The position numbers and the translations under genes were made by a program. The notes beneath the pieces were generated by a model. It saw nothing but the letters and a program-made list of their open reading frames with translations. It made no database searches and was not told where the DNA came from. A stretch of DNA of 34,779 bases. Source: a virus (taxonomy: Duplodnaviria; Heunggongvirae; Uroviricota; Caudoviricetes). Shown here in pieces: positions 1 to 34,779 of this stretch; positions within the stretch are counted from its first letter, which is position 1; each line of letters opens with the position of its first letter. The stretch lies in the IMG/VR virus record IMGVR_UViG_2718218308_000002. One strand, written 5' to 3'.

Positions 1-585
1 CTATTCGATAATGGGTACTGTTGGCCATTCAATATCCGGTGCAGTTGTTGTATTAACACGGTTCAGCAACACCCGATACTTCTTCCAGGCTTCCAGCAAC
101 GAGGTTTCTTCCTCCGTTGCAATTTCCAGATCTGCAGCATCCTGAAGCGGCGCAATATGCTCACTGGCTACCTGCATCAGGCTGTTTTTTGTTTCTTCCG
201 CCTCCCGGATCCGGAACAGTTTTTCTGCTTCTGCATCTTTCACCCAGGCTGTGCCGTTCCACTTCTGATATTCCCCTCCCGGCGACAACCAGGTAACATT
301 TTCCGGTAATGAGCCGAGTTCAGAAATAAATAACGCGTCGCCGGAAGCCACGTCATAAACCGTTTTACCCCGATGATCTTCAACGAGATGCCACGATGAC
401 TCATCACTGTTGAAAACAGCCACGAAACCAGCCGGAATATCTGGCGGTGCAATATCGGTACTGTTTGCTGGCAGACCTGTATGAGGCGGAATATATGCAT
501 CACCTTCACCAATAAATTCATTAGTTCCGGACAGCAGATTATAAATTTTTATGGTCCGTGGTTGTTCACTCATTCTGAATGCCAT
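1..585 (-). CDS. tfa: Tail fiber assembly protein (Tfa-like), 194 aa; stop codon at 1..3
   Basis: Position immediately downstream of stf with start overlapping the stf stop; size and sequence recalled as typical of lambdoid Tfa (Rac TfaR-like). Confidence 0.8.
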
Positions 586-3500
586 TATGCAAGCCTCACA
601 ATATAGTTAAATGCGATGTTTTTGACGGTGTTTTCCGCGTTACCAGCAGCGTTAACGGTGATGGTGTGTCCATGTGAGCCAATCGCAACCGAGTGCGTAT
701 GAGCACCAATACCGACAGTATGTGCGTGAGCACCTGCAGATGCAGCTGTGCCGCTGACACTATGAGTGTGCGCTCCTGCAGCACTTGTATTCACACTGGC
801 CGCAGACACTACCTTATGTACTGACCCATTTTGTGACCACTGGCTGACTGCTGATGCGCCTGTGACACTATGAGTATGGTTTCCGGCACTTGCGGCTGTA
901 CCGCTCACACTGTGCGTATGCGCCCCGATGTTATTCGTGGATTTAGTGCCGTAATCAAACGACGATGTGGTTTTCGTACCCAAATCCGTACTGGATGCGC
1001 TGGCACTGTGGGTGTGCGATTTAATGCCGTCCTGTTCCTGAGACAATACGGCCCGACCACTGGCAGGTTTGCCCTTAATCGTCCAGCCACGCATATCAGG
1101 GATCACGCCTGACGGATAAGCGGCTGCAAGTTTCGGATATGCAGATTTGTCAAAAGTCTGCCCCTGCATCAGGGCATAACCAGACGGAACGGTATCTGAT
1201 GGCCACGGGATTGGTGCGCCGACTGGGTAGCTTTCTGGTGGAAGATTTTTCGAGGTATAAACTTCTGCCCAGTCTTCCTCAAAACCATAGCCATCTCTTG
1301 AGGAACGGTAGAACAGACCTCCATTTCTGTAATGTGCCTTCATCTGCAAGGTCCGGCAACTTCCGACTCCGGTATAGAAGTTAACCAGAATATAGCTGTC
1401 GCCAGAGCGGGTGACATTGTAAGCGCCTGATTCGGCATTCCATGGAACGCCCCCATCCGCATCGGCATACGTATCCGTTGCCCTTCTGGCAAAAGCAGCC
1501 ACATGCGCGGCGGTTAAAGTAATATCTTTGGAACCATCAAACTCAACACCAGAAACCAGTCTTGGCGTTTGCAGCTTTGTTGCTGTTAATGCATTACCGT
1601 TCAGACTTGCGGACAGTTTGGTTCCAATAACCAGTTCGCCGGTTGCGTTATCAATAGCAAACGGTCTTAATGTATTCCAGCCACCATAAACATCACCTTG
1701 ATTGGTAAGCAGCAGGTAAGTTTTAGCGCCATCATTACGCCATAATGCACCATACTCCCCACCTATCATTCGAATCTGATTACCACCACGCGCTACAATT
1801 TCGTCTGTGGCAAAAAGTTTTTTGCACGACAAGTTATCGTTAACGATTAACGAATGAGACTCATAAAAACCACGCCCACTCTTAAAATCAAGGATAACGT
1901 CCGCCGCGATACATTCAGTCGCTGGATTTGTTGCCCCAAACTTATAGGTCGTATCATTAACAACGAGATCAGCACCAGGTGCGGATATTGACAGGCCATC
2001 TTCGATAAACGCAAAAACAGGGAAAGCAGCGCCATCAACATAGAACACAGAGCGCAAATCATCGCCCTTATTACTCATCATTATTGAGTGGATGGCTCGT
2101 TCATTGTTTTGATATTGCCAGAACATTCCATAAGCATAACGCCCCCTGTCAGTCCAGCCACCAGGCATAACAAATCCGTTAAACTCGCAGTTATTCATCG
2201 GATCGCCTGCGGTTCGCGTTGCCGTGGTGATAATGACCCTTGATGCCAGTTCGCTTACTGAGCCAGCAGAACGCATAACAACAACAGGGTAATATTTTCC
2301 AGATGTTGCACCTGCAGGAGCGTTAACCCGCACATAACGCATACCACGCTTATCAGCAAAGTCTGTTTTACTGACCGCGTTAATGTTGTTCAGGAAGCGT
2401 CCCTTATCGGGTATATCAGCGCCGTTCTGGTCTTTCTGCAGACGTTTCTCAGCATTGTCATTGGCTGCTTTTACTGCCTTTGGCGTTGCCGCCAGCGTTT
2501 CAGACGTGCTGTTGGTCGCACTGCTGAGCTGTACTATCCCCTTTTTCGTCGTGCTCGCATCCTCAAGCGCCACGGCGGATGCAATATCCTCTGCCCGTTT
2601 TGCTGCTGTCTCGGCGCGCGTTGCCGCGGATTCCGCCGTACTTTTGCTCTGAGCTGCCGCCGTCGCACTACCAGCTGCCTCTGTCGCCTTCGTGGATGCC
2701 GTCGTGGCGCTGCCTTTCGCTGCTGATGCCTGTCTGCTCGCCTCATCTTTTGAAGCAGACGCAGATGATGCCGATGACGCCGCCGAACTGGCGGACGATG
2801 CAGCTGCCATTTTTGAGGATTCTGCACTGGTTTCCGAGGCTTTCGCGTTCGTTTCGGATGTCATCGCTGCGGATGCAGACCTCGCTGCTGCGCTGGCCTG
2901 TTCAGCGGCTTCGCCAGCCTTCGTTGTGGCTGTTGAAGCGGATGATGCGGCGCTTTCTGCCGATTTTCCGGCTGCGGTGGCACTGATTGAGGCCTGCCCG
3001 GCACTTGTTGACGCGGCACTGGCAGACGACGCAGCCGCTGTTTTTGAGCCTGCCGCAGCTGAGGCGCTCTGTCCCGCTGCCGTCTCAGAAGACCTGGCGT
3101 TCGTCTCGGACGTTTTTGCCGCCTTCGCGGAATTTCCTGCCGCTGTTGCCGAGGAGGCTGCACTACTGGCGCTCGAGGCTGCGCTCGTTTCTGATGATTT
3201 TGCCGCCTCTTTTGAAGCCGACGCATCCCGTGCTGAAGTGGCTGCTTCTGACGCTTTCGTGGTCGCGGTGGATGCAGAAGTGGCGGCTGATTGTTCTGAC
3301 GCTGCCGCATTCGTTTCTGACGTTTTCGCCGCACCGGCACTGGTGGCCGCCGCGCTTTTTGAGGACTCTGCAGCGGCAGCACTTTTTGAGGCTTCAGTGG
3401 CCTTTGTTGATGCCGTTCCTGCGCTGGAAGACGCTGACTGAGCCGACGACGCGGCCTGTCCGGCTGACGTGCTGGCTGCGCGTGCTGAGTCCGCAGCATC

Positions 3501-3944
3501 AGCCGCATGGGTTGCCGCCTCACGGGCTGATGTGCTGGCATCACTGGCTGACTTCTTCGCGGCTGCCGTGTTCTGTGCCACCGCGGACGCGTTACGCGCC
3601 ACCTCTTCCACCATCAGTTCAAAACGGCGCAGTGCCTCCGGACGGGCATCATCCTCCGTCATGGCACCGAGAAAATCATTCAGCGTACCGGGTTGAGAAT
3701 CTTCATACACGGTGATGGTCCCGGCATGTGACGGCGGGAATCCTTCCACCAACAGAATAACGCTGTACTGACCGTACTCAACGTCCATGCTGTAACGCCC
3801 GGCTTCATCCGGATTTTCTGAGGCCAGCGTGTTCACCACCACAGTGGTACTGTTACGTTTTGCTTTCAGCTGGATTGTGCAGTTCTGTACCGGTTTTCCT
3901 GTGCCGTCTTTCAGTACACCTGAAATCTTTACTGCCATATTCAT
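585..3944 (-). CDS. stf: Side tail fiber protein (Stf-like), 1119 aa
   Basis: N-terminus [20 protein letters not shown] resembles lambdoid Stf; long Ala/Ser/Thr-rich low-complexity central region; C-terminal His-rich GAHTHS-type repeats as in T4 gp37-type fiber tips; located after lom. Confidence 0.85.
2387..3602 (-). repeat. Low-complexity Ala/Ser/Thr-rich coding repeats inside stf (approximate bounds)
   Basis: Protein residues ~115-520 are reiterated SA/TA/SE-rich motifs (e.g. [17 protein letters not shown]); the repetitive GC-rich codons also create long spurious ORFs on the antisense strand and in other frames. Confidence 0.6.
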
Positions 3945-3949
3945 CCCAC

Positions 3950-3977
3950 AAAAAAGCCCGCCTGAACCGGCGGGCTG
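3950..3977 (-). terminator. Intrinsic terminator-like hairpin after lom, 6 nt upstream of the stf start
   Basis: Minus strand reads GCCCGCC-loop-GGCGGGC followed by TTTTTT. Confidence 0.65.
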
Positions 3978-4002
3978 TCATAACACTGTGTTACCTGGCT
4001 AA

Positions 4003-4602
4003 TCAGAATTTATAACCGACACCCACGATGAAACCGTCAGTGCGCCAGTCACCACTGCCGGAGCCTTCATAAGCAATATCAATGGCCACGGATTCGGTCG
4101 GGTTAAACTGCACGCCAGCTCCCCACGCCAGAGACGTGTTGCTGTGGCGACCGTCATCACTTCCGGTCAGCACGTCGTGCGTTTTCCCCTTGTTGTCAAT
4201 TACGCGGAGATAATCCCCGGAGAAAGTCGACACACGGCTGTAAGCCACACCCGCCATCGCATACGCGCTGAACCATTCATTCACGCGCACAGACGGCCCC
4301 GCCATTACGCTGAACCAGCGGTTACGCACGGAATCTTCATGCCAGCGGGTATCGCTGTAACGGGTAAGCTGGCGATTCTTGTCTCCTGCATAGCTGAATG
4401 ACGTCACCATTCCCAGCGTGTCCGTAAACTCATAACGGTATTTCACGTTAATCCCGTTCAGATCATCGCTGCCGGAAACGTTCGTCGAGGCATGAAGATA
4501 GCCCGCGCTCAGCGTGGACTGATGTTCAGACGCCCATGCAGGCGCACCGGATACGGCCAGACAAATGGCTGCGGACAAAATGGCGGCATAAAGTTTACGC
4601 AT
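4003..4602 (-). CDS. lom: Lom outer membrane protein (Ail/Lom/PagC family), 199 aa
   Basis: Signal peptide ending AWA; beta-barrel-like alternating pattern; C-terminal VGYKF; canonical position between J and stf; flanked by terminator hairpins. Confidence 0.9.
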
Positions 4603-4623
4603 AATTACCTCTCGCTTTTCTGC

Positions 4624-4650
4624 AATAAAAAAGGCGTCATTTCTGACGCC
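4624..4650 (-). terminator. Intrinsic terminator-like hairpin after J, upstream of lom
   Basis: Minus strand GGCGTCA-gaaa-TGACGCC followed by TTTTTTATT; lom RBS GAGG and ATG follow. Confidence 0.65.
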
Positions 4651-4668
4651 CGTTCTGGGTTATAAAAT

Positions 4669-8070
<3,402 letters not shown>

Positions 8071-8087
8071 TCATGCTCCATAAACGA

Positions 8088-8110
8088 TAAAACCGCCCGG
8101 AGGCGGTTTC
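8088..8110 (-). terminator. Hairpin plus U-tract between I and J (possible attenuator or RNA stability element)
   Basis: Minus strand AACCGCC-tccg-GGCGGTT followed by TTTATCGTTT. Confidence 0.4.
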
Positions 8111-8127
8111 ACATAAAACATTTTGCA

Positions 8128-8769
8128 TCAGCGACCAATCACCACAACCTGACCACCATCCCCTTCGTCTGCCGTGCTGATCTCCTGAGAAACCACGCGT
8201 GACCCCACGCGCATTTCACCGTACAGAACCGGCAGAACATTGCCCTGGGCAACCATGTTATCCAGAGAAGAAAAATAGGTGTTCTGTTTGCCGTTATCCG
8301 TTGTCTGTGTGCGGGGGGTTTTGGGTTTAGGGGCCAGCATCTGTGCAACACCGCCAAGCGTCATACTGGCACCGAGAGAAAACAGCAGATTACTCGCCAT
8401 AATTCCTACCCCCGGCATCCATATAGCAACCGCCATAACAGCCGCCCCCAGCACAGCCTGAAACACACCGCCACTTTTGGCTCCTGCCAGACGCGGCACG
8501 ATATGGATCACGGCACCATTTTCCAGCGGCTCATTAAGACGGGCAGACAATTCGGTTTCACCTGCATCACGCCCGGCAATGCGTACCTGGTACCAGCCGT
8601 CGCTCAGTTTCTGACGAAATGCCGGGATCTGCATGGCCAGCGCCCGGATGGCTTCGGACCCCGTTTTCACTCGAAGGTCGATGCGGCGGCCAAATCGTTG
8701 TAAATCCCCGTAAAGGCAGATGCGTGCCATGCCCGGTGACGCCAGAGGGAGTGTGTGCGTCGCTGCCAT
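8128..8769 (-). CDS. I: Tail assembly protein I, 213 aa as the longest ORF; true start uncertain because it overlaps K
   Basis: N-terminus MAATHTLPLASPGMARICLYGDLQRFG and C-terminus matching lambda I as recalled; position between K and J. Confidence 0.85.
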   Translation of the reverse strand: MAATHTLPLASPGMARICLYGDLQRFGRRIDLRVKTGSEAIRALAMQIPAFRQKLSDGWYQVRIAGRDAGETELSARLNEPLENGAVIHIVPRLAGAKSGGVFQAVLGAAVMAVAIWMPGVGIMASNLLFSLGASMTLGGVAQMLAPKPKTPRTQTTDNGKQNTYFSSLDNMVAQGNVLPVLYGEMRVGSRVVSQEISTADEGDGGQVVVIGR

Positions 8770-9410
8770 TTGTCGGTGTACCTCTCTCGTTTGCTCAGTT
8801 GTTCAGGAATATGGTGCAGCAGCTCGCTGTCACCACAGTAAATGGCGGCATGATTCGGCACCGATGAACCAAAACAGCACAGCAGCACATCGCCCGGCTG
8901 CGCCGCTGACAACGGCACCTGATACAGCCCTGTGGCCTCCAGATTATCCAGATAGAGATTCTGACCGTTACGCCACCAGTCATCCCCGCGATGAAAATCC
9001 GGCATCTCAATTCCCGCCAGATGGTAAGCGTCCCGGAACAGCGTGTAACAGTCCGTTACCCCGTGCTCAAAGCGCCGCCCGGTGAGATGCGGCACACAGC
9101 GGAATTTATGAATCGCCCCCCGGCAGACCAGCCACCACGGCAAATCACTCTGTACCTGCAGCCGCCGGTCGGCCTCACTCAGCCAGGGCAGACCACCGGG
9201 GTGGCTGTGGACCAGCGCCACAATCTCTCCCTGCATTTTGGCCTGCAGCCAGTCCTCCGGCGACATCCGGAAATACTCCTCCGGCTCACCGGAGATATTC
9301 ACGCAGGGAAAATATCTTTCCTCCTCCGGCGTTCTCACCACGAAGCCGCACGACTCCGCTGGCGCACATCGCCGGGCGTGCGCCAGAATCGCTGATTCTG
9401 TCTCTGTCAT
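8667..9410 (-). CDS. K: Tail assembly protein K (JAB/MPN plus NlpC/P60-like), 247 aa
   Basis: HSHP metal-binding motif of the JAB/MPN domain; N-terminus MTETESAILAHARR as in lambda K; conserved position. Confidence 0.9.
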   Translation of the reverse strand: MTETESAILAHARRCAPAESCGFVVRTPEEERYFPCVNISGEPEEYFRMSPEDWLQAKMQGEIVALVHSHPGGLPWLSEADRRLQVQSDLPWWLVCRGAIHKFRCVPHLTGRRFEHGVTDCYTLFRDAYHLAGIEMPDFHRGDDWWRNGQNLYLDNLEATGLYQVPLSAAQPGDVLLCCFGSSVPNHAAIYCGDSELLHHIPEQLSKRERYTDKWQRRTHSLWRHRAWHASAFTGIYNDLAAASTFE

Positions 9411-9415
9411 GGGAT

Positions 9416-10114
9416 TTACTGCGAAAGTTTGTTAATGGAAAGGAAGCTGCCAAAGTTGCCGACATTATTGCGAAACTTACAGCCACTCAGGCATTTGCTG
9501 CATTTATCCTTCGTGATATCGGACGTCGGCTGGTCATATTCATCCGCGACCGCCGGACCGCTATAACCGCACTCATCGCCGCGATAGGTCCAGGTGCAGG
9601 TGTTGGCCAGCATGATACGTCCCGGAAAAACAGCGCCATCCGTTTCAGTCGGCGTGGACAGTACAAAAGAGGCACTGACCGCGCTCAGTTCGCTGCACTG
9701 CTCGATGCGCCAGCGGCTGATCACCTCCTGCTCCGGATCGGCTTCGCTGTTTCCGTTGACGAAGTTCACCGCATCCAGAAAGCGGGCGTAAACCTTACGC
9801 CGGACCACCGTTCCGCCGACCAGACTCTGCAGATCTTCCGCCATCCCGGTGATCATGCCGTGCAGGTTAGAGACCGTCAGTGTCGGACGGGCAGCACTGC
9901 CCTTGCCGTTCATCTCAAATCCACTCCCCTGAATGGGATAGGCCTGATACTGCCGACTCTGCCAGGTGACAGACTCACCTTTTTCGTTCTGCTCATTACA
10001 GAAAAAGTAGCGATCCCCGCCTACCTCGGTCAGGTCGATTTCCCAGAGCACCACGCTGGCCGACTGCTCCGCACGAATGCATTCATTCAGCGTTTCCTGT
10101 TGTATGTCCTGCAT
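9416..10114 (-). CDS. L: Minor tail protein L, 232 aa
   Basis: Length and sequence lambda-L-like; Cys cluster near the C-terminus; stop of M overlaps the start (TGATG). Confidence 0.9.
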   Translation of the reverse strand: MQDIQQETLNECIRAEQSASVVLWEIDLTEVGGDRYFFCNEQNEKGESVTWQSRQYQAYPIQGSGFEMNGKGSAARPTLTVSNLHGMITGMAEDLQSLVGGTVVRRKVYARFLDAVNFVNGNSEADPEQEVISRWRIEQCSELSAVSASFVLSTPTETDGAVFPGRIMLANTCTWTYRGDECGYSGPAVADEYDQPTSDITKDKCSKCLSGCKFRNNVGNFGSFLSINKLSQ

Positions 10115-10452
10115 CAGATCACCACTTCGTCAAACTGACACGAAAAATCGGTATAGGTGATATGTTCTGTCGCTGACCACGTTCGACACACCACTCTGAT
10201 TTTTCTGTTAATACCCGGCGGGCGCCAAAAAAAAGATTTATAGCCTTCATGCCGGGCTAAAAATTTTTCAAATGAATCACGTTCATTCGCCTCAACTTTG
10301 AAATCACAGGTGAAAACGCGCAGAGAATGATTAAGTCCATTTGGACTTCGTTGCTCATAACCATCGCCAAATCTTACAGTTTTTATCGATGGTTTATTTT
10401 CTGTTTTCATTCCATCCTCTGGTAACCAGTGAAATTCTTCCGTATTAGCCAC
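10114..10452 (-). CDS. M: Minor tail protein M (divergent), 112 aa as the ORF; alternative start at internal Met (MKTENK, codon 10408..10410)
   Basis: Conserved VRFGDGY motif and position between H and L; the gene body is noticeably AT-richer than its neighbours. Confidence 0.7.
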
Positions 10453-13400
10453 TTAACATTCCCCCATCACGTCGCATATTTAACAGATTGCCCTGCACCC
10501 GCTGATCAACCATCCCCATAAGTGCTTTTATTGCCTGAGGGCCAATCTCTCCATTCTGGCCGTCATTTTGAATAGTGATTTGGTATACAGGGGCATAGGT
10601 AATATCTCCGCCTCCATTACCACTTTTACTATTAATAGCTCTGACACCAAGAGAACCATCGGAAGTTCGTGTTAATGGCATAATGGCTTCCGGTCCAGCC
10701 TCACCAAAAACACCAGCCCCTTTTGCAAAAGCAAAAAATTGCGGGGAATCATAAATACCGTTCGAATACGTGCTCAATGACGGAGACTCATAAACACCGC
10801 CCTTTGCATTCGGAATAAATTTACTAATAGCACTCCCGATAGTTCCTAAAATCCCCCCAGAAGAACTGTTACTAATGCTGTCGAAAATCCCAGTAATTGA
10901 AGCCTTTAATGCTATTCGACTAAGATCCGAAATCACGGAAGTAGCGAAAGAACGAAAATTTGCCTTGCCTGTCGTGACAAAATCACCCAGCGCATCGGTC
11001 ATCCCATCAAACATCTGAGTCGTGGTTGATTTTATCTGCTCACTGATATCCTTAGTGTCATCCAGCCAGTTATTGAATCCCTGGGAGGCACCACTAACCC
11101 AGTCTCCTGCCTGAATATCGAGCTGCTCGTTTTTCTGTCTGACAATTTCTTTTTCCCGTTCCAGAGCATCATTCAGAGCCTGCATTTTCTCTTGAAAAAC
11201 ATGATCTGACATTCCACGGGATTTATCTACATAGTCACGTTCAAGTTGCAGACGCTGATTGTTATATCCATGTTCAATCCGCAGTAATTCCTGCTGGCGT
11301 TGCTGATTTTTATCGCCAACCCCATAACCAGCAATCTGAATATCATACCCCTGCTGACGATTATCAATCGAAGCCTGCAATGAATCACGCCATGCTGTTA
11401 TTTCGGCGGATTCCTTGATTAGCCTGTTATTTTTTTCAATCGCAACATTTTTCTCCATCAACGTGGTTATTTCTTCCCGGTGTAAGAGAAGCGATTTCTG
11501 ATCCTGGGTTAATTTCGATGATGGTCGTGACTCTAGGTCGGCAATCCGCTGACGCCACTTAACCAGTTCCTGTTCAGAGGAACTTAATTTAACGGTCAAC
11601 TCAGCTTGTGAACTTAGTAACGCATTCTGTTGATTCAGATGATCAATCATTCGTTGGGCTGCATCATCAGAATAACCTTTCGCCTTTGGTTGCTTTGGAT
11701 CTTTATAACGCTCATTTATTTGAGCGATAAGATTATTATATTCTTCCTTTGAATACTGATTCTTTAGCTTTTCCAGTTTTGCAAGTTCACTAGCTCTCTG
11801 CTGCTCCCGGGTCTGATATTGTTTTGAAAAGGCATCTGCTCTCTGTCTGAGTTCAATTCCTTCCTGTTGTCGCTTGTTGTAATCGTTTATTGATGAATTT
11901 AGTACGTCCTGAGCAATTTTTTCTGCTTGAAGTACGCCCAATTGCTGCTTTAATCGTGCCAGCCTTTTATTTTGAGCTCCGCCATCTCCAATGCCACCTA
12001 ACCCGAAAACTCCGGGTCGGGTATTTTTTTCTATTTCATCAATTTGACGGAGAACATCTGAGATTTTTTGATCAAGGGAGGCCTCACGGCCAATATCCAG
12101 CATGGAATCCCATGCCCATTTTGCGGAGTCTGCGACAGCTTTCCATGCAGTCTCAAGATAACCAAGATTTTCTTTAATCTGGTTGGTGCGCTGGATCATT
12201 GAGGATGAGTATTCTTCTGTCGCAATGCGGGCGGCCTCCTGCTGGTTCCCTTCATCCTGTAGCGCCTTAATCTGGTTATAAGTCGCAAGTGTCAGAAAAT
12301 GGTACTGATCATTAAGTTTTGATATGGCACTGACAGGATCCTTTGCAATTTCATTGAAGTCATTAACCAGTTGTTCGGTTGATATTCCTGTTACTTCGCT
12401 CGTTTTTACTATCGCTGTCGTCACTTGCTCCAGCGAACTGCTCGCTACCTTTCCCGAACGCACAAGCTGATTTAATACTGCCGCCGCAGCACCAGTTGTC
12501 GAATCAGCCGCATTCCCGGCACGTTGAGCTATATCGCCCAATTGCCCGCTGGTTGTCCCCAACTGATTTCCGGTAAGAATAAGAGATTTATTAAATTCGT
12601 CCTGCTCCTGAGAGCCTTTATAGTAAGCCAGTCCTAAGACCCCAACGGCTGCTGCGGCCAGGGTAAAAGGATTAATTAATCCCAGCACATAAGAACCTAC
12701 ACCTTTGATCGCCGGGCCAATCCCACCGAACATATCTTTTAGCTGGCCGCCCTGCTGCATTAACACCATAAATGGCGACTGACCAGTGGACAACCCAACA
12801 ACAATATCCGTCATTTGTGCAGGCAACATGCGCATAGCAAAAGCCGTTTGTTTTGCCGACATTCCGGTTTTGCTTAATTGTGATTGAGTAACCTCAAGCT
12901 CACTCCGCATAGCACAAAGTTTTCCAGAAAGCTCCTCATACATTTCAGGAGAAAGCATCCCCTTAGCTTTTGCTTCATTGAGCTGTTTCTGTTGTTCTAC
13001 CAGACGATTAAAAGCAGTTCCGACAGGATCAAGTTGAGCAATCAGACGTTGCAAAGCAACAACCTGTTCATCATGCGCTTTTGCTGCTTCTCGCTCTGCC
13101 TGAGCCTCTCCAGTAAGCTCTCGCCGTGTTTCCTGTATTTTTCGGCTATAATTCTCAAACTGAGAACCATTTATTTTCCCGGATGCAAACGCAGCATTAA
13201 GTTCATCATGCTGTTGTTCAAGATTTCTTAGCGCCGCAGCCAGAGGGTCGATCTTGTCCAGCATTCTTTGAAAGGCCTGAGCCTGCGCTTCCTGCTGGGC
13301 GGCAGCAAGTTTTCCGGCCTTCTCGGCTTCTCTCTGCGCTTGCGCAACCCCGCTCAATTCCTCTGTGGTTTCATTAAGTTTACGGACAAGAAATTCATAT

Positions 13401-13678
13401 TCTTCTTTATCAATAAGCCCTTTATCGAAAAATTTCTTTAATTCAGAATAGCGTCGACCGACAGTATCAATTGCGGCACCAACTGGATCAATAGCTGCTT
13501 TTAATTTTGCGAGCGCGTTCTTCTCATCTTCTGTTGCCTTAGTCACTTTCCCTGCGCTATTTGCAGCAGTTTCCCCAGCCTGCGTCATTTTGACTAATGA
13601 GGAGGTCAGATTGTCAGCATTATTTTTCGCTCCAGTGCTATCAATAATTATTGCGAGACGCGAGGTTTGCTCTGCCAT
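10445..13678 (-). CDS. H: Tail tape measure protein H, 1077 aa
   Basis: Long coiled-coil-rich protein directly downstream of G/G-T; hydrophobic central segment; AGGAG RBS upstream of the ATG. Confidence 0.85.
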
Positions 13679-13698
13679 TTATTAAAACTCCTGACAAC

Positions 13699-13723
13699 AA
13701 AAAACCCACCGCGAGGTGGGTTT
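13699..13723 (-). terminator. Strong hairpin plus U-tract between T and H
   Basis: Minus strand AAACCCACC-tcgc-GGTGGGTTT followed by TTTGTTG, about 20 nt upstream of the H RBS. Confidence 0.5.
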
Positions 13724-13808
13724 CAGGCGACATAATAGTAGATATAGCGATTACGAGGCCACGCAATGCTTTTCTCAAGGAGCATCATCGATTTAATTAA
13801 AGACACCA

Positions 13809-14509
13809 TCACATCTCTGTAACAGAGTGTACGTAATTAACAACTACACACTGCTCCTGAAAATACTGGTCATCCAGTGCAAAGATCACTGCTTCAAATT
13901 CATCGCGCTCAATCAATACCGGATGAGTGGCTAAATATTCATTTATCTCTGTCAGAGATAAAGGCAAAGGCACCCCAGCCATTCCAGCATAACGTCGGGC
14001 ACGGGATATTACCGAATAGGCGTACAACAACTCCTTAAGCACCGGGTCTATTTCTGGTTCCGGTATCGGTGGCAACCTGAGTTTTTCTCGCTTCCATCTT
14101 GCCTTTTCCCCCCTTTCTCCCCCGAACTCCGATAACCACCGCTGGGCAGCTATGGCTTTTTTATCGTATCCTGCTTCTGCTGCTCTTTACCCTGGGCGAT
14201 GCTGGCTGCTTCTGCAAGGATCTGCCAGTACAACTCTGGATTCTGCTTAAGCAGCGCGATCCCTCGTTCTGCCGTATATTCCAGTGCAACCTCAACACCA
14301 TTAACCAGTTCACCAACCCCTTTCCAGTCTTTCAGCAGATAACGAGCGGCATTATCAATGAGTAAATCATCAACAGAATCCACCTCGGAAACCTTTGAAA
14401 TATCAAACTCCTTCGTTCCGACGTGCAAACTGGCATCCATTTTCTCAATGTGGCGACGGATTAATGCATTACGGGAGCGATACTGATCGTTATCGCTGCT
14501 TGCCACCAA
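13809..14509 (-). CDS. G-T: Tail assembly chaperone G-T fusion made by programmed -1 frameshift (about 233 aa)
   Basis: The -1 frame is open from the heptamer A AAA AAG (plus-strand 14156..14162) to the stop at 13809; the T ORF has no ATG of its own (track starts it at TTG). Confidence 0.65.
14150..14509 (-). CDS. G: Tail assembly chaperone G, 119 aa
   Basis: Small acidic protein immediately upstream of the tape measure gene; ends ...DTIKKP with the slippery heptamer in its last codons. Confidence 0.7.
   Translation of the reverse strand: MVASSDNDQYRSRNALIRRHIEKMDASLHVGTKEFDISKVSEVDSVDDLLIDNAARYLLKDWKGVGELVNGVEVALEYTAERGIALLKQNPELYWQILAEAASIAQGKEQQKQDTIKKP
14156..14162 (-). other. Programmed -1 ribosomal frameshift slippery heptamer A_AAA_AAG
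   Basis: Read directly: mRNA AUA AAA AAG CCA UAG, with the -1 frame continuing ...KKAIAAQRWLSEFGG... into T. Confidence 0.65.
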
Positions 14510-14538
14510 CAGTTTTAACCCGTCTACAGGTTTTAAGT

Positions 14539-15596
14539 GGCTTTGTTGAATAAATCGAACTTTTGCTGAGTTGAAGGATCAGATCACGTATCTTCCCGAC
14601 AACGCAGACCGTTCCGTGGCAAAGCAAAAGTTCAAAATCACCAACTGGCCCACCTACAATAAAGCCCTCATCAACCGTGGCTCCATAACTTTCTGGCTGG
14701 ATGAGGAAGCTATTCAGGCCTGGTATGAGTCGGCAACGCCTTCATCACGGGGAAGACCTCAGCGCTATTCTGATCTCGCCATCACCACCGTTCTGGTCAT
14801 TAAACGCGTGTTCAGGTTGACCCTGCGGGCTGCACAGGGTTTTATTGATTCCATTTTTACACTGATGAATGTTCCGTTGCGCTGCCCGGATTACACCAGT
14901 GTCAGCAAGCGCGCAAAGTCGGTTAATGTCAGTTTCAAAACGTTCACCCGGGGTGAAATCGCGCATCTGGTGATTGATTCCACCGGGCTGAAGGTCTTTG
15001 GTGAAGGCGAATGGAAAGTCAAAAAACACGGCAAAGAACGCCGTCGTATATGGCGAAAGTTGCATCTGGCAGTTGACAGCAAAACACATGAAATCATCTG
15101 TGCAGACCTGTCGCTGAACAATGTGACGGACTCAGAAGCCTTCCCGGGTCTTATCCGGCAGACTCACAGAAAAATCAGGGCAGCATCGGCAGACGGCGCT
15201 TACGACACCCGGCTCTGTCACGATGAACTGCGGCGTAAGAAAATCAGCGCGCTTATCCCTCCCCGAAAAGGTGCGGGTTACTGGCCCGGTGAATATGCAG
15301 ACCGTAACCGTGCAGTGGCTAATCAGCGAATGACCGGGAGTAATGCGCGGTGGAAATGGACAACAGATTACAACCGTCGCTCGATAGCGGAAACGGCGAT
15401 GTACCGGGTAAAACAGCTGTTCGGGGGGTTCACTGACGCTGCGTGACTACGATGGTCAGGTTGCGGAGGCTATGGCCCTGGTACGAGCGCTGAACAAAAT
15501 GACGAAAGCAGGTATACCTGAAAGCGTGCGTATTGCCTGAAAACACAACCCGCTACGGGGGAGACTTACCCGAAATCTGATTTATTCAACAAAGCC
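14539..15596 (+). mobile_element. IS903-like insertion sequence (IS5 family), copy 1, 1058 bp, no target-site duplication
   Basis: Terminal inverted repeats GGCTTTGTTGAATAAATC at both ends; flanks GTTTTAAGT and GTTGAAGCC differ; sequence recalled as the Tn903/IS903 ends. Confidence 0.85.
14571..15446 (+). CDS. tnp: IS903-like transposase, 291 aa; C-terminal ~33 codons continue in the +1 frame to 15540
   Basis: DDE-family motifs ([21 protein letters not shown]-like [14 protein letters not shown]); identical protein in all three copies. Confidence 0.85.
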   Translation: MKDQITYLPDNADRSVAKQKFKITNWPTYNKALINRGSITFWLDEEAIQAWYESATPSSRGRPQRYSDLAITTVLVIKRVFRLTLRAAQGFIDSIFTLMNVPLRCPDYTSVSKRAKSVNVSFKTFTRGEIAHLVIDSTGLKVFGEGEWKVKKHGKERRRIWRKLHLAVDSKTHEIICADLSLNNVTDSEAFPGLIRQTHRKIRAASADGAYDTRLCHDELRRKKISALIPPRKGAGYWPGEYADRNRAVANQRMTGSNARWKWTTDYNRRSIAETAMYRVKQLFGGFTDAA

Positions 15597-15713
15597 GTTG
15601 AAGCCATTAAGCCAAGCATTAGCCATTAAAACAGCTTTATTTTTAGCGTTCTCACTCGTCCAGGCGTTCCCAAACGCATTATCAACGTCATCACAGGTCA
15701 CGTAAGTGATCAT
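15597..15713 (-). pseudogene. 5' fragment (39 codons) of a phage gene cut by IS903-like copy 1
   Basis: ATG at 15713 with GGAG RBS; open frame MITYVTCDDVDNAFGNAWTSENAKNK... runs straight into the IS boundary. Confidence 0.35.
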
Positions 15714-15716
15714 GTG

Positions 15717-15893
15717 TTACTCCTGAGTTTTCCAGCCCATAGCCTTCCAGTTGTCAACTTCATCAGGATGAACATTAGCGATAGTTGGTGCGCCGGGAAA
15801 CATCTGATAATCGGTCACCATAACCACTAACTCAATTTGCGTTTTTTGTGCGGCTTCACGCTGTGCTCTTTGCTCTTTAGTTAATCCGGTCAT
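15717..15893 (-). CDS. Hypothetical small protein, 58 aa, downstream of the capsid gene (not in the ORF track)
   Basis: ATG at 15893 preceded by GGAGGG; same strand and tight spacing with neighbouring head genes; function unknown. Confidence 0.4.
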   Translation of the reverse strand: MTGLTKEQRAQREAAQKTQIELVVMVTDYQMFPGAPTIANVHPDEVDNWKAMGWKTQE

Positions 15894-15935
15894 ATGCCCT
15901 CCATTAAAAATGGGGCCGAAGCCCCGTTTGAATGT

Positions 15936-17075
15936 TTAACCAAGAATCAGACAACCATGTGCCGGCTTCACTGATGAAACACCCCATGCCAGTCCAACTT
16001 CATAGCGCACCTGGCGATACTGACGATACAGTGCAATCTGGAACGTAATCCCTGAAATCGGGTCCGTAACATTCATTACATCATCAGCATTATCGCCACC
16101 TTCCGGCATTGCCGGAGTACGGGATGCCAGCAGAAACGCGTTGCGATCAAACGCCATATTTGCAGTAAAGGAGCCAACAACTGTGATTGCAGTATCATCG
16201 GCCAGATCCTGACGCAGTCCGGGCGCTGCAAGAGTAATCAGATTGCTGGTCGCTGCTGCCACAACATACTGATTCGGATCGCCAGCGAACGTAACAATCT
16301 GACCTGCAGAAATACTCCCCGAACCAGTATCAATGGAAATAAGAACATCGCCTTCTTTTTTCTCGCCATTCACGAGATAACCAGTTGCAGCAACCTTTGG
16401 CGCTCGTTTTACACCTGCCGAACTGTGAATATTGAATCCCTCCAGACGCCCCAACACGCCCTCACGCAGTAGCTGTTCAGTGCCGGATTCATTCACTTTA
16501 AACAGTACAGACTGTTTTCCGCGCAAATTAGCAATGGCAGTGGAGCCAAGCACCATCTGCAGATCGGTTGTCGGTGCGCCGTTATCCTCCAGAACCTGAC
16601 GAGCCAGAGCAGCATCAGAAAGATCATCTTTAACACCAAACGGCGTTGTCCCTGCGGTTCCCACGGCGCGGGAAGCACCGAAATACAACGCACCAAGATC
16701 AGCCTCAACCTCGTTTGCAAGGGCGCGAAAAGCCTGCTTGAACTGATCAGCCAGAATGGTGTTGTAAGTCCCTGAAGGGCCAAGAGCCAGTTGTTCTTCA
16801 CCATTCCATTTAACCGGTGCCATTTTGGATTTAGTAATTTTCACATCAACAGTGCCAATATTTTGATCACCGGTATTCGGAGCTGACGGCCCCGGTACGA
16901 TATCTTCGGTTTTCGCCTCAGGCGCAACTGGCGCGGTTACCGTCTGATCTTTTGCTGCGGCGTCAGCTTTTGCGTTTTTTGCTACCGCAGGGATAAAACC
17001 TACCTGCTCACGGGATACAATATCCAGGGCGGTATAAATAGTCGGGATCAACCCGGTCAGGGTATTTCCAGCCAT
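15936..17075 (-). CDS. Major capsid protein, about 380 aa from MAGNTLTG; the ORF track extends it to 17168
   Basis: Position after the scaffold gene; size and composition typical of HK97-fold coat proteins; RBS AAGGA before the internal ATG. Confidence 0.7.
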   Translation of the reverse strand: MAGNTLTGLIPTIYTALDIVSREQVGFIPAVAKNAKADAAAKDQTVTAPVAPEAKTEDIVPGPSAPNTGDQNIGTVDVKITKSKMAPVKWNGEEQLALGPSGTYNTILADQFKQAFRALANEVEADLGALYFGASRAVGTAGTTPFGVKDDLSDAALARQVLEDNGAPTTDLQMVLGSTAIANLRGKQSVLFKVNESGTEQLLREGVLGRLEGFNIHSSAGVKRAPKVAATGYLVNGEKKEGDVLISIDTGSGSISAGQIVTFAGDPNQYVVAAATSNLITLAAPGLRQDLADDTAITVVGSFTANMAFDRNAFLLASRTPAMPEGGDNADDVMNVTDPISGITFQIALYRQYRQVRYEVGLAWGVSSVKPAHGCLILG

Positions 17076-17173
17076 AATTAAATATTCCTTAAAAATTTGC
17101 GTAATTGTGAATAGATGGAGTAATGAGCTATCCAGCCCTGACACCAGCTCCCATCCGGAAGCTGACAAATGTG

Positions 17174-17938
17174 TTAATCAACAATTGTGATACCGTCTTT
17201 CAATGCGTTTTGCTTACCTGCAACATCCAGTGCATCAAAAGCAGAGCGTTTCATCGTTTTCTGACCAACATCATGCTGTGTCGGACGGGAGCCGCCGCCA
17301 TTGTTGCCACTGGCTTTCAGGATGTAGTCTTTCTGAGGGTAATTTTCGACGAGGAACTCCAGCGCCTCATCAAACTGCGCCAGTTCGCCAGGCTTCGCGC
17401 GGGAATAAATTTTGTTGCCGGAAGCGTCATAAGCAACGATCTTCCCTTCTTCCACTTTGAATGCCTGCCCGAAGCGGGCTTGTAATAAATCTGCCGGGAT
17501 CGCAATTTTATCGGCAATATATTTTGAACCCGCAAAACTACCGCCAATCATAGAATCGTAAAGCTGCGTCTCCAGCATCTGAGAGCGTTGCTTTTCTTCA
17601 TCTAATTGCTGCTGAAAATTTTTCGTAATTTCTGCCTTAACCTGGTCAACCTGTCCCGCATCGATCAGCTTTTTCTGGTCGATTTTTGACAGCATTTCCA
17701 GTGCCTCGATCGCCTTCTTCGGGTCTTCGATAGCGGCAAACTTAGCCAGTTTTTCCTCTGCAGCTTCTTTAGCCAGGCGATGATTTTTTGCCTCGCCATT
17801 AAGCTCTGTAATTTTTTTTATCGCCAGCGGTGCATCGAAGCCGATTTCTTTACCATCGTCGTGCACATAAACTGGCAGGCCAGCAGTATCAATTTCTGCG
17901 TATTGTTTTCCGTTAATCTCGACCGTTTTCAGTTTCAT
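17174..17938 (-). CDS. Scaffolding protein, about 254 aa from MKLKTVEING
   Basis: Charged, coiled-coil-rich (AEEKLAKFAA..., QQQLDEEKQRSQ); position between MuF-like gene and capsid. Confidence 0.55.
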   Translation of the reverse strand: MKLKTVEINGKQYAEIDTAGLPVYVHDDGKEIGFDAPLAIKKITELNGEAKNHRLAKEAAEEKLAKFAAIEDPKKAIEALEMLSKIDQKKLIDAGQVDQVKAEITKNFQQQLDEEKQRSQMLETQLYDSMIGGSFAGSKYIADKIAIPADLLQARFGQAFKVEEGKIVAYDASGNKIYSRAKPGELAQFDEALEFLVENYPQKDYILKASGNNGGGSRPTQHDVGQKTMKRSAFDALDVAGKQNALKDGITIVD

Positions 17939-18042
17939 ATTAGTACCTGGTTTAAGTCTTCCGACAGTTACGCTGCTCACCATCCGGATCGCAGCAATAA
18001 AAAAGGCCACCCGAAGGTAGCCTGTTGTAATAAATGATTTAT

Positions 18043-19158
18043 TTAAATCCCTGCTTTTCTGAATACCTGTGCATCACGCTCACGGAGTTGCTTCAGCGTC
18101 AGCCATTCGCCTTTATCGGTGTAAAATTCATCTGGCGACATACCGCCATCCCGAATCAGCTTTGCCCGGGTTTCCCCCACAATCTGTTTTTGTCTGGTGT
18201 AAGGCTGACGCAAAAACCATTCCCTGTAGGTTGTATCTCCGGCCACCACGCCATCCATGCTGGCCCGCTCAGCCGGGGAAATATCACGAACATCAATACC
18301 CAGTTCCTTCGCTGATTTCAGAATGAACGTTTCCGTTGAGCGGCAGCAGAAATGAATTTTTCCCGGCCCATGCAAATAAGGCACACTGTGACCTACAGGT
18401 TTATTATCCAGCGTATATTTGAGGCGATCCCTGATTCGACATTGTGGCGTAGTACGATTATCAAGCGTTGATAACCATTGCTTACCCTTAATCAAATCAT
18501 TATTCGCGCTGGCAAAACTCTCACGGGCAGTAGCAGCAAGATGTCCAACCGCTGTTTTTGCAATGCTGGCCGCATTAGCCCGGCTCATCTGCAATGCACC
18601 ATCCTGAAATCCCTTGCTGACATGTCCCCGAATTTTTCTTGCGATCTGCTCATTGGTATCCCCCAGCAAAAAACCCTGACGCACCGTATTTGTTATGCGT
18701 CTGAGCCGATCCGCCTCAAGATCCAAGGCCCACTCACTGAGCAGTCGTCCCTGGAATGGTCGCGCCATTGCAGCGGCGTAAAGTGCATCAGAAGATATAC
18801 CAACCAGAGGGTGAACATCAGCAACAAAATCAGGTAGCAGAGAATCAAACAGACTTAACTGATAACCAGCCTCATAAATTGCCAGCTCGTTCAGCTCTCC
18901 GGAGAGACTGGTAAACATGCTGTTAATAGCAGCGCGGTTAACCTCTCTGACACTCGCCAGAAGTGACTCCAGGCGCGTAACGGTAAAACTACCAGGATCG
19001 AGGCTGTCCAGTGCTACCAGCAGGCGAGCTGTAAGCTCCGCATCGCTGTCATTCAGTATTTTCACCATTCTGGCAGCCACACCAGTGCTATAGCGGGATA
19101 TCCAGACTGCATGAGCAATTGATTCATCACGCAGCCGTTCATTCACGGTTTGCATCAT
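18043..19158 (-). CDS. Head morphogenesis protein (Mu gpF / SPP1 gp7-like), 371 aa
   Basis: Position after portal; sequence character recalled as the Phage_Mu_F family. Confidence 0.7.
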   Translation of the reverse strand: MMQTVNERLRDESIAHAVWISRYSTGVAARMVKILNDSDAELTARLLVALDSLDPGSFTVTRLESLLASVREVNRAAINSMFTSLSGELNELAIYEAGYQLSLFDSLLPDFVADVHPLVGISSDALYAAAMARPFQGRLLSEWALDLEADRLRRITNTVRQGFLLGDTNEQIARKIRGHVSKGFQDGALQMSRANAASIAKTAVGHLAATARESFASANNDLIKGKQWLSTLDNRTTPQCRIRDRLKYTLDNKPVGHSVPYLHGPGKIHFCCRSTETFILKSAKELGIDVRDISPAERASMDGVVAGDTTYREWFLRQPYTRQKQIVGETRAKLIRDGGMSPDEFYTDKGEWLTLKQLRERDAQVFRKAGI

Positions 19159-19901
19159 TGATTTCCATCAACATTACACTCTGATTTTTTAATTCATCGA
19201 TCACATCCTCTGGACGGGAATCCTGATCGATAAATTTCAACGCCTGCAACACCCGAACCGCATCAATCTGACGTATATCACCGCCCTGACGCAATGACTG
19301 AACAGCCAGCGCGGAGGATGAGTCAAACACCTGGGCAGATACATCCAGTTCAGTGCGCACATCCACATTGCCACCGCAACTCTCTCCGCTCCATTCCGCC
19401 ATTATCTGGAGAATATTATCGAGGGCATCTTCGAGGGAGTTCGCCATTGTATAAAGCGGCGAGTGTTCCTGCATCCGCTCTTCATTAGTCTGATCAACAG
19501 ATTTGGTGGATGTATTTTCAGCCCGCAGAAGTTTAGCGCCGGCATGACGCATCTGATTTTCCAGCTTCTCAAGTGATGTTTCGCCAGATTCTATCGCTGC
19601 GCCACTATGTTCAACATATTCGAGGCCATTTTTTGTTCTGTCCTCAAAAATCGTAGCCGTGGATGCACCAACCGTCAGTTCTTCATTCCTGTCCAGCCCG
19701 TAGGCCACCAGCAATGGAACGCGGGCAACATGAAGAATATTGTCCTGCTCGCTCTGGCTTTGCCAGTGCTTGATATTCAGCAAGCCAAGATTAAGCAATG
19801 GCGGTGTACCACGCATAAACCCTGTTTTCTTCGTATACAGTGTTACCAGAGGAATATCATCACGGCTGGTATTCCATGACTCATGAGGTAATGACTCCAA
19901 C

Positions 19902-20405
19902 TTATTGATAGTGTTTTATGTTCAGATAATGCCCGATGACTTTGTCATGCAGCTCCACCGATTTTGAGAACGACAGCGACTTCCGTCCCAGCCGTGCCAG
20001 GTGCTGCCTCAGATTCAGGTTATGCCGCTCAATTCGCTGCGTATATCGCTTGCTGATTACGTGCAGCTTTCCCTTCAGGCGGGATTCATACAGCGGCCAG
20101 CCATCCGTCATCCATACCACGACCTCAAAGGCCGACAGCAGGCCCAGAAGACGCTCCAGCGTGGCCAGCGTGCGTTCACCGAATACGTGCGCAACAACCG
20201 TCTTCCGGAGCCTGTCATACGCGTAAAACAGCCAGCGCTGGCGCGATTTAGCCCCGACGTATCCCCACTGTTCGTCCATTTCCGCGCAGACGATGACGTC
20301 ACTGCCCGGCTGTATGCGCGAGGTTACCGACTGCGGCCTGAGTTTTTTAAATGGCGGAAAATCGTGTTGAGGCCAACGCCCATAATGCGGGCGGTTGCCC
20401 GGCAT
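19902..20405 (-). CDS. insB: IS1 InsB frame (made as InsAB' by frameshift), 167 aa
   Basis: Sequence [51 protein letters not shown] recognised as IS1 InsB. Confidence 0.95.
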
Positions 20406-20599
20406 CCAACGCCATTCATGGCCATATCAATGATTTTCTGGTGCGTACCGGGTTGAGAAGCGGTGTAAGTGAACTGCAGTTGCCATGTTTTACGGCAGTG
20501 AGAGCAGAGATAGCGCTGATGTCCGGCGGTGCTTTTGCCGTTACGCACCACCCCGTCAGTAGCTGAACAGGAGGGACAGCTGATAGAAACAGAAGCCAC
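20324..20599 (-). CDS. insA: IS1 InsA, 91 aa
   Basis: Sequence [42 protein letters not shown] recognised as IS1 InsA. Confidence 0.95.
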
Positions 20600-21324
20600 T
20601 GGAGCACCTCAAAAACACCATCATACACTAAATCAGTAAGTTGGCAGCATCACCGACTCATGAAGCATCCAGACAGATTCGCCATTAGTACCTTCGCTGC
20701 GTCGATAAATTTCTACTCGACGGGGCATAATATGGCGGATCTGCTCCACCTTCTTCTGCCCGAAATCATCACCATCAATAATGATGACCTCTTTTATACG
20801 CAAATCAGTGAGAACAACTTTCCCTTTTTCAACTTTCGATTTCCATCCAATAACCTGGCGTGGATTCAGCATCGTAACGTACGGGCGACCACCGGCCGCG
20901 TTTTCATCGGCTTTTGTCCGAATCTCGTTCATATCCGTTCGTGGATAGTCCACCAGCGCATGTGCCACACCATACTGAAATGCGAGACTGAAAAATTGCT
21001 GCGCCCACACATCCAGTCGGCTCCCCTCCATGTCGATATTTTCTGCATATTCCCTGATTTTTTCCGGCGTTTCCTCACTCAATACTGTCGGCTCTGCAAA
21101 TATGCGCCCAATATTTTGTTTGATGCTTTCTTCATACACAGGAAGTAACGTAGCCACAGACAGGCGTTTTTTATAAGCGTCTTCATCTTCATTAGGCCAT
21201 TTGGGGAGATAATTTTCCCCCTGCCTGCGCATTTCAAGCGTACCGCCCATCAATGCGTCGTTAATATCCCACGCCTCCAGCATATCGTTATAGTCGAGGT
21301 TGGGTGTTGATATATCAGCCATAA

Positions 21325-22635
21325 TTAAATCCGAAGTGATGTGACTCTTCCGGTCGGTTTGACAATAGGGAATTGCTTAACGATGAAATAACCTCCGGCA
21401 TCATTCGGGTGATCATTGCCAGATTTTTTATCAGGCTCCCCCTTATCATCCCAGACCTGTTGCTCCAGAGATTCGGCATATACCGGACAACGCTTCACAT
21501 TAACTTTATAGCGACGCTCACCATTGGCATTGCAGAACATTGCATTCATTGAGTTAACGCGATCTTTTACTGGCGGGTTCGAGCTGTTCACCACAACGTT
21601 AAAACCTGCCTGCTTAAGCTGGGCTATATCCGTCGTACTTGCGTTACTTGATTTTCTGGAATCTCCGGAAGCATCTGGATAAATATAAATCTCCCTCACT
21701 TTCCGGTAATCATGCCCGTCATACAGCCAGAAGCGTTCTTTAATGAGGCGGATCATATCCGGCGTATCGTAGGCATTGATGATTTCAGTTACCGCACATG
21801 GAAGCCCCAAACGCAGCACATGGACGATTCCCGCCATCTTTCCAACGTTAAAATCCATCCCAATATAAATCGGCTCCCCTGGCTGCTCCACTTCTTCGCA
21901 ATTATTCAGTTTCCGGTCAAACTGATGGTAAACAGTACCACTTGTCAGGTTAGTAAACCGTCCTAGAAGATAGGCTTTAATCAGCTCTGGAGGGTATGAT
22001 TCAAGAAGTGAAGGAATGTAATCTGCTGGCAGGTTCTTTTCATTATCGAAAGTAGATGCCTGCACCAGACCATACAGTGAGGCCAGCTCTGTTTTTTCAC
22101 GCACGGCTTTAACAAACTGCTCGTAGACAAATTTGAATCCTTCCGGCGTGGTTGTAACGTCAATACCGTTGCGAAGTCCATCAATCTTATAACGCATACG
22201 CGCAATTATCTTGCGCCACGCCGTTCTGGCTTTTTCCTTCGGCAAAATGTCCAGTTCATCCACCAGCGCATTACCAATTTTGAAACCGACGATCGTTTGT
22301 GGCTTCTCCATCGATCTGCAGATAGTGGTTCCCCGATACTGGCGTCCGTAATAAAAGTGAACCTCTTTATTTCCCTCATTAATTTTTACGTTCAATCCCC
22401 AGTCAGCAGCAACTTCTTCCACTGTAGGGTAAAAAATATCGCGAATTTGGGGATACGTTGGCGCAAAATATCCCTGATTTATACCTGGATGCTCCCAAAT
22501 CCCCTTGCATATGCCGCCACACCCAACCCATGTTTTGCCCGAGCCAAAACCAGCAATATAGGCTTTAAATTTATGGGGCATTGAAAGAAATCGCGCCTGA
22601 GGCACATTAAGCGTCGGAGAGATCATCTTCATCAC
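21325..22635 (-). CDS. terL: Terminase large subunit, 436 aa
   Basis: Walker A AGFGSGKT, Walker B-like LVDELD, C-terminal nuclease-like acidic motifs (IGMDFN, YPDASG); position before portal. Confidence 0.85.
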   Translation of the reverse strand: MMKMISPTLNVPQARFLSMPHKFKAYIAGFGSGKTWVGCGGICKGIWEHPGINQGYFAPTYPQIRDIFYPTVEEVAADWGLNVKINEGNKEVHFYYGRQYRGTTICRSMEKPQTIVGFKIGNALVDELDILPKEKARTAWRKIIARMRYKIDGLRNGIDVTTTPEGFKFVYEQFVKAVREKTELASLYGLVQASTFDNEKNLPADYIPSLLESYPPELIKAYLLGRFTNLTSGTVYHQFDRKLNNCEEVEQPGEPIYIGMDFNVGKMAGIVHVLRLGLPCAVTEIINAYDTPDMIRLIKERFWLYDGHDYRKVREIYIYPDASGDSRKSSNASTTDIAQLKQAGFNVVVNSSNPPVKDRVNSMNAMFCNANGERRYKVNVKRCPVYAESLEQQVWDDKGEPDKKSGNDHPNDAGGYFIVKQFPIVKPTGRVTSLRI

Positions 22636-23701
22636 TCCTTACTCTGGCATCAACCACATTAATATTGATCGCCACAGGCTGGGGATGTTCATTATCTTCC
22701 ACCGTTTCGATCTCTTTGCGCAGCTTCTGGTTTTCCATTCTGCGCCGTTCAATTTCCAGTTCCTGTAGCCGTTTATCTGCACATAAAGCCCCGCCAGCAG
22801 AAAACAAACGCAACAATTCACGCCGGGCGGCAGCCTTATCCTCCAGCAGGATCTCAACGCCGAATTTTCCGAATTTTGCCCCTGCATATAATTGCCGCGC
22901 ATCCCCATCAAGCAGAGTGGTATCAGCCATATAAAGCTGTCCCGTTCCCTCACCGCAGCACTTCGGGCAGTCCGGATTGGGTATGGCGTTATCAACAAAG
23001 CCGAGGCCTCCATATTCCGGTTCGGATTTGCCATCTCTGGAAGCCTGCGCCGCTGCCTTGTCGAATTCTGCTATATCGCGCCACTGGTAGAGATGATTCT
23101 CGCCCCAGCAATAACGGCAGTTAACACGGCGAAATTGTGCAAGCTGATTGGGGTCGGCCAGGACAATAGCCATCAACTGACTCACTAGTAAATCCAGGTC
23201 TGCGGTATAGCGTTTCTGGTACTGATTGCGGAAGTAGCTGATAGCGCGAAAAACCCTGGCATTTCTAAGCATACGACTGGCGTTGCTGTTAGCTGTCGCA
23301 CCTTGCCCCTCATAACCGGCTAGTCGGTACGCCTCTGTCGGCTTTTTACCCTGAGCAACAAGCATCGCAAACTTAGCCTGCTGGTCAGAAATGCCGAATT
23401 CATCGGGACAGAACGAAAATTCCTCCGCGTCGCCCTCATTCAGGCCCGCATCGAATACTGGCTTTTTTTCCTGAGATTTTTCGTTCCGCTTTTGTGCAGT
23501 CTGCGCAGATTTTTTCTGCGCACTTTTTTGCGCAGTTTTGCACATTTCTGTCTGCGCATTTTTCGGAGTTTTTTTGATGTAACGACGGGCTGTTGCGTAA
23601 TTCAGTCCCCTTGCTTCACACCATGCCACCGGAGATATACCGGAGCGGGTGTATTCAGCAATATACTCCTGCTGCAACGCCCCCCAGTCCGGTCTGCTCA
23701 T
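22607..23701 (-). CDS. terS: Putative terminase small subunit, 364 aa
   Basis: N-terminal HTH-like region, Lys/Gln-rich linker, Cys cluster; directly upstream of and overlapping terL. Confidence 0.55.
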   Translation of the reverse strand: MSRPDWGALQQEYIAEYTRSGISPVAWCEARGLNYATARRYIKKTPKNAQTEMCKTAQKSAQKKSAQTAQKRNEKSQEKKPVFDAGLNEGDAEEFSFCPDEFGISDQQAKFAMLVAQGKKPTEAYRLAGYEGQGATANSNASRMLRNARVFRAISYFRNQYQKRYTADLDLLVSQLMAIVLADPNQLAQFRRVNCRYCWGENHLYQWRDIAEFDKAAAQASRDGKSEPEYGGLGFVDNAIPNPDCPKCCGEGTGQLYMADTTLLDGDARQLYAGAKFGKFGVEILLEDKAAARRELLRLFSAGGALCADKRLQELEIERRRMENQKLRKEIETVEDNEHPQPVAININVVDARVRSDEDDLSDA

Positions 23702-23704
23702 CAG

Positions 23705-23956
23705 TTAGTCCTGATTTTTATCCACCCTGAGTAGTGCGCGCAGAGCAAAGGCATCCCCTTTTCTGGCAAGCTTAAACAATGCCGCTCGTAACTCGGCTTC
23801 ACCTTTCGCTCTGCCCTTACGGATGGCCGCATAAAAATCTGTCATTGCTTCCCGATTTTCTTTCAGTCGGTTCAGATCAACATCCAGAACGTCAGCGATT
23901 TGTTGTGCAGTCATCCGGCACGCTGCCAGAGACTCGACTTTCGAATACGGAATCAT
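23705..23956 (-). CDS. Small HTH-like hypothetical protein, 83 aa, translationally coupled to terS
   Basis: Predicted helix-turn-helix (MTAQQIADVLDVDLNRL); stop overlaps the terS start region. Confidence 0.4.
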   Translation of the reverse strand: MIPYSKVESLAACRMTAQQIADVLDVDLNRLKENREAMTDFYAAIRKGRAKGEAELRAALFKLARKGDAFALRALLRVDKNQD

Positions 23957-24845
23957 TTGTCACCCCCATTGATATGCAGGGTGTCTTCTTCCTGTATTTT
24001 TCGTGAAGGATTTTTACTGCAGCGTTGTTCCAGGTGACCTGATGGTGAATGCGTTTATGGCTGGCACCCATCAGTGAGATTTTTACGCACGACGGCGCAT
24101 ACATGACGGAGTAAAAACTTTTAACGTAGGTTCCGGAATCCAGATACAGCTCGGTCATTCCGCCGCTGTTTTTCTGCGTCTGTTTCTGCCCTAACTGGAC
24201 AGCACCGATCGTCATAAACAATTCACCACAGCGACCGAGATTCGTGTACGTATTCACATCCTCGTTAATGCGCCCCATGAATGAGAACGGTCGATCAACC
24301 GAACAGATAAAGCTGTTCATTGCCTTGCGTTTCACCCACGAAGCATGGCCGCCATTGTCACCAAGAAAATCCCCGCCCTGCGACATAGCGATGGAAAGAG
24401 CAGGTATTGATTCGTAGTACGCCAGCATTTCAGAAAGGATCGCATCCAGTTTCCTTATCGGAAAATAGGCCTGGTCATAGTTGCGATCCACCCGAAACTG
24501 GAACTCGTGATAATCATCATCGAGCTGAATGAAGTATTTACACCCGACCAGTTTTGCCAGGTCGAAACAGGCATTACGGGCGTAAAAAATTGAGCGGCGG
24601 TCACAGAAATTATCGGCTTCGTCAAAACGACTGGCGATATCGGCTTTGGAAAACACCAGCACCTGTTCACCAAATTCAGCCATGTACTGATTCCGTGTCT
24701 TATCTTCATCATCAACAACGATAAAAATTTTCCCGGTATAGCCAGCACGACGCAACGTCCGGTAAGTCAGAACTTTGTCCGGTCGCCCGTGAGTCAGAAT
24801 AAAGGCGCAAAAATCATCACGCATATTCCTCCTCCTCACCACCAT
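23892..24845 (-). CDS. Uncharacterised protein with GT-A-like (Rossmann, DxD) features, 317 aa
   Basis: Hydrophobic strand CAFILTHGR, then KIFIVVDDED, then YFIQLDDDY at spacings resembling GT-A glycosyltransferases such as SpsA; no TM segments; adjacent to the ParB-like gene. Confidence 0.5.
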   Translation of the reverse strand: MVVRRRNMRDDFCAFILTHGRPDKVLTYRTLRRAGYTGKIFIVVDDEDKTRNQYMAEFGEQVLVFSKADIASRFDEADNFCDRRSIFYARNACFDLAKLVGCKYFIQLDDDYHEFQFRVDRNYDQAYFPIRKLDAILSEMLAYYESIPALSIAMSQGGDFLGDNGGHASWVKRKAMNSFICSVDRPFSFMGRINEDVNTYTNLGRCGELFMTIGAVQLGQKQTQKNSGGMTELYLDSGTYVKSFYSVMYAPSCVKISLMGASHKRIHHQVTWNNAAVKILHEKYRKKTPCISMGVTNDSVFESRVSGSVPDDCTTNR

Positions 24846-25608
24846 GCATGATCTCCACCATGCGCTGCGTCATCCGGACAAATCCATTTTCAATAGCCTG
24901 CTGATAATCAATGATCACCAGCGCCGACTCCTCGAAAAAACACTGAATTTCAGAGGGGGCGTGAGCGTAATAGTCCGCAATTCTGCTGAAATTAAACACC
25001 GTGTGACGTTCTGCCGCACACAGGAGGAATTTCTCAATATCAGGCTCAAGGGACGCCGAACGTATCCGGCTGATCAGCTCCTGAGTTTTCGTATCGTCGT
25101 ACAGTTCACTGATATCCGGTTTACCGCCCGACGGCTCATAAACAGGCGTATCAATTTTCGTCGTATACGGCTCCTCCTCATTTCCTGTACCGGGCAAAAC
25201 ATCCGTCAACAGTTCATCAATTTCTGTCGGGATGAAGCCTGTCAGGGAGACATCAAAATCAGCATTGATTAGGTCCGACAGCTCCATCCGCAACAGATCT
25301 TCATCCCAGCCAGCATTCATCGGCAGGCGATTATCTGCCAGGCGGTACGCCTTTTTCTGCTCATCCGTCAGGCCAGACAGAACAATGACCGGAACAGAAT
25401 CCATTTTGAGCATTTCAGCCGCCATAACACGACCGTGACCCGCAATAATTTCGCCCTTTTCGTCAATCAGCACCGGATTAGTCCAGCCGAATTGCTTAAT
25501 ACTTTCTACCAGTTGTGCCACCTGCTCAGGGCTGTGCGTCCTGGCGTTGTGCGCATACGGTGACAATTCTTGTAATGGGCGATAGACTATCTTTAATTTC
25601 TCGCTCAT
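24817..25608 (-). CDS. ParB/Srx-like nuclease-domain protein, 263 aa
   Basis: ParB N-terminal motif VLIDEKGEIIAGHGRVMAA; acidic C-terminus. Confidence 0.75.
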   Translation of the reverse strand: MSEKLKIVYRPLQELSPYAHNARTHSPEQVAQLVESIKQFGWTNPVLIDEKGEIIAGHGRVMAAEMLKMDSVPVIVLSGLTDEQKKAYRLADNRLPMNAGWDEDLLRMELSDLINADFDVSLTGFIPTEIDELLTDVLPGTGNEEEPYTTKIDTPVYEPSGGKPDISELYDDTKTQELISRIRSASLEPDIEKFLLCAAERHTVFNFSRIADYYAHAPSEIQCFFEESALVIIDYQQAIENGFVRMTQRMVEIMHGGEEEEYA

Positions 25609-25624
25609 ACAGCCTTGCTTTATG

Positions 25625-25659
25625 AATAAAACGCACCCCAGCAGCCAGTGCTACTGGGG
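25625..25659 (-). terminator. Terminator-like hairpin downstream of trkG
   Basis: Minus strand CCCCAG...CTGGGG stem followed by TGCGTTTTATTC. Confidence 0.45.
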
Positions 25660-25745
25660 ACGGAGGGGTTGCTGGTAAAGTTAGGTATTGGATCAATGAG
25701 TGAGTCAACATAATATTAAACTCACAATTATAAATCAGCCATATA

Positions 25746-27203
25746 TTAGGAGCGCCAAAAAAAACCTGAAAACAATATAATAACAGGATAAATTTCAAGG
25801 CGACCAAGAATCATAGCTATGCACATTAAACATTTTGCAATGTCATTAAGCACTCCGAATGACGATGCAGTAGCCCCAAAACCTAATCCCATATTATTAA
25901 TACATGCAGCCACTGTTGCAAATGATGTAAGAAAATCATATCCCATACCATTTAACACCAGTATAAAAAACACCGTGAAGAGAGTATAAAGAAAAAAGAA
26001 ACTCCATACAGACCTCATTACACGATCTGTAACTATCTTCCCTCCTACATTTACACTCAACAACGCTCTGGGATGAGAAAGCTGATTTATCTCGTGTTTG
26101 CTTTGTTTGAAAAGTATAAGAAATCGAAGTGACTTAATTCCACCACAAGTTGAACCTATACATCCCCCAAAGAAACTTGACAACAGCAAAAACACTATCG
26201 TGTGCGTGGGCCAACTTGCATAATCCTGCGTAGCTAAACCATTATCAGTGAGCATGGAGCTGGCAAGAAAAAACGAATGAATAAAACTTCCATGCAAGTC
26301 ATACATACCTATATGCCAGACCTGGAAAGAGGTAACAATGATCACCCCTAAGGCTATTAACAGAAAGAAACGAAGTTCAATATCTCTGATTAAAGGTTTT
26401 ATCGTTTTCCTGCTAATAACAATATACCAAAGAGTGAAGTTGAAAGCCGATAGCAGGGAAAAAGAACCAGCCACCAGCTCAACCAAATAGTTATTAAAAT
26501 ATCCGATACTCTCGCTATGAGTTGAGAAACCACCAAGCGAAACTGTGGAAATCCCGTGACAAATAGCATCAAACAAAGGCATTCCTGCAAGTCTATAACA
26601 GACAATACAAGCAATACCTAATAAAGAATAAGTTATCCACAGTGTCCGTGACGTATCGGCCAGGCGGGGAGTGAGTTTGTCATCCTTAAATGGCCCCGGC
26701 ATTTCTGACTGATAAAGCTTTGCACCACCAATACCCAATAATGGCAATACAGCAACCGCCAGAACAATAACTCCTAAACCACCTATAAAATTTAACTGTG
26801 ACCGATAGTACAAATATGCCCGAGGTAATGAACTAACATCATCAATTACAGTTGCTCCTGTTGTTGTTATTCCAGAAACCCCTTCAAACAGAGCATCAAT
26901 GAACGTTAAATTAAGTTCTGAGTCAATCCATAAAGGGAATGCACTAATAACAGAAAACAAAATCCAAAACATTACAATTATAATAAACCCATCACGGGTA
27001 CGTAATTGAATGCCAGATTTCTTAGTTGTATACCACGCTCCGCCACCAATGCAAAAAAATATAACGAAAGTTATAAAGAAAACGAACAGGCTTTTTTCTT
27101 TATAAAACAATGCTACAACCATTGGTGGCAACATTGAAAGACTATAGAGCCAAACCAGGAACCCACACATATGAGTAACAACTCTTACATGAGATGTATT
27201 CAT
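25746..27203 (-). CDS. trkG: TrkH/TrkG-family potassium uptake protein, about 485 aa from MNTSHV; ORF track extends it to 27221
   Basis: Polytopic membrane protein with TrkH-type motifs (GVSGITTTGATV, LGGFSTH); AT-rich relative to flanking phage genes; prophage-borne like Rac trkG of K-12 (from memory). Confidence 0.9.
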   Translation of the reverse strand: MNTSHVRVVTHMCGFLVWLYSLSMLPPMVVALFYKEKSLFVFFITFVIFFCIGGGAWYTTKKSGIQLRTRDGFIIIVMFWILFSVISAFPLWIDSELNLTFIDALFEGVSGITTTGATVIDDVSSLPRAYLYYRSQLNFIGGLGVIVLAVAVLPLLGIGGAKLYQSEMPGPFKDDKLTPRLADTSRTLWITYSLLGIACIVCYRLAGMPLFDAICHGISTVSLGGFSTHSESIGYFNNYLVELVAGSFSLLSAFNFTLWYIVISRKTIKPLIRDIELRFFLLIALGVIIVTSFQVWHIGMYDLHGSFIHSFFLASSMLTDNGLATQDYASWPTHTIVFLLLSSFFGGCIGSTCGGIKSLRFLILFKQSKHEINQLSHPRALLSVNVGGKIVTDRVMRSVWSFFFLYTLFTVFFILVLNGMGYDFLTSFATVAACINNMGLGFGATASSFGVLNDIAKCLMCIAMILGRLEIYPVIILFSGFFWRS

Positions 27204-27340
27204 ATCTAAATATTCTTTCAATTATAACCACCTTGCTGCAATATTATGATTATACTGTATAAAATTTAACTCCTCTTAGATCTTACTTCACTGTTCCTTA
27301 TGAAACAATCATCAAAATGAATCATATTGTAGTTAAGATT

Positions 27341-27817
27341 TTACTTTAAACACTGCTCGGTTATGTATTGCTGAGCACCTTCAAGTTGGGCCTGCATCAT
27401 TACCAGTCGTTCCCGGAGGGTGAAATAATCCCGTTCAGCGGTGTCTGCCAGTCGGGGGGAGGCTGCATTATCCACGCCGGAGGCGGTGGTGGCTTCACGC
27501 ACTGACTGACAGACTGCTTTGATGTGCAACCGACGACGACCAGCGGCAACATCATCACGCAGAACATCATTTTCAGCTTTCGCATCAGCTAACTCCTTCG
27601 TGTATTTTGCATCGAGCGCAGCAACATCACGCTGACGCATCTGCATGTCAGTAATTGCCGCGTTCGCCAGCTTCAGTTCTCTGGCATTTTTGTCGCGCTG
27701 TTCTTTGTAGGCGATGGCGTTATCACGGTAATGATTAACACCCCATGACAGGCAGACGACGATGCAGATAACCAGAGCGGAGATAATCGCGGTTACTCTG
27801 TTCATTGCTGACCCCAC
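27341..27817 (-). CDS. Rz: Rz i-spanin, 158 aa (possibly starting at MNRV)
   Basis: N-terminal TM anchor, coiled-coil periplasmic domain; follows endolysin; contains Rz1 in the +1 frame. Confidence 0.8.
27400..27585 (-). CDS. Rz1: Rz1 o-spanin lipoprotein, 61 aa, embedded in Rz
   Basis: Lipobox VVGC, proline-rich mature region [15 protein letters not shown]. Confidence 0.75.
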
Positions 27818-28186
27818 AAACAGATTTCACGCTCAATCTCACGACGAGTCATGAGACCTTTCCATTGCTTACCGCCAGCATATGTCCAGCGACGTAGCTG
27901 ATCACATGCGCCTTTGATATCGCCCTGGTTTATTTTGCGAAGAAGCGTCGATGTTCTGAAATTGCCAGCACCCACGTTGTAAACGAATGAGTAAAGAGCG
28001 CCGCGCGTTGTTTCCGGTATATCGACTTTGATGTACGGGTTAATTTGTCTGGCGACCGTGGCAAGGTCTTTATTCAAGAGTGTTTTGCATTCTGCTTTGG
28101 TATACGTTTTACCGAGCATGATGTCTTTTCCTGTATGCCCGTGACATACAGTCCATACACCAACAATATCTTTGTATGGTATGTAG

Positions 28187-29244
28187 GGCTTTGTTGAATA
28201 AATCGAACTTTTGCTGAGTTGAAGGATCAGATCACGTATCTTCCCGACAACGCAGACCGTTCCGTGGCAAAGCAAAAGTTCAAAATCACCAACTGGCCCA
28301 CCTACAATAAAGCCCTCATCAACCGTGGCTCCATAACTTTCTGGCTGGATGAGGAAGCTATTCAGGCCTGGTATGAGTCGGCAACGCCTTCATCACGGGG
28401 AAGACCTCAGCGCTATTCTGATCTCGCCATCACCACCGTTCTGGTCATTAAACGCGTGTTCAGGTTGACCCTGCGGGCTGCACAGGGTTTTATTGATTCC
28501 ATTTTTACACTGATGAATGTTCCGTTGCGCTGCCCGGATTACACCAGTGTCAGCAAGCGCGCAAAGTCGGTTAATGTCAGTTTCAAAACGTTCACCCGGG
28601 GTGAAATCGCGCATCTGGTGATTGATTCCACCGGGCTGAAGGTCTTTGGTGAAGGCGAATGGAAAGTCAAAAAACACGGCAAAGAACGCCGTCGTATATG
28701 GCGAAAGTTGCATCTGGCAGTTGACAGCAAAACACATGAAATCATCTGTGCAGACCTGTCGCTGAACAATGTGACGGACTCAGAAGCCTTCCCGGGTCTT
28801 ATCCGGCAGACTCACAGAAAAATCAGGGCAGCATCGGCAGACGGCGCTTACGACACCCGGCTCTGTCACGATGAACTGCGGCGTAAGAAAATCAGCGCGC
28901 TTATCCCTCCCCGAAAAGGTGCGGGTTACTGGCCCGGTGAATATGCAGACCGTAACCGTGCAGTGGCTAATCAGCGAATGACCGGGAGTAATGCGCGGTG
29001 GAAATGGACAACAGATTACAACCGTCGCTCGATAGCGGAAACGGCGATGTACCGGGTAAAACAGCTGTTCGGGGGGTTCACTGACGCTGCGTGACTACGA
29101 TGGTCAGGTTGCGGAGGCTATGGCCCTGGTACGAGCGCTGAACAAAATGACGAAAGCAGGTATACCTGAAAGCGTGCGTATTGCCTGAAAACACAACCCG
29201 CTACGGGGGAGACTTACCCGAAATCTGATTTATTCAACAAAGCC
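28187..29244 (+). mobile_element. IS903-like copy 2, 1058 bp, with 9-bp target-site duplication GGTATGTAG
   Basis: Same terminal inverted repeats as copy 1; identical 9-mers at 28178..28186 and 29245..29253; inserted within the endolysin gene. Confidence 0.9.
28219..29094 (+). CDS. tnp: IS903-like transposase (copy 2), 291 aa, same frameshifted C-terminus
   Basis: Protein identical to copies 1 and 3. Confidence 0.85.
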
Positions 29245-29365
29245 GGTATGTAGCTGTCACCTTCCAGACCATCGTTACCACTTGGGCCAGTGATTAACAC
29301 TGATGCTATAGCAATTGCTCCGCCACCAATAGCAGCAGCAACGACTTTTCGTAATGATGGAGGCA

Positions 29366-29581
29366 TTATTCACCTCTCGCAGCCTTGCGCTTATCTTCTT
29401 TAATCTTGAAATAAAGGTTTGTCAGGTACGTCAGCAGGCCAAATACCAGACTACCCAGCACACCGATTGCAGCCCACTGTGACGGAGTTACTCTATCGAG
29501 CAACTGTAAAAACCAGTAGCCAGCACTGCCTGCGGAGGTGCCGTAGGCAATGCCTGTTGAAATTTTGTCCATGGATTTCAT
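29366..29581 (-). CDS. S: Pinholin (phage 21 S-like), 71 aa with dual-start motif MKSM; ORF track extends it to 29638
   Basis: [26 protein letters not shown]...[17 protein letters not shown] resembles S21 as recalled; GGAGGT RBS; two TM segments. Confidence 0.85.
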
Positions 29582-29680
29582 AGCCTCACCTCCGCACGGA
29601 ACGGATGGCATAGTTATTATGTGTAGGCTTTCAGACACATCAATCAGAGCCTTAATTGATATATATGCTGGAGACGATGC

Positions 29681-29707
29681 AATATAAAAAGCTCGCCGTA
29701 GCGAGCT
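29681..29707 (-). terminator. Terminator-like hairpin downstream of lipoprotein gene 1
   Basis: Minus strand AGCTCGC-tacg-GCGAGCT followed by TTTTTATATT. Confidence 0.45.
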
Positions 29708-29832
29708 AATAAAATGTATTTCTCTGATATTATGTTTATTTGTATTAGCTCAGACTTGACATCACAGGTTTCGTATATAGAACATCATCAAATCTGTCAG
29801 TTTGCTATGAATGAGATATAGTAATTGAAGAG

Positions 29833-30228
29833 CTAACCTCGCATGTCAAAGCCAGATTTCTGAAAATCTCTGTAGACTTCCGGATTGTTGAAGGCCGGAA
29901 ATTTGGCTTTATGAGCTGCGGACTTTATCGCTTCGCAATAGGCTTTATCACCGTTACTGGTAGATATTTTTAACGCCGTGCCATCCTGAGAGAATTCCAT
30001 ATGCAACCTGCATTTTTTCCCTTTCCAGTTATGCGGCTCATCAAGTTTGGCATTAATTGCAGCTCTGATTCCCCGCGCTTGCGCCCCCCATTCATCCTGA
30101 TCATCCCAGCGTCCTGAACTGCAACTACCTGTAGCAGTAGTTTTGTGGCAATCTGAAGGGTGTAAAGGTGTGCATCCCGCAACAAAACCGACCCAAAAAG
30201 TCAACATAACGATTTTCTTTAATCCCAC
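29833..30228 (-). CDS. TolA C-terminal-domain-like lipoprotein 1, 131 aa
   Basis: Signal peptide with lipobox FVAGC; C-terminal region with two Cys and PAFNNPEVYRDFQ aligns with the TolA domain III tail; paralog of the next gene. Confidence 0.7.
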   Translation of the reverse strand: MGLKKIVMLTFWVGFVAGCTPLHPSDCHKTTATGSCSSGRWDDQDEWGAQARGIRAAINAKLDEPHNWKGKKCRLHMEFSQDGTALKISTSNGDKAYCEAIKSAAHKAKFPAFNNPEVYRDFQKSGFDMRG

Positions 30229-30378
30229 TTCTTGCTCCTCAATCCATTAAAATCTCAGCAATAGTAGTTGCTACGTCCGCCACTGGCTCAGAGCTGACTA
30301 TCCGCTAAATTTAGCTCAGTGCCGTAGCTGTGTCAGAACAAACCTAAGCCGAAACCGTTTATTACAAAACAATAAATA

Positions 30379-30807
30379 TCAGGGTTTAAAATCCAGCACC
30401 CCATTTTGAAATACTTTATATACTTCCGGCGAAGGGGGGGCAGGTATATCAGCATTCTTTATCGCATTCATCGCTTCACGACATAAATCGAGGTCTCCAC
30501 TTTCTCTTTTAACCTCCAGTAGAAGGCCATTCGGGGCCATATGCATTCTCAGTGTACACTCTTTTCCTGAATACTTACTCGCATCCCCGAACTGTTTTTC
30601 GATGGCGCTCTTGATTTGATGGGCATACAGACGGATATCCTCACTAACATCAGAAGTACGTTCAGATGAACTCACATACTGTGTCTCTATTGCTTTATCG
30701 GAGTAATATGATGTACGGTCATGATAATTTGTCGATACAGCATCAGTGCACCCGATAATAATCCCACTAATAATCAACGTAAGAATTGATGCGCTACGAA
30801 AACCCAT
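30379..30807 (-). CDS. TolA C-terminal-domain-like lipoprotein 2, 142 aa
   Basis: Lipobox IIGC; C-terminus YAHQIKSAIEKQFGDASKYSGKECTLRMHMAPNGLLLEVKRESGDLDLCREAMNAIKNADIPAPPSPEVYKVFQNGVLDFKP closely parallels the E. coli TolA C-terminus ending ...LDFKP (from memory). Confidence 0.75.
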   Translation of the reverse strand: MGFRSASILTLIISGIIIGCTDAVSTNYHDRTSYYSDKAIETQYVSSSERTSDVSEDIRLYAHQIKSAIEKQFGDASKYSGKECTLRMHMAPNGLLLEVKRESGDLDLCREAMNAIKNADIPAPPSPEVYKVFQNGVLDFKP

Positions 30808-30924
30808 TTTTCCTCACATATGTCATATAGTAAAGGATTATATATACCGTTGTTTTGGACGCTCAAACAGCGAATCAGATCAAATAAAACGCACATTTGT
30901 TAACATTTACACAAAGTCTGCGTG

Positions 30925-30945
30925 GGATATTCTGAAAGAATATCC
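30925..30945. promoter_or_regulatory. Perfect 9-bp inverted repeat with 3-bp spacer (GGATATTCT-GAA-AGAATATCC), operator-like, upstream of lipoprotein gene 2
   Basis: Read directly; lies about 120 bp upstream of the start of lipoprotein gene 2, next to a candidate -35/-10 (TTGAGC ... TATATAAT on the minus strand). Confidence 0.4.
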
Positions 30946-31744
30946 ATAATGTGGAGAGAATCTATTGAAGTGCATGGTGCCGGGTGCCTCCCGGTGAACA
31001 AAATGTTCGTGATACCTGTCGGCGACAGAAAAGGTTAATGGTATCACCCCACCGCACAGGGGGATTCACCATGCAGGAGTTTTCTTAGCAAACTCACTGC
31101 GCGCCCGGCAACTCCCAACCACATAAAATGCGGAGTTTGTGGTATTTATGCATATAACTCGCAGGAATTATCTTAAAAAACTGATGTCGATCCGGATTAA
31201 AAAGAAGCAGGTCATCATCAGATGACTGGAAAAAAGGAAAACAAAAAATACTCATCATACAGTTTTGATTGCAGGGATGAGCCTGCTATGCACAATATGC
31301 AGAATATAAGCAAGATAAAAATATGCAGGCATATTATTTCGGATTTTGTTATTAACACAACCTTTTTAATAATCATTTGGCATACAATAAACCAGCCCAA
31401 AAAGAACCGCCTAAACAGGCGGTTGGTCAATACAAAGGATGCTTCGTCTTTATTATAGTAATCTGAGGCGTCGGGTGTCTTGTATCAGACAACATATTGT
31501 CCCGCTAAACAGCGAATTACAAACCACCCTGCAATGATCTCTCATCTCATTTTATATGAGTTGACGACATCAGGATAACGCATCATCAGCCCCTGCCAAG
31601 AAATATCAAAACTCCCGCCAGCAATGTGTTATCACAATATTGTAAAAAAAACACAGCACCGAAACTATAACTGGTCTCTGTTATAATTTGGAGCAGAAAG
31701 ACCAGTTGCCCAACTAGCAGCATTCTCCCCTGCTTTCCTGACGT

Positions 31745-31772
31745 AAAAAAACCGCATTAAGCGGTTTTTTTA
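31745..31772 (-). terminator. Intrinsic terminator about 80 nt downstream of the putative Q gene (tR'-like)
   Basis: AAAAAAACCGC-ttaat-GCGGTTTTTTT, a symmetric hairpin with U-tract. Confidence 0.55.
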
Positions 31773-31851
31773 CGATGTCCATGTCTGCAATCCGCCTCGC
31801 GATACAGCTTTGCGAAGCATAGCAAAATTGAAGCAGTTTATACGTAAGAAA

Positions 31852-32394
31852 TCAAGCCATTTTCTCAGCAAATGATTCACGCATGGGAATATATAGGGCA
31901 TACTCAGCAACAGCTAACCAATTAGCAATCCGTTTTTCGCATGTGCTAAAACACCACTCTGGGTGTGCATCATTTAGCAATTCAGCCATTTTGCGCTTAG
32001 TCATCCCCCGCCCTTCATAGCGTTGCCGGAGAATGCAAATCAATCCTGGATGCTCTGCCAGCACCTCACTTATGACTCGATCAATACATAACGCCTCTGC
32101 ATCAGTACAATGCGCCAGCCAGCTCTTTTGCTTGCCGTTGATCATCTCTCGCAAAAACGCTTCCAGCTCAGCTTTCTCTATTCCCGCTTTTTTCATTCTG
32201 CGCAGGGCTTCATTAATGGCTGTTTTCGTCAGTTTTTTGGATGCCAACAACTGATTGAACATATTCCCTGACCTGCCACCGCCAATATACGACCAGCGCC
32301 CCCACATACGTAGTTTTCCCTGAATCCAGACACTTTCCAGCGTGGTGAGGCGAAGGTGTTCTCCGCTTTTTCCTGTATTCGTTGGGTAAATCAT
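31852..32394 (-). CDS. Putative late antiterminator Q, 180 aa
   Basis: Position as last gene of the nin-like operon before the terminator and lysis cassette; start overlaps the upstream stop (ATGA); family assignment is positional and tentative. Confidence 0.5.
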   Translation of the reverse strand: MIYPTNTGKSGEHLRLTTLESVWIQGKLRMWGRWSYIGGGRSGNMFNQLLASKKLTKTAINEALRRMKKAGIEKAELEAFLREMINGKQKSWLAHCTDAEALCIDRVISEVLAEHPGLICILRQRYEGRGMTKRKMAELLNDAHPEWCFSTCEKRIANWLAVAEYALYIPMRESFAEKMA

Positions 32395-32681
32395 AAATGA
32401 CCTTTCTTTCTCCAGATTTCTTGTGTGCGAAAAACCCCTTCAGCATGCATCAGGCGCAATTCTTCTTTGGTGTAATCGCTGGTTTTTACCCGCCCGTCGA
32501 TTAGATCGTGGCATGAGCTACAGGCTATCGCCGCCTGCATATCGTGTGGTTTTGTCGCTGTTCCGCACGTCCCCGCCAGCCTGTAATGCGCCAGCACAGA
32601 GGTTTCGGGATTGTGATTGCAGTAGCCAGGGATTCTGATCTGGCACATCTGGCCTTTAGCCGCTTTACGTAAATTCACCAT
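32391..32681 (-). CDS. YbcO-like (DUF1364) putative Zn-binding nuclease, 96 aa
   Basis: Cys-rich 96-aa protein of the nin region (CNHNPE...CGTATKPHD...CSSCHD), recalled as YbcO-like. Confidence 0.6.
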   Translation of the reverse strand: MVNLRKAAKGQMCQIRIPGYCNHNPETSVLAHYRLAGTCGTATKPHDMQAAIACSSCHDLIDGRVKTSDYTKEELRLMHAEGVFRTQEIWRKKGHL

Positions 32682-33157
32682 TACGCAAACTCCAGTAGTT
32701 GTGCGGCCACATTTTCAACTTCCTCCTGAGAGGAGAATTTACGAAACAGAATCCAGTTCCACAGCACATTCAGTACAGATTTATAAACCTGCTGAAACTC
32801 GACTTCGTCCATATTCGCAAAAGCGATGGATTTTGCCCGACGCCCACGGCTACCGTCCGGATAAATATGCTCGGTGTAAAATCCGGCCTGAATGGTTACC
32901 CACTCGCGGAAAGCCTCAAACGACTTTAGCAACGCCGTATCCCGGGTTCTACGAGTCGCAACGGTGTTAAGGTATTGCTCTGCGGCATCACTCAGGGCTG
33001 GCGTGTGTTCCCGACCAACTGATTCGCACAGGTAATCAACGAAACCAGACAGCAGTTCTCGTTCGCGAGGCGTGATCGCCCCACCGACCGGAGTCCAGTA
33101 ATCGAATCCCAGTTGCAGGAGTTTGAAAAAACGCTTGTGGAATGCGTAGTTACGCAC
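32681..33157 (-). CDS. nin-region protein (DUF1367 / YbcN-like), 158 aa from GTG; 5' end possibly removed by IS903-like copy 3
   Basis: Position upstream of YbcO-like and Q; the frame stays open to the IS boundary at 33200. Confidence 0.45.
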   Translation of the reverse strand: MRNYAFHKRFFKLLQLGFDYWTPVGGAITPRERELLSGFVDYLCESVGREHTPALSDAAEQYLNTVATRRTRDTALLKSFEAFREWVTIQAGFYTEHIYPDGSRGRRAKSIAFANMDEVEFQQVYKSVLNVLWNWILFRKFSSQEEVENVAAQLLEFA

Positions 33158-33200
33158 ACGCTTAAAGTCTGCGTGTATCCACTCACCTATTTTGATTTGA

Positions 33201-34258
33201 GGCTTTGTTGAATAAATCAGATTTCGGGTAAGTCTCCCCCGTAGCGGGTTGTGTTTTCAGGCAATACGCACGCTTTCAGGTATACCTGCTTTCGTCATTT
33301 TGTTCAGCGCTCGTACCAGGGCCATAGCCTCCGCAACCTGACCATCGTAGTCACGCAGCGTCAGTGAACCCCCCGAACAGCTGTTTTACCCGGTACATCG
33401 CCGTTTCCGCTATCGAGCGACGGTTGTAATCTGTTGTCCATTTCCACCGCGCATTACTCCCGGTCATTCGCTGATTAGCCACTGCACGGTTACGGTCTGC
33501 ATATTCACCGGGCCAGTAACCCGCACCTTTTCGGGGAGGGATAAGCGCGCTGATTTTCTTACGCCGCAGTTCATCGTGACAGAGCCGGGTGTCGTAAGCG
33601 CCGTCTGCCGATGCTGCCCTGATTTTTCTGTGAGTCTGCCGGATAAGACCCGGGAAGGCTTCTGAGTCCGTCACATTGTTCAGCGACAGGTCTGCACAGA
33701 TGATTTCATGTGTTTTGCTGTCAACTGCCAGATGCAACTTTCGCCATATACGACGGCGTTCTTTGCCGTGTTTTTTGACTTTCCATTCGCCTTCACCAAA
33801 GACCTTCAGCCCGGTGGAATCAATCACCAGATGCGCGATTTCACCCCGGGTGAACGTTTTGAAACTGACATTAACCGACTTTGCGCGCTTGCTGACACTG
33901 GTGTAATCCGGGCAGCGCAACGGAACATTCATCAGTGTAAAAATGGAATCAATAAAACCCTGTGCAGCCCGCAGGGTCAACCTGAACACGCGTTTAATGA
34001 CCAGAACGGTGGTGATGGCGAGATCAGAATAGCGCTGAGGTCTTCCCCGTGATGAAGGCGTTGCCGACTCATACCAGGCCTGAATAGCTTCCTCATCCAG
34101 CCAGAAAGTTATGGAGCCACGGTTGATGAGGGCTTTATTGTAGGTGGGCCAGTTGGTGATTTTGAACTTTTGCTTTGCCACGGAACGGTCTGCGTTGTCG
34201 GGAAGATACGTGATCTGATCCTTCAACTCAGCAAAAGTTCGATTTATTCAACAAAGCC
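33201..34258 (-). mobile_element. IS903-like copy 3 (inverted), 1058 bp, no target-site duplication
   Basis: Same terminal inverted repeats; flanks TTGATTTGA and CGTGGGAGG differ; joins the nin region to the 3' part of the integrase. Confidence 0.85.
33351..34226 (-). CDS. tnp: IS903-like transposase (copy 3), 291 aa, same frameshifted C-terminus
   Basis: Protein identical to copies 1 and 2. Confidence 0.85.
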   Translation of the reverse strand: MKDQITYLPDNADRSVAKQKFKITNWPTYNKALINRGSITFWLDEEAIQAWYESATPSSRGRPQRYSDLAITTVLVIKRVFRLTLRAAQGFIDSIFTLMNVPLRCPDYTSVSKRAKSVNVSFKTFTRGEIAHLVIDSTGLKVFGEGEWKVKKHGKERRRIWRKLHLAVDSKTHEIICADLSLNNVTDSEAFPGLIRQTHRKIRAASADGAYDTRLCHDELRRKKISALIPPRKGAGYWPGEYADRNRAVANQRMTGSNARWKWTTDYNRRSIAETAMYRVKQLFGGFTDAA

Positions 34259-34779
34259 CGTGGGAGGATGTGGATCTCGAAAAGGGAATAGTGAATGTCA
34301 GAAGAAACCTGACGATACTTGATATGTTCGGTCCCCCAAAAACAAATGCCGGGATCCGAACAGTAACACTACTGCAGCCTGCTCTTGAAGCACTGAAGGA
34401 GCAATACAAACTGACCGGGCATCATCGCAAAAGCGAAATCACCTTTTATCATCGGGAGTACGGCAGAACCGAAAAGCAAAAACTGCATTTTGTTTTCATG
34501 CCCAGGGTGTGTAACGGAAAACAAAAACCTTATTACTCGGTAAGCAGTTTGGGGGCAAGGTGGAATGCAGCAGTAAAACGTGCTGGTATTCGCCGCCGTA
34601 ATCCGTACCATACGCGGCATACTTTTGCCTGCTGGCTGTTGACGGCAGGAGCGAACCCGGCATTTATAGCCAGCCAAATGGGGCATGAAACTGCGCAGAT
34701 GGTGTATGAAATTTACGGTATGTGGATTGATGACATGAACGACGAACAGATAGCCATGTTGAATGCGCGGTTATCGTAG
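34259..34779 (+). pseudogene. int: Tyrosine integrase, C-terminal catalytic fragment (about 170 aa), cut at the 5' end by IS903-like copy 3
   Basis: Catalytic-domain motifs HTRHTFACWLLTAGANPAFIASQMGHETAQMVYEIYG; frame is open from the IS boundary; stop at the window end. Confidence 0.8.

Follow-up and report, generated by a model that had tools for sequence, protein, structure and literature searches.

The gene M of the 34,779-nucleotide stretch of DNA analysed here (the window, taken at its full length) very probably encodes the distal tail protein that is native to a non-lambda tail shaft of Rac type, to which a lambda-type L-K-I-J cassette has been joined at the M stop codon and L start codon. 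A low-GC module (approximately 0.41–0.50), which carries the head genes for the DUF4055 portal, Mu-F-like, and P22-type coat proteins along with the tail tube, G/T chaperone, H, and M genes, thereby abuts a high-GC (0.56–0.59) host-recognition cassette of lambda type that consists of L-K-I-J, then lom and stf. The original transfer could have run in either direction, with the cassette entering the shaft or the shaft entering the cassette. The initial annotation had proposed the mosaic replacement of a single small gene, M, within an otherwise lambda-like tail tip module. A real joint does exist at the M stop/L start, but the single-gene swap does not stand, as the border between H and M is not a joint.

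Gene M (10114–10452, minus strand) is an intact open reading frame of 112 amino acids with a GTG start, and the PGAP coding sequence in an identical Escherichia coli copy matches the coordinates of the window ORF. Judged from sequence comparison, its product is a genuine member of the PF05939 / lambda gpM family. The PF05939 profile ('Phage_min_tail') scores 109.8 bits against a cut-off of 39, with protein residues 5–111 covering positions 1–108 of the 108 in the profile. A phmmer search of the PDB matches residues 6–111 with residues 3–108 of lambda gpM (8IYK chain M, E 2e-25), and BLAST aligns residues 7–111 with lambda gpM at 42% amino acid identity (E 1.5e-33). The motifs VRFGDGY.QR...GLN, FL..H.G..F.W.PP, and V.C..WS, together with a C-terminal VV, are invariant in the M alignment and are shared with lambda gpM. 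The earlier view that M keeps only the VRFGDGY core was therefore overstated. By homology to the solved gpM, the M protein would adopt a tail-tube-like beta-sandwich with an extended loop; a single-sequence AlphaFold2 model has a mean pLDDT of 45.3.

M also resembles its lambda counterpart in length, in its location between the tape measure gene and L, and in its overlapping stop and start codons. The H gene overlaps the start of M by 8 nucleotides, and M is translationally coupled to L, with base 10114 common to the M stop codon (TGA, 10116–10114) and the L start codon (ATG, 10114–10112) in the sequence TGATG. However, 58% of the residues differ between the two proteins, and the GC content is 0.41 for M compared with 0.56 in lambda. 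The partners of M are likewise unlike those of lambda, namely a tape measure protein of 1077 amino acids (28% identical) and a 320-residue tail tube protein, which is present in intact copies.

Downstream of M, the lambda-type cassette begins with gene L (9416–10114, minus strand), which matches PF05100 with 326 bits and is 93.5% identical to lambda gpL. It continues on the same strand with K (8667–9410, carrying JAB and NlpC/P60 domains), which is 97% identical to lambda K over the common 198 amino acids, I (8128–8769, 79%), and the central tail fibre gene J (4669–8067, 90%), and is followed by lom and stf. These four genes combine high amino acid identity (79–97%) with lambda-like composition, with GC and GC3 values of 0.558 and 0.674 for L, 0.594 and 0.681 for K, 0.572 and 0.575 for I, and 0.562 and 0.679 for J. 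Their initial description as close lambda homologs is thus borne out.

The K gene of the window, like those of PhiR49_1 and Tritos, encodes 247 amino acids with a complete N-terminal JAB domain. The reference lambda K (compared region 9133–9876) is annotated with 199 amino acids. Its N-terminus appears from the sequence to be frameshifted or truncated relative to its relatives, because the 48 codons upstream are out of frame and include a stop.

The same description had been extended to H, for which it fails. Gene H (10445–13678, minus strand) encodes a tape measure protein of 1077 amino acids with the Pfam domains TMP_2, TMP_4, and Tape_meas_lam_C. It is only 28% identical to lambda gpH over 854 aligned positions, is 224 amino acids longer than the 853 of the lambda protein, and has a GC content of 0.448 and a GC3 of 0.383. 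Beyond H lie a T-like (13809–14075) and a G-like (14150–14509) tail chaperone gene of the same low-GC module, both on the minus strand, and neither shows BLAST similarity to lambda T and G. The GC contents of M, H, G-like, and T-like genes are 0.41–0.48, compared with 0.54–0.59 for their lambda counterparts, and none of the four combines high amino acid identity to lambda with lambda-like composition. An AT-rich M with 42% identity to its lambda counterpart, beside L, K, I, and J genes at 79–97%, is what a swap of M alone inside a lambda-like H-M-L-K-I-J array would produce. However, a tape measure gene that is equally AT-rich and at least as divergent from lambda, and chaperone genes unrelated to those of lambda by BLAST, make such a swap highly improbable.

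Composition places M with H. M has a GC content of 0.410 and a GC3 of 0.345, which correspond to the 11th and 29th percentiles, respectively, of the 339-nucleotide windows of H itself, whereas every in-frame window of this length in L, K, I, or J is less AT-rich. A synonymous-codon model fits M better when trained on H than when trained on L, K, I, and J, by 15.3 nats. The initial remark that M is AT-richer than its neighbours therefore holds relative to L, K, I, and J (0.41 versus 0.56–0.59) but not relative to H.

The transition between the two compositions is abrupt. In a maximum-likelihood analysis of positions 4669–14509, the sole significant GC step is at 10075, where GC content falls from 0.566 to 0.449 (likelihood ratio 135; 500 block shuffles all stay below it), and GC3 drops from about 0.67 to 0.35 inside approximately 70 nucleotides across L and M. 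GC content does not change stepwise at the H|M border, and the best candidate for a second step within 10137–14509 lacks significance, being reached in 86 of 500 shuffles. The GC discontinuity anticipated by the initial annotation is therefore present, but as a single step at 10075 rather than as an island, with M sharing the codon usage of H. A single-gene island should have both flanks from one lineage and differ from both in composition and in phylogenetic neighbours; instead, the only breakpoint is that between M and L.

Alignments place the mosaic junction in the same interval. Nucleotide identity between the window and lambda or PhiR49_1 is approximately 45% through M, and shifts to approximately 93–99% from the last 20 or so nucleotides of M onward. 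The five M types of the window, lambda, Tritos, BP-4795, and phi467 converge at CTGATGCAGGA, which corresponds to the M stop/L start. In megablast comparisons, lambdoid phages cease to match the window at 10066, 10117, or 10136. Because the alignments converge and the megablast matches end there, we define the junction zone as 10066–10136, an interval that also contains the GC change point.

The distribution of relatives separates M from L in the same manner. Among 50,697 phage records, M is found at 99% identity or more in ten, with no intermediates at 60–99% identity. The same ten records carry H at 95% identity or more, whereas L is present at 90% identity or more in 116 records. Lambda, Tritos, and phi467 have L genes that are 93–94% identical to that of the window, but their H and M genes are only 24–36% and 40–56% identical, respectively. 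Lambda and Tritos also share K at 96–97% and J at 90% (the phi467 locus excludes K, I, and J). The M protein of the window recurs with 100% identity in SPF_0923 and E. coli ATCC 43896, and with 99–100% identity in Shigella flexneri. In a pattern-seeded scan of GTDB with one genome per species, which can miss intermediates, this M type was found only in S. flexneri (99%) and Escherichia ruysiae (97%), and the next match was at 44%. As M shares its close relatives with H and not with L, M belongs with H and the M|L border is a recurrent module boundary; the replacement of a single gene is therefore refuted. H and M form one module, of Rac-type head and tail-shaft origin.

We also considered whether M and H simply diverged rapidly in place within the lambda lineage, with no horizontal exchange. 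Both are generally among the faster-evolving tail genes, and in non-mosaic modules (from Providencia, Pantoea, Xenorhabdus, Neisseria, and others), where GC content is uniform across H, M, L, and K, M genes at 33–44% identity are paired with L genes at 44–55%. By this yardstick the L of the window is discordant, since co-divergence would predict an identity of about 50% to lambda rather than 94%. The drop in GC3 within some 70 nucleotides also argues against divergence in place, as does the recurrence of the M|L seam with at least four other H/M types. The five types sit on L genes of which four are 93–94% identical, and the fifth, that of BP-4795, is 77% identical. We therefore consider it very unlikely that divergence in place accounts for the pattern.

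Within the lineage, the M|L seam is also the limit of recent exchange. Compared with E. ruysiae, the window has a synonymous divergence (dS) of 0.042 for H and 0.014 for M, but 0.157 for L, and relative to SPF_0923 the values are 0.005 for H and 0.014 for M, but 0.334 for L. Roughly 4,200 E. coli genomes have an L match, and genomes contain a median of two L-homologous places, and up to seven. The L-J alleles have likely been replaced repeatedly by homologous exchange with co-resident lambdoid prophages, and the exchange tracts would stop at M|L. Since lambdoid homology ends at this seam, later L-J exchanges would end there as well and the step would stay sharp. Recombination between lambda and defective prophages, Rac included, has been shown experimentally (De Paepe et al. 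2014, PMC3945230).

The low-GC block itself appears to be composite, because homology to a Klebsiella prophage, ST16-OXA48phi5.1, ends inside H. By tblastn, H amino acids 1–726 (window 13678–11468) match this prophage at 63%, and the break falls at approximately amino acids 726–737 (11440–11500). The prophage also carries relatives of the MuF (73%), connector (51–69%, with one at 38%), tube (70%), G (75%), and T (62%) genes. It has no match to the H C-terminus or to M, and its own tail tip genes are non-lambda. From the sequence, this break looks like an older mosaic joint that parts the length-determining portion of H from its tip-associated C-terminus.

These data raise the possibility of a three-piece mosaic, in which the C-terminal part of H (approximately amino acids 738–1077) and M, together about 10114–11467, are a separate older segment between a Klebsiella-prophage-like head and shaft and the L-J genes. 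The extent of the Klebsiella homology and the non-lambda tip of that prophage agree with this arrangement. In addition, the last 150 or so amino acids of H appear by eye in the alignment to be much nearer the BP-4795 type than is the rest of H; the identity of H to that type is 36% over 434 amino acids. However, no GC change accompanies the break: amino acids 1–737 and 738–1077 have GC contents of 0.453 and 0.439 and GC3 values of 0.383 and 0.384. The break can be explained equally well if the Klebsiella lineage swapped its own tip, and within Escherichia H and M always occur together. We therefore regard the three-piece arrangement as a possibility, although not the likelier one, and rank it second to the joint between a Rac-type shaft and a lambda-type cassette.

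The window lies in a Rac-type prophage of Escherichia/Shigella, at the ompN-uspF/trkG locus. Most of the stretch 19–30118 is collinear with 2184312–2215552 of E. coli ATCC 43896 (NZ_CP024278) in nine blocks with 87–99.9% nucleotide identity, interrupted by IS elements and one deletion. Besides the IS elements, the J segments 4732–5047 and 5329–5601 have no block matching NZ_CP024278. The gene order is tfaR, stf, lom, J, I, K, L, M, H, and so on to the P22-type coat, Mu-F-like, DUF4055 portal, terminase, ParB-like, trkG, and lysis genes; the attachment sites of the prophage fall outside the window. Of 5,426 complete E. coli genomes, 707 (about 13%) carry the exact L|M|H junction, and in these it is always annotated as the usual tail genes.

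Other Rac-type regions, such as those of ATCC 43896 (2.18–2.21 Mb of NZ_CP024278) and SPF_0923 (ON032529), share with the window an identical M, an H that is 99–100% identical, the M|L junction, and a chromosomal neighbourhood of ompN, uspF ... pinR, tfaR, stf, lom, J ... trkG. In contrast to these regions, the window copy carries three IS5-family copies and one IS1 and is missing approximately 2.6 kb with the tube, terminator-like, and connector genes. It also has L-J alleles other than those of SPF_0923.

The trkG potassium transporter gene (25746–27221), a cargo of Rac-type prophages, is the most AT-rich stretch of the window (GC 0.32–0.42). The ON032529 record, deposited as 'Salmonella phage SPF_0923', includes the chromosomal genes ompN, uspF, sitABCD, and trkG, and is a Rac-type prophage region plus host flanks rather than a phage genome. 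Nine of the ten 'phage' records that carry M (vB_EcoS-*) come from a prophage-prediction study of clinical isolates and not from induced particles, and all ten look like prophages called in silico. Searching the literature for intact Rac virions gave nothing relevant.

One IS5-family element (14539–15596, 1058 bp, with terminal inverted repeats GGCTTTGTTGAATAAATC...) presumably resembles the IS903 group. It replaces approximately 2.57 kb of the intact Rac-type copy (25005–27570 in that copy), affecting window positions 14502–15596. Lost with this DNA are the genes for the tail tube protein and a terminator-like protein, as well as three small head-tail genes. The IS/deletion junction occurs as a contiguous match in none of the 5,426 complete E. 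coli genomes, and the lone record with at least 80% coverage matches it as three pieces across 4.85 kb.

An IS1 (19887–20654, 768 bp, with InsA and InsB ORFs at 20324–20599 and 19902–20405) lies inside the DUF4055 portal gene, where the alignment with the intact copy overlaps by 9 bp, in keeping with a target-site duplication. Two further IS5-family copies (28187–29244 and 33201–34258) are 100% identical, are in inverted orientation, and flank 3,956 bp; the first interrupts an rrrD-like lysozyme gene and has a 9-bp duplication. Together, the inverted copies might form a composite transposon or bring about an inversion.

With its tube, terminator-like, and head-tail genes lost, the prophage in the window cannot build a tail, and with the tail tube gene missing, tail function in this copy is not to be assumed. 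One might accordingly ask whether M is AT-rich merely as a degenerating pseudogene of a defective prophage, given the IS insertions and the deletion of the tube gene. Yet the M reading frame is intact with a match to the entire Pfam profile, independent genomes whose prophages are intact encode an M protein 100% identical to this one, and the dN/dS of the H module relative to E. ruysiae is 0.27. Decay is the least probable of all the explanations we weighed, and can be virtually dismissed. The composition of M is instead that of the Rac-type shaft to which it very probably belongs.

The location of the seam corresponds to a feature of tail architecture. Lambda gpM is the distal tail protein and forms a hexameric ring with a tail-tube fold, whose beta-sandwich face lies on the last gpV ring and whose extended-loop (E-loop) face stacks electrostatically on the trimeric gpL/gpJ ring (PMC10721106). 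Because the gpM ring contacts the gpL/gpJ ring in lambda, the genetic seam between M and L matches a ring-to-ring interface. On its tube side, the M protein of the window would fit together with the tube protein and tape measure of its own module, and it would dock the foreign L/J ring through a conserved part of the protein. By this reasoning, M is co-inherited with the tube and tape measure that it must fit, and what is exchanged as a unit is the receptor-binding tip encoded by L-K-I-J.

The strongest conservation in M is in VRFGDGY.QR...GLN, which is kept in all H/M types that sit on the near-identical L-J cassette. By analogy with gpV topology, in which it would sit before the flanking helix, this segment probably corresponds to the extended loop, which stacks on L/J, a placement that would explain its retention. 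A bolder reading, which we put forward tentatively and think somewhat less likely to be right than wrong, is that the segment is a universal docking surface by which a lambda host-range cassette can be plugged onto unrelated shafts. In that case, crossovers would preferentially fall in the short conserved DNA around the M stop/L start, which includes the ribosome-binding site of L, and a possible design rule for engineered chimeric siphophage tails would follow.

In Ur-lambda, the N-terminal domain of the side tail fibre forms a collar at the gpV/gpM junction and contacts K2, W6, and R80 of gpM (PMC12617516). Of these contacts, the W and R are kept in the M of the window, and K2 is not. The stf gene of the window (585–3944) has a lambda-type domain in its N-terminal 95 or so amino acids, and V (in intact copies) and M are heterologous.

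Among other phages, the next closest M proteins are those of the Stx-converting phages BP-4795 and phi467 (47–51%), which also resemble the window in having tape measure proteins of about 1080 amino acids, with C-terminal 150 or so residues that look similar by eye. However, their M proteins are still approximately 50% divergent, and in BP-4795 H and M are high in GC (0.57) and the L-J genes are 63–85% identical to those of the window. The phi467 M (6992–7363) is annotated with 123 amino acids, loses similarity to other M proteins after approximately residue 75, and runs into L, and its sequence suggests a frameshift in that record.

The window therefore belongs to a very common Rac-type prophage with a chimeric tail, and its H should no longer be read as lambda-like. 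It provides a natural example in which the host-recognition exchange unit of lambdoid phages starts exactly at L, below the distal tail protein. From the sequences, an M that is 42% identical to that of lambda apparently serves an L/J hub that is 94% identical, which may interest those engineering host range. In kind, nothing here is new: the mosaicism is of the standard lambdoid sort, with a joint at a gene boundary that has already been annotated. Comparisons of HK97 and HK022 are said to show lambdoid genome mosaicism with joints at gene boundaries. As in the mosaicism described for lambdoid phages (De Paepe et al. 2014, PMC3945230), the breakpoint is sharp and falls at a gene border, modules are common to otherwise different phages, and the common module bears signs of repeated homologous exchange, with no difference in kind between that pattern and the one we describe.

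Follow-up and report, generated by a model that had tools for sequence, protein, structure and literature searches.

Insertion sequences (IS) of the IS903 group, a part of the IS5 family, fall in the size range of ~950–1150 bp. The ISfinder length is 1057 bp for IS903, IS903B and IS102 alike (quoted in PMC8431375), and IS903 transposition is both replicative and conservative, producing a 9-bp target duplication (PMC8431375). Adjacent deletions are common for IS903 (PMC11708052), and its insertion hotspots fall within H-NS-bound DNA, prophages included (PMC11335895). Here, we analyse a stretch of viral DNA of 34,779 nucleotides (IMG/VR record IMGVR_UViG_2718218308_000002; hereafter, the window), in which a frameshifted member of this group is present in three copies.

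Three IS903-group copies in a Rac-type prophage

The three elements are located at positions 14539–15596 (copy 1, plus strand), 28187–29244 (copy 2, plus strand) and 33201–34258 (copy 3, minus strand), so that copies 1 and 2 are in direct orientation and copy 3 is inverted. As stated in the first-pass annotation of this DNA, each copy is 1058 bp long, all are identical (100% over the entire length) and all are bounded by inverted repeats, which proved to be perfect over 18 bp. The terminal 18-mer GGCTTTGTTGAATAAATC occurs exactly six times in the window, as three inverted pairs, against a chance expectation of 0.01, and the ends of the reference elements are the same. Comparison with a reference set of six elements yielded 99.4–99.5% identity to IS903B-type copies from Klebsiella and E. 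coli, 96.3% to the copy annotated as IS903 on p1658/97 and 94.9% to IS102 on pSC101, with four substitutions private to the window allele (C51T, D30E, N156K and M300I). The length is typical of the group but exceeds that of every reference compared by one base. Judging from these alignments, the window elements are an isoform of IS903B (the name used in NCBI annotation).

By sequence, the surrounding DNA is identifiable as a Rac-type lambdoid prophage of an E. coli or Shigella host. The entire window is colinear with the Rac-type prophages of strains EC23-1020, 1506 and EC21Z-063, and carries, besides intR, the Rac markers ydaY and trkG. The 3′ part of intR (34259–34779, plus strand; nt 716–1236) is 100% identical to its relatives over 521 bp and occupies the end which in the relatives adjoins ttcA; the stop codon of intR terminates the window, and ttcA lies outside it.

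Copy 2 interrupts the endolysin gene rrrD, the two pieces of which lie at 27802–28186 and 29245–29366 on the minus strand, and represents a simple insertion, made by either the cut-and-paste or the replicative route. The 9-bp target duplication characteristic of the group, GGTATGTAG, is present on both sides (28178–28186 and 29245–29253), and the target site is uninterrupted in the relatives, so that the simple insertion proposed in the first-pass annotation stands. Copies 1 and 3, for which no duplications had been noticed, indeed lack them, as the comparison of flanks demonstrates, because they are sited at deletion junctions. The left flank of copy 1, GTTTTAAGT (14530–14538), matches the corresponding locus of strain EC23-1020 (L004) up to position 17458, and the match resumes at position 20001 with the right flank, GTTGAAGCC (15597–15605). 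The missing 2,542 bp encompass the tail tube and tail terminator genes, along with two head-tail genes in full and the greater part of a third, in agreement with the earlier proposal that head-tail and major tail genes had been lost at this point; the element lies 29 bp upstream of ydaY. No complete E. coli genome contains the same junction.

Copy 3 joins a 5′-truncated gene of the DUF1367 family (32681–33200, minus strand), the first 80 nt of which are missing at the left edge of the element, to nt 716 of intR. Relative to strain EC21Z-063, 18,552 bp are missing here, including cargo genes, replication and immunity genes, sieB, kilR, racC, recET, ralR, rcbA, xisR and intR nt 1–715. This bears out the suggestion that the early region was missing and the integrase truncated. 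Had intact relatives shown no missing genes at the two junctions, the proposed deletions would have been untenable; instead, there are real gaps at both. Thus, each of these two elements stands at an IS-associated deletion, of 2.5 kb for copy 1 and of up to 18.6 kb for copy 3.

Two other rearrangements were considered and rejected. Inversion between copies 1 and 3, or replicative inversion, should leave reciprocal reverse-complement flanks; there are none, and the window is colinear with its relatives. A composite transposon resembling Tn903 is incompatible with the unmatched outer flanks of all three possible pairs (1 + 2, 2 + 3 and 1 + 3) and with inner segments that are colinear with the prophage in relatives.

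A further element, IS1 (19887–20654, minus strand; 768 bp, InsA and InsB frames intact), is inserted in the portal (DUF4055) gene and flanked by the 9-bp target duplication GACTCATGA (19878–19886 and 20655–20663). The prophage is irreversibly crippled: it has no tail tube, endolysin, portal, early/immunity region or xis, and its integrase gene is partial. The cargo gene trkG is kept.

The G6 run and the truncated transposase

All six reference elements are 1057 bp long and encode an open frame of 307 aa; the first-pass annotation had given the same canonical length and attributed the additional base of the window elements to a homopolymer run. Alignment with the references locates this base precisely: the sole length difference is a run of six G (G6) in place of five (G5) at IS positions 885–890, corresponding to window positions 15423–15428 in copy 1, 29071–29076 in copy 2 and 33369–33374 in copy 3 (C6 on the plus strand). 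As a result of the extra G, the transposase frame is shifted after Gly271 and the 36-residue C-terminal tail is lost. In copy 1, the frame runs from a GTG start at 14616 to a stop at 15444–15446 (14616–15446, plus strand) and encodes 276 aa, namely, 271 native residues followed by FTDAA; in none of the three copies is the 307-aa frame intact. The tail itself, residues 272–307 of the intact protein, persists as an out-of-frame remnant (15429–15540, plus strand) that ends with the original TGA stop. Accordingly, the frame stopping at FGGFTDAA and the alternative frame open for another ~95 bp were read correctly, the latter extending to 15538–15540, 94 bp past the main-frame stop. The 291-aa product assigned to the shortened gene holds if translation starts at the TTG at 14571, as in the 322-aa NCBI model, but not from the canonical GTG, which gives 276 aa. 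The equivalents of the 291-aa frame are located at 28219–29094 (plus strand) in copy 2 and 33351–34226 (minus strand) in copy 3.

The short frame is not the normal product of the group, given that IS102, IS903 and IS903B-type elements all have the 307-aa ORF. Among the GTDB representative genomes, 41 of 41 full-length copies are 1057 bp long, and the large clusters of transposase proteins consist of 322-aa (25,127 and 7,404 members) or 307-aa (4,952 members) forms. Complete E. coli genomes contain 5,929 matching sites, none of which has G6 in its full context; two E. coli records in the ≥99% identity band ranked below full-length G5 matches and were read as partial matches. A 40-mer with G6 had no match in the GTDB representatives, as against 53 stretches positive for G5, and none in metagenome contigs. 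Among at least 5000 plasmid records, G6 is present in only 4, and the three examined have 93–94%-identical backgrounds. Finally, none of the exact 291-, 276-, 322- and 307-aa forms of the window allele was found in a collection of 15 billion proteins. On these sequence counts, G6 is a derived and very rare state. Three independent insertions of a G can be dismissed, with G6 found in roughly 0.1% or fewer of the copies.

The absence of both the truncated and the repaired protein from the collection also means that there is no independent confirmation of G6, which raises the question of whether the real elements are G5, all three copies having received the extra base from a miscalled homopolymer or from a repeat consensus that was collapsed or left unpolished. 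The copies are byte-identical, as would be the case when one repeat consensus is pasted at each site, and the G run is a recurrent site of indels in visibly poor public data: one such element (L007) contains 6 gaps, and the frame is broken several times in each of two singleton proteins (P0058 and P0025). However, there are no indels over ~16.3 kb of unique sequence in comparison with relatives of 99.6–100% identity, and IS1, the other multicopy repeat, has a length of exactly 768 bp, an intact A6 run and two intact frames, so the assembly does not appear to be generally prone to homopolymer errors. Moreover, two other elements (L008 and L009) carry a clean G6 without any other gap, indicating that true insertions of G occur at this run. 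An artefact is therefore an unlikely source of the frameshift.

The truncated product retains most of the recognizable transposase. It matches PF13737 (131 bits), PF01609 (105 bits) and NF033579 (328 bits), all above the respective cut-offs, but the matches end at position 176 of 200 (Pfam) and 266 of 289 (NF033579), so that positions 177–200 and 267–289, respectively, are lost. A set of 92 relatives shows no variation at D121, D193, E259 and K266, and at least 90% conservation at Y252 and R255; the window product retains all six residues. In published work on IS903, the catalytic role is assigned to the D, D, E and Y-(2)-R-(3)-E-(6)-K set. The lost tail is conserved as strongly as the remainder of the protein: it is present in all 92 relatives, at about 40% identity (down to ~35%), with Q281, E284 and N293 conserved in 96%, 93% and 99% of them, and includes 12 invariant positions among 23 homologues of 70–90% identity. 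An AlphaFold model based on the 92-sequence alignment (pLDDT 92, pTM 0.88; an attempt with the 23 close homologues yielded pLDDT 37 and was discarded) predicts that the tail forms a helix (residues 278–298) and a strand (303–306) with pLDDT of 94–98. Searches for structural relatives were uninformative: the sequence search of the PDB produced only chance matches, to plasminogen activator inhibitor, and Foldseek retrieved from the PDB only generic RNase-H-like integrases and transposases, with the best TM of about 0.4; these matches point to no particular role for the tail, such as multimerization as in Tn5. Because this conserved, structured helix-plus-strand segment is lost, the truncated product is very probably inactive or severely impaired, despite the retention of the N-terminal region and the DDE/YREK residues.

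Spread of the frameshifted allele

How a frameshifted copy of a normally cis-acting IS reached three sites may be explained by mobilization in trans, leaky +1 slippage, gene conversion or a homopolymer artefact. The lesion and the four private substitutions are common to all three copies, making descent from one frameshifted progenitor most likely. The indirect evidence for transposition consists of identical copies at three sites and one fresh target duplication. The scenario that we favour, and consider probable, is that of one defective allele, possibly mobilized in trans, and of IS-associated deletions in a Rac-type prophage. Under this scenario, a G was added to the G5 run of one IS903-group element; the resulting allele, with its 18-bp ends intact, would have remained mobilizable by an intact transposase of the IS903 group supplied from another source in the cell. 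The helper could have been encoded by another chromosomal copy or by a plasmid, where such elements are extremely common. The deletions could have been generated either by transposase-driven adjacent deletion or by homologous recombination between pairs of copies in the same orientation, which are indistinguishable here.

A difficulty lies in the behaviour of the enzyme. As reported by Derbyshire, Kramer and Grindley (1990), the IS903 transposase acts preferentially in cis; an intact helper should then mostly copy itself, and three defective copies out of three are not what simple trans complementation predicts. This problem disappears if an active G5 element made the insertions and deletions and one copy subsequently gained the G, which gene conversion spread to the others, since all movement would predate the lesion. 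Conversion would be favoured among copies that lie within 20 kb and are otherwise identical. Nevertheless, such a history calls for one mutation plus at least two conversions leaving no other trace. A lone mutated progenitor is more parsimonious, and there is no polymorphism between the copies by which conversion tracts could be detected; we regard the conversion history as quite improbable.

Alternatively, the G6 allele might move by itself, through low-level +1 ribosomal slippage on TTC-GGG-GGG-TTC, RNA polymerase slippage or residual activity of the 276-aa protein. From the first GGG, the Gly-tRNA can shift by one base in the downstream direction with perfect pairing restored, after which the next codon is GGU, and the slipped product (…FGGSLTLRD…) is identical to the reference, with the full 307 aa. 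All catalytic residues are encoded upstream of the shift, and self-mobilization would explain G6 in all three copies notwithstanding the cis preference. In a papillation assay, leaky uninduced expression sufficed for IS903 transposition (PMC3003695). On the other side, G6 is conserved nowhere and hence is not an evolved signal, and the predicted folding of the 116-nt segment that surrounds the shift site and extends beyond it downstream is no better than that of shuffled sequences (z = −1.4; 16 of 200 shuffles as good), offering no significant stimulatory RNA structure. Spontaneous slippage on a run of 6 nt is also expected to stay well below 1%. The conservation of the lost tail, equal to that of the remaining protein, argues against an active 276-aa form. 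Self-movement in any of these forms thus appears doubtful, and slightly more so its specific version, in which +1 slippage of Gly-tRNA on GGG-GGG-U, or RNA polymerase slippage, regenerates wild-type transposase in cis and makes G6 a self-mobilizing, strongly attenuated IS903. If true, the latter would represent an accidental step towards frameshift-controlled expression of the transposase in an IS group which normally does without it.

Comparison with known elements and prophages

The phenomenon as a whole is already known, with a defective isoform of a described IS on the one hand and IS-driven erosion, or ordinary decay, of a prophage on the other. For annotation, the transposase should be recorded as a frameshifted pseudogene, the prophage as defective and both gaps as IS903-associated deletions. 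The locus is a tidy case of IS-driven prophage domestication, with four IS insertions removing tail, portal, lysis, early and excision functions. The wider question is why a defective copy of a cis-acting IS has multiplied, which could inform on mobilization in trans or leaky frameshifting.

The window elements share with IS903B, IS903 and IS102 the 18-bp ends, the 9-bp duplication (copy 2) and a single DDE transposase gene, but differ in length (1058 versus 1057 bp), in the transposase being cut at residue 271 of 307 and in the four private substitutions. A full-length transposase would require a change of frame at a homopolymer, as in the IS1 and IS3 families with their programmed frameshifting. 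However, the −1 slippery motifs of those families are conserved and fixed across the family, whereas the window element needs a +1 shift at a run where essentially all other copies have G5 and require no shift, so no family-wide slippery site is present. As in known IS903 deletions, adjacent or by IS–IS recombination, a lone copy without duplication stands exactly in place of lost genes, between flanks that keep their order; the difference is that adjacent deletion requires an active transposase, apparently not encoded by the window copies. With the defective Rac prophage at ttcA of E. coli, the window prophage shares the integrase and, in relatives, the neighbourhood, as well as ydaY, trkG, the ynaK remnant and tail genes. 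The Rac prophage of K-12 and many of its relatives likewise are deletion-ridden remnants, several with IS1-associated losses of their own, but the pattern of loss described here is private to the window prophage.

The frameshifted IS903-group elements

Three IS903-group elements of 1058 bp are present in the window, namely, copy 1 (14539-15596, plus strand), copy 2 (28187-29244, plus strand) and copy 3 (33201-34258, minus strand). As the first-pass annotation had proposed, they are 100% identical to one another, and each is bounded by an inverted pair of the 18-mer GGCTTTGTTGAATAAATC, which occurs exactly six times in the window (0.01 expected by chance). Among public sequences, they are most similar to IS903B-type elements of Klebsiella plasmids and E. 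coli chromosomes (99.4-99.5% identity); identity to the copy annotated as IS903 on p1658/97 is 96.3%, and to IS102 on pSC101 94.9%. We aligned the window copies with three IS903B-type references and compared them also with the latter two elements. All these references are 1057 bp long, whereas the window copies are 1058 bp. The canonical length given for IS903 in the first-pass annotation is correct: 1057 bp is the ISfinder length of IS903, IS903B and IS102, as quoted in PMC8431375, and the 41 full-length copies retrieved from GTDB representatives all have it as well. The sole length difference resides in a G run of the transposase gene, with six residues in the window (G6; IS positions 885-890, copy 1 window 15423-15428) and five in the references (G5), so that the suspected single extra base indeed shifts the frame.

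The window allele also carries four private substitutions relative to its nearest relative (C51T, D30E, N156K and M300I; IS positions 51, 167, 545 and 978, copy 1 window 14589, 14705, 15083 and 15516). In the 322-aa frame all four are nonsynonymous, the first replacing H by Y within the extension, and M300I is located 3′ of the frameshift. Such a pattern would be compatible with relaxed constraint, the events being too few for significance.

The references contain an open 307-aa frame with a GTG start at IS position 78, which the NCBI annotation extends to 322 aa from a TTG at position 33; a 291-aa frame is therefore not the normal product of the group. The 291 aa reported earlier for the window protein hold from the TTG, but from the canonical GTG the truncated product has 276 aa. 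In each element, the adjacent frame continues for 36 residues and reaches 94 bp beyond the stop, in line with the previous estimate of about 95 bp. The 276-aa product retains matches to PF13737 and PF01609, losing the last 24 of the 200 PF01609 profile positions and the last 23 of the 289 positions of NF033579. D121, D193, E259 and K266, which are invariant among 92 relatives, are all kept, as are Y252 and R255. The lost 36-residue tail, in turn, has 12 invariant positions across 23 homologues of 70-90% identity and is found in 92/92 relatives (mean identity ~40%). In the latter set, Q281, E284 and N293 are conserved at 96%, 93% and 99%, respectively, and on average the tail is nearly as conserved (0.475) as the protein as a whole (0.513). 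In the AlphaFold model built from the 92-sequence alignment (pLDDT 92, pTM 0.88), residues 278-298 of the tail form a helix of 21 residues and residues 303-306 a terminal strand, with pLDDT of 94-98; structural searches yielded generic DDE-fold matches only, which assign no specific role to the tail. From the conservation of the tail and the model, we infer that the 276-aa protein is probably inactive or badly impaired.

Rarity and authenticity of the G6 run

A 65-bp probe centred on the G run hit 5,929 places in 2,245 complete-genome records of E. coli. Its best full-length matches have G5 throughout, and two records in the band of at least 99% rank below them and, going by rank, are read as partial matches. 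Among at least 5,000 plasmid records, only 4 have G6. Three of these were fetched, one of them visibly error-ridden, and their backgrounds are only 93-94% identical, which indicates independent events. Two Klebsiella plasmid loci, L008 (NZ_CP098382.1) and L009 (NZ_MN891678.1), each contain at positions 347-1404 an IS903-group element of 1058 bp that is clean and shares the G6 run on a 94%-identical background, implying that the G5 run is a recurrent +1 insertion site; blaCTX-M-14 adjoins one of the two. The G6 40-mer matched none of 185,579 species-representative genomes and none of the metagenome contigs; its positive control, the G5 39-mer, matched 53 stretches. Exact IS903 39-mers on very short contigs of Streptomyces, Microbacterium, Brevibacterium, Actinomadura and other unrelated taxa (L019, L021, L032, L041, L042, L051, L052, L061, L036 and L050) look like laboratory or vector (Tn903-type) contamination rather than true hosts. 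In a large protein collection, truncated transposases are singletons with several lesions apiece, and the members of full-length clusters number in the thousands or tens of thousands. G6 is therefore derived and rare, at an indel-prone run, and not a family feature.

Polishing is hardest in repeats, and copies pasted from one repeat consensus would all look identical. Nevertheless, an assembly or sequencing artefact seems unlikely: ~16.3 kb of unique window sequence shows no indels against relatives of 99.6-100% identity, and IS1, the other multicopy repeat of the window, has a length of exactly 768 bp and retains its A6 run as well as two intact reading frames, arguing against a general homopolymer-error tendency of the assembly.

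IS903 transposase is said to act preferentially in cis, a statement attributed to work of Derbyshire and colleagues from 1990, so that an intact helper should mostly copy itself. The one real puzzle is that, despite this preference, the transposase is defective in 3/3 window copies. Possibly, a defective lineage was mobilised in trans and drifted to fixation in this prophage; late gene conversion is another possible source of the shared defect, as is an artefact. Residual self-activity of the G6 allele through +1 slippage is a further but unlikely explanation. On TTC GGG GGG TTC, Gly-tRNA can re-pair perfectly one base downstream, with GGU next, a shift that would restore the exact wild-type protein, and IS903 transposes at leaky expression levels (PMC3003695); however, the G6 site is conserved nowhere, and the downstream RNA structure is not significant (z = -1.4).

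Insertion sites, deletions and prophage erosion

Copy 2 is a simple insertion in the endolysin gene rrrD, as the first-pass annotation held: GGTATGTAG lies on either side and is single in the relatives' rrrD, the IS903 group producing 9-bp duplications (PMC8431375). The deletion junctions postulated at the other two copies are equally borne out by comparison with Rac-type prophages, and the interpretation offered is supported. The left flank of copy 1 follows the EC23-1020 locus up to position 17458, 29 bp upstream of ydaY, and the right flank picks up at position 20001. The 2,542 bp absent comprise the tail tube and tail terminator genes as well as small head-tail genes, two in full and a third for the most part. 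At copy 3, the left flank breaks off 80 nt into a DUF1367 gene and the right flank begins at nt 716 of the truncated intR. In EC21Z-063, with its early region intact, 18,552 bp separate these points, including cargo, replication and immunity genes, sieB, kilR, racC, recE, recT, ralR, rcbA and xisR; in strain 1506, itself degraded, the distance is 9,300 bp.

No reciprocal reverse-complement pattern is seen in the flanks of copies 1 and 3, and all three relatives are colinear with the window, which excludes inversion and composite-transposon histories. IS903 is described as commonly giving rise to adjacent deletions (PMC11708052). The losses reflect either adjacent deletion or recombination between same-orientation copies, routes with an identical footprint that sequence cannot separate. 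The clustering of IS903 in a prophage would fit its reported insertion bias to H-NS-bound DNA, prophages included (PMC11335895); the flanks are only mildly AT-rich.

In addition, the copies pair up into two potential composite units: 12.6 kb with capsid, terminase, trkG and lysis genes lie between copies 1 and 2 (direct; 14539-29244), and 3,956 bp between copies 2 and 3 (inverted; 28187-34258), the latter a Tn903-like geometry. Neither unit has moved, because the outer ends lack a duplication, but each could do so if transposase were supplied.

IS1 (19887-20654) interrupts the portal (DUF4055) gene between 9-bp duplications of GACTCATGA (19878-19886 and 20655-20663), the relatives' site being uninterrupted; its identity to the IS1 copies in strain 1506 is ~95%, and the InsA and InsB frames are intact. 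The window, which starts in a tail-fibre assembly gene and whose final base (34779) closes the stop codon of intR, resembles an extracted prophage interval, with ttcA and the attachment sites outside. Between the lysis and nin-like genes, a module with TolA-like fragments, DUF1133, DUF1364 and DUF1367 (29597-33200) has no match in EC23-1020 and is 99.9% identical to 1506 and EC21Z-063, a case of ordinary lambdoid mosaicism. The related Rac-type prophages are themselves degraded in different ways: that of strain 1506 is missing tail and early genes in IS1-bounded gaps, and that of EC21Z-063 lacks most head and tail genes. Independent erosion of this prophage is therefore common. Overall, the window contains a known insertion sequence in a defective isoform, and the rearrangements around it are textbook IS-mediated prophage erosion.

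Follow-up and report, generated by a model that had tools for sequence, protein, structure and literature searches.

Two adjacent genes in the 34,779-nucleotide stretch of viral DNA analyzed here (the window) encode a ParB-like protein, referred to below as the partner, and a glycosyltransferase (GT). Modification of DNA by glycosylation is the best-supported reading of the pair, and we tentatively propose that the two proteins may well form a ParB-assisted, post-replicative DNA glycosyltransferase module of tailed viruses, whatever its chemistry. Under this proposal, the C-terminal domain of the partner (the C-domain), perhaps together with a YTxKIxxPxYEPxG linker, would bind the GT and dimerize or activate it, and the ParB domain would be an NTP-gated module that keeps the enzyme on duplex DNA, in line with the proposal made for ParB-dependent thymine dioxygenases. 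The GT would move sugar from a nucleotide sugar to replicated phage DNA just before terminase packaging, and the sugar-modified DNA could thereby be shielded from host nucleases. Phage thymine dioxygenases need HTH-less ParB-like proteins as activators on double-stranded DNA (PMC13229309), and DNA-linked hydroxyls are the targets of those TAGT-family and related phage GT-A enzymes that have been characterized (PMC13216743; PMC13390438; bioRxiv 10.1101/2023.12.21.572611). Literature searches found no functional study of the pair, of ynaK, or of HHTV-2 modification.

Gene layout and host element

The host element is a decayed, defective Escherichia coli Rac-type prophage in which both genes of the pair are intact (Table 1). 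The order on the minus strand is partner gene, GT gene, 83-aa ORF, and the genes for the small (TerS) and large (TerL) terminase subunits, which agrees with an earlier sequence-only reading that had placed a ParB-like/GT pair upstream of the terminase. The partner and GT genes overlap by 8 nt, the GT start codon running into the partner stop codon, and from this junction translation of the GT appears to be coupled to that of the partner gene. The junction likewise overlaps in phages jlb1, c5, HHTV-2, and NTR1 and in Porphyromonas phages. While the full GT ORF encodes 317 aa, a start at M8 is most likely, because homologues begin MRDDF and RefSeq annotates that start. The 83-aa ORF lies between GT and TerS genes in enterobacterial loci only and is probably outside the universal module. 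The K-12 gene ydaY was considered as a truncated GT and dropped, since RefSeq places it at window positions 14150-14509. Of ynaK, K-12 carries no more than a truncated copy.

Compared with diverged enterobacterial alleles, dN/dS was 0.09 to 0.16 for the partner gene and 0.06 to 0.08 for the GT gene, with saturation against the most diverged alleles. Both genes are under purifying selection, and because of this selection and of their linkage in every related locus examined, the pairing is not a product of chance.

Table 1. Features of the pair and its surroundings in the window
Feature	Position	Strand	Evidence
Partner gene, RefSeq "ynaK" (ParB/Srx family N-terminal domain-containing protein), 263 aa	24817..25608	-	ORF, Pfam ParB_N, phrog_620, RefSeq
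ParB/Srx NTP-binding-type N-domain, residues 1-135	25204..25608	-	AF2, Foldseek, PDB profile
Linker plus unannotated acidic C-terminal domain, residues 140-263	24820..25191	-	phrog_620 only
Linear motif YTxKIxxPxYEPxGxKP, residues 148-164, predicted disordered linker	25117..25167	-	Alignment A2
Gene junction ATGCGTGA, with GAGGAGGAGGAA ahead of it	24817..24824	-	Direct sequence reading
GT-A glycosyltransferase, TAGT family, 310 aa from conserved start	23892..24824 (ORF to 24845)	-	PF20691, phrog_842, AF2 and Foldseek, alignments A1/A3
VVDDED, first acidic motif of nucleotide-binding half	24702..24719	-	Alignments A1, A3
QLDDDY, DxD-type metal/nucleotide-sugar motif, D102-D104	24510..24527	-	Alignments A1, A3
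83-aa ORF resembling HTH portion of small terminase subunits	23705..23956 (PGAP start 23914)	-	phrog_309, E = 2.6e-22
Terminase small subunit	22607-23701	-	Pfam Terminase_2, PHROGs
Terminase large subunit	21325-22635	-	Pfam Terminase_6N/6C, PHROGs

The glycosyltransferase and its ParB-like partner

The GT matches the Pfam family "TET-associated glycosyltransferase" (TAGT; PF20691) with an E value of 8.4e-35 (121 bits; cutoff, 27.5) and phrog_842 with an E value of 1e-103. The T2/T6 gentiobiosyl-forming enzyme and the metavirome 5hmC glycosyltransferases belong to the same family (PMC13216743; bioRxiv 10.1101/2023.12.21.572611). The PDB matches of its AF2 model are exclusively GT-A glycosyltransferases (SunS, ColGalT1, SpsA, glycogenin, and GnT-I), all of them weak (E value of 8e-4 or worse), and in BFVD the model matches TAGT-domain viral proteins (best E value, 4.5e-19). 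Structure prediction thus returned a GT fold for the protein that the earlier reading had called GT-A-like. The N-terminal half of the model has a pLDDT of >90 and the C-terminal half is of low confidence; shallow alignments are the likely cause, here as in the C-terminal half of the partner.

Two acidic motifs that had been singled out from the letters, VVDDED and QLDDDY, are indeed conserved. D38 and D41 of VVDDED are invariant in the alignment of close homologues (A1), and D41 is nearly invariant in the cross-phylum alignment (A3, covering viruses of E. coli, Lactobacillus, Nocardia, Vibrio, Porphyromonas, and Haloarcula); neither alignment shows any change in the DDD of QLDDDY. The residues invariant in A3 are R14, D68, A82-R83, D102-D104, K167, D189, and H260-H261; a tail of ~25 aa at the C terminus is specific to E. 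coli. Neither the GT nor the partner has a 19-residue window above 1.6 on the Kyte-Doolittle scale (74 such windows in the TrkG control), so that the statement that the GT lacks membrane segments holds. The GT has a median pI of 8.8, complementary in charge to the partner domains at about pI 4.5. Judged by family, motifs, and hydropathy, the 310-aa GT appears to be a soluble, mostly basic, catalytically intact GT-A enzyme of the TAGT family. PADLOC and NCBIfam searches gave it no defense or antidefense assignment.

The N-terminal part of the partner is a ParB/Srx-fold domain. The ParB motif reported for this protein, GEIIAGHGRVMAA, lies at residues 52-64, and the assignment is upheld by Pfam ParB_N (PF02195; 28.9 bits against a threshold of 26.3), by phrog_620, "ParB-like partition protein" (E value, 8.5e-91), by sequence-profile matches to solved ParB/Spo0J/Noc structures in the PDB (E values of about 1e-9), and by Foldseek matches to ParB CTPase-domain structures (E values of about 2e-6). 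AF2 is confident for residues 1-135, and the Foldseek neighbors of this domain include ParB/Noc/PadC/KorB, sulfiredoxin, and a serine kinase. Box II reads GHGR (residues 57-60), without the box II Glu, and is accompanied by a box I-like NAR and a box III-like DN; the Nocardia and Porphyromonas versions no longer have the box II Arg. The closest relatives of the domain are methyltransferase (MTase)-fused ParB domains (PADLOC MTase_II, E value of 2e-38; phrog_498, E value of 1e-50), whereas matches to partition ParBs are weaker (1e-6 to 1e-10). The net charge of the whole partner is about -25.

Beyond the N-domain, residues 137-170 have a pLDDT of <50 and include a linker motif that is kept across phyla. 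Y148, T149, K151, P155, Y157, P159, and P164 are invariant in alignment A2, and the Porphyromonas phage has Phe in place of the first motif tyrosine. The C-domain that follows is acidic, comprises ~110 aa, and carries the motifs FLxxAAxRH, IAEYYAH, SALVIID, and AIENGF. Pfam searches at an E value of ≤10 assigned it no family, no HTH, and no recognizable DNA-binding domain, a PHROG search placed it in phrog_620 only, and the PDB profile search returned no solved relative, every match falling on the N-domain. Because AF2 confidence is low there, no fold is assigned to it. The C-domain family comprises 1189 clusters at 50% identity, and the domain is C-terminal in nearly all of the 150 C-domain matches listed. 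Pfam scans of longer family members for fusions revealed nothing beyond the family itself and no GT fusions.

A C-domain gene stands just upstream of the GT gene in all 156 loci compared, which include 46 clusters of <85% identity, and in 70/70 close loci. The reciprocal holds as well, a GT gene lying downstream in each of 80 loci picked by their C-domain; co-occurrence of the two genes thus holds in both directions. Divergence of the GT correlates with that of the C-domain (Pearson r = 0.76) and not comparably with that of the N-domain (r = 0.26), and the ParB N-domain is sometimes absent, leaving C-only partners such as those of Vibrio phage pv27 and loci L126 and L130. The invariant partner of this GT clade, newly recognized here, is the C-domain and not the ParB N-domain; the ParB/Srx domain at the N terminus is an addition that is exchanged more freely.

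The pair occurs in bacterial and archaeal viruses, namely, those of E. coli, Lactobacillus, Nocardia, Porphyromonas, Vibrio, and Haloarcula, and the GT is 40 to 47% identical between viruses of Gram-negative, Gram-positive, and archaeal hosts, a level of identity that fits universal substrates (DNA and common nucleotide sugars). The module is usually at the head of the packaging operon. Genes upstream of it are variable, and in diverse loci it directly precedes terminases of several Pfam types (Terminase_6N, Terminase_3, GpA, and TerL_ATPase). One ParM/actin-like match was observed among 115 downstream genes. In Vibrio phage pv27 the pair lies among replication genes, in phage c5 the ParB gene begins 90 nt from cos, and in locus L136 the corresponding place in the late operon is taken by a ParB-N6_N4_MTase fusion. 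The GT gene of several L. delbrueckii phages is frameshifted or deleted, and the GT is therefore dispensable for laboratory growth; Ld17, LL-Ku, and Ld25A are Lactobacillus phages with a decayed pair.

The acceptor and competing explanations

To our knowledge, known phage DNA glycosylation always requires the prior installation of a hydroxyl on a pyrimidine, and we know of no GT that glycosylates unmodified DNA. The genomic association of the TAGT family with a TET/JBP dioxygenase or a hydroxymethylase was not found for this GT. The window contains no dioxygenase or pyrimidine hydroxymethylase, and neither of these, nor a TET-linked C5-methyltransferase, is annotated in the four complete genomes that were read (Lactobacillus phages c5 and phi jlb1, an intact Rac-type prophage, and a Porphyromonas phage). 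The unannotated proteins of c5 and jlb1 have no Pfam match to such acceptor-making enzymes. In a Pfam census of 46 diverse loci (147 upstream and 115 downstream proteins), no acceptor-making family recurs near the pair among the 25 commonest families, and in the portions of the pv27 genome covered (0-100 kb and 167-184 kb of 191 kb) the only gene of hydroxymethyl-base type is a thymidylate synthase beside DHFR. With no hydroxymethyl-pyrimidine pathway in these phages, the acceptor of the proposed reaction must differ from that of every characterized family member. A bolder form of our proposal is that an ordinary base, not previously hydroxymethylated, or the DNA backbone is glycosylated directly by a self-sufficient, ParB-tethered GT-A enzyme, with the C-domain as an adaptor or cocatalytic subunit; this we regard as rather doubtful.

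A conventional TAGT role, in which a 5-hydroxymethyl-pyrimidine acceptor comes from an enzyme of the phage or host that has escaped recognition, or else from the C-domain, is quite unlikely. It would agree with the characterized family members, all of which use hydroxymethyl-pyrimidine-linked hydroxyls (PMC13216743; bioRxiv 10.1101/2023.12.21.572611), and thousands of 5mYOX-like sequences are missed by the TET/JBP Pfam model (PMC13229309). The 208-aa ORF25 of c5 and other hypothetical proteins have no assignable function, and the invariant R-H, E, D, and Y residues of the C-domain could be catalytic. The census nevertheless revealed no recurrent candidate, the small complete genomes hold few unassigned proteins of suitable size, and a ~110-aa helical acidic domain is unlike the double-stranded beta-helix oxygenase or thymidylate synthase fold. 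A shared host enzyme is unlikely too, because the hosts span E. coli to Haloarcula. The missing acceptor would cease to be a problem if the GT glycosylated a protein, either its own partner at the Tyr/Thr of YTxKIxxPxYEPxG, in the manner of glycogenin or a glycocin, or a packaging or virion protein of the same operon. A well-conserved hydroxyl-bearing motif does lie in the disordered linker of the obligate partner, the pair adjoins terminase and portal genes, and the top PDB neighbors include the peptide S-glycosyltransferases SunS and ThuS, a collagen galactosyltransferase, and self-glucosylating glycogenin. GREB1, a family relative, is reported to O-GlcNAcylate protein, which counts against a DNA target (PMC7968844). 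These weak structural matches do no more than reflect the GT-A fold, however, and the first Tyr of the motif is replaced by Phe in the Porphyromonas phage. The downstream terminase and portal types are unrelated between loci and yet the GT keeps its cross-host identity, the pv27 pair belongs to a replication cluster, and the kinship of the N-domain with MTase-fused ParB domains points to DNA. We therefore judge a protein target unlikely.

The conserved position immediately upstream of TerS/TerL is also what one would expect of a packaging accessory, in which the ParB-like protein would mark or organize DNA around pac/cos for the terminase, with a supporting or regulatory GT and no bulk modification. 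ParB proteins load at specific DNA sites (ParB-parS), and the proximity of the c5 gene to cos is suggestive. This explanation is very improbable given that the terminase families are mutually unrelated, that viable L. delbrueckii phages exist in which the module has decayed or disappeared, that it sits in a replication cluster in pv27, that the partner is highly acidic and without an HTH, and that the GT catalytic residues are invariant and catalysis is hence under selection. Counterdefense by modification of a small molecule (a nucleotide signal or cofactor), with the ParB/Srx domain using NTP enzymatically in the way that serine kinases or sulfiredoxin do, would again dispose of the acceptor problem and would suit an accessory, dispensable module; there are true kinases in the ParB/Srx fold, and SerK, SbnI, and Srx are among the structural and sequence neighbors. 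We find it highly improbable, as some partners do without the N-domain and its coupling to the GT is poor, the family context of the GT is DNA glycosylation, and the MTase-type ParB domain is the only PADLOC or other defense or antidefense match. Soluble GT-A enzymes of prophages, such as TarP, a structural neighbor of phage GT-A DNA glycosyltransferases, modify wall polymers (bioRxiv 10.1101/2023.12.21.572611), and a TarP- or Gtr-type glycosylation of the host envelope might serve superinfection exclusion or serotype conversion. That would be extremely improbable for a gene with a ParB-like obligate partner, no membrane segments or Gtr-type partners, and ParB and terminase genes as neighbors in a late packaging operon, not a lysogenic-conversion position. 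The c5 record annotates no integrase or repressor, and near-identical enzymes occur in viruses whose hosts, including haloarchaea, have wholly different envelopes.

Glycosylation of DNA by the pair thus remains our preferred reading. The missing source of a hydroxymethyl-pyrimidine, the very acidic partner with no recognizable DNA-binding domain, the loss of the box II arginine in the Nocardia and Porphyromonas versions, and the loss of the GT in L. delbrueckii phages are points against it. The module brings together two known kinds of protein, a TAGT-family GT and a ParB-like partner. A widespread two-gene module without a hydroxyl-installing step would imply either a hidden new acceptor-making route or a new reaction on DNA; should the target not be DNA, it would represent a new use for a DNA-glycosyltransferase family. 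DNA glycosylation by the pair would widen ParB-like activation of DNA-modifying enzymes from dioxygenases to glycosyltransferases. The C-domain family, extensive and so far unannotated (about 1,200 clusters at 50% identity), would then supply the half of such ParBs that is specific to the enzyme. If canonical DNA were the direct acceptor, the GT would be the first enzyme known to glycosylate it. About one in six complete E. coli genomes would then carry the system in a Rac-type prophage, and it would also exist in viruses infecting haloarchaea and members of at least five bacterial phyla. The question can be tested directly in E. coli, to which the module is native, and natural loss variants are available among Lactobacillus phages. 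DNA modifications of this kind matter for restriction and CRISPR evasion, for host range in phage therapy, and for enzymatic DNA-labeling tools.

Comparison with known systems

The β-glucosyl-HMC-α-glucosyltransferase of T2/T6 shares PF20691/PHROG 842, a GT-A fold, motifs of the R...DDD...ED type, solubility, and a phage origin with the window GT (PMC13216743), but identity to the T4-like versions is only 23 to 26% (E value of about 1e-4). The T-even enzymes add a second glucose onto α-glucosyl-5hmC in hmC-making phages that have an α-GT or β-GT. The window pair, in contrast, has no hmC pathway, neither a dCMP hydroxymethylase nor a first GT such as an α-GT being annotated, and its ParB-like partner is obligate, a requirement that is not reported for the T-even enzymes. 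Going by these sequence comparisons, the T-even enzyme name of PHROG 842 should not be applied literally to the window GT. The metavirome 5hmC GT-A enzymes and the trypanosome base J glucosyltransferase (Pyle et al. 2024; Iyer et al. 2013, as cited in PMC13229309) are similar as GT-A DNA glycosyltransferases of tailed phages that act after replication and have the same active-site motif pattern. Clusters of the metavirome enzymes also contain the genes that make the acceptor, either a C5-methyltransferase together with 5mYOX/TET or a ThyS-type hydroxymethylase, and none of these recurs near pairs of the window type.

On the side of the partner, the ParB/Srx N-domain fold is shared with the CTPase clamps of ParABS systems (Spo0J, Noc, and KorB), and the domain carries box II- and box III-like residues. 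In the window protein, box II reads GHGR instead of GERR and so lacks the catalytic Glu, and the protein is strongly acidic. Pfam searches found no HTH or parS-binding domain in its C-terminal half, and none of the annotated neighborhoods has a ParA gene next to the pair. The pair is not a partition system. The N-domain is closest to the ParB/DNA methyltransferase fusions (PHROG 498; PADLOC MTase_II; Kaljevic et al. 2025, PMC12704722). While in those fusions the ParB domain is covalently joined to a catalytic domain, in the window it is joined to an adaptor-like C-domain and the GT is a separate, apparently translationally coupled protein.

In the 5mYOX176/ParB176 system (O'Toole et al., PNAS 2026, PMC13229309), an HTH-less ParB in which a disordered linker connects the N-terminal NTP-binding domain to a CTD likewise stands beside its cognate DNA-modifying enzyme, and terminases and GTs are frequent neighbors of 5mYOX-ParB loci (PMC13229309). 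That enzyme is an Fe/2OG dioxygenase whose ParB-dependent subclass has links to kinases and amino acid transferases, not to GTs (PMC13229309), whereas in the window pair, where no dioxygenase is present, the cognate enzyme is the GT itself. The architecture of a ParB-activated enzyme is nonetheless found in the pair: an NTP-binding-type domain, linker, and CTD, obligate adjacency, and covariation of the C-domain with the enzyme.

Gene order in a Rac-type prophage

The window is an E. coli Rac-type lambdoid prophage integrated at ttcA. Many E. coli chromosomes match the region of the pair, which consists of a ParB/Srx gene and a glycosyltransferase (GT) gene, at 100% identity, and 867 of 5,426 complete genomes contain 80% or more of window 23600-25800. 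Read along the minus strand, the order is lysis genes, trkG, the ParB/Srx gene, the GT open reading frame (ORF), an 83-aa ORF, TerS, and TerL, which places the pair just upstream of the terminase, as the sequence-only reading had it. The motifs described in that reading were found where it had placed them, and a hydrophobicity scan detected no membrane-like stretch in either protein, in line with its claim of no membrane segments in the GT. The conserved GT start is M8 (24824), whose ATG overlaps the ParB stop codon (ATGCGTGA) with GAGGAGGAGGAA directly before; judged from its sequence, this is a classic coupled junction.

Features of the pair and its surroundings in the window
Feature	Coordinates	Strand	Basis
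TerL	21325-22635	-	Pfam/PHROG
TerS	22607-23701	-	Pfam/PHROG
83-aa ORF (PGAP start 23914)	23705-23956	-	phrog_309 likeness
GT ORF, 317 codons	23892-24845	-	ORF/Pfam/PHROG
ParB/Srx protein, 263 aa, RefSeq "ynaK"	24817-25608	-	ORF/Pfam/PHROG
Terminator-like hairpin	25636-25659		
trkG, potassium transporter	25746-27221	-	ORF/Pfam/PHROG
TolA-like genes	29833-30228 and 30379-30807		strain C9 annotation
IS1, 768 bp	19887-20654		
IS5-family copy	14571-15446	+	
IS5-family copy	28219-29094	+	
IS5-family copy	33351-34226	-	

The 83-aa ORF, similar to the HTH part of small terminase subunits, overlaps the nonconserved 25-aa tail of the E. coli GT, and its place between GT and TerS is conserved only in enterobacterial loci. 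As a moron, trkG separates the lysis cassette from the ParB gene, and the hairpin follows it just before the ParB start. The TolA-like genes, annotated in E. coli strain C9 as a TolA C-terminal domain protein and TolA, lie between a Q-like gene (DUF1133) and the lysis genes. Comparison with intact relatives showed that IS1, flanked by a 9-bp target duplication, splits the portal gene; one IS5 copy interrupts the lysozyme gene, and one stands in place of the early region beside a truncated integrase, as in strain C9. Because of these insertions the prophage is defective, yet the pair is intact.

The two proteins

Sequence, fold, and motifs all place the GT in Pfam PF20691 ("TET-associated glycosyltransferase" [TAGT]; 121 bits, cut-off 27.5), and it matches phrog_842 (E=1e-103). 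AlphaFold2 modelled its N-terminal half with confidence; all PDB neighbors of the model are GT-A glycosyltransferases, and its best viral neighbors are TAGT-domain proteins. A cross-phylum alignment of proteins from E. coli, Yersinia, Sphingomicrobium, Lactobacillus, Nocardia, Vibrio, Porphyromonas, and Haloarcula viruses revealed invariant R14, D68, A82-R83, D102-D103-D104, K167, and D189, as well as G222/T224, Y227, K235, P244, and H260-H261. The GT-A fold guessed earlier from motif spacing is thus correct, and the enzyme has kept its catalytic apparatus. With a median pI of 8.8, the GT is basic, and its residues 226 to 285 carry +7. PF20691 includes the T2/T6 enzyme that adds a second glucose to glucosyl-5hmC, modelled as GT-A and sister to GT2 (PMC13216743), and related metavirome GT-A enzymes, which resemble the base-J glucosyltransferase, glycosylate 5hmC on DNA (bioRxiv 10.1101/2023.12.21.572611). 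The contextual hallmark of PF20691, association with TET or a hydroxymethylase, is missing for the GT. Its PHROG-derived name, beta-glucosyl-HMC-alpha-glucosyltransferase, should not be read literally.

The partner has the ParB/Srx fold. Residues 1 to 135 form the ParB/Srx domain by sequence and model, and by profile similarity this N-domain is far nearer to phage DNA-methyltransferase-fused ParB domains (phrog_498, E=1e-50; PADLOC MTase_II, E=2e-38) than to partition ParBs (Pfam ParB_N, 1e-6; TIGR00180, 1e-9). A partition ParB was rejected: an HTH was not detected, no ParA is annotated beside the gene, and box II differs. A disordered linker with a conserved YTxKIxxPxYEPxGxKP motif leads to a helical, very acidic C-domain of ~110 aa (motifs FLxxAAxRH, IAEYYAH, SALVIID, and AIENGF), for which Pfam and PDB profile searches returned no family and no solved relative and whose sole PHROG match is its own PHROG. 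A full-library search placed 1,189 clusters (50% identity) in the C-domain family; among the 150 matches listed, the domain is C-terminal in nearly all, mostly behind a ParB N-domain and at times on its own, and in none is it fused to a GT. The partner's two domains each have an acidic pI of about 4.5, and the window's partner has a net charge of -25.

Linkage, distribution, and natural loss

The ParB gene precedes the GT in 70 of 70 close viral loci. Co-occurrence, which the sequence-only reading wanted checked in other prophages, held in both directions across viral loci: the C-domain is encoded just upstream of the GT in 156/156 loci (the 70 close viral loci, 80 found by cross-phylum profile, and six from cultured phages, including 46 clusters below 85% GT identity), and the GT lies downstream in 80/80 loci retrieved by C-domain (adjacent in 77). 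These sets are made up of the top-ranking matches, with some overlap and redundancy, and are not random samples. Of the 156 loci, 147 encode the C-domain and a ParB N-domain as one fused protein, and four with enough upstream sequence have a C-domain-only partner. Among 40 non-redundant loci, pairwise identities of GT and C-domain correlate (Pearson, 0.76; Spearman, 0.57), and those of GT and N-domain (0.26 and 0.08) and of N-domain and C-domain (0.30 and 0.11) barely do. Both genes are under purifying selection (dN/dS, 0.06 to 0.16). We concluded that the system is built around C-domain and GT, with the ParB N-domain as an often exchanged accessory. In two related loci (L126, 7244-8008; L138, 2242-3090), a gene resembling class I SAM methyltransferases (Methyltransf_23, E=1e-5) lies between the C-only partner gene and the GT gene, and in another (L136, 5924-7099) a fusion of ParB_N with an N6_N4 DNA methylase is encoded two genes upstream of the pair.

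At 27 to 47% identity and in identical gene order, the pair's clade recurs in Lactobacillus phages phi jlb1, c5, and relatives, Nocardia phage NTR1, a Porphyromonas gingivalis phage, haloarchaeal virus HHTV-2, and 191-kb Vibrio phages, the last with a C-only partner among replication genes. A Pfam census of 46 diverse loci found heterogeneous upstream neighbors (69 families, each in at most two proteins); downstream were terminases (Terminase_6N, Terminase_3, lambda GpA, TerL_ATPase, and several TerS types) and portals, and the module therefore keeps the head of the packaging operon whatever machinery follows. The neighbor-protein sets A4 and A5 contained one upstream UDP-glucose/GDP-mannose dehydrogenase and one downstream cytidylyltransferase-like protein, which may hint at a sugar donor. 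In phi jlb1 (L075, 11350-12746), the 1.4 kb immediately upstream of the ParB gene holds no annotated gene and no convincing ORF. In the 191-kb Vibrio phage pv27, where the GT is paired with a C-only partner, two further genes, one for a PurZ-like "2-aminooxy adenylosuccinate synthetase" and one for a metal-dependent phosphohydrolase (L242, 30930-32042 and 39401-39928; record 80930-82042 and 89401-89928), suggest a genome with 2-aminoadenine (Z); the phage's thymidylate synthase gene lies beside DHFR (L241, 25388-26251).

The module is dispensable. Among decay-variant matches (H39-H51 and H75-H101), the GT is frameshifted into two pieces in Lactobacillus phages phiLdb, Ld17, and LL-Ku, and in Ld25A only a 45-aa remnant fused to the ParB gene is left. 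These four phages are ready-made negative controls for c5.

Acceptor, proposed mechanism, and known systems

All characterized GT relatives need a hydroxymethyl (hm)-pyrimidine or a sugar already on one (PMC13216743; bioRxiv 10.1101/2023.12.21.572611), and a hidden hm-base pathway could supply that acceptor here. No dioxygenase, hydroxymethylase, or TET-linked C5-methyltransferase is annotated in the complete genomes of c5 (31.8 kb) and phi jlb1 (38.3 kb), in an intact Rac-type prophage, or in the Porphyromonas phage; Pfam searches with the larger hypothetical proteins from c5 and jlb1 gave no such match, and no acceptor-making family recurs near the pair in the 46-locus census. We regard such a pathway as quite unlikely. 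The window itself is uninformative on acceptor genes because its early region was lost to IS5. Solitary TAGTs, in 288 of 753 phages that encode a GT (PMC13216743), and contigs with a GT but lacking 5-methylpyrimidine dioxygenase (5mYOX) or thymidylate-synthase-type hydroxymethylase, about 65% (Pyle et al., bioRxiv 10.1101/2023.12.21.572611), were noted but not analyzed in those studies. Direct glycosylation of canonical DNA by the pair is doubtful, if a serious candidate.

The GT might instead glycosylate protein, possibly the partner's own conserved Tyr/Thr motif, which we consider unlikely; an accessory role in packaging, where the gene position would fit, and modification of a small molecule are both improbable. 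Envelope glycosylation is very improbable, since conservation of the enzyme spans hosts with unrelated envelopes, since it is found in c5, a phage with neither integrase nor repressor annotated in its record, and since it lacks membrane partners.

Beside the observed family membership, linkage, co-variation, charge complementarity, and position, we tentatively propose, at somewhat less than even confidence, a ParB-assisted GT that acts on replicated DNA before packaging. The proposal draws on analogy with ParB176, which has an NBD, a linker, and a CTD without an HTH, is required by 5mYOX176 on double-stranded DNA, and is predicted to hold the enzyme between NBD and CTD (PMC13229309), and with ParB domains covalently fused to DNA methyltransferases (PMC12704722). 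The acidic C-domain and linker would bind the basic GT, the ParB domain would provide an NTP-gated dwell on duplex DNA, and the GT would modify replicated DNA just before it is packaged. We infer this interaction, the DNA substrate, and the timing, along with a protective role.

We found no functional study of the pair in the literature. The reported links of ParB-dependent dioxygenases are with kinases and amino-acid transferases, not with GTs (PMC13229309). These ParB-activated dioxygenases, with the ParB-methyltransferase fusions, are the closest systems in working, but the pair differs from them in its catalytic partner and adds a dedicated adaptor domain.

Follow-up and report, generated by a model that had tools for sequence, protein, structure and literature searches.

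The window analysed here, which is the whole 34,779-nt stretch of the caudoviricete virus record IMGVR_UViG_2718218308_000002, contains two tandem genes (hereafter L1 and L2) in a defective, IS-ridden Rac-type prophage located at ttcA. The genes and signals of the locus, in the direction of transcription, are as follows.

31852..32394, minus strand: Q-type late antiterminator candidate upstream of L1 (Pfam DUF1133 and Phage_antitermQ, match at gathering threshold; PGAP).
31396..31481, minus strand: possible late promoter AAGACA-18-TATAAT (consensus), followed about 28 nt on by a terminator hairpin.
30918..31104, minus strand: STnc100-family prophage sRNA element (Rfam RF02076, 86.6 bits against a gathering score of 47).
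30837..30866, minus strand: promoter-like TTGAGC-18-TATAAT with its end 30 nt before the start codon of L1 (consensus match only, 10/12).
30379..30807, minus strand: L1 gene, ATG start, 142 aa (ORF list).
30382..30645, minus strand: TolA domain III-like domain of L1, residues 55-142 (β3 VLDFKP, IPAPPS loop, β2 LLLEVKR, both Cys kept).
29833..30228, minus strand: L2 gene, GTG start, 131 aa (ORF list).
29836..30099, minus strand: TolA domain III-like domain of L2, residues 44-131 (β3 GFDMRG, β2 ALKIST).
29682..29707, minus strand: intrinsic terminator between L2 and the holin gene, AGCUCGC-UACG-GCGAGCU plus a U-run (hairpin in the minimum-free-energy fold).
29366..29581, minus strand: essD, a phage-21 S-type holin gene downstream of L2 with which the lysis cassette begins (Pfam PF04971; PGAP of the E. 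coli C9 locus, which is identical).
About 28219..29188: IS5, splitting the lysozyme/endolysin gene behind the holin (PGAP, identical E. coli C9 locus).

With the Q-type gene lying 5′ and the phage-21-type holin 3′ according to Pfam and PGAP, the pair lies in the slot that separates Q from the lysis cassette, just where the original prediction had placed it. Both genes have good Shine-Dalgarno sequences, as read directly from the letters (GAGGAAAA-ATG for L1 and GAGGAGCAAGAA-GTG for L2). The segment that holds them differs in composition from its surroundings, with a G+C content of 0.36-0.47 versus 0.48-0.54 in the flanks. Homology with prophages possessing other Q genes stops at 31095-31136, and the STnc100 element marks the upstream edge of a mobile module of the order STnc100-L1-L2-terminator-holin, which is always accompanied by the S21-type holin, even where the Q gene differs. 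In L1-type variants of other prophages the order is Q, tRNAs, cargo and STnc100, i.e., the position held by stx2 in Stx phages; STnc100 has been reported 75 nt downstream of stx2, in agreement with the order in these variant loci. No tRNA genes were detected in the gap between Q and L1 within this window, and related loci carry two. The arrangement at 31396..31481 possibly corresponds to a pR′/tR′-like element, as judged by its layout, and the TTGAGC-18-TATAAT site is a candidate moron promoter. Together with the strong terminator and the distinct G+C content, this candidate promoter makes L1 and L2 a candidate moron-like unit. The position of the pair inside a Q-dependent late transcription unit makes a role in lytic growth possible as well.

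Both products appear to be built on the same plan. L1 comprises a signal peptide (residues 1-19), a predicted lipid-modified Cys20, a disordered linker rich in Ser, Thr and Tyr (21-54) and the domain (55-142), while L2 comprises a signal peptide (1-18), Cys19, a conserved linker with an extra Cys pair and the domain (approximately 44-131). The lipoboxes that had been noticed in both reading frames were readily confirmed (IIGC ending at Cys20 in L1, VAGC ending at Cys19 in L2), and they are conserved within the respective families: the pattern [LVI][ASTVI][GAS]C at the end of the signal peptide was found in 26 of the 30 full-length representatives of the L1 family and in 119/120 cluster representatives of the L2 family. 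The residue at position +2 after the lipobox Cys is Thr, Ala or Ser, and is Asp in none of the representatives of either family. According to the standard Lol sorting rule, the absence of Asp at +2 predicts anchoring in the outer membrane, so Lol-dependent outer-membrane sorting is predicted for L1 and L2, and the two proteins are regarded below as predicted outer-membrane lipoproteins.

TolA domain III is the tip domain of TolA that filamentous phages and many colicins need for cell entry. The original prediction described the two products as tandem lipoproteins resembling this domain and proposed a profile search and a structure prediction as checks; both gave positive results for L1 as well as for L2. 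In Pfam, the TolA C-terminal family PF06519 (gathering cut-off 25 bits) was matched by L1 with 82.6 bits (E 2.4e-23) and by L2 with 54.6 bits (E 1.3e-14), while phmmer searches against the PDB retrieved the E. coli TolA-C entries 1S62, 3QDP, 2X9A and 1TOL with E 5e-28 for L1 and 5e-9 for L2. The AlphaFold2 models of both proteins had pLDDT >90 over most of the domain, with the 37-49 N-terminal residues disordered, and superposed on TolA crystal structures: the Foldseek match of L1 to 2x9a_B had a target-normalised TM score of 0.96, an rmsd of 0.6 Å and 59% identity, and that of L2 to 3qdp had a target-normalised TM score of 0.90, an rmsd of 1.1 Å and 32% identity. The Cys pair of the domain in both proteins aligned with C363 and C388 of TolA. 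Thus the claim of tandem TolA-like lipoproteins was borne out, and a genuine TolA domain III fold of L1 and L2, with a three-stranded sheet packed on helices, is well supported by the profiles and models. The more detailed claim, that both proteins share the two Cys and the PxPPSxxVYxxF...LDFKP tail with host TolA, stood for the Cys in both proteins and for the tail in L1 (IPAPPSPEVYKVFQNGVLDFKP), but not for the tail in L2 (FPAFNNPEVYRDFQKSGFDMRG).

The TolA domain of both proteins is already recognised in public annotation: the RefSeq protein identical to L2 is named by PGAP 'cell envelope integrity TolA C-terminal domain-containing protein', and L1 is named 'tolA'. Both proteins also match phrog_5772 over their full length (E 7e-65 and 2e-62); like the PGAP entries, this is a catalogue name for the same proteins, and their function is listed in PHROGs as unknown. 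The identity of L1 as a real tolA gene is ruled out by its architecture and by its score against the full-length TolA model NF007065, in which L1 (107.8) and L2 (53.7) both fell below the cut-off of 213. At 142 and 131 aa, L1 and L2 are devoid of the inner-membrane anchor, the long helical domain II and the tol-pal operon location of full-length TolA. With TIGR02794, L2 scored 47.2 and L1 scored 75.6, the latter above the cut-off of 59.45 while covering only profile positions 265-362; since the cut-off is reached by the domain alone, the PGAP label of L1 is a misnomer. In line with the original prediction, no experimental characterisation of phage- or plasmid-encoded TolA-like proteins was found in full-text searches that covered mainly papers from outside subscription journals. 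Membership in a known defence system was rejected, as no family of PADLOC-DB 2.0 matched L1 or L2 at E up to 1.

The two domains differ markedly in their relation to TolA. The domain of L1 is 59% identical in the alignment to residues 334-421 of E. coli TolA and is nearest to Escherichia TolA (59-60%, versus 45% for the Salmonella protein), whereas L2 is only about 30-32% identical to any TolA. In TolA, the β3 strand A415-K420 engages in β-augmentation with TolB, g3p and colicin N, and the backbone hydrogen bonds of D418 and K420 are needed for binding of g3p-N1, colicin N and TolB (PMC4339652). In L1 the β3 residues L417-P421 are identical to those of TolA, most of β2 is kept, and two of the three cation-π lysines of the TolA colicin A site are retained, as mapped on PMC3365938. 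In L2 the sole β3 residue identical to TolA is D418, and β-forming residues are kept; the strands GFDMRG (β3) and ALKIST (β2) indicate that the known ligand-binding strands of TolA are not conserved at the sequence level. Across the domain L1 and L2 share 28% identity, compared with 59% between L1 and TolA, which excludes a recent tandem duplication: L2 is about as far from L1 as from TolA. The two proteins are not equivalent, L1 being a close mimic of Escherichia TolA domain III and L2 a member of an older, divergent family that presumably has a conserved partner of its own.

Their distribution differs in breadth. The pair was present in 776 of the 5426 complete E. coli genomes (about 14%), and in all 34 complete pair loci (34/34) both genes were intact, as they are in the IS-ridden prophage of this window. 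The L1 family is limited to E. coli and Shigella. L2-type genes form 370 clusters across Enterobacterales, and mature L2, including the linker with its extra Cys pair, is 78-92% conserved between genera. Behind nikB, the relaxase gene, they are found on hundreds of plasmids of the IncI complex (IncI/IncK/IncB-O) and on pO157; the E. coli collection used to count the pair contained 550 sites on plasmids that matched an L2-type gene, the reference plasmid R64 lying outside the plasmid collection surveyed. Chromosomal L2-type singletons occur in Serratia, Enterobacter, Klebsiella and Citrobacter, often as ordinary-looking genes amid metabolic ones. These plasmid, pO157 and chromosomal occurrences rule out a phage-specific family for L2. 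Among isolated phage genomes, 1 of 50,697 carried L1/L2 genes, and one viable temperate phage with the pair is mEp460_ev081 (LR597641). In Serratia, one L2-type gene adjoins a GmrSD_N and HEPN pair. A different phage contig, L064, encodes a secreted TolA II-III fragment of 326 aa directly upstream of its holin; this was considered as a common third architecture and rejected, as the protein forms a one-off cluster of 3 sequences and the other matches are partial genuine TolA.

Chromosomal L2-type copies share a conserved promoter-like motif upstream, and an Rfam scan of the conserved L2 5′ region gave no match near the gene in four loci. On mobile elements of E. coli this motif seems to have been lost from L2, which makes co-transcription probable: the prophage gene is probably transcribed together with L1, and the plasmid gene together with nikAB.

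We favour, with a probability of roughly 0.4, the reading that L1 and L2 act as outer-membrane-tethered decoys for Tol-dependent phages and colicins, as the original prediction suggested. After export, the stand-alone TolA tip domains would hang by a short, flexible, lipid-attached tether from the periplasmic side of the outer membrane rather than from the TolQRA motor in the inner membrane, and each would be positioned at the place where an invader would first expose the parts that bind TolA. The decoys could use β-strand augmentation, as real TolA does, to capture the N1 domain of g3p from filamentous phages of the Ff, IKe and If1 types, the translocation domains of four colicins (A, N, K and E1), and the TolB N-terminus that is exposed when a colicin is bound; in a lysogen, where we infer the pair to be expressed, resistance to such invaders would be the expected phenotype. 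The proximity of L1 to Escherichia TolA and the restriction of its family to E. coli and Shigella form the pattern expected of a local co-receptor mimic, and the decoy reading is further supported by the retention in L1 of the β3 LDFKP (with D418 and K420) and most of β2. The mode of carriage, namely the Q-S slot, the intact genes, the presence of the pair in 776/5426 genomes, that of L2-type genes on IncI-complex conjugative plasmids, and the GmrSD_N/HEPN neighbour of one L2-type gene, is typical of exclusion or defence cargo. IncI-complex plasmids specify the I pili that serve as the receptor of phage IF1. The g3p of IF1 has been crystallised with TolA-C as its co-receptor in PDB 2X9A, the entry matched in our Foldseek search. 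Periplasmic g3p-N1, which sequesters TolA, makes cells resistant to colicin A and reduces the uptake of phage 10^4-fold (PMC10424213). The affinity between TolA domain III and TolB is weak (Kd about 37-43 μM; PMC4339652) and the TolB N-terminus is hidden when Pal is bound (review PMC7391070), so a decoy could catch invaders at little cost to the Tol-Pal system.

Several considerations weaken the decoy reading. L2 keeps neither of the known ligand-binding strands, and defence is not specifically indicated by the chromosomal L2-type singletons, since these sit among metabolic genes; nor did PADLOC-DB 2.0 yield a match. Given the Q-dependent late operon, the main expression of the pair may occur at lysis, when exclusion is pointless, and a TolA domain III tethered to the outer membrane might titrate TolB and harm the cell.

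An alternative, which we consider unlikely, is that the proteins work for the phage as antagonists of Tol-Pal: a tethered TolA domain III made in large amounts from the late transcript would take the TolB N-terminus and uncouple TolB-Pal from TolQRA, and the resulting tol-like envelope, with outer-membrane instability, vesiculation and blocked constriction, would aid lysis, particle release or vesicle shedding. This would fit the location of the pair directly 5′ of the holin within the Q-dependent late unit, the constant company of the S21-type holin even beside a different Q gene, the TolB-binding β3 strand retained in L1, the hypervesiculation and leakage of tol mutants known from the literature, and the secreted TolA II-III fragment encoded immediately before the holin in contig L064. 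However, the pair and the holin are set apart by a strong terminator, both genes persist intact where IS5 has destroyed the lysis genes of the prophage, the TolA domain III-TolB affinity is weak, and a toxic antagonist would be costly on conjugative plasmids or as a chromosomal singleton, where L2-type genes live.

The divergence of L2 may also be read as a sign of another partner, a possibility that we regard as quite unlikely. The TolA/TonB-type fold binds short β-strand 'boxes', and one or both proteins, L2 especially, could bind an outer-membrane receptor or porin, at its periplasmic face or its TonB/Tol box, or some other envelope protein. A phage or bacteriocin entry route would then be shut from inside, by analogy with T5 Llp and the Cor proteins of phi80, N15 and HK022, phage-encoded outer-membrane lipoproteins that inactivate FhuA. 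The strands of L2 are unlike those of TolA, yet the 78-92% conservation of the mature protein across genera implies a specific conserved partner; L1 gave a weak TonB_2 Pfam match, TonB C-terminal domains were among the structural neighbours of both models, and the outer-membrane lipoprotein format is that of Llp and Cor. On the other hand, the TolA-specific motifs strongly retained in L1 point to TolA ligands, at least for this protein, and the Foldseek probabilities of TonB domains lay far below those of TolA. Finally, it is very unlikely that the genes are tolA 3′ fragments that illegitimate recombination brought into the Q-S region and that persist there as passengers with no selected function, as might be supposed from the mosaic, junk-rich nature of lambdoid late regions, the defective state of this prophage and the single occurrence among 50,697 isolated phage genomes, because both families have gained and conserved a lipoprotein signal peptide and kept the Cys pair and the full fold, both genes are intact in every complete pair locus, L2 is conserved between genera with a promoter-like motif conserved 5′ of its chromosomal copies, and L1, being 41% diverged from TolA, still keeps the binding strands.

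The decoy reading may be extended, though more doubtfully, to an unrecognised class of entry defence on mobile elements of Enterobacterales, namely lambdoid prophages and IncI-complex plasmids, in which co-receptor mimicry would be directed against all invaders that need TolA or the N-terminus of TolB as a docking site, L1 and L2 would represent two ligand specificities, and the IncI copy would shield its host from pilus-specific phages. The invaders covered would then be Ff, IKe and If1 phages, group A colicins and related bacteriocins, and an IncI plasmid gene would guard the very cells that the plasmid's own pilus exposes to filamentous phages. Entry by filamentous phages, and by a large proportion of the colicins and related bacteriocins that shape competition among gut Enterobacterales, passes through TolA domain III. 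If the decoy reading is correct, the pair would exemplify a new exclusion principle, with the co-receptor mimicked instead of the receptor being masked; it would explain in part the strain differences in colicin and filamentous-phage sensitivity, and would be relevant to phage display, to bacteriocin-based therapeutics and to plasmid defence of pilus-exposing cells. Should the proteins prove to be Tol-Pal antagonists, they would be natural tools to control outer-membrane stability and vesiculation.

Among known systems, the closest is E. coli TolA domain III itself (PF06519; 1S62, 1TOL, 3QDP/3QDR, 2X9A), with which L1 and L2 share the α/β fold and the Cys pair, and L1 in addition the LDFKP β3, the IPxPPS loop and most of β2. 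In contrast to TolA, both proteins have neither domain I nor domain II, and have instead a lipoprotein signal peptide and a tether of 20-35 residues; without these two domains they are uncoupled from TolQR and the proton-motive force. Their genes lie on mobile elements, whereas that of TolA belongs to the tol-pal operon, and the edge strands of L2 differ. Llp and Cor are likewise small phage-encoded outer-membrane lipoproteins that protect from the periplasmic side against phages and colicins sharing an entry route, the role proposed here for L1 and L2. They are unrelated in sequence and fold, and their action is to block a receptor, that proposed for L1 and L2 being to mimic a co-receptor; as for homology to Llp or Cor, the only families that L1 and L2 matched in Pfam and PHROGs were of TolA type or of unknown function. 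Periplasmic g3p N1 relies on the same interaction between TolA domain III and N1, with the same expected resistance to filamentous phage and colicin A (PMC10424213), and is a mirror image of the proposed decoys: it ties up the host co-receptor, while the target of L1 and L2 would be the ligand of the invader, with host TolA remaining available. The late cargo of lambdoid phages, such as stx of Stx phages and bor and lom of lambda, is similarly located in or beside the late operon and belongs to unrelated protein families. With classic morons L1 and L2 have in common the lower G+C content, a dedicated terminator and a candidate promoter, the last of these recognised by its consensus.

Two minus-strand genes, L1 (Q-proximal) and L2 (holin-proximal), occupy the interval between a candidate for the late antiterminator Q and the lysis cassette. 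They are separated by a 150-nt spacer, each is preceded by a good ribosome-binding site and, as originally predicted, both encode a signal peptide with a lipobox at its end (N-termini: L1, MGFRSASILTLIISGIIIGC; L2, MGLKKIVMLTFWVGFVAGC).

Features of the Q-to-lysis region of the window
31852..32394, minus strand: Q candidate, a DUF1133 protein with a Phage_antitermQ match
31481..31396, minus strand: promoter-like site with a terminator hairpin about 28 nt further on, resembling the pR'/tR' late-promoter arrangement
30918..31104, minus strand: STnc100 sRNA element (86.6 bits against a gathering score of 47), 110 nt upstream of L1
30379..30807, minus strand: L1, ORF with ATG start, 142 aa
29833..30228, minus strand: L2, ORF with GTG start, 131 aa
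29707..29690 plus U-run, minus strand: strong intrinsic terminator between L2 and the holin gene
29366..29581, minus strand: phage-21 S-type holin, after the L2 terminator
27802..28239 and 29244..29366: lysozyme halves on either side of IS5
about 28219..29188: IS5 in the SAR-type endolysin gene of a phage-21-like lysis cassette

A GAGGAG Shine-Dalgarno sequence precedes the GTG start of L2 (30228) by 6 nt, and the same start is found in other records; the PGAP start in E. coli C9 (locus L001, 20134-20508) is an internal Met giving 124 aa, which deletes the Lys-Lys n-region of the signal peptide. Among representatives from the homologue searches, the lipobox is present in 119/120 L2-family and 26/30 full-length L1-family sequences, and the lipid-modified Cys is followed by Thr, Ala or Ser. 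Asp never occurs at this position, and under the standard Lol sorting rule, which is used to predict lipoprotein destination from this residue, both proteins are predicted to be anchored in the inner leaflet of the outer membrane.

The predicted TolA-like C-terminal domain was recovered in both proteins by profile as well as by structure. L1 and L2 matched Pfam PF06519 at 82.6 and 54.6 bits, respectively (cut-off 25), and phmmer against PDB retrieved E. coli TolA-C (1S62, 3QDP/3QDR, 2X9A, 1TOL) with best E-values of 5e-28 and 5e-9. The AF2 models are confident for residues 50-142 of L1 and about 40-131 of L2, the remainder of each being disordered; their best Foldseek matches in PDB were 2x9a_B for L1 (target-normalised TM 0.96, rmsd 0.6 Å) and 3qdp for L2 (0.90, 1.1 Å), TonB C-terminal domains being just weak, remote structural neighbours. 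The Cys pair of each domain aligns to C363 and C388 of TolA. Over E. coli TolA residues 334-421, L1 is 59% and L2 31% identical to TolA, and 28% to one another, so a recent duplication giving the tandem is ruled out. L1 is nearest to TolA of Escherichia (59-60%), then Enterobacter (56%), with Salmonella far lower (45%); L2 is about 30% identical to each TolA tested.

The two proteins also differ in the ligand-binding strands. TolA domain III (TolAIII) takes its ligands by strand augmentation: TolB, g3p-N1 and colicin N on β3, colicin A on β2 (PMC4339652, PMC3365938, PMC7391070). Binding at β3 (A415-K420) needs the backbone hydrogen bonds of D418 and K420 (PMC4339652), and the colicin A site comprises β2 (L375-P380) together with K368, K379 and K396 (PMC3365938).

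Aligned ligand-binding segments of E. coli TolA, L1 and L2
β3 tail: APLDFKP in TolA, GVLDFKP in L1, SGFDMRG in L2
Loop 400-405: IPKPPS in TolA, IPAPPS in L1, FPAFNN in L2
β2 (375-380): LLDIKP in TolA, LLEVKR in L1, ALKIST in L2
Positions K368/K379/K396: K/K/K in TolA, H/K/K in L1, E/S/H in L2

The original prediction, whose structural and contextual claims otherwise hold overall, had placed a PxPPS...LDFKP tail in both proteins; the alignment finds it in L1 and not in L2. The mature N-terminus of L2 is strongly conserved, with a motif of its own (CxPLHPSxCHKTTATGSCSSGRWDDQDEW) and an extra Cys pair. At the sequence level, L1 and L2 are not equivalent proteins.

E. coli C9 and many other strains contain, beside ttcA, a defective Rac-type prophage that is identical to the window and carries trkG, ydaY, IS1 in the portal gene and three copies of IS5, one of them splitting the endolysin gene; the prophage is defective, and L1 and L2 are nonetheless intact. 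DUF1367 and the integrase have been cut short by further IS5 copies, and the portal gene is interrupted by IS1. On the minus strand a YbcO-type nuclease gene, Q and about 1 kb without genes precede STnc100, L1, L2, the terminator, the holin and the IS5-split lysozyme, and the G+C content of the Q-holin interval is 0.36-0.47 versus 0.48-0.54 in the flanks. Just after Q, isrK gives a weak match below threshold (31745..31818, minus strand; 21.6 bits, E 0.1). From this arrangement we infer that the pair would be transcribed late in lytic growth by Q-modified polymerase; a TTGAGC-18-TATAAT promoter-like site ending 30 nt upstream of the L1 start may additionally provide a promoter of its own, active in the lysogen.

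The 975-nt pair, counted as present at ≥80% coverage, occurs in 776 of 5426 complete E. coli genomes, nearly always at ≥99% identity, and L1 or L2 in only one of 50,697 isolated phage genomes, mEp460_ev081 (LR597641). One mEp460 relative was among temperate phages that had been induced spontaneously from E. coli of the infant gut and formed plaques on laboratory strains (PMC6969025); mEp460_ev081 appears to be this phage, matched by name, the accession being absent from the paper's text, and if so, a phage with the pair is viable. The L1 family (46 clusters) is found exclusively in E. coli and Shigella; that of L2 (370 clusters at 90% identity) ranges over Citrobacter, Enterobacter, Klebsiella, Raoultella, Serratia and Shigella at 78-89% identity.

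L2 belongs to a broader non-phage family and is not phage-specific. An L2-type gene is matched by 612 plasmid records at about 87% DNA identity, and the IncI1/B/O and IncK2/Z plasmids examined have it on the same strand as the MOBP relaxase gene, 67-157 nt downstream (L003 6001-6432, L004 6001-6396); on pO157 (L085 6001-6432) it is retained beside this gene, annotated NikB and truncated. Copies from other genera are chromosomal singletons, in neighbourhoods unrelated to one another: between the genes for glutathione peroxidase and a RidA-family protein in Enterobacter kobei, between TetR and GNAT genes in Klebsiella oxytoca, adjoining the ars operon in Citrobacter amalonaticus, and, in Serratia marcescens (L086 7001-7408), between nrdDG and genes for a GmrSD_N (DUF262) and a HEPN (RiboL-PSP/MAE_28990) protein (7957-9736). 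Another copy is found beside umuDC at a prophage end (L039). The Serratia islet, small and set between nrdDG and core genes, is defence-like; no such neighbours were found in the Enterobacter, Klebsiella and Citrobacter loci examined. A stretch of about 200 nt upstream of the gene, with no Rfam match, is common to the chromosomal copies and contains a conserved TTGAAA-17/18-AAGAAT promoter-like motif (L086 6931-6959, L092 6971-7000 and aligned sites in L039, L057, L089 and L091). Since this motif is absent upstream of the E. coli plasmid and prophage copies, transcription into L2 on these elements presumably comes from upstream: on plasmids from nikAB, in the prophage from L1 or the late promoter.

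The domain assignment is not new, as public annotation already has it: L2 carries the PGAP name 'cell envelope integrity TolA C-terminal domain-containing protein' and L1 the name 'tolA', the latter because, of the two, only L1 exceeds the TIGR02794 cut-off, through its domain, and both match PHROGs phrog_5772, listed as of function unknown. PADLOC has no model for either, and literature searches for TolA-like proteins encoded by phages or plasmids turned up no relevant work. As far as we found, what appears new is TolAIII in a lipoprotein architecture on mobile elements, together with its distribution.

The reading we favour, at a probability of roughly 0.4 and from sequence, predicted structure and genomic context, is that L1 and L2 are outer-membrane-tethered decoys for Tol-dependent invaders. 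A TolAIII copy beneath the outer membrane, on a tether of some 20-35 residues, would meet incoming ligands ahead of the real TolA and hold them without energy coupling; L1 would be fitted to this role against E. coli-specific invaders. Periplasmic over-production of TolAIII renders E. coli colicin-tolerant and leaky, which makes a decoy plausible and toxicity a risk as well. The g3p of IF1, a TolA-dependent filamentous phage, was crystallised with its co-receptor TolA-C (2X9A). IF1 uses I pili as receptor; the plasmid groups bearing an L2-type gene after the relaxase make I pili, and for IncI-complex plasmids the natural threat would be an I-pilus-specific filamentous phage. Conversely, g3p-N1 in the periplasm sequesters TolA, which gives protection from phage and from colicin A (PMC10424213). 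TolAIII-TolB binding is weak (Kd about 37-43 μM; PMC4339652), and the TolB N-terminus is hidden when Pal-bound and displayed when colicin-E9-bound (PMC7391070). Antagonism of Tol-Pal in the service of lysis or vesiculation would suit the late-operon position and tight linkage to the holin; it is unlikely, given the intervening terminator, retention of the pair in lysis-defective prophages and the presence of L2 on plasmids and chromosomes. Somewhat less probable again is binding to a different partner, on the model of Llp or Cor, most plausibly for L2, with its surfaces unlike TolA yet highly conserved. Captured fragments devoid of function are improbable, as the lipobox was acquired and conserved, both genes are intact and conservation spans genera. 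Confidence in these readings does not sum to one, because mixed or unforeseen functions are possible. If true, the decoy reading would mean a new exclusion principle, and the pair is common and cheap to test.

Complete L1 and L2 were present in 34 of the 80 IMG/VR loci listed, always intact and with the 150-nt spacer, and in a 35th the pair is cut by the contig end. Nine pair-bearing loci and mEp460_ev081 have a different Q gene; in such loci homology to the window spans from the holin to 30998-31136, at or inside STnc100, and by these boundaries the mobile unit is STnc100, L1, L2, terminator and holin. A rare protein in locus L064 (5257-6237; 326 aa; a cluster of 3 sequences only), directly upstream of holin and lysozyme, has a signal peptide of Sec type and an Ala-rich stretch resembling TolA domain II; its TolAIII domain matches E. 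coli TolA at 77% identity, and it appears to be an independent capture of the tolA 3' end. L1-type variants (65-68% identical to L1 overall, 76-81% in the domain) stand alone, without L2, in O157-style late regions ordered Q, DNA methylase, two tRNAs, L1-type gene and one to four STnc100 copies (L077 6515-6727 and 8487-9196; L065 6578-6786; STnc100 also at L002 5444-5634), followed by an AraC-like gene in L077 and nothing more in L065, then the nanS-p esterase and holin. Other cargo in L1-type Q-S regions includes an OmpC/NmpC-like porin, an AraC-family regulator, a DNA methylase and the nanS-p sialate esterase (coordinates given for such cargo: L065 3628-4770, minus strand; L077 7104-7829). 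In Stx2 phages the reported site of STnc100 is 75 nt downstream of stx2 (PMC12370729), which puts the L1-type gene in an stx-equivalent position and supports the view of the Q-to-lysis interval as a cargo slot. STnc100 may act as a junction between cargo modules of lambdoid late regions, preceded by stx2 in Stx2 phages and, in the O157-style late regions, by an L1-type gene in that place.
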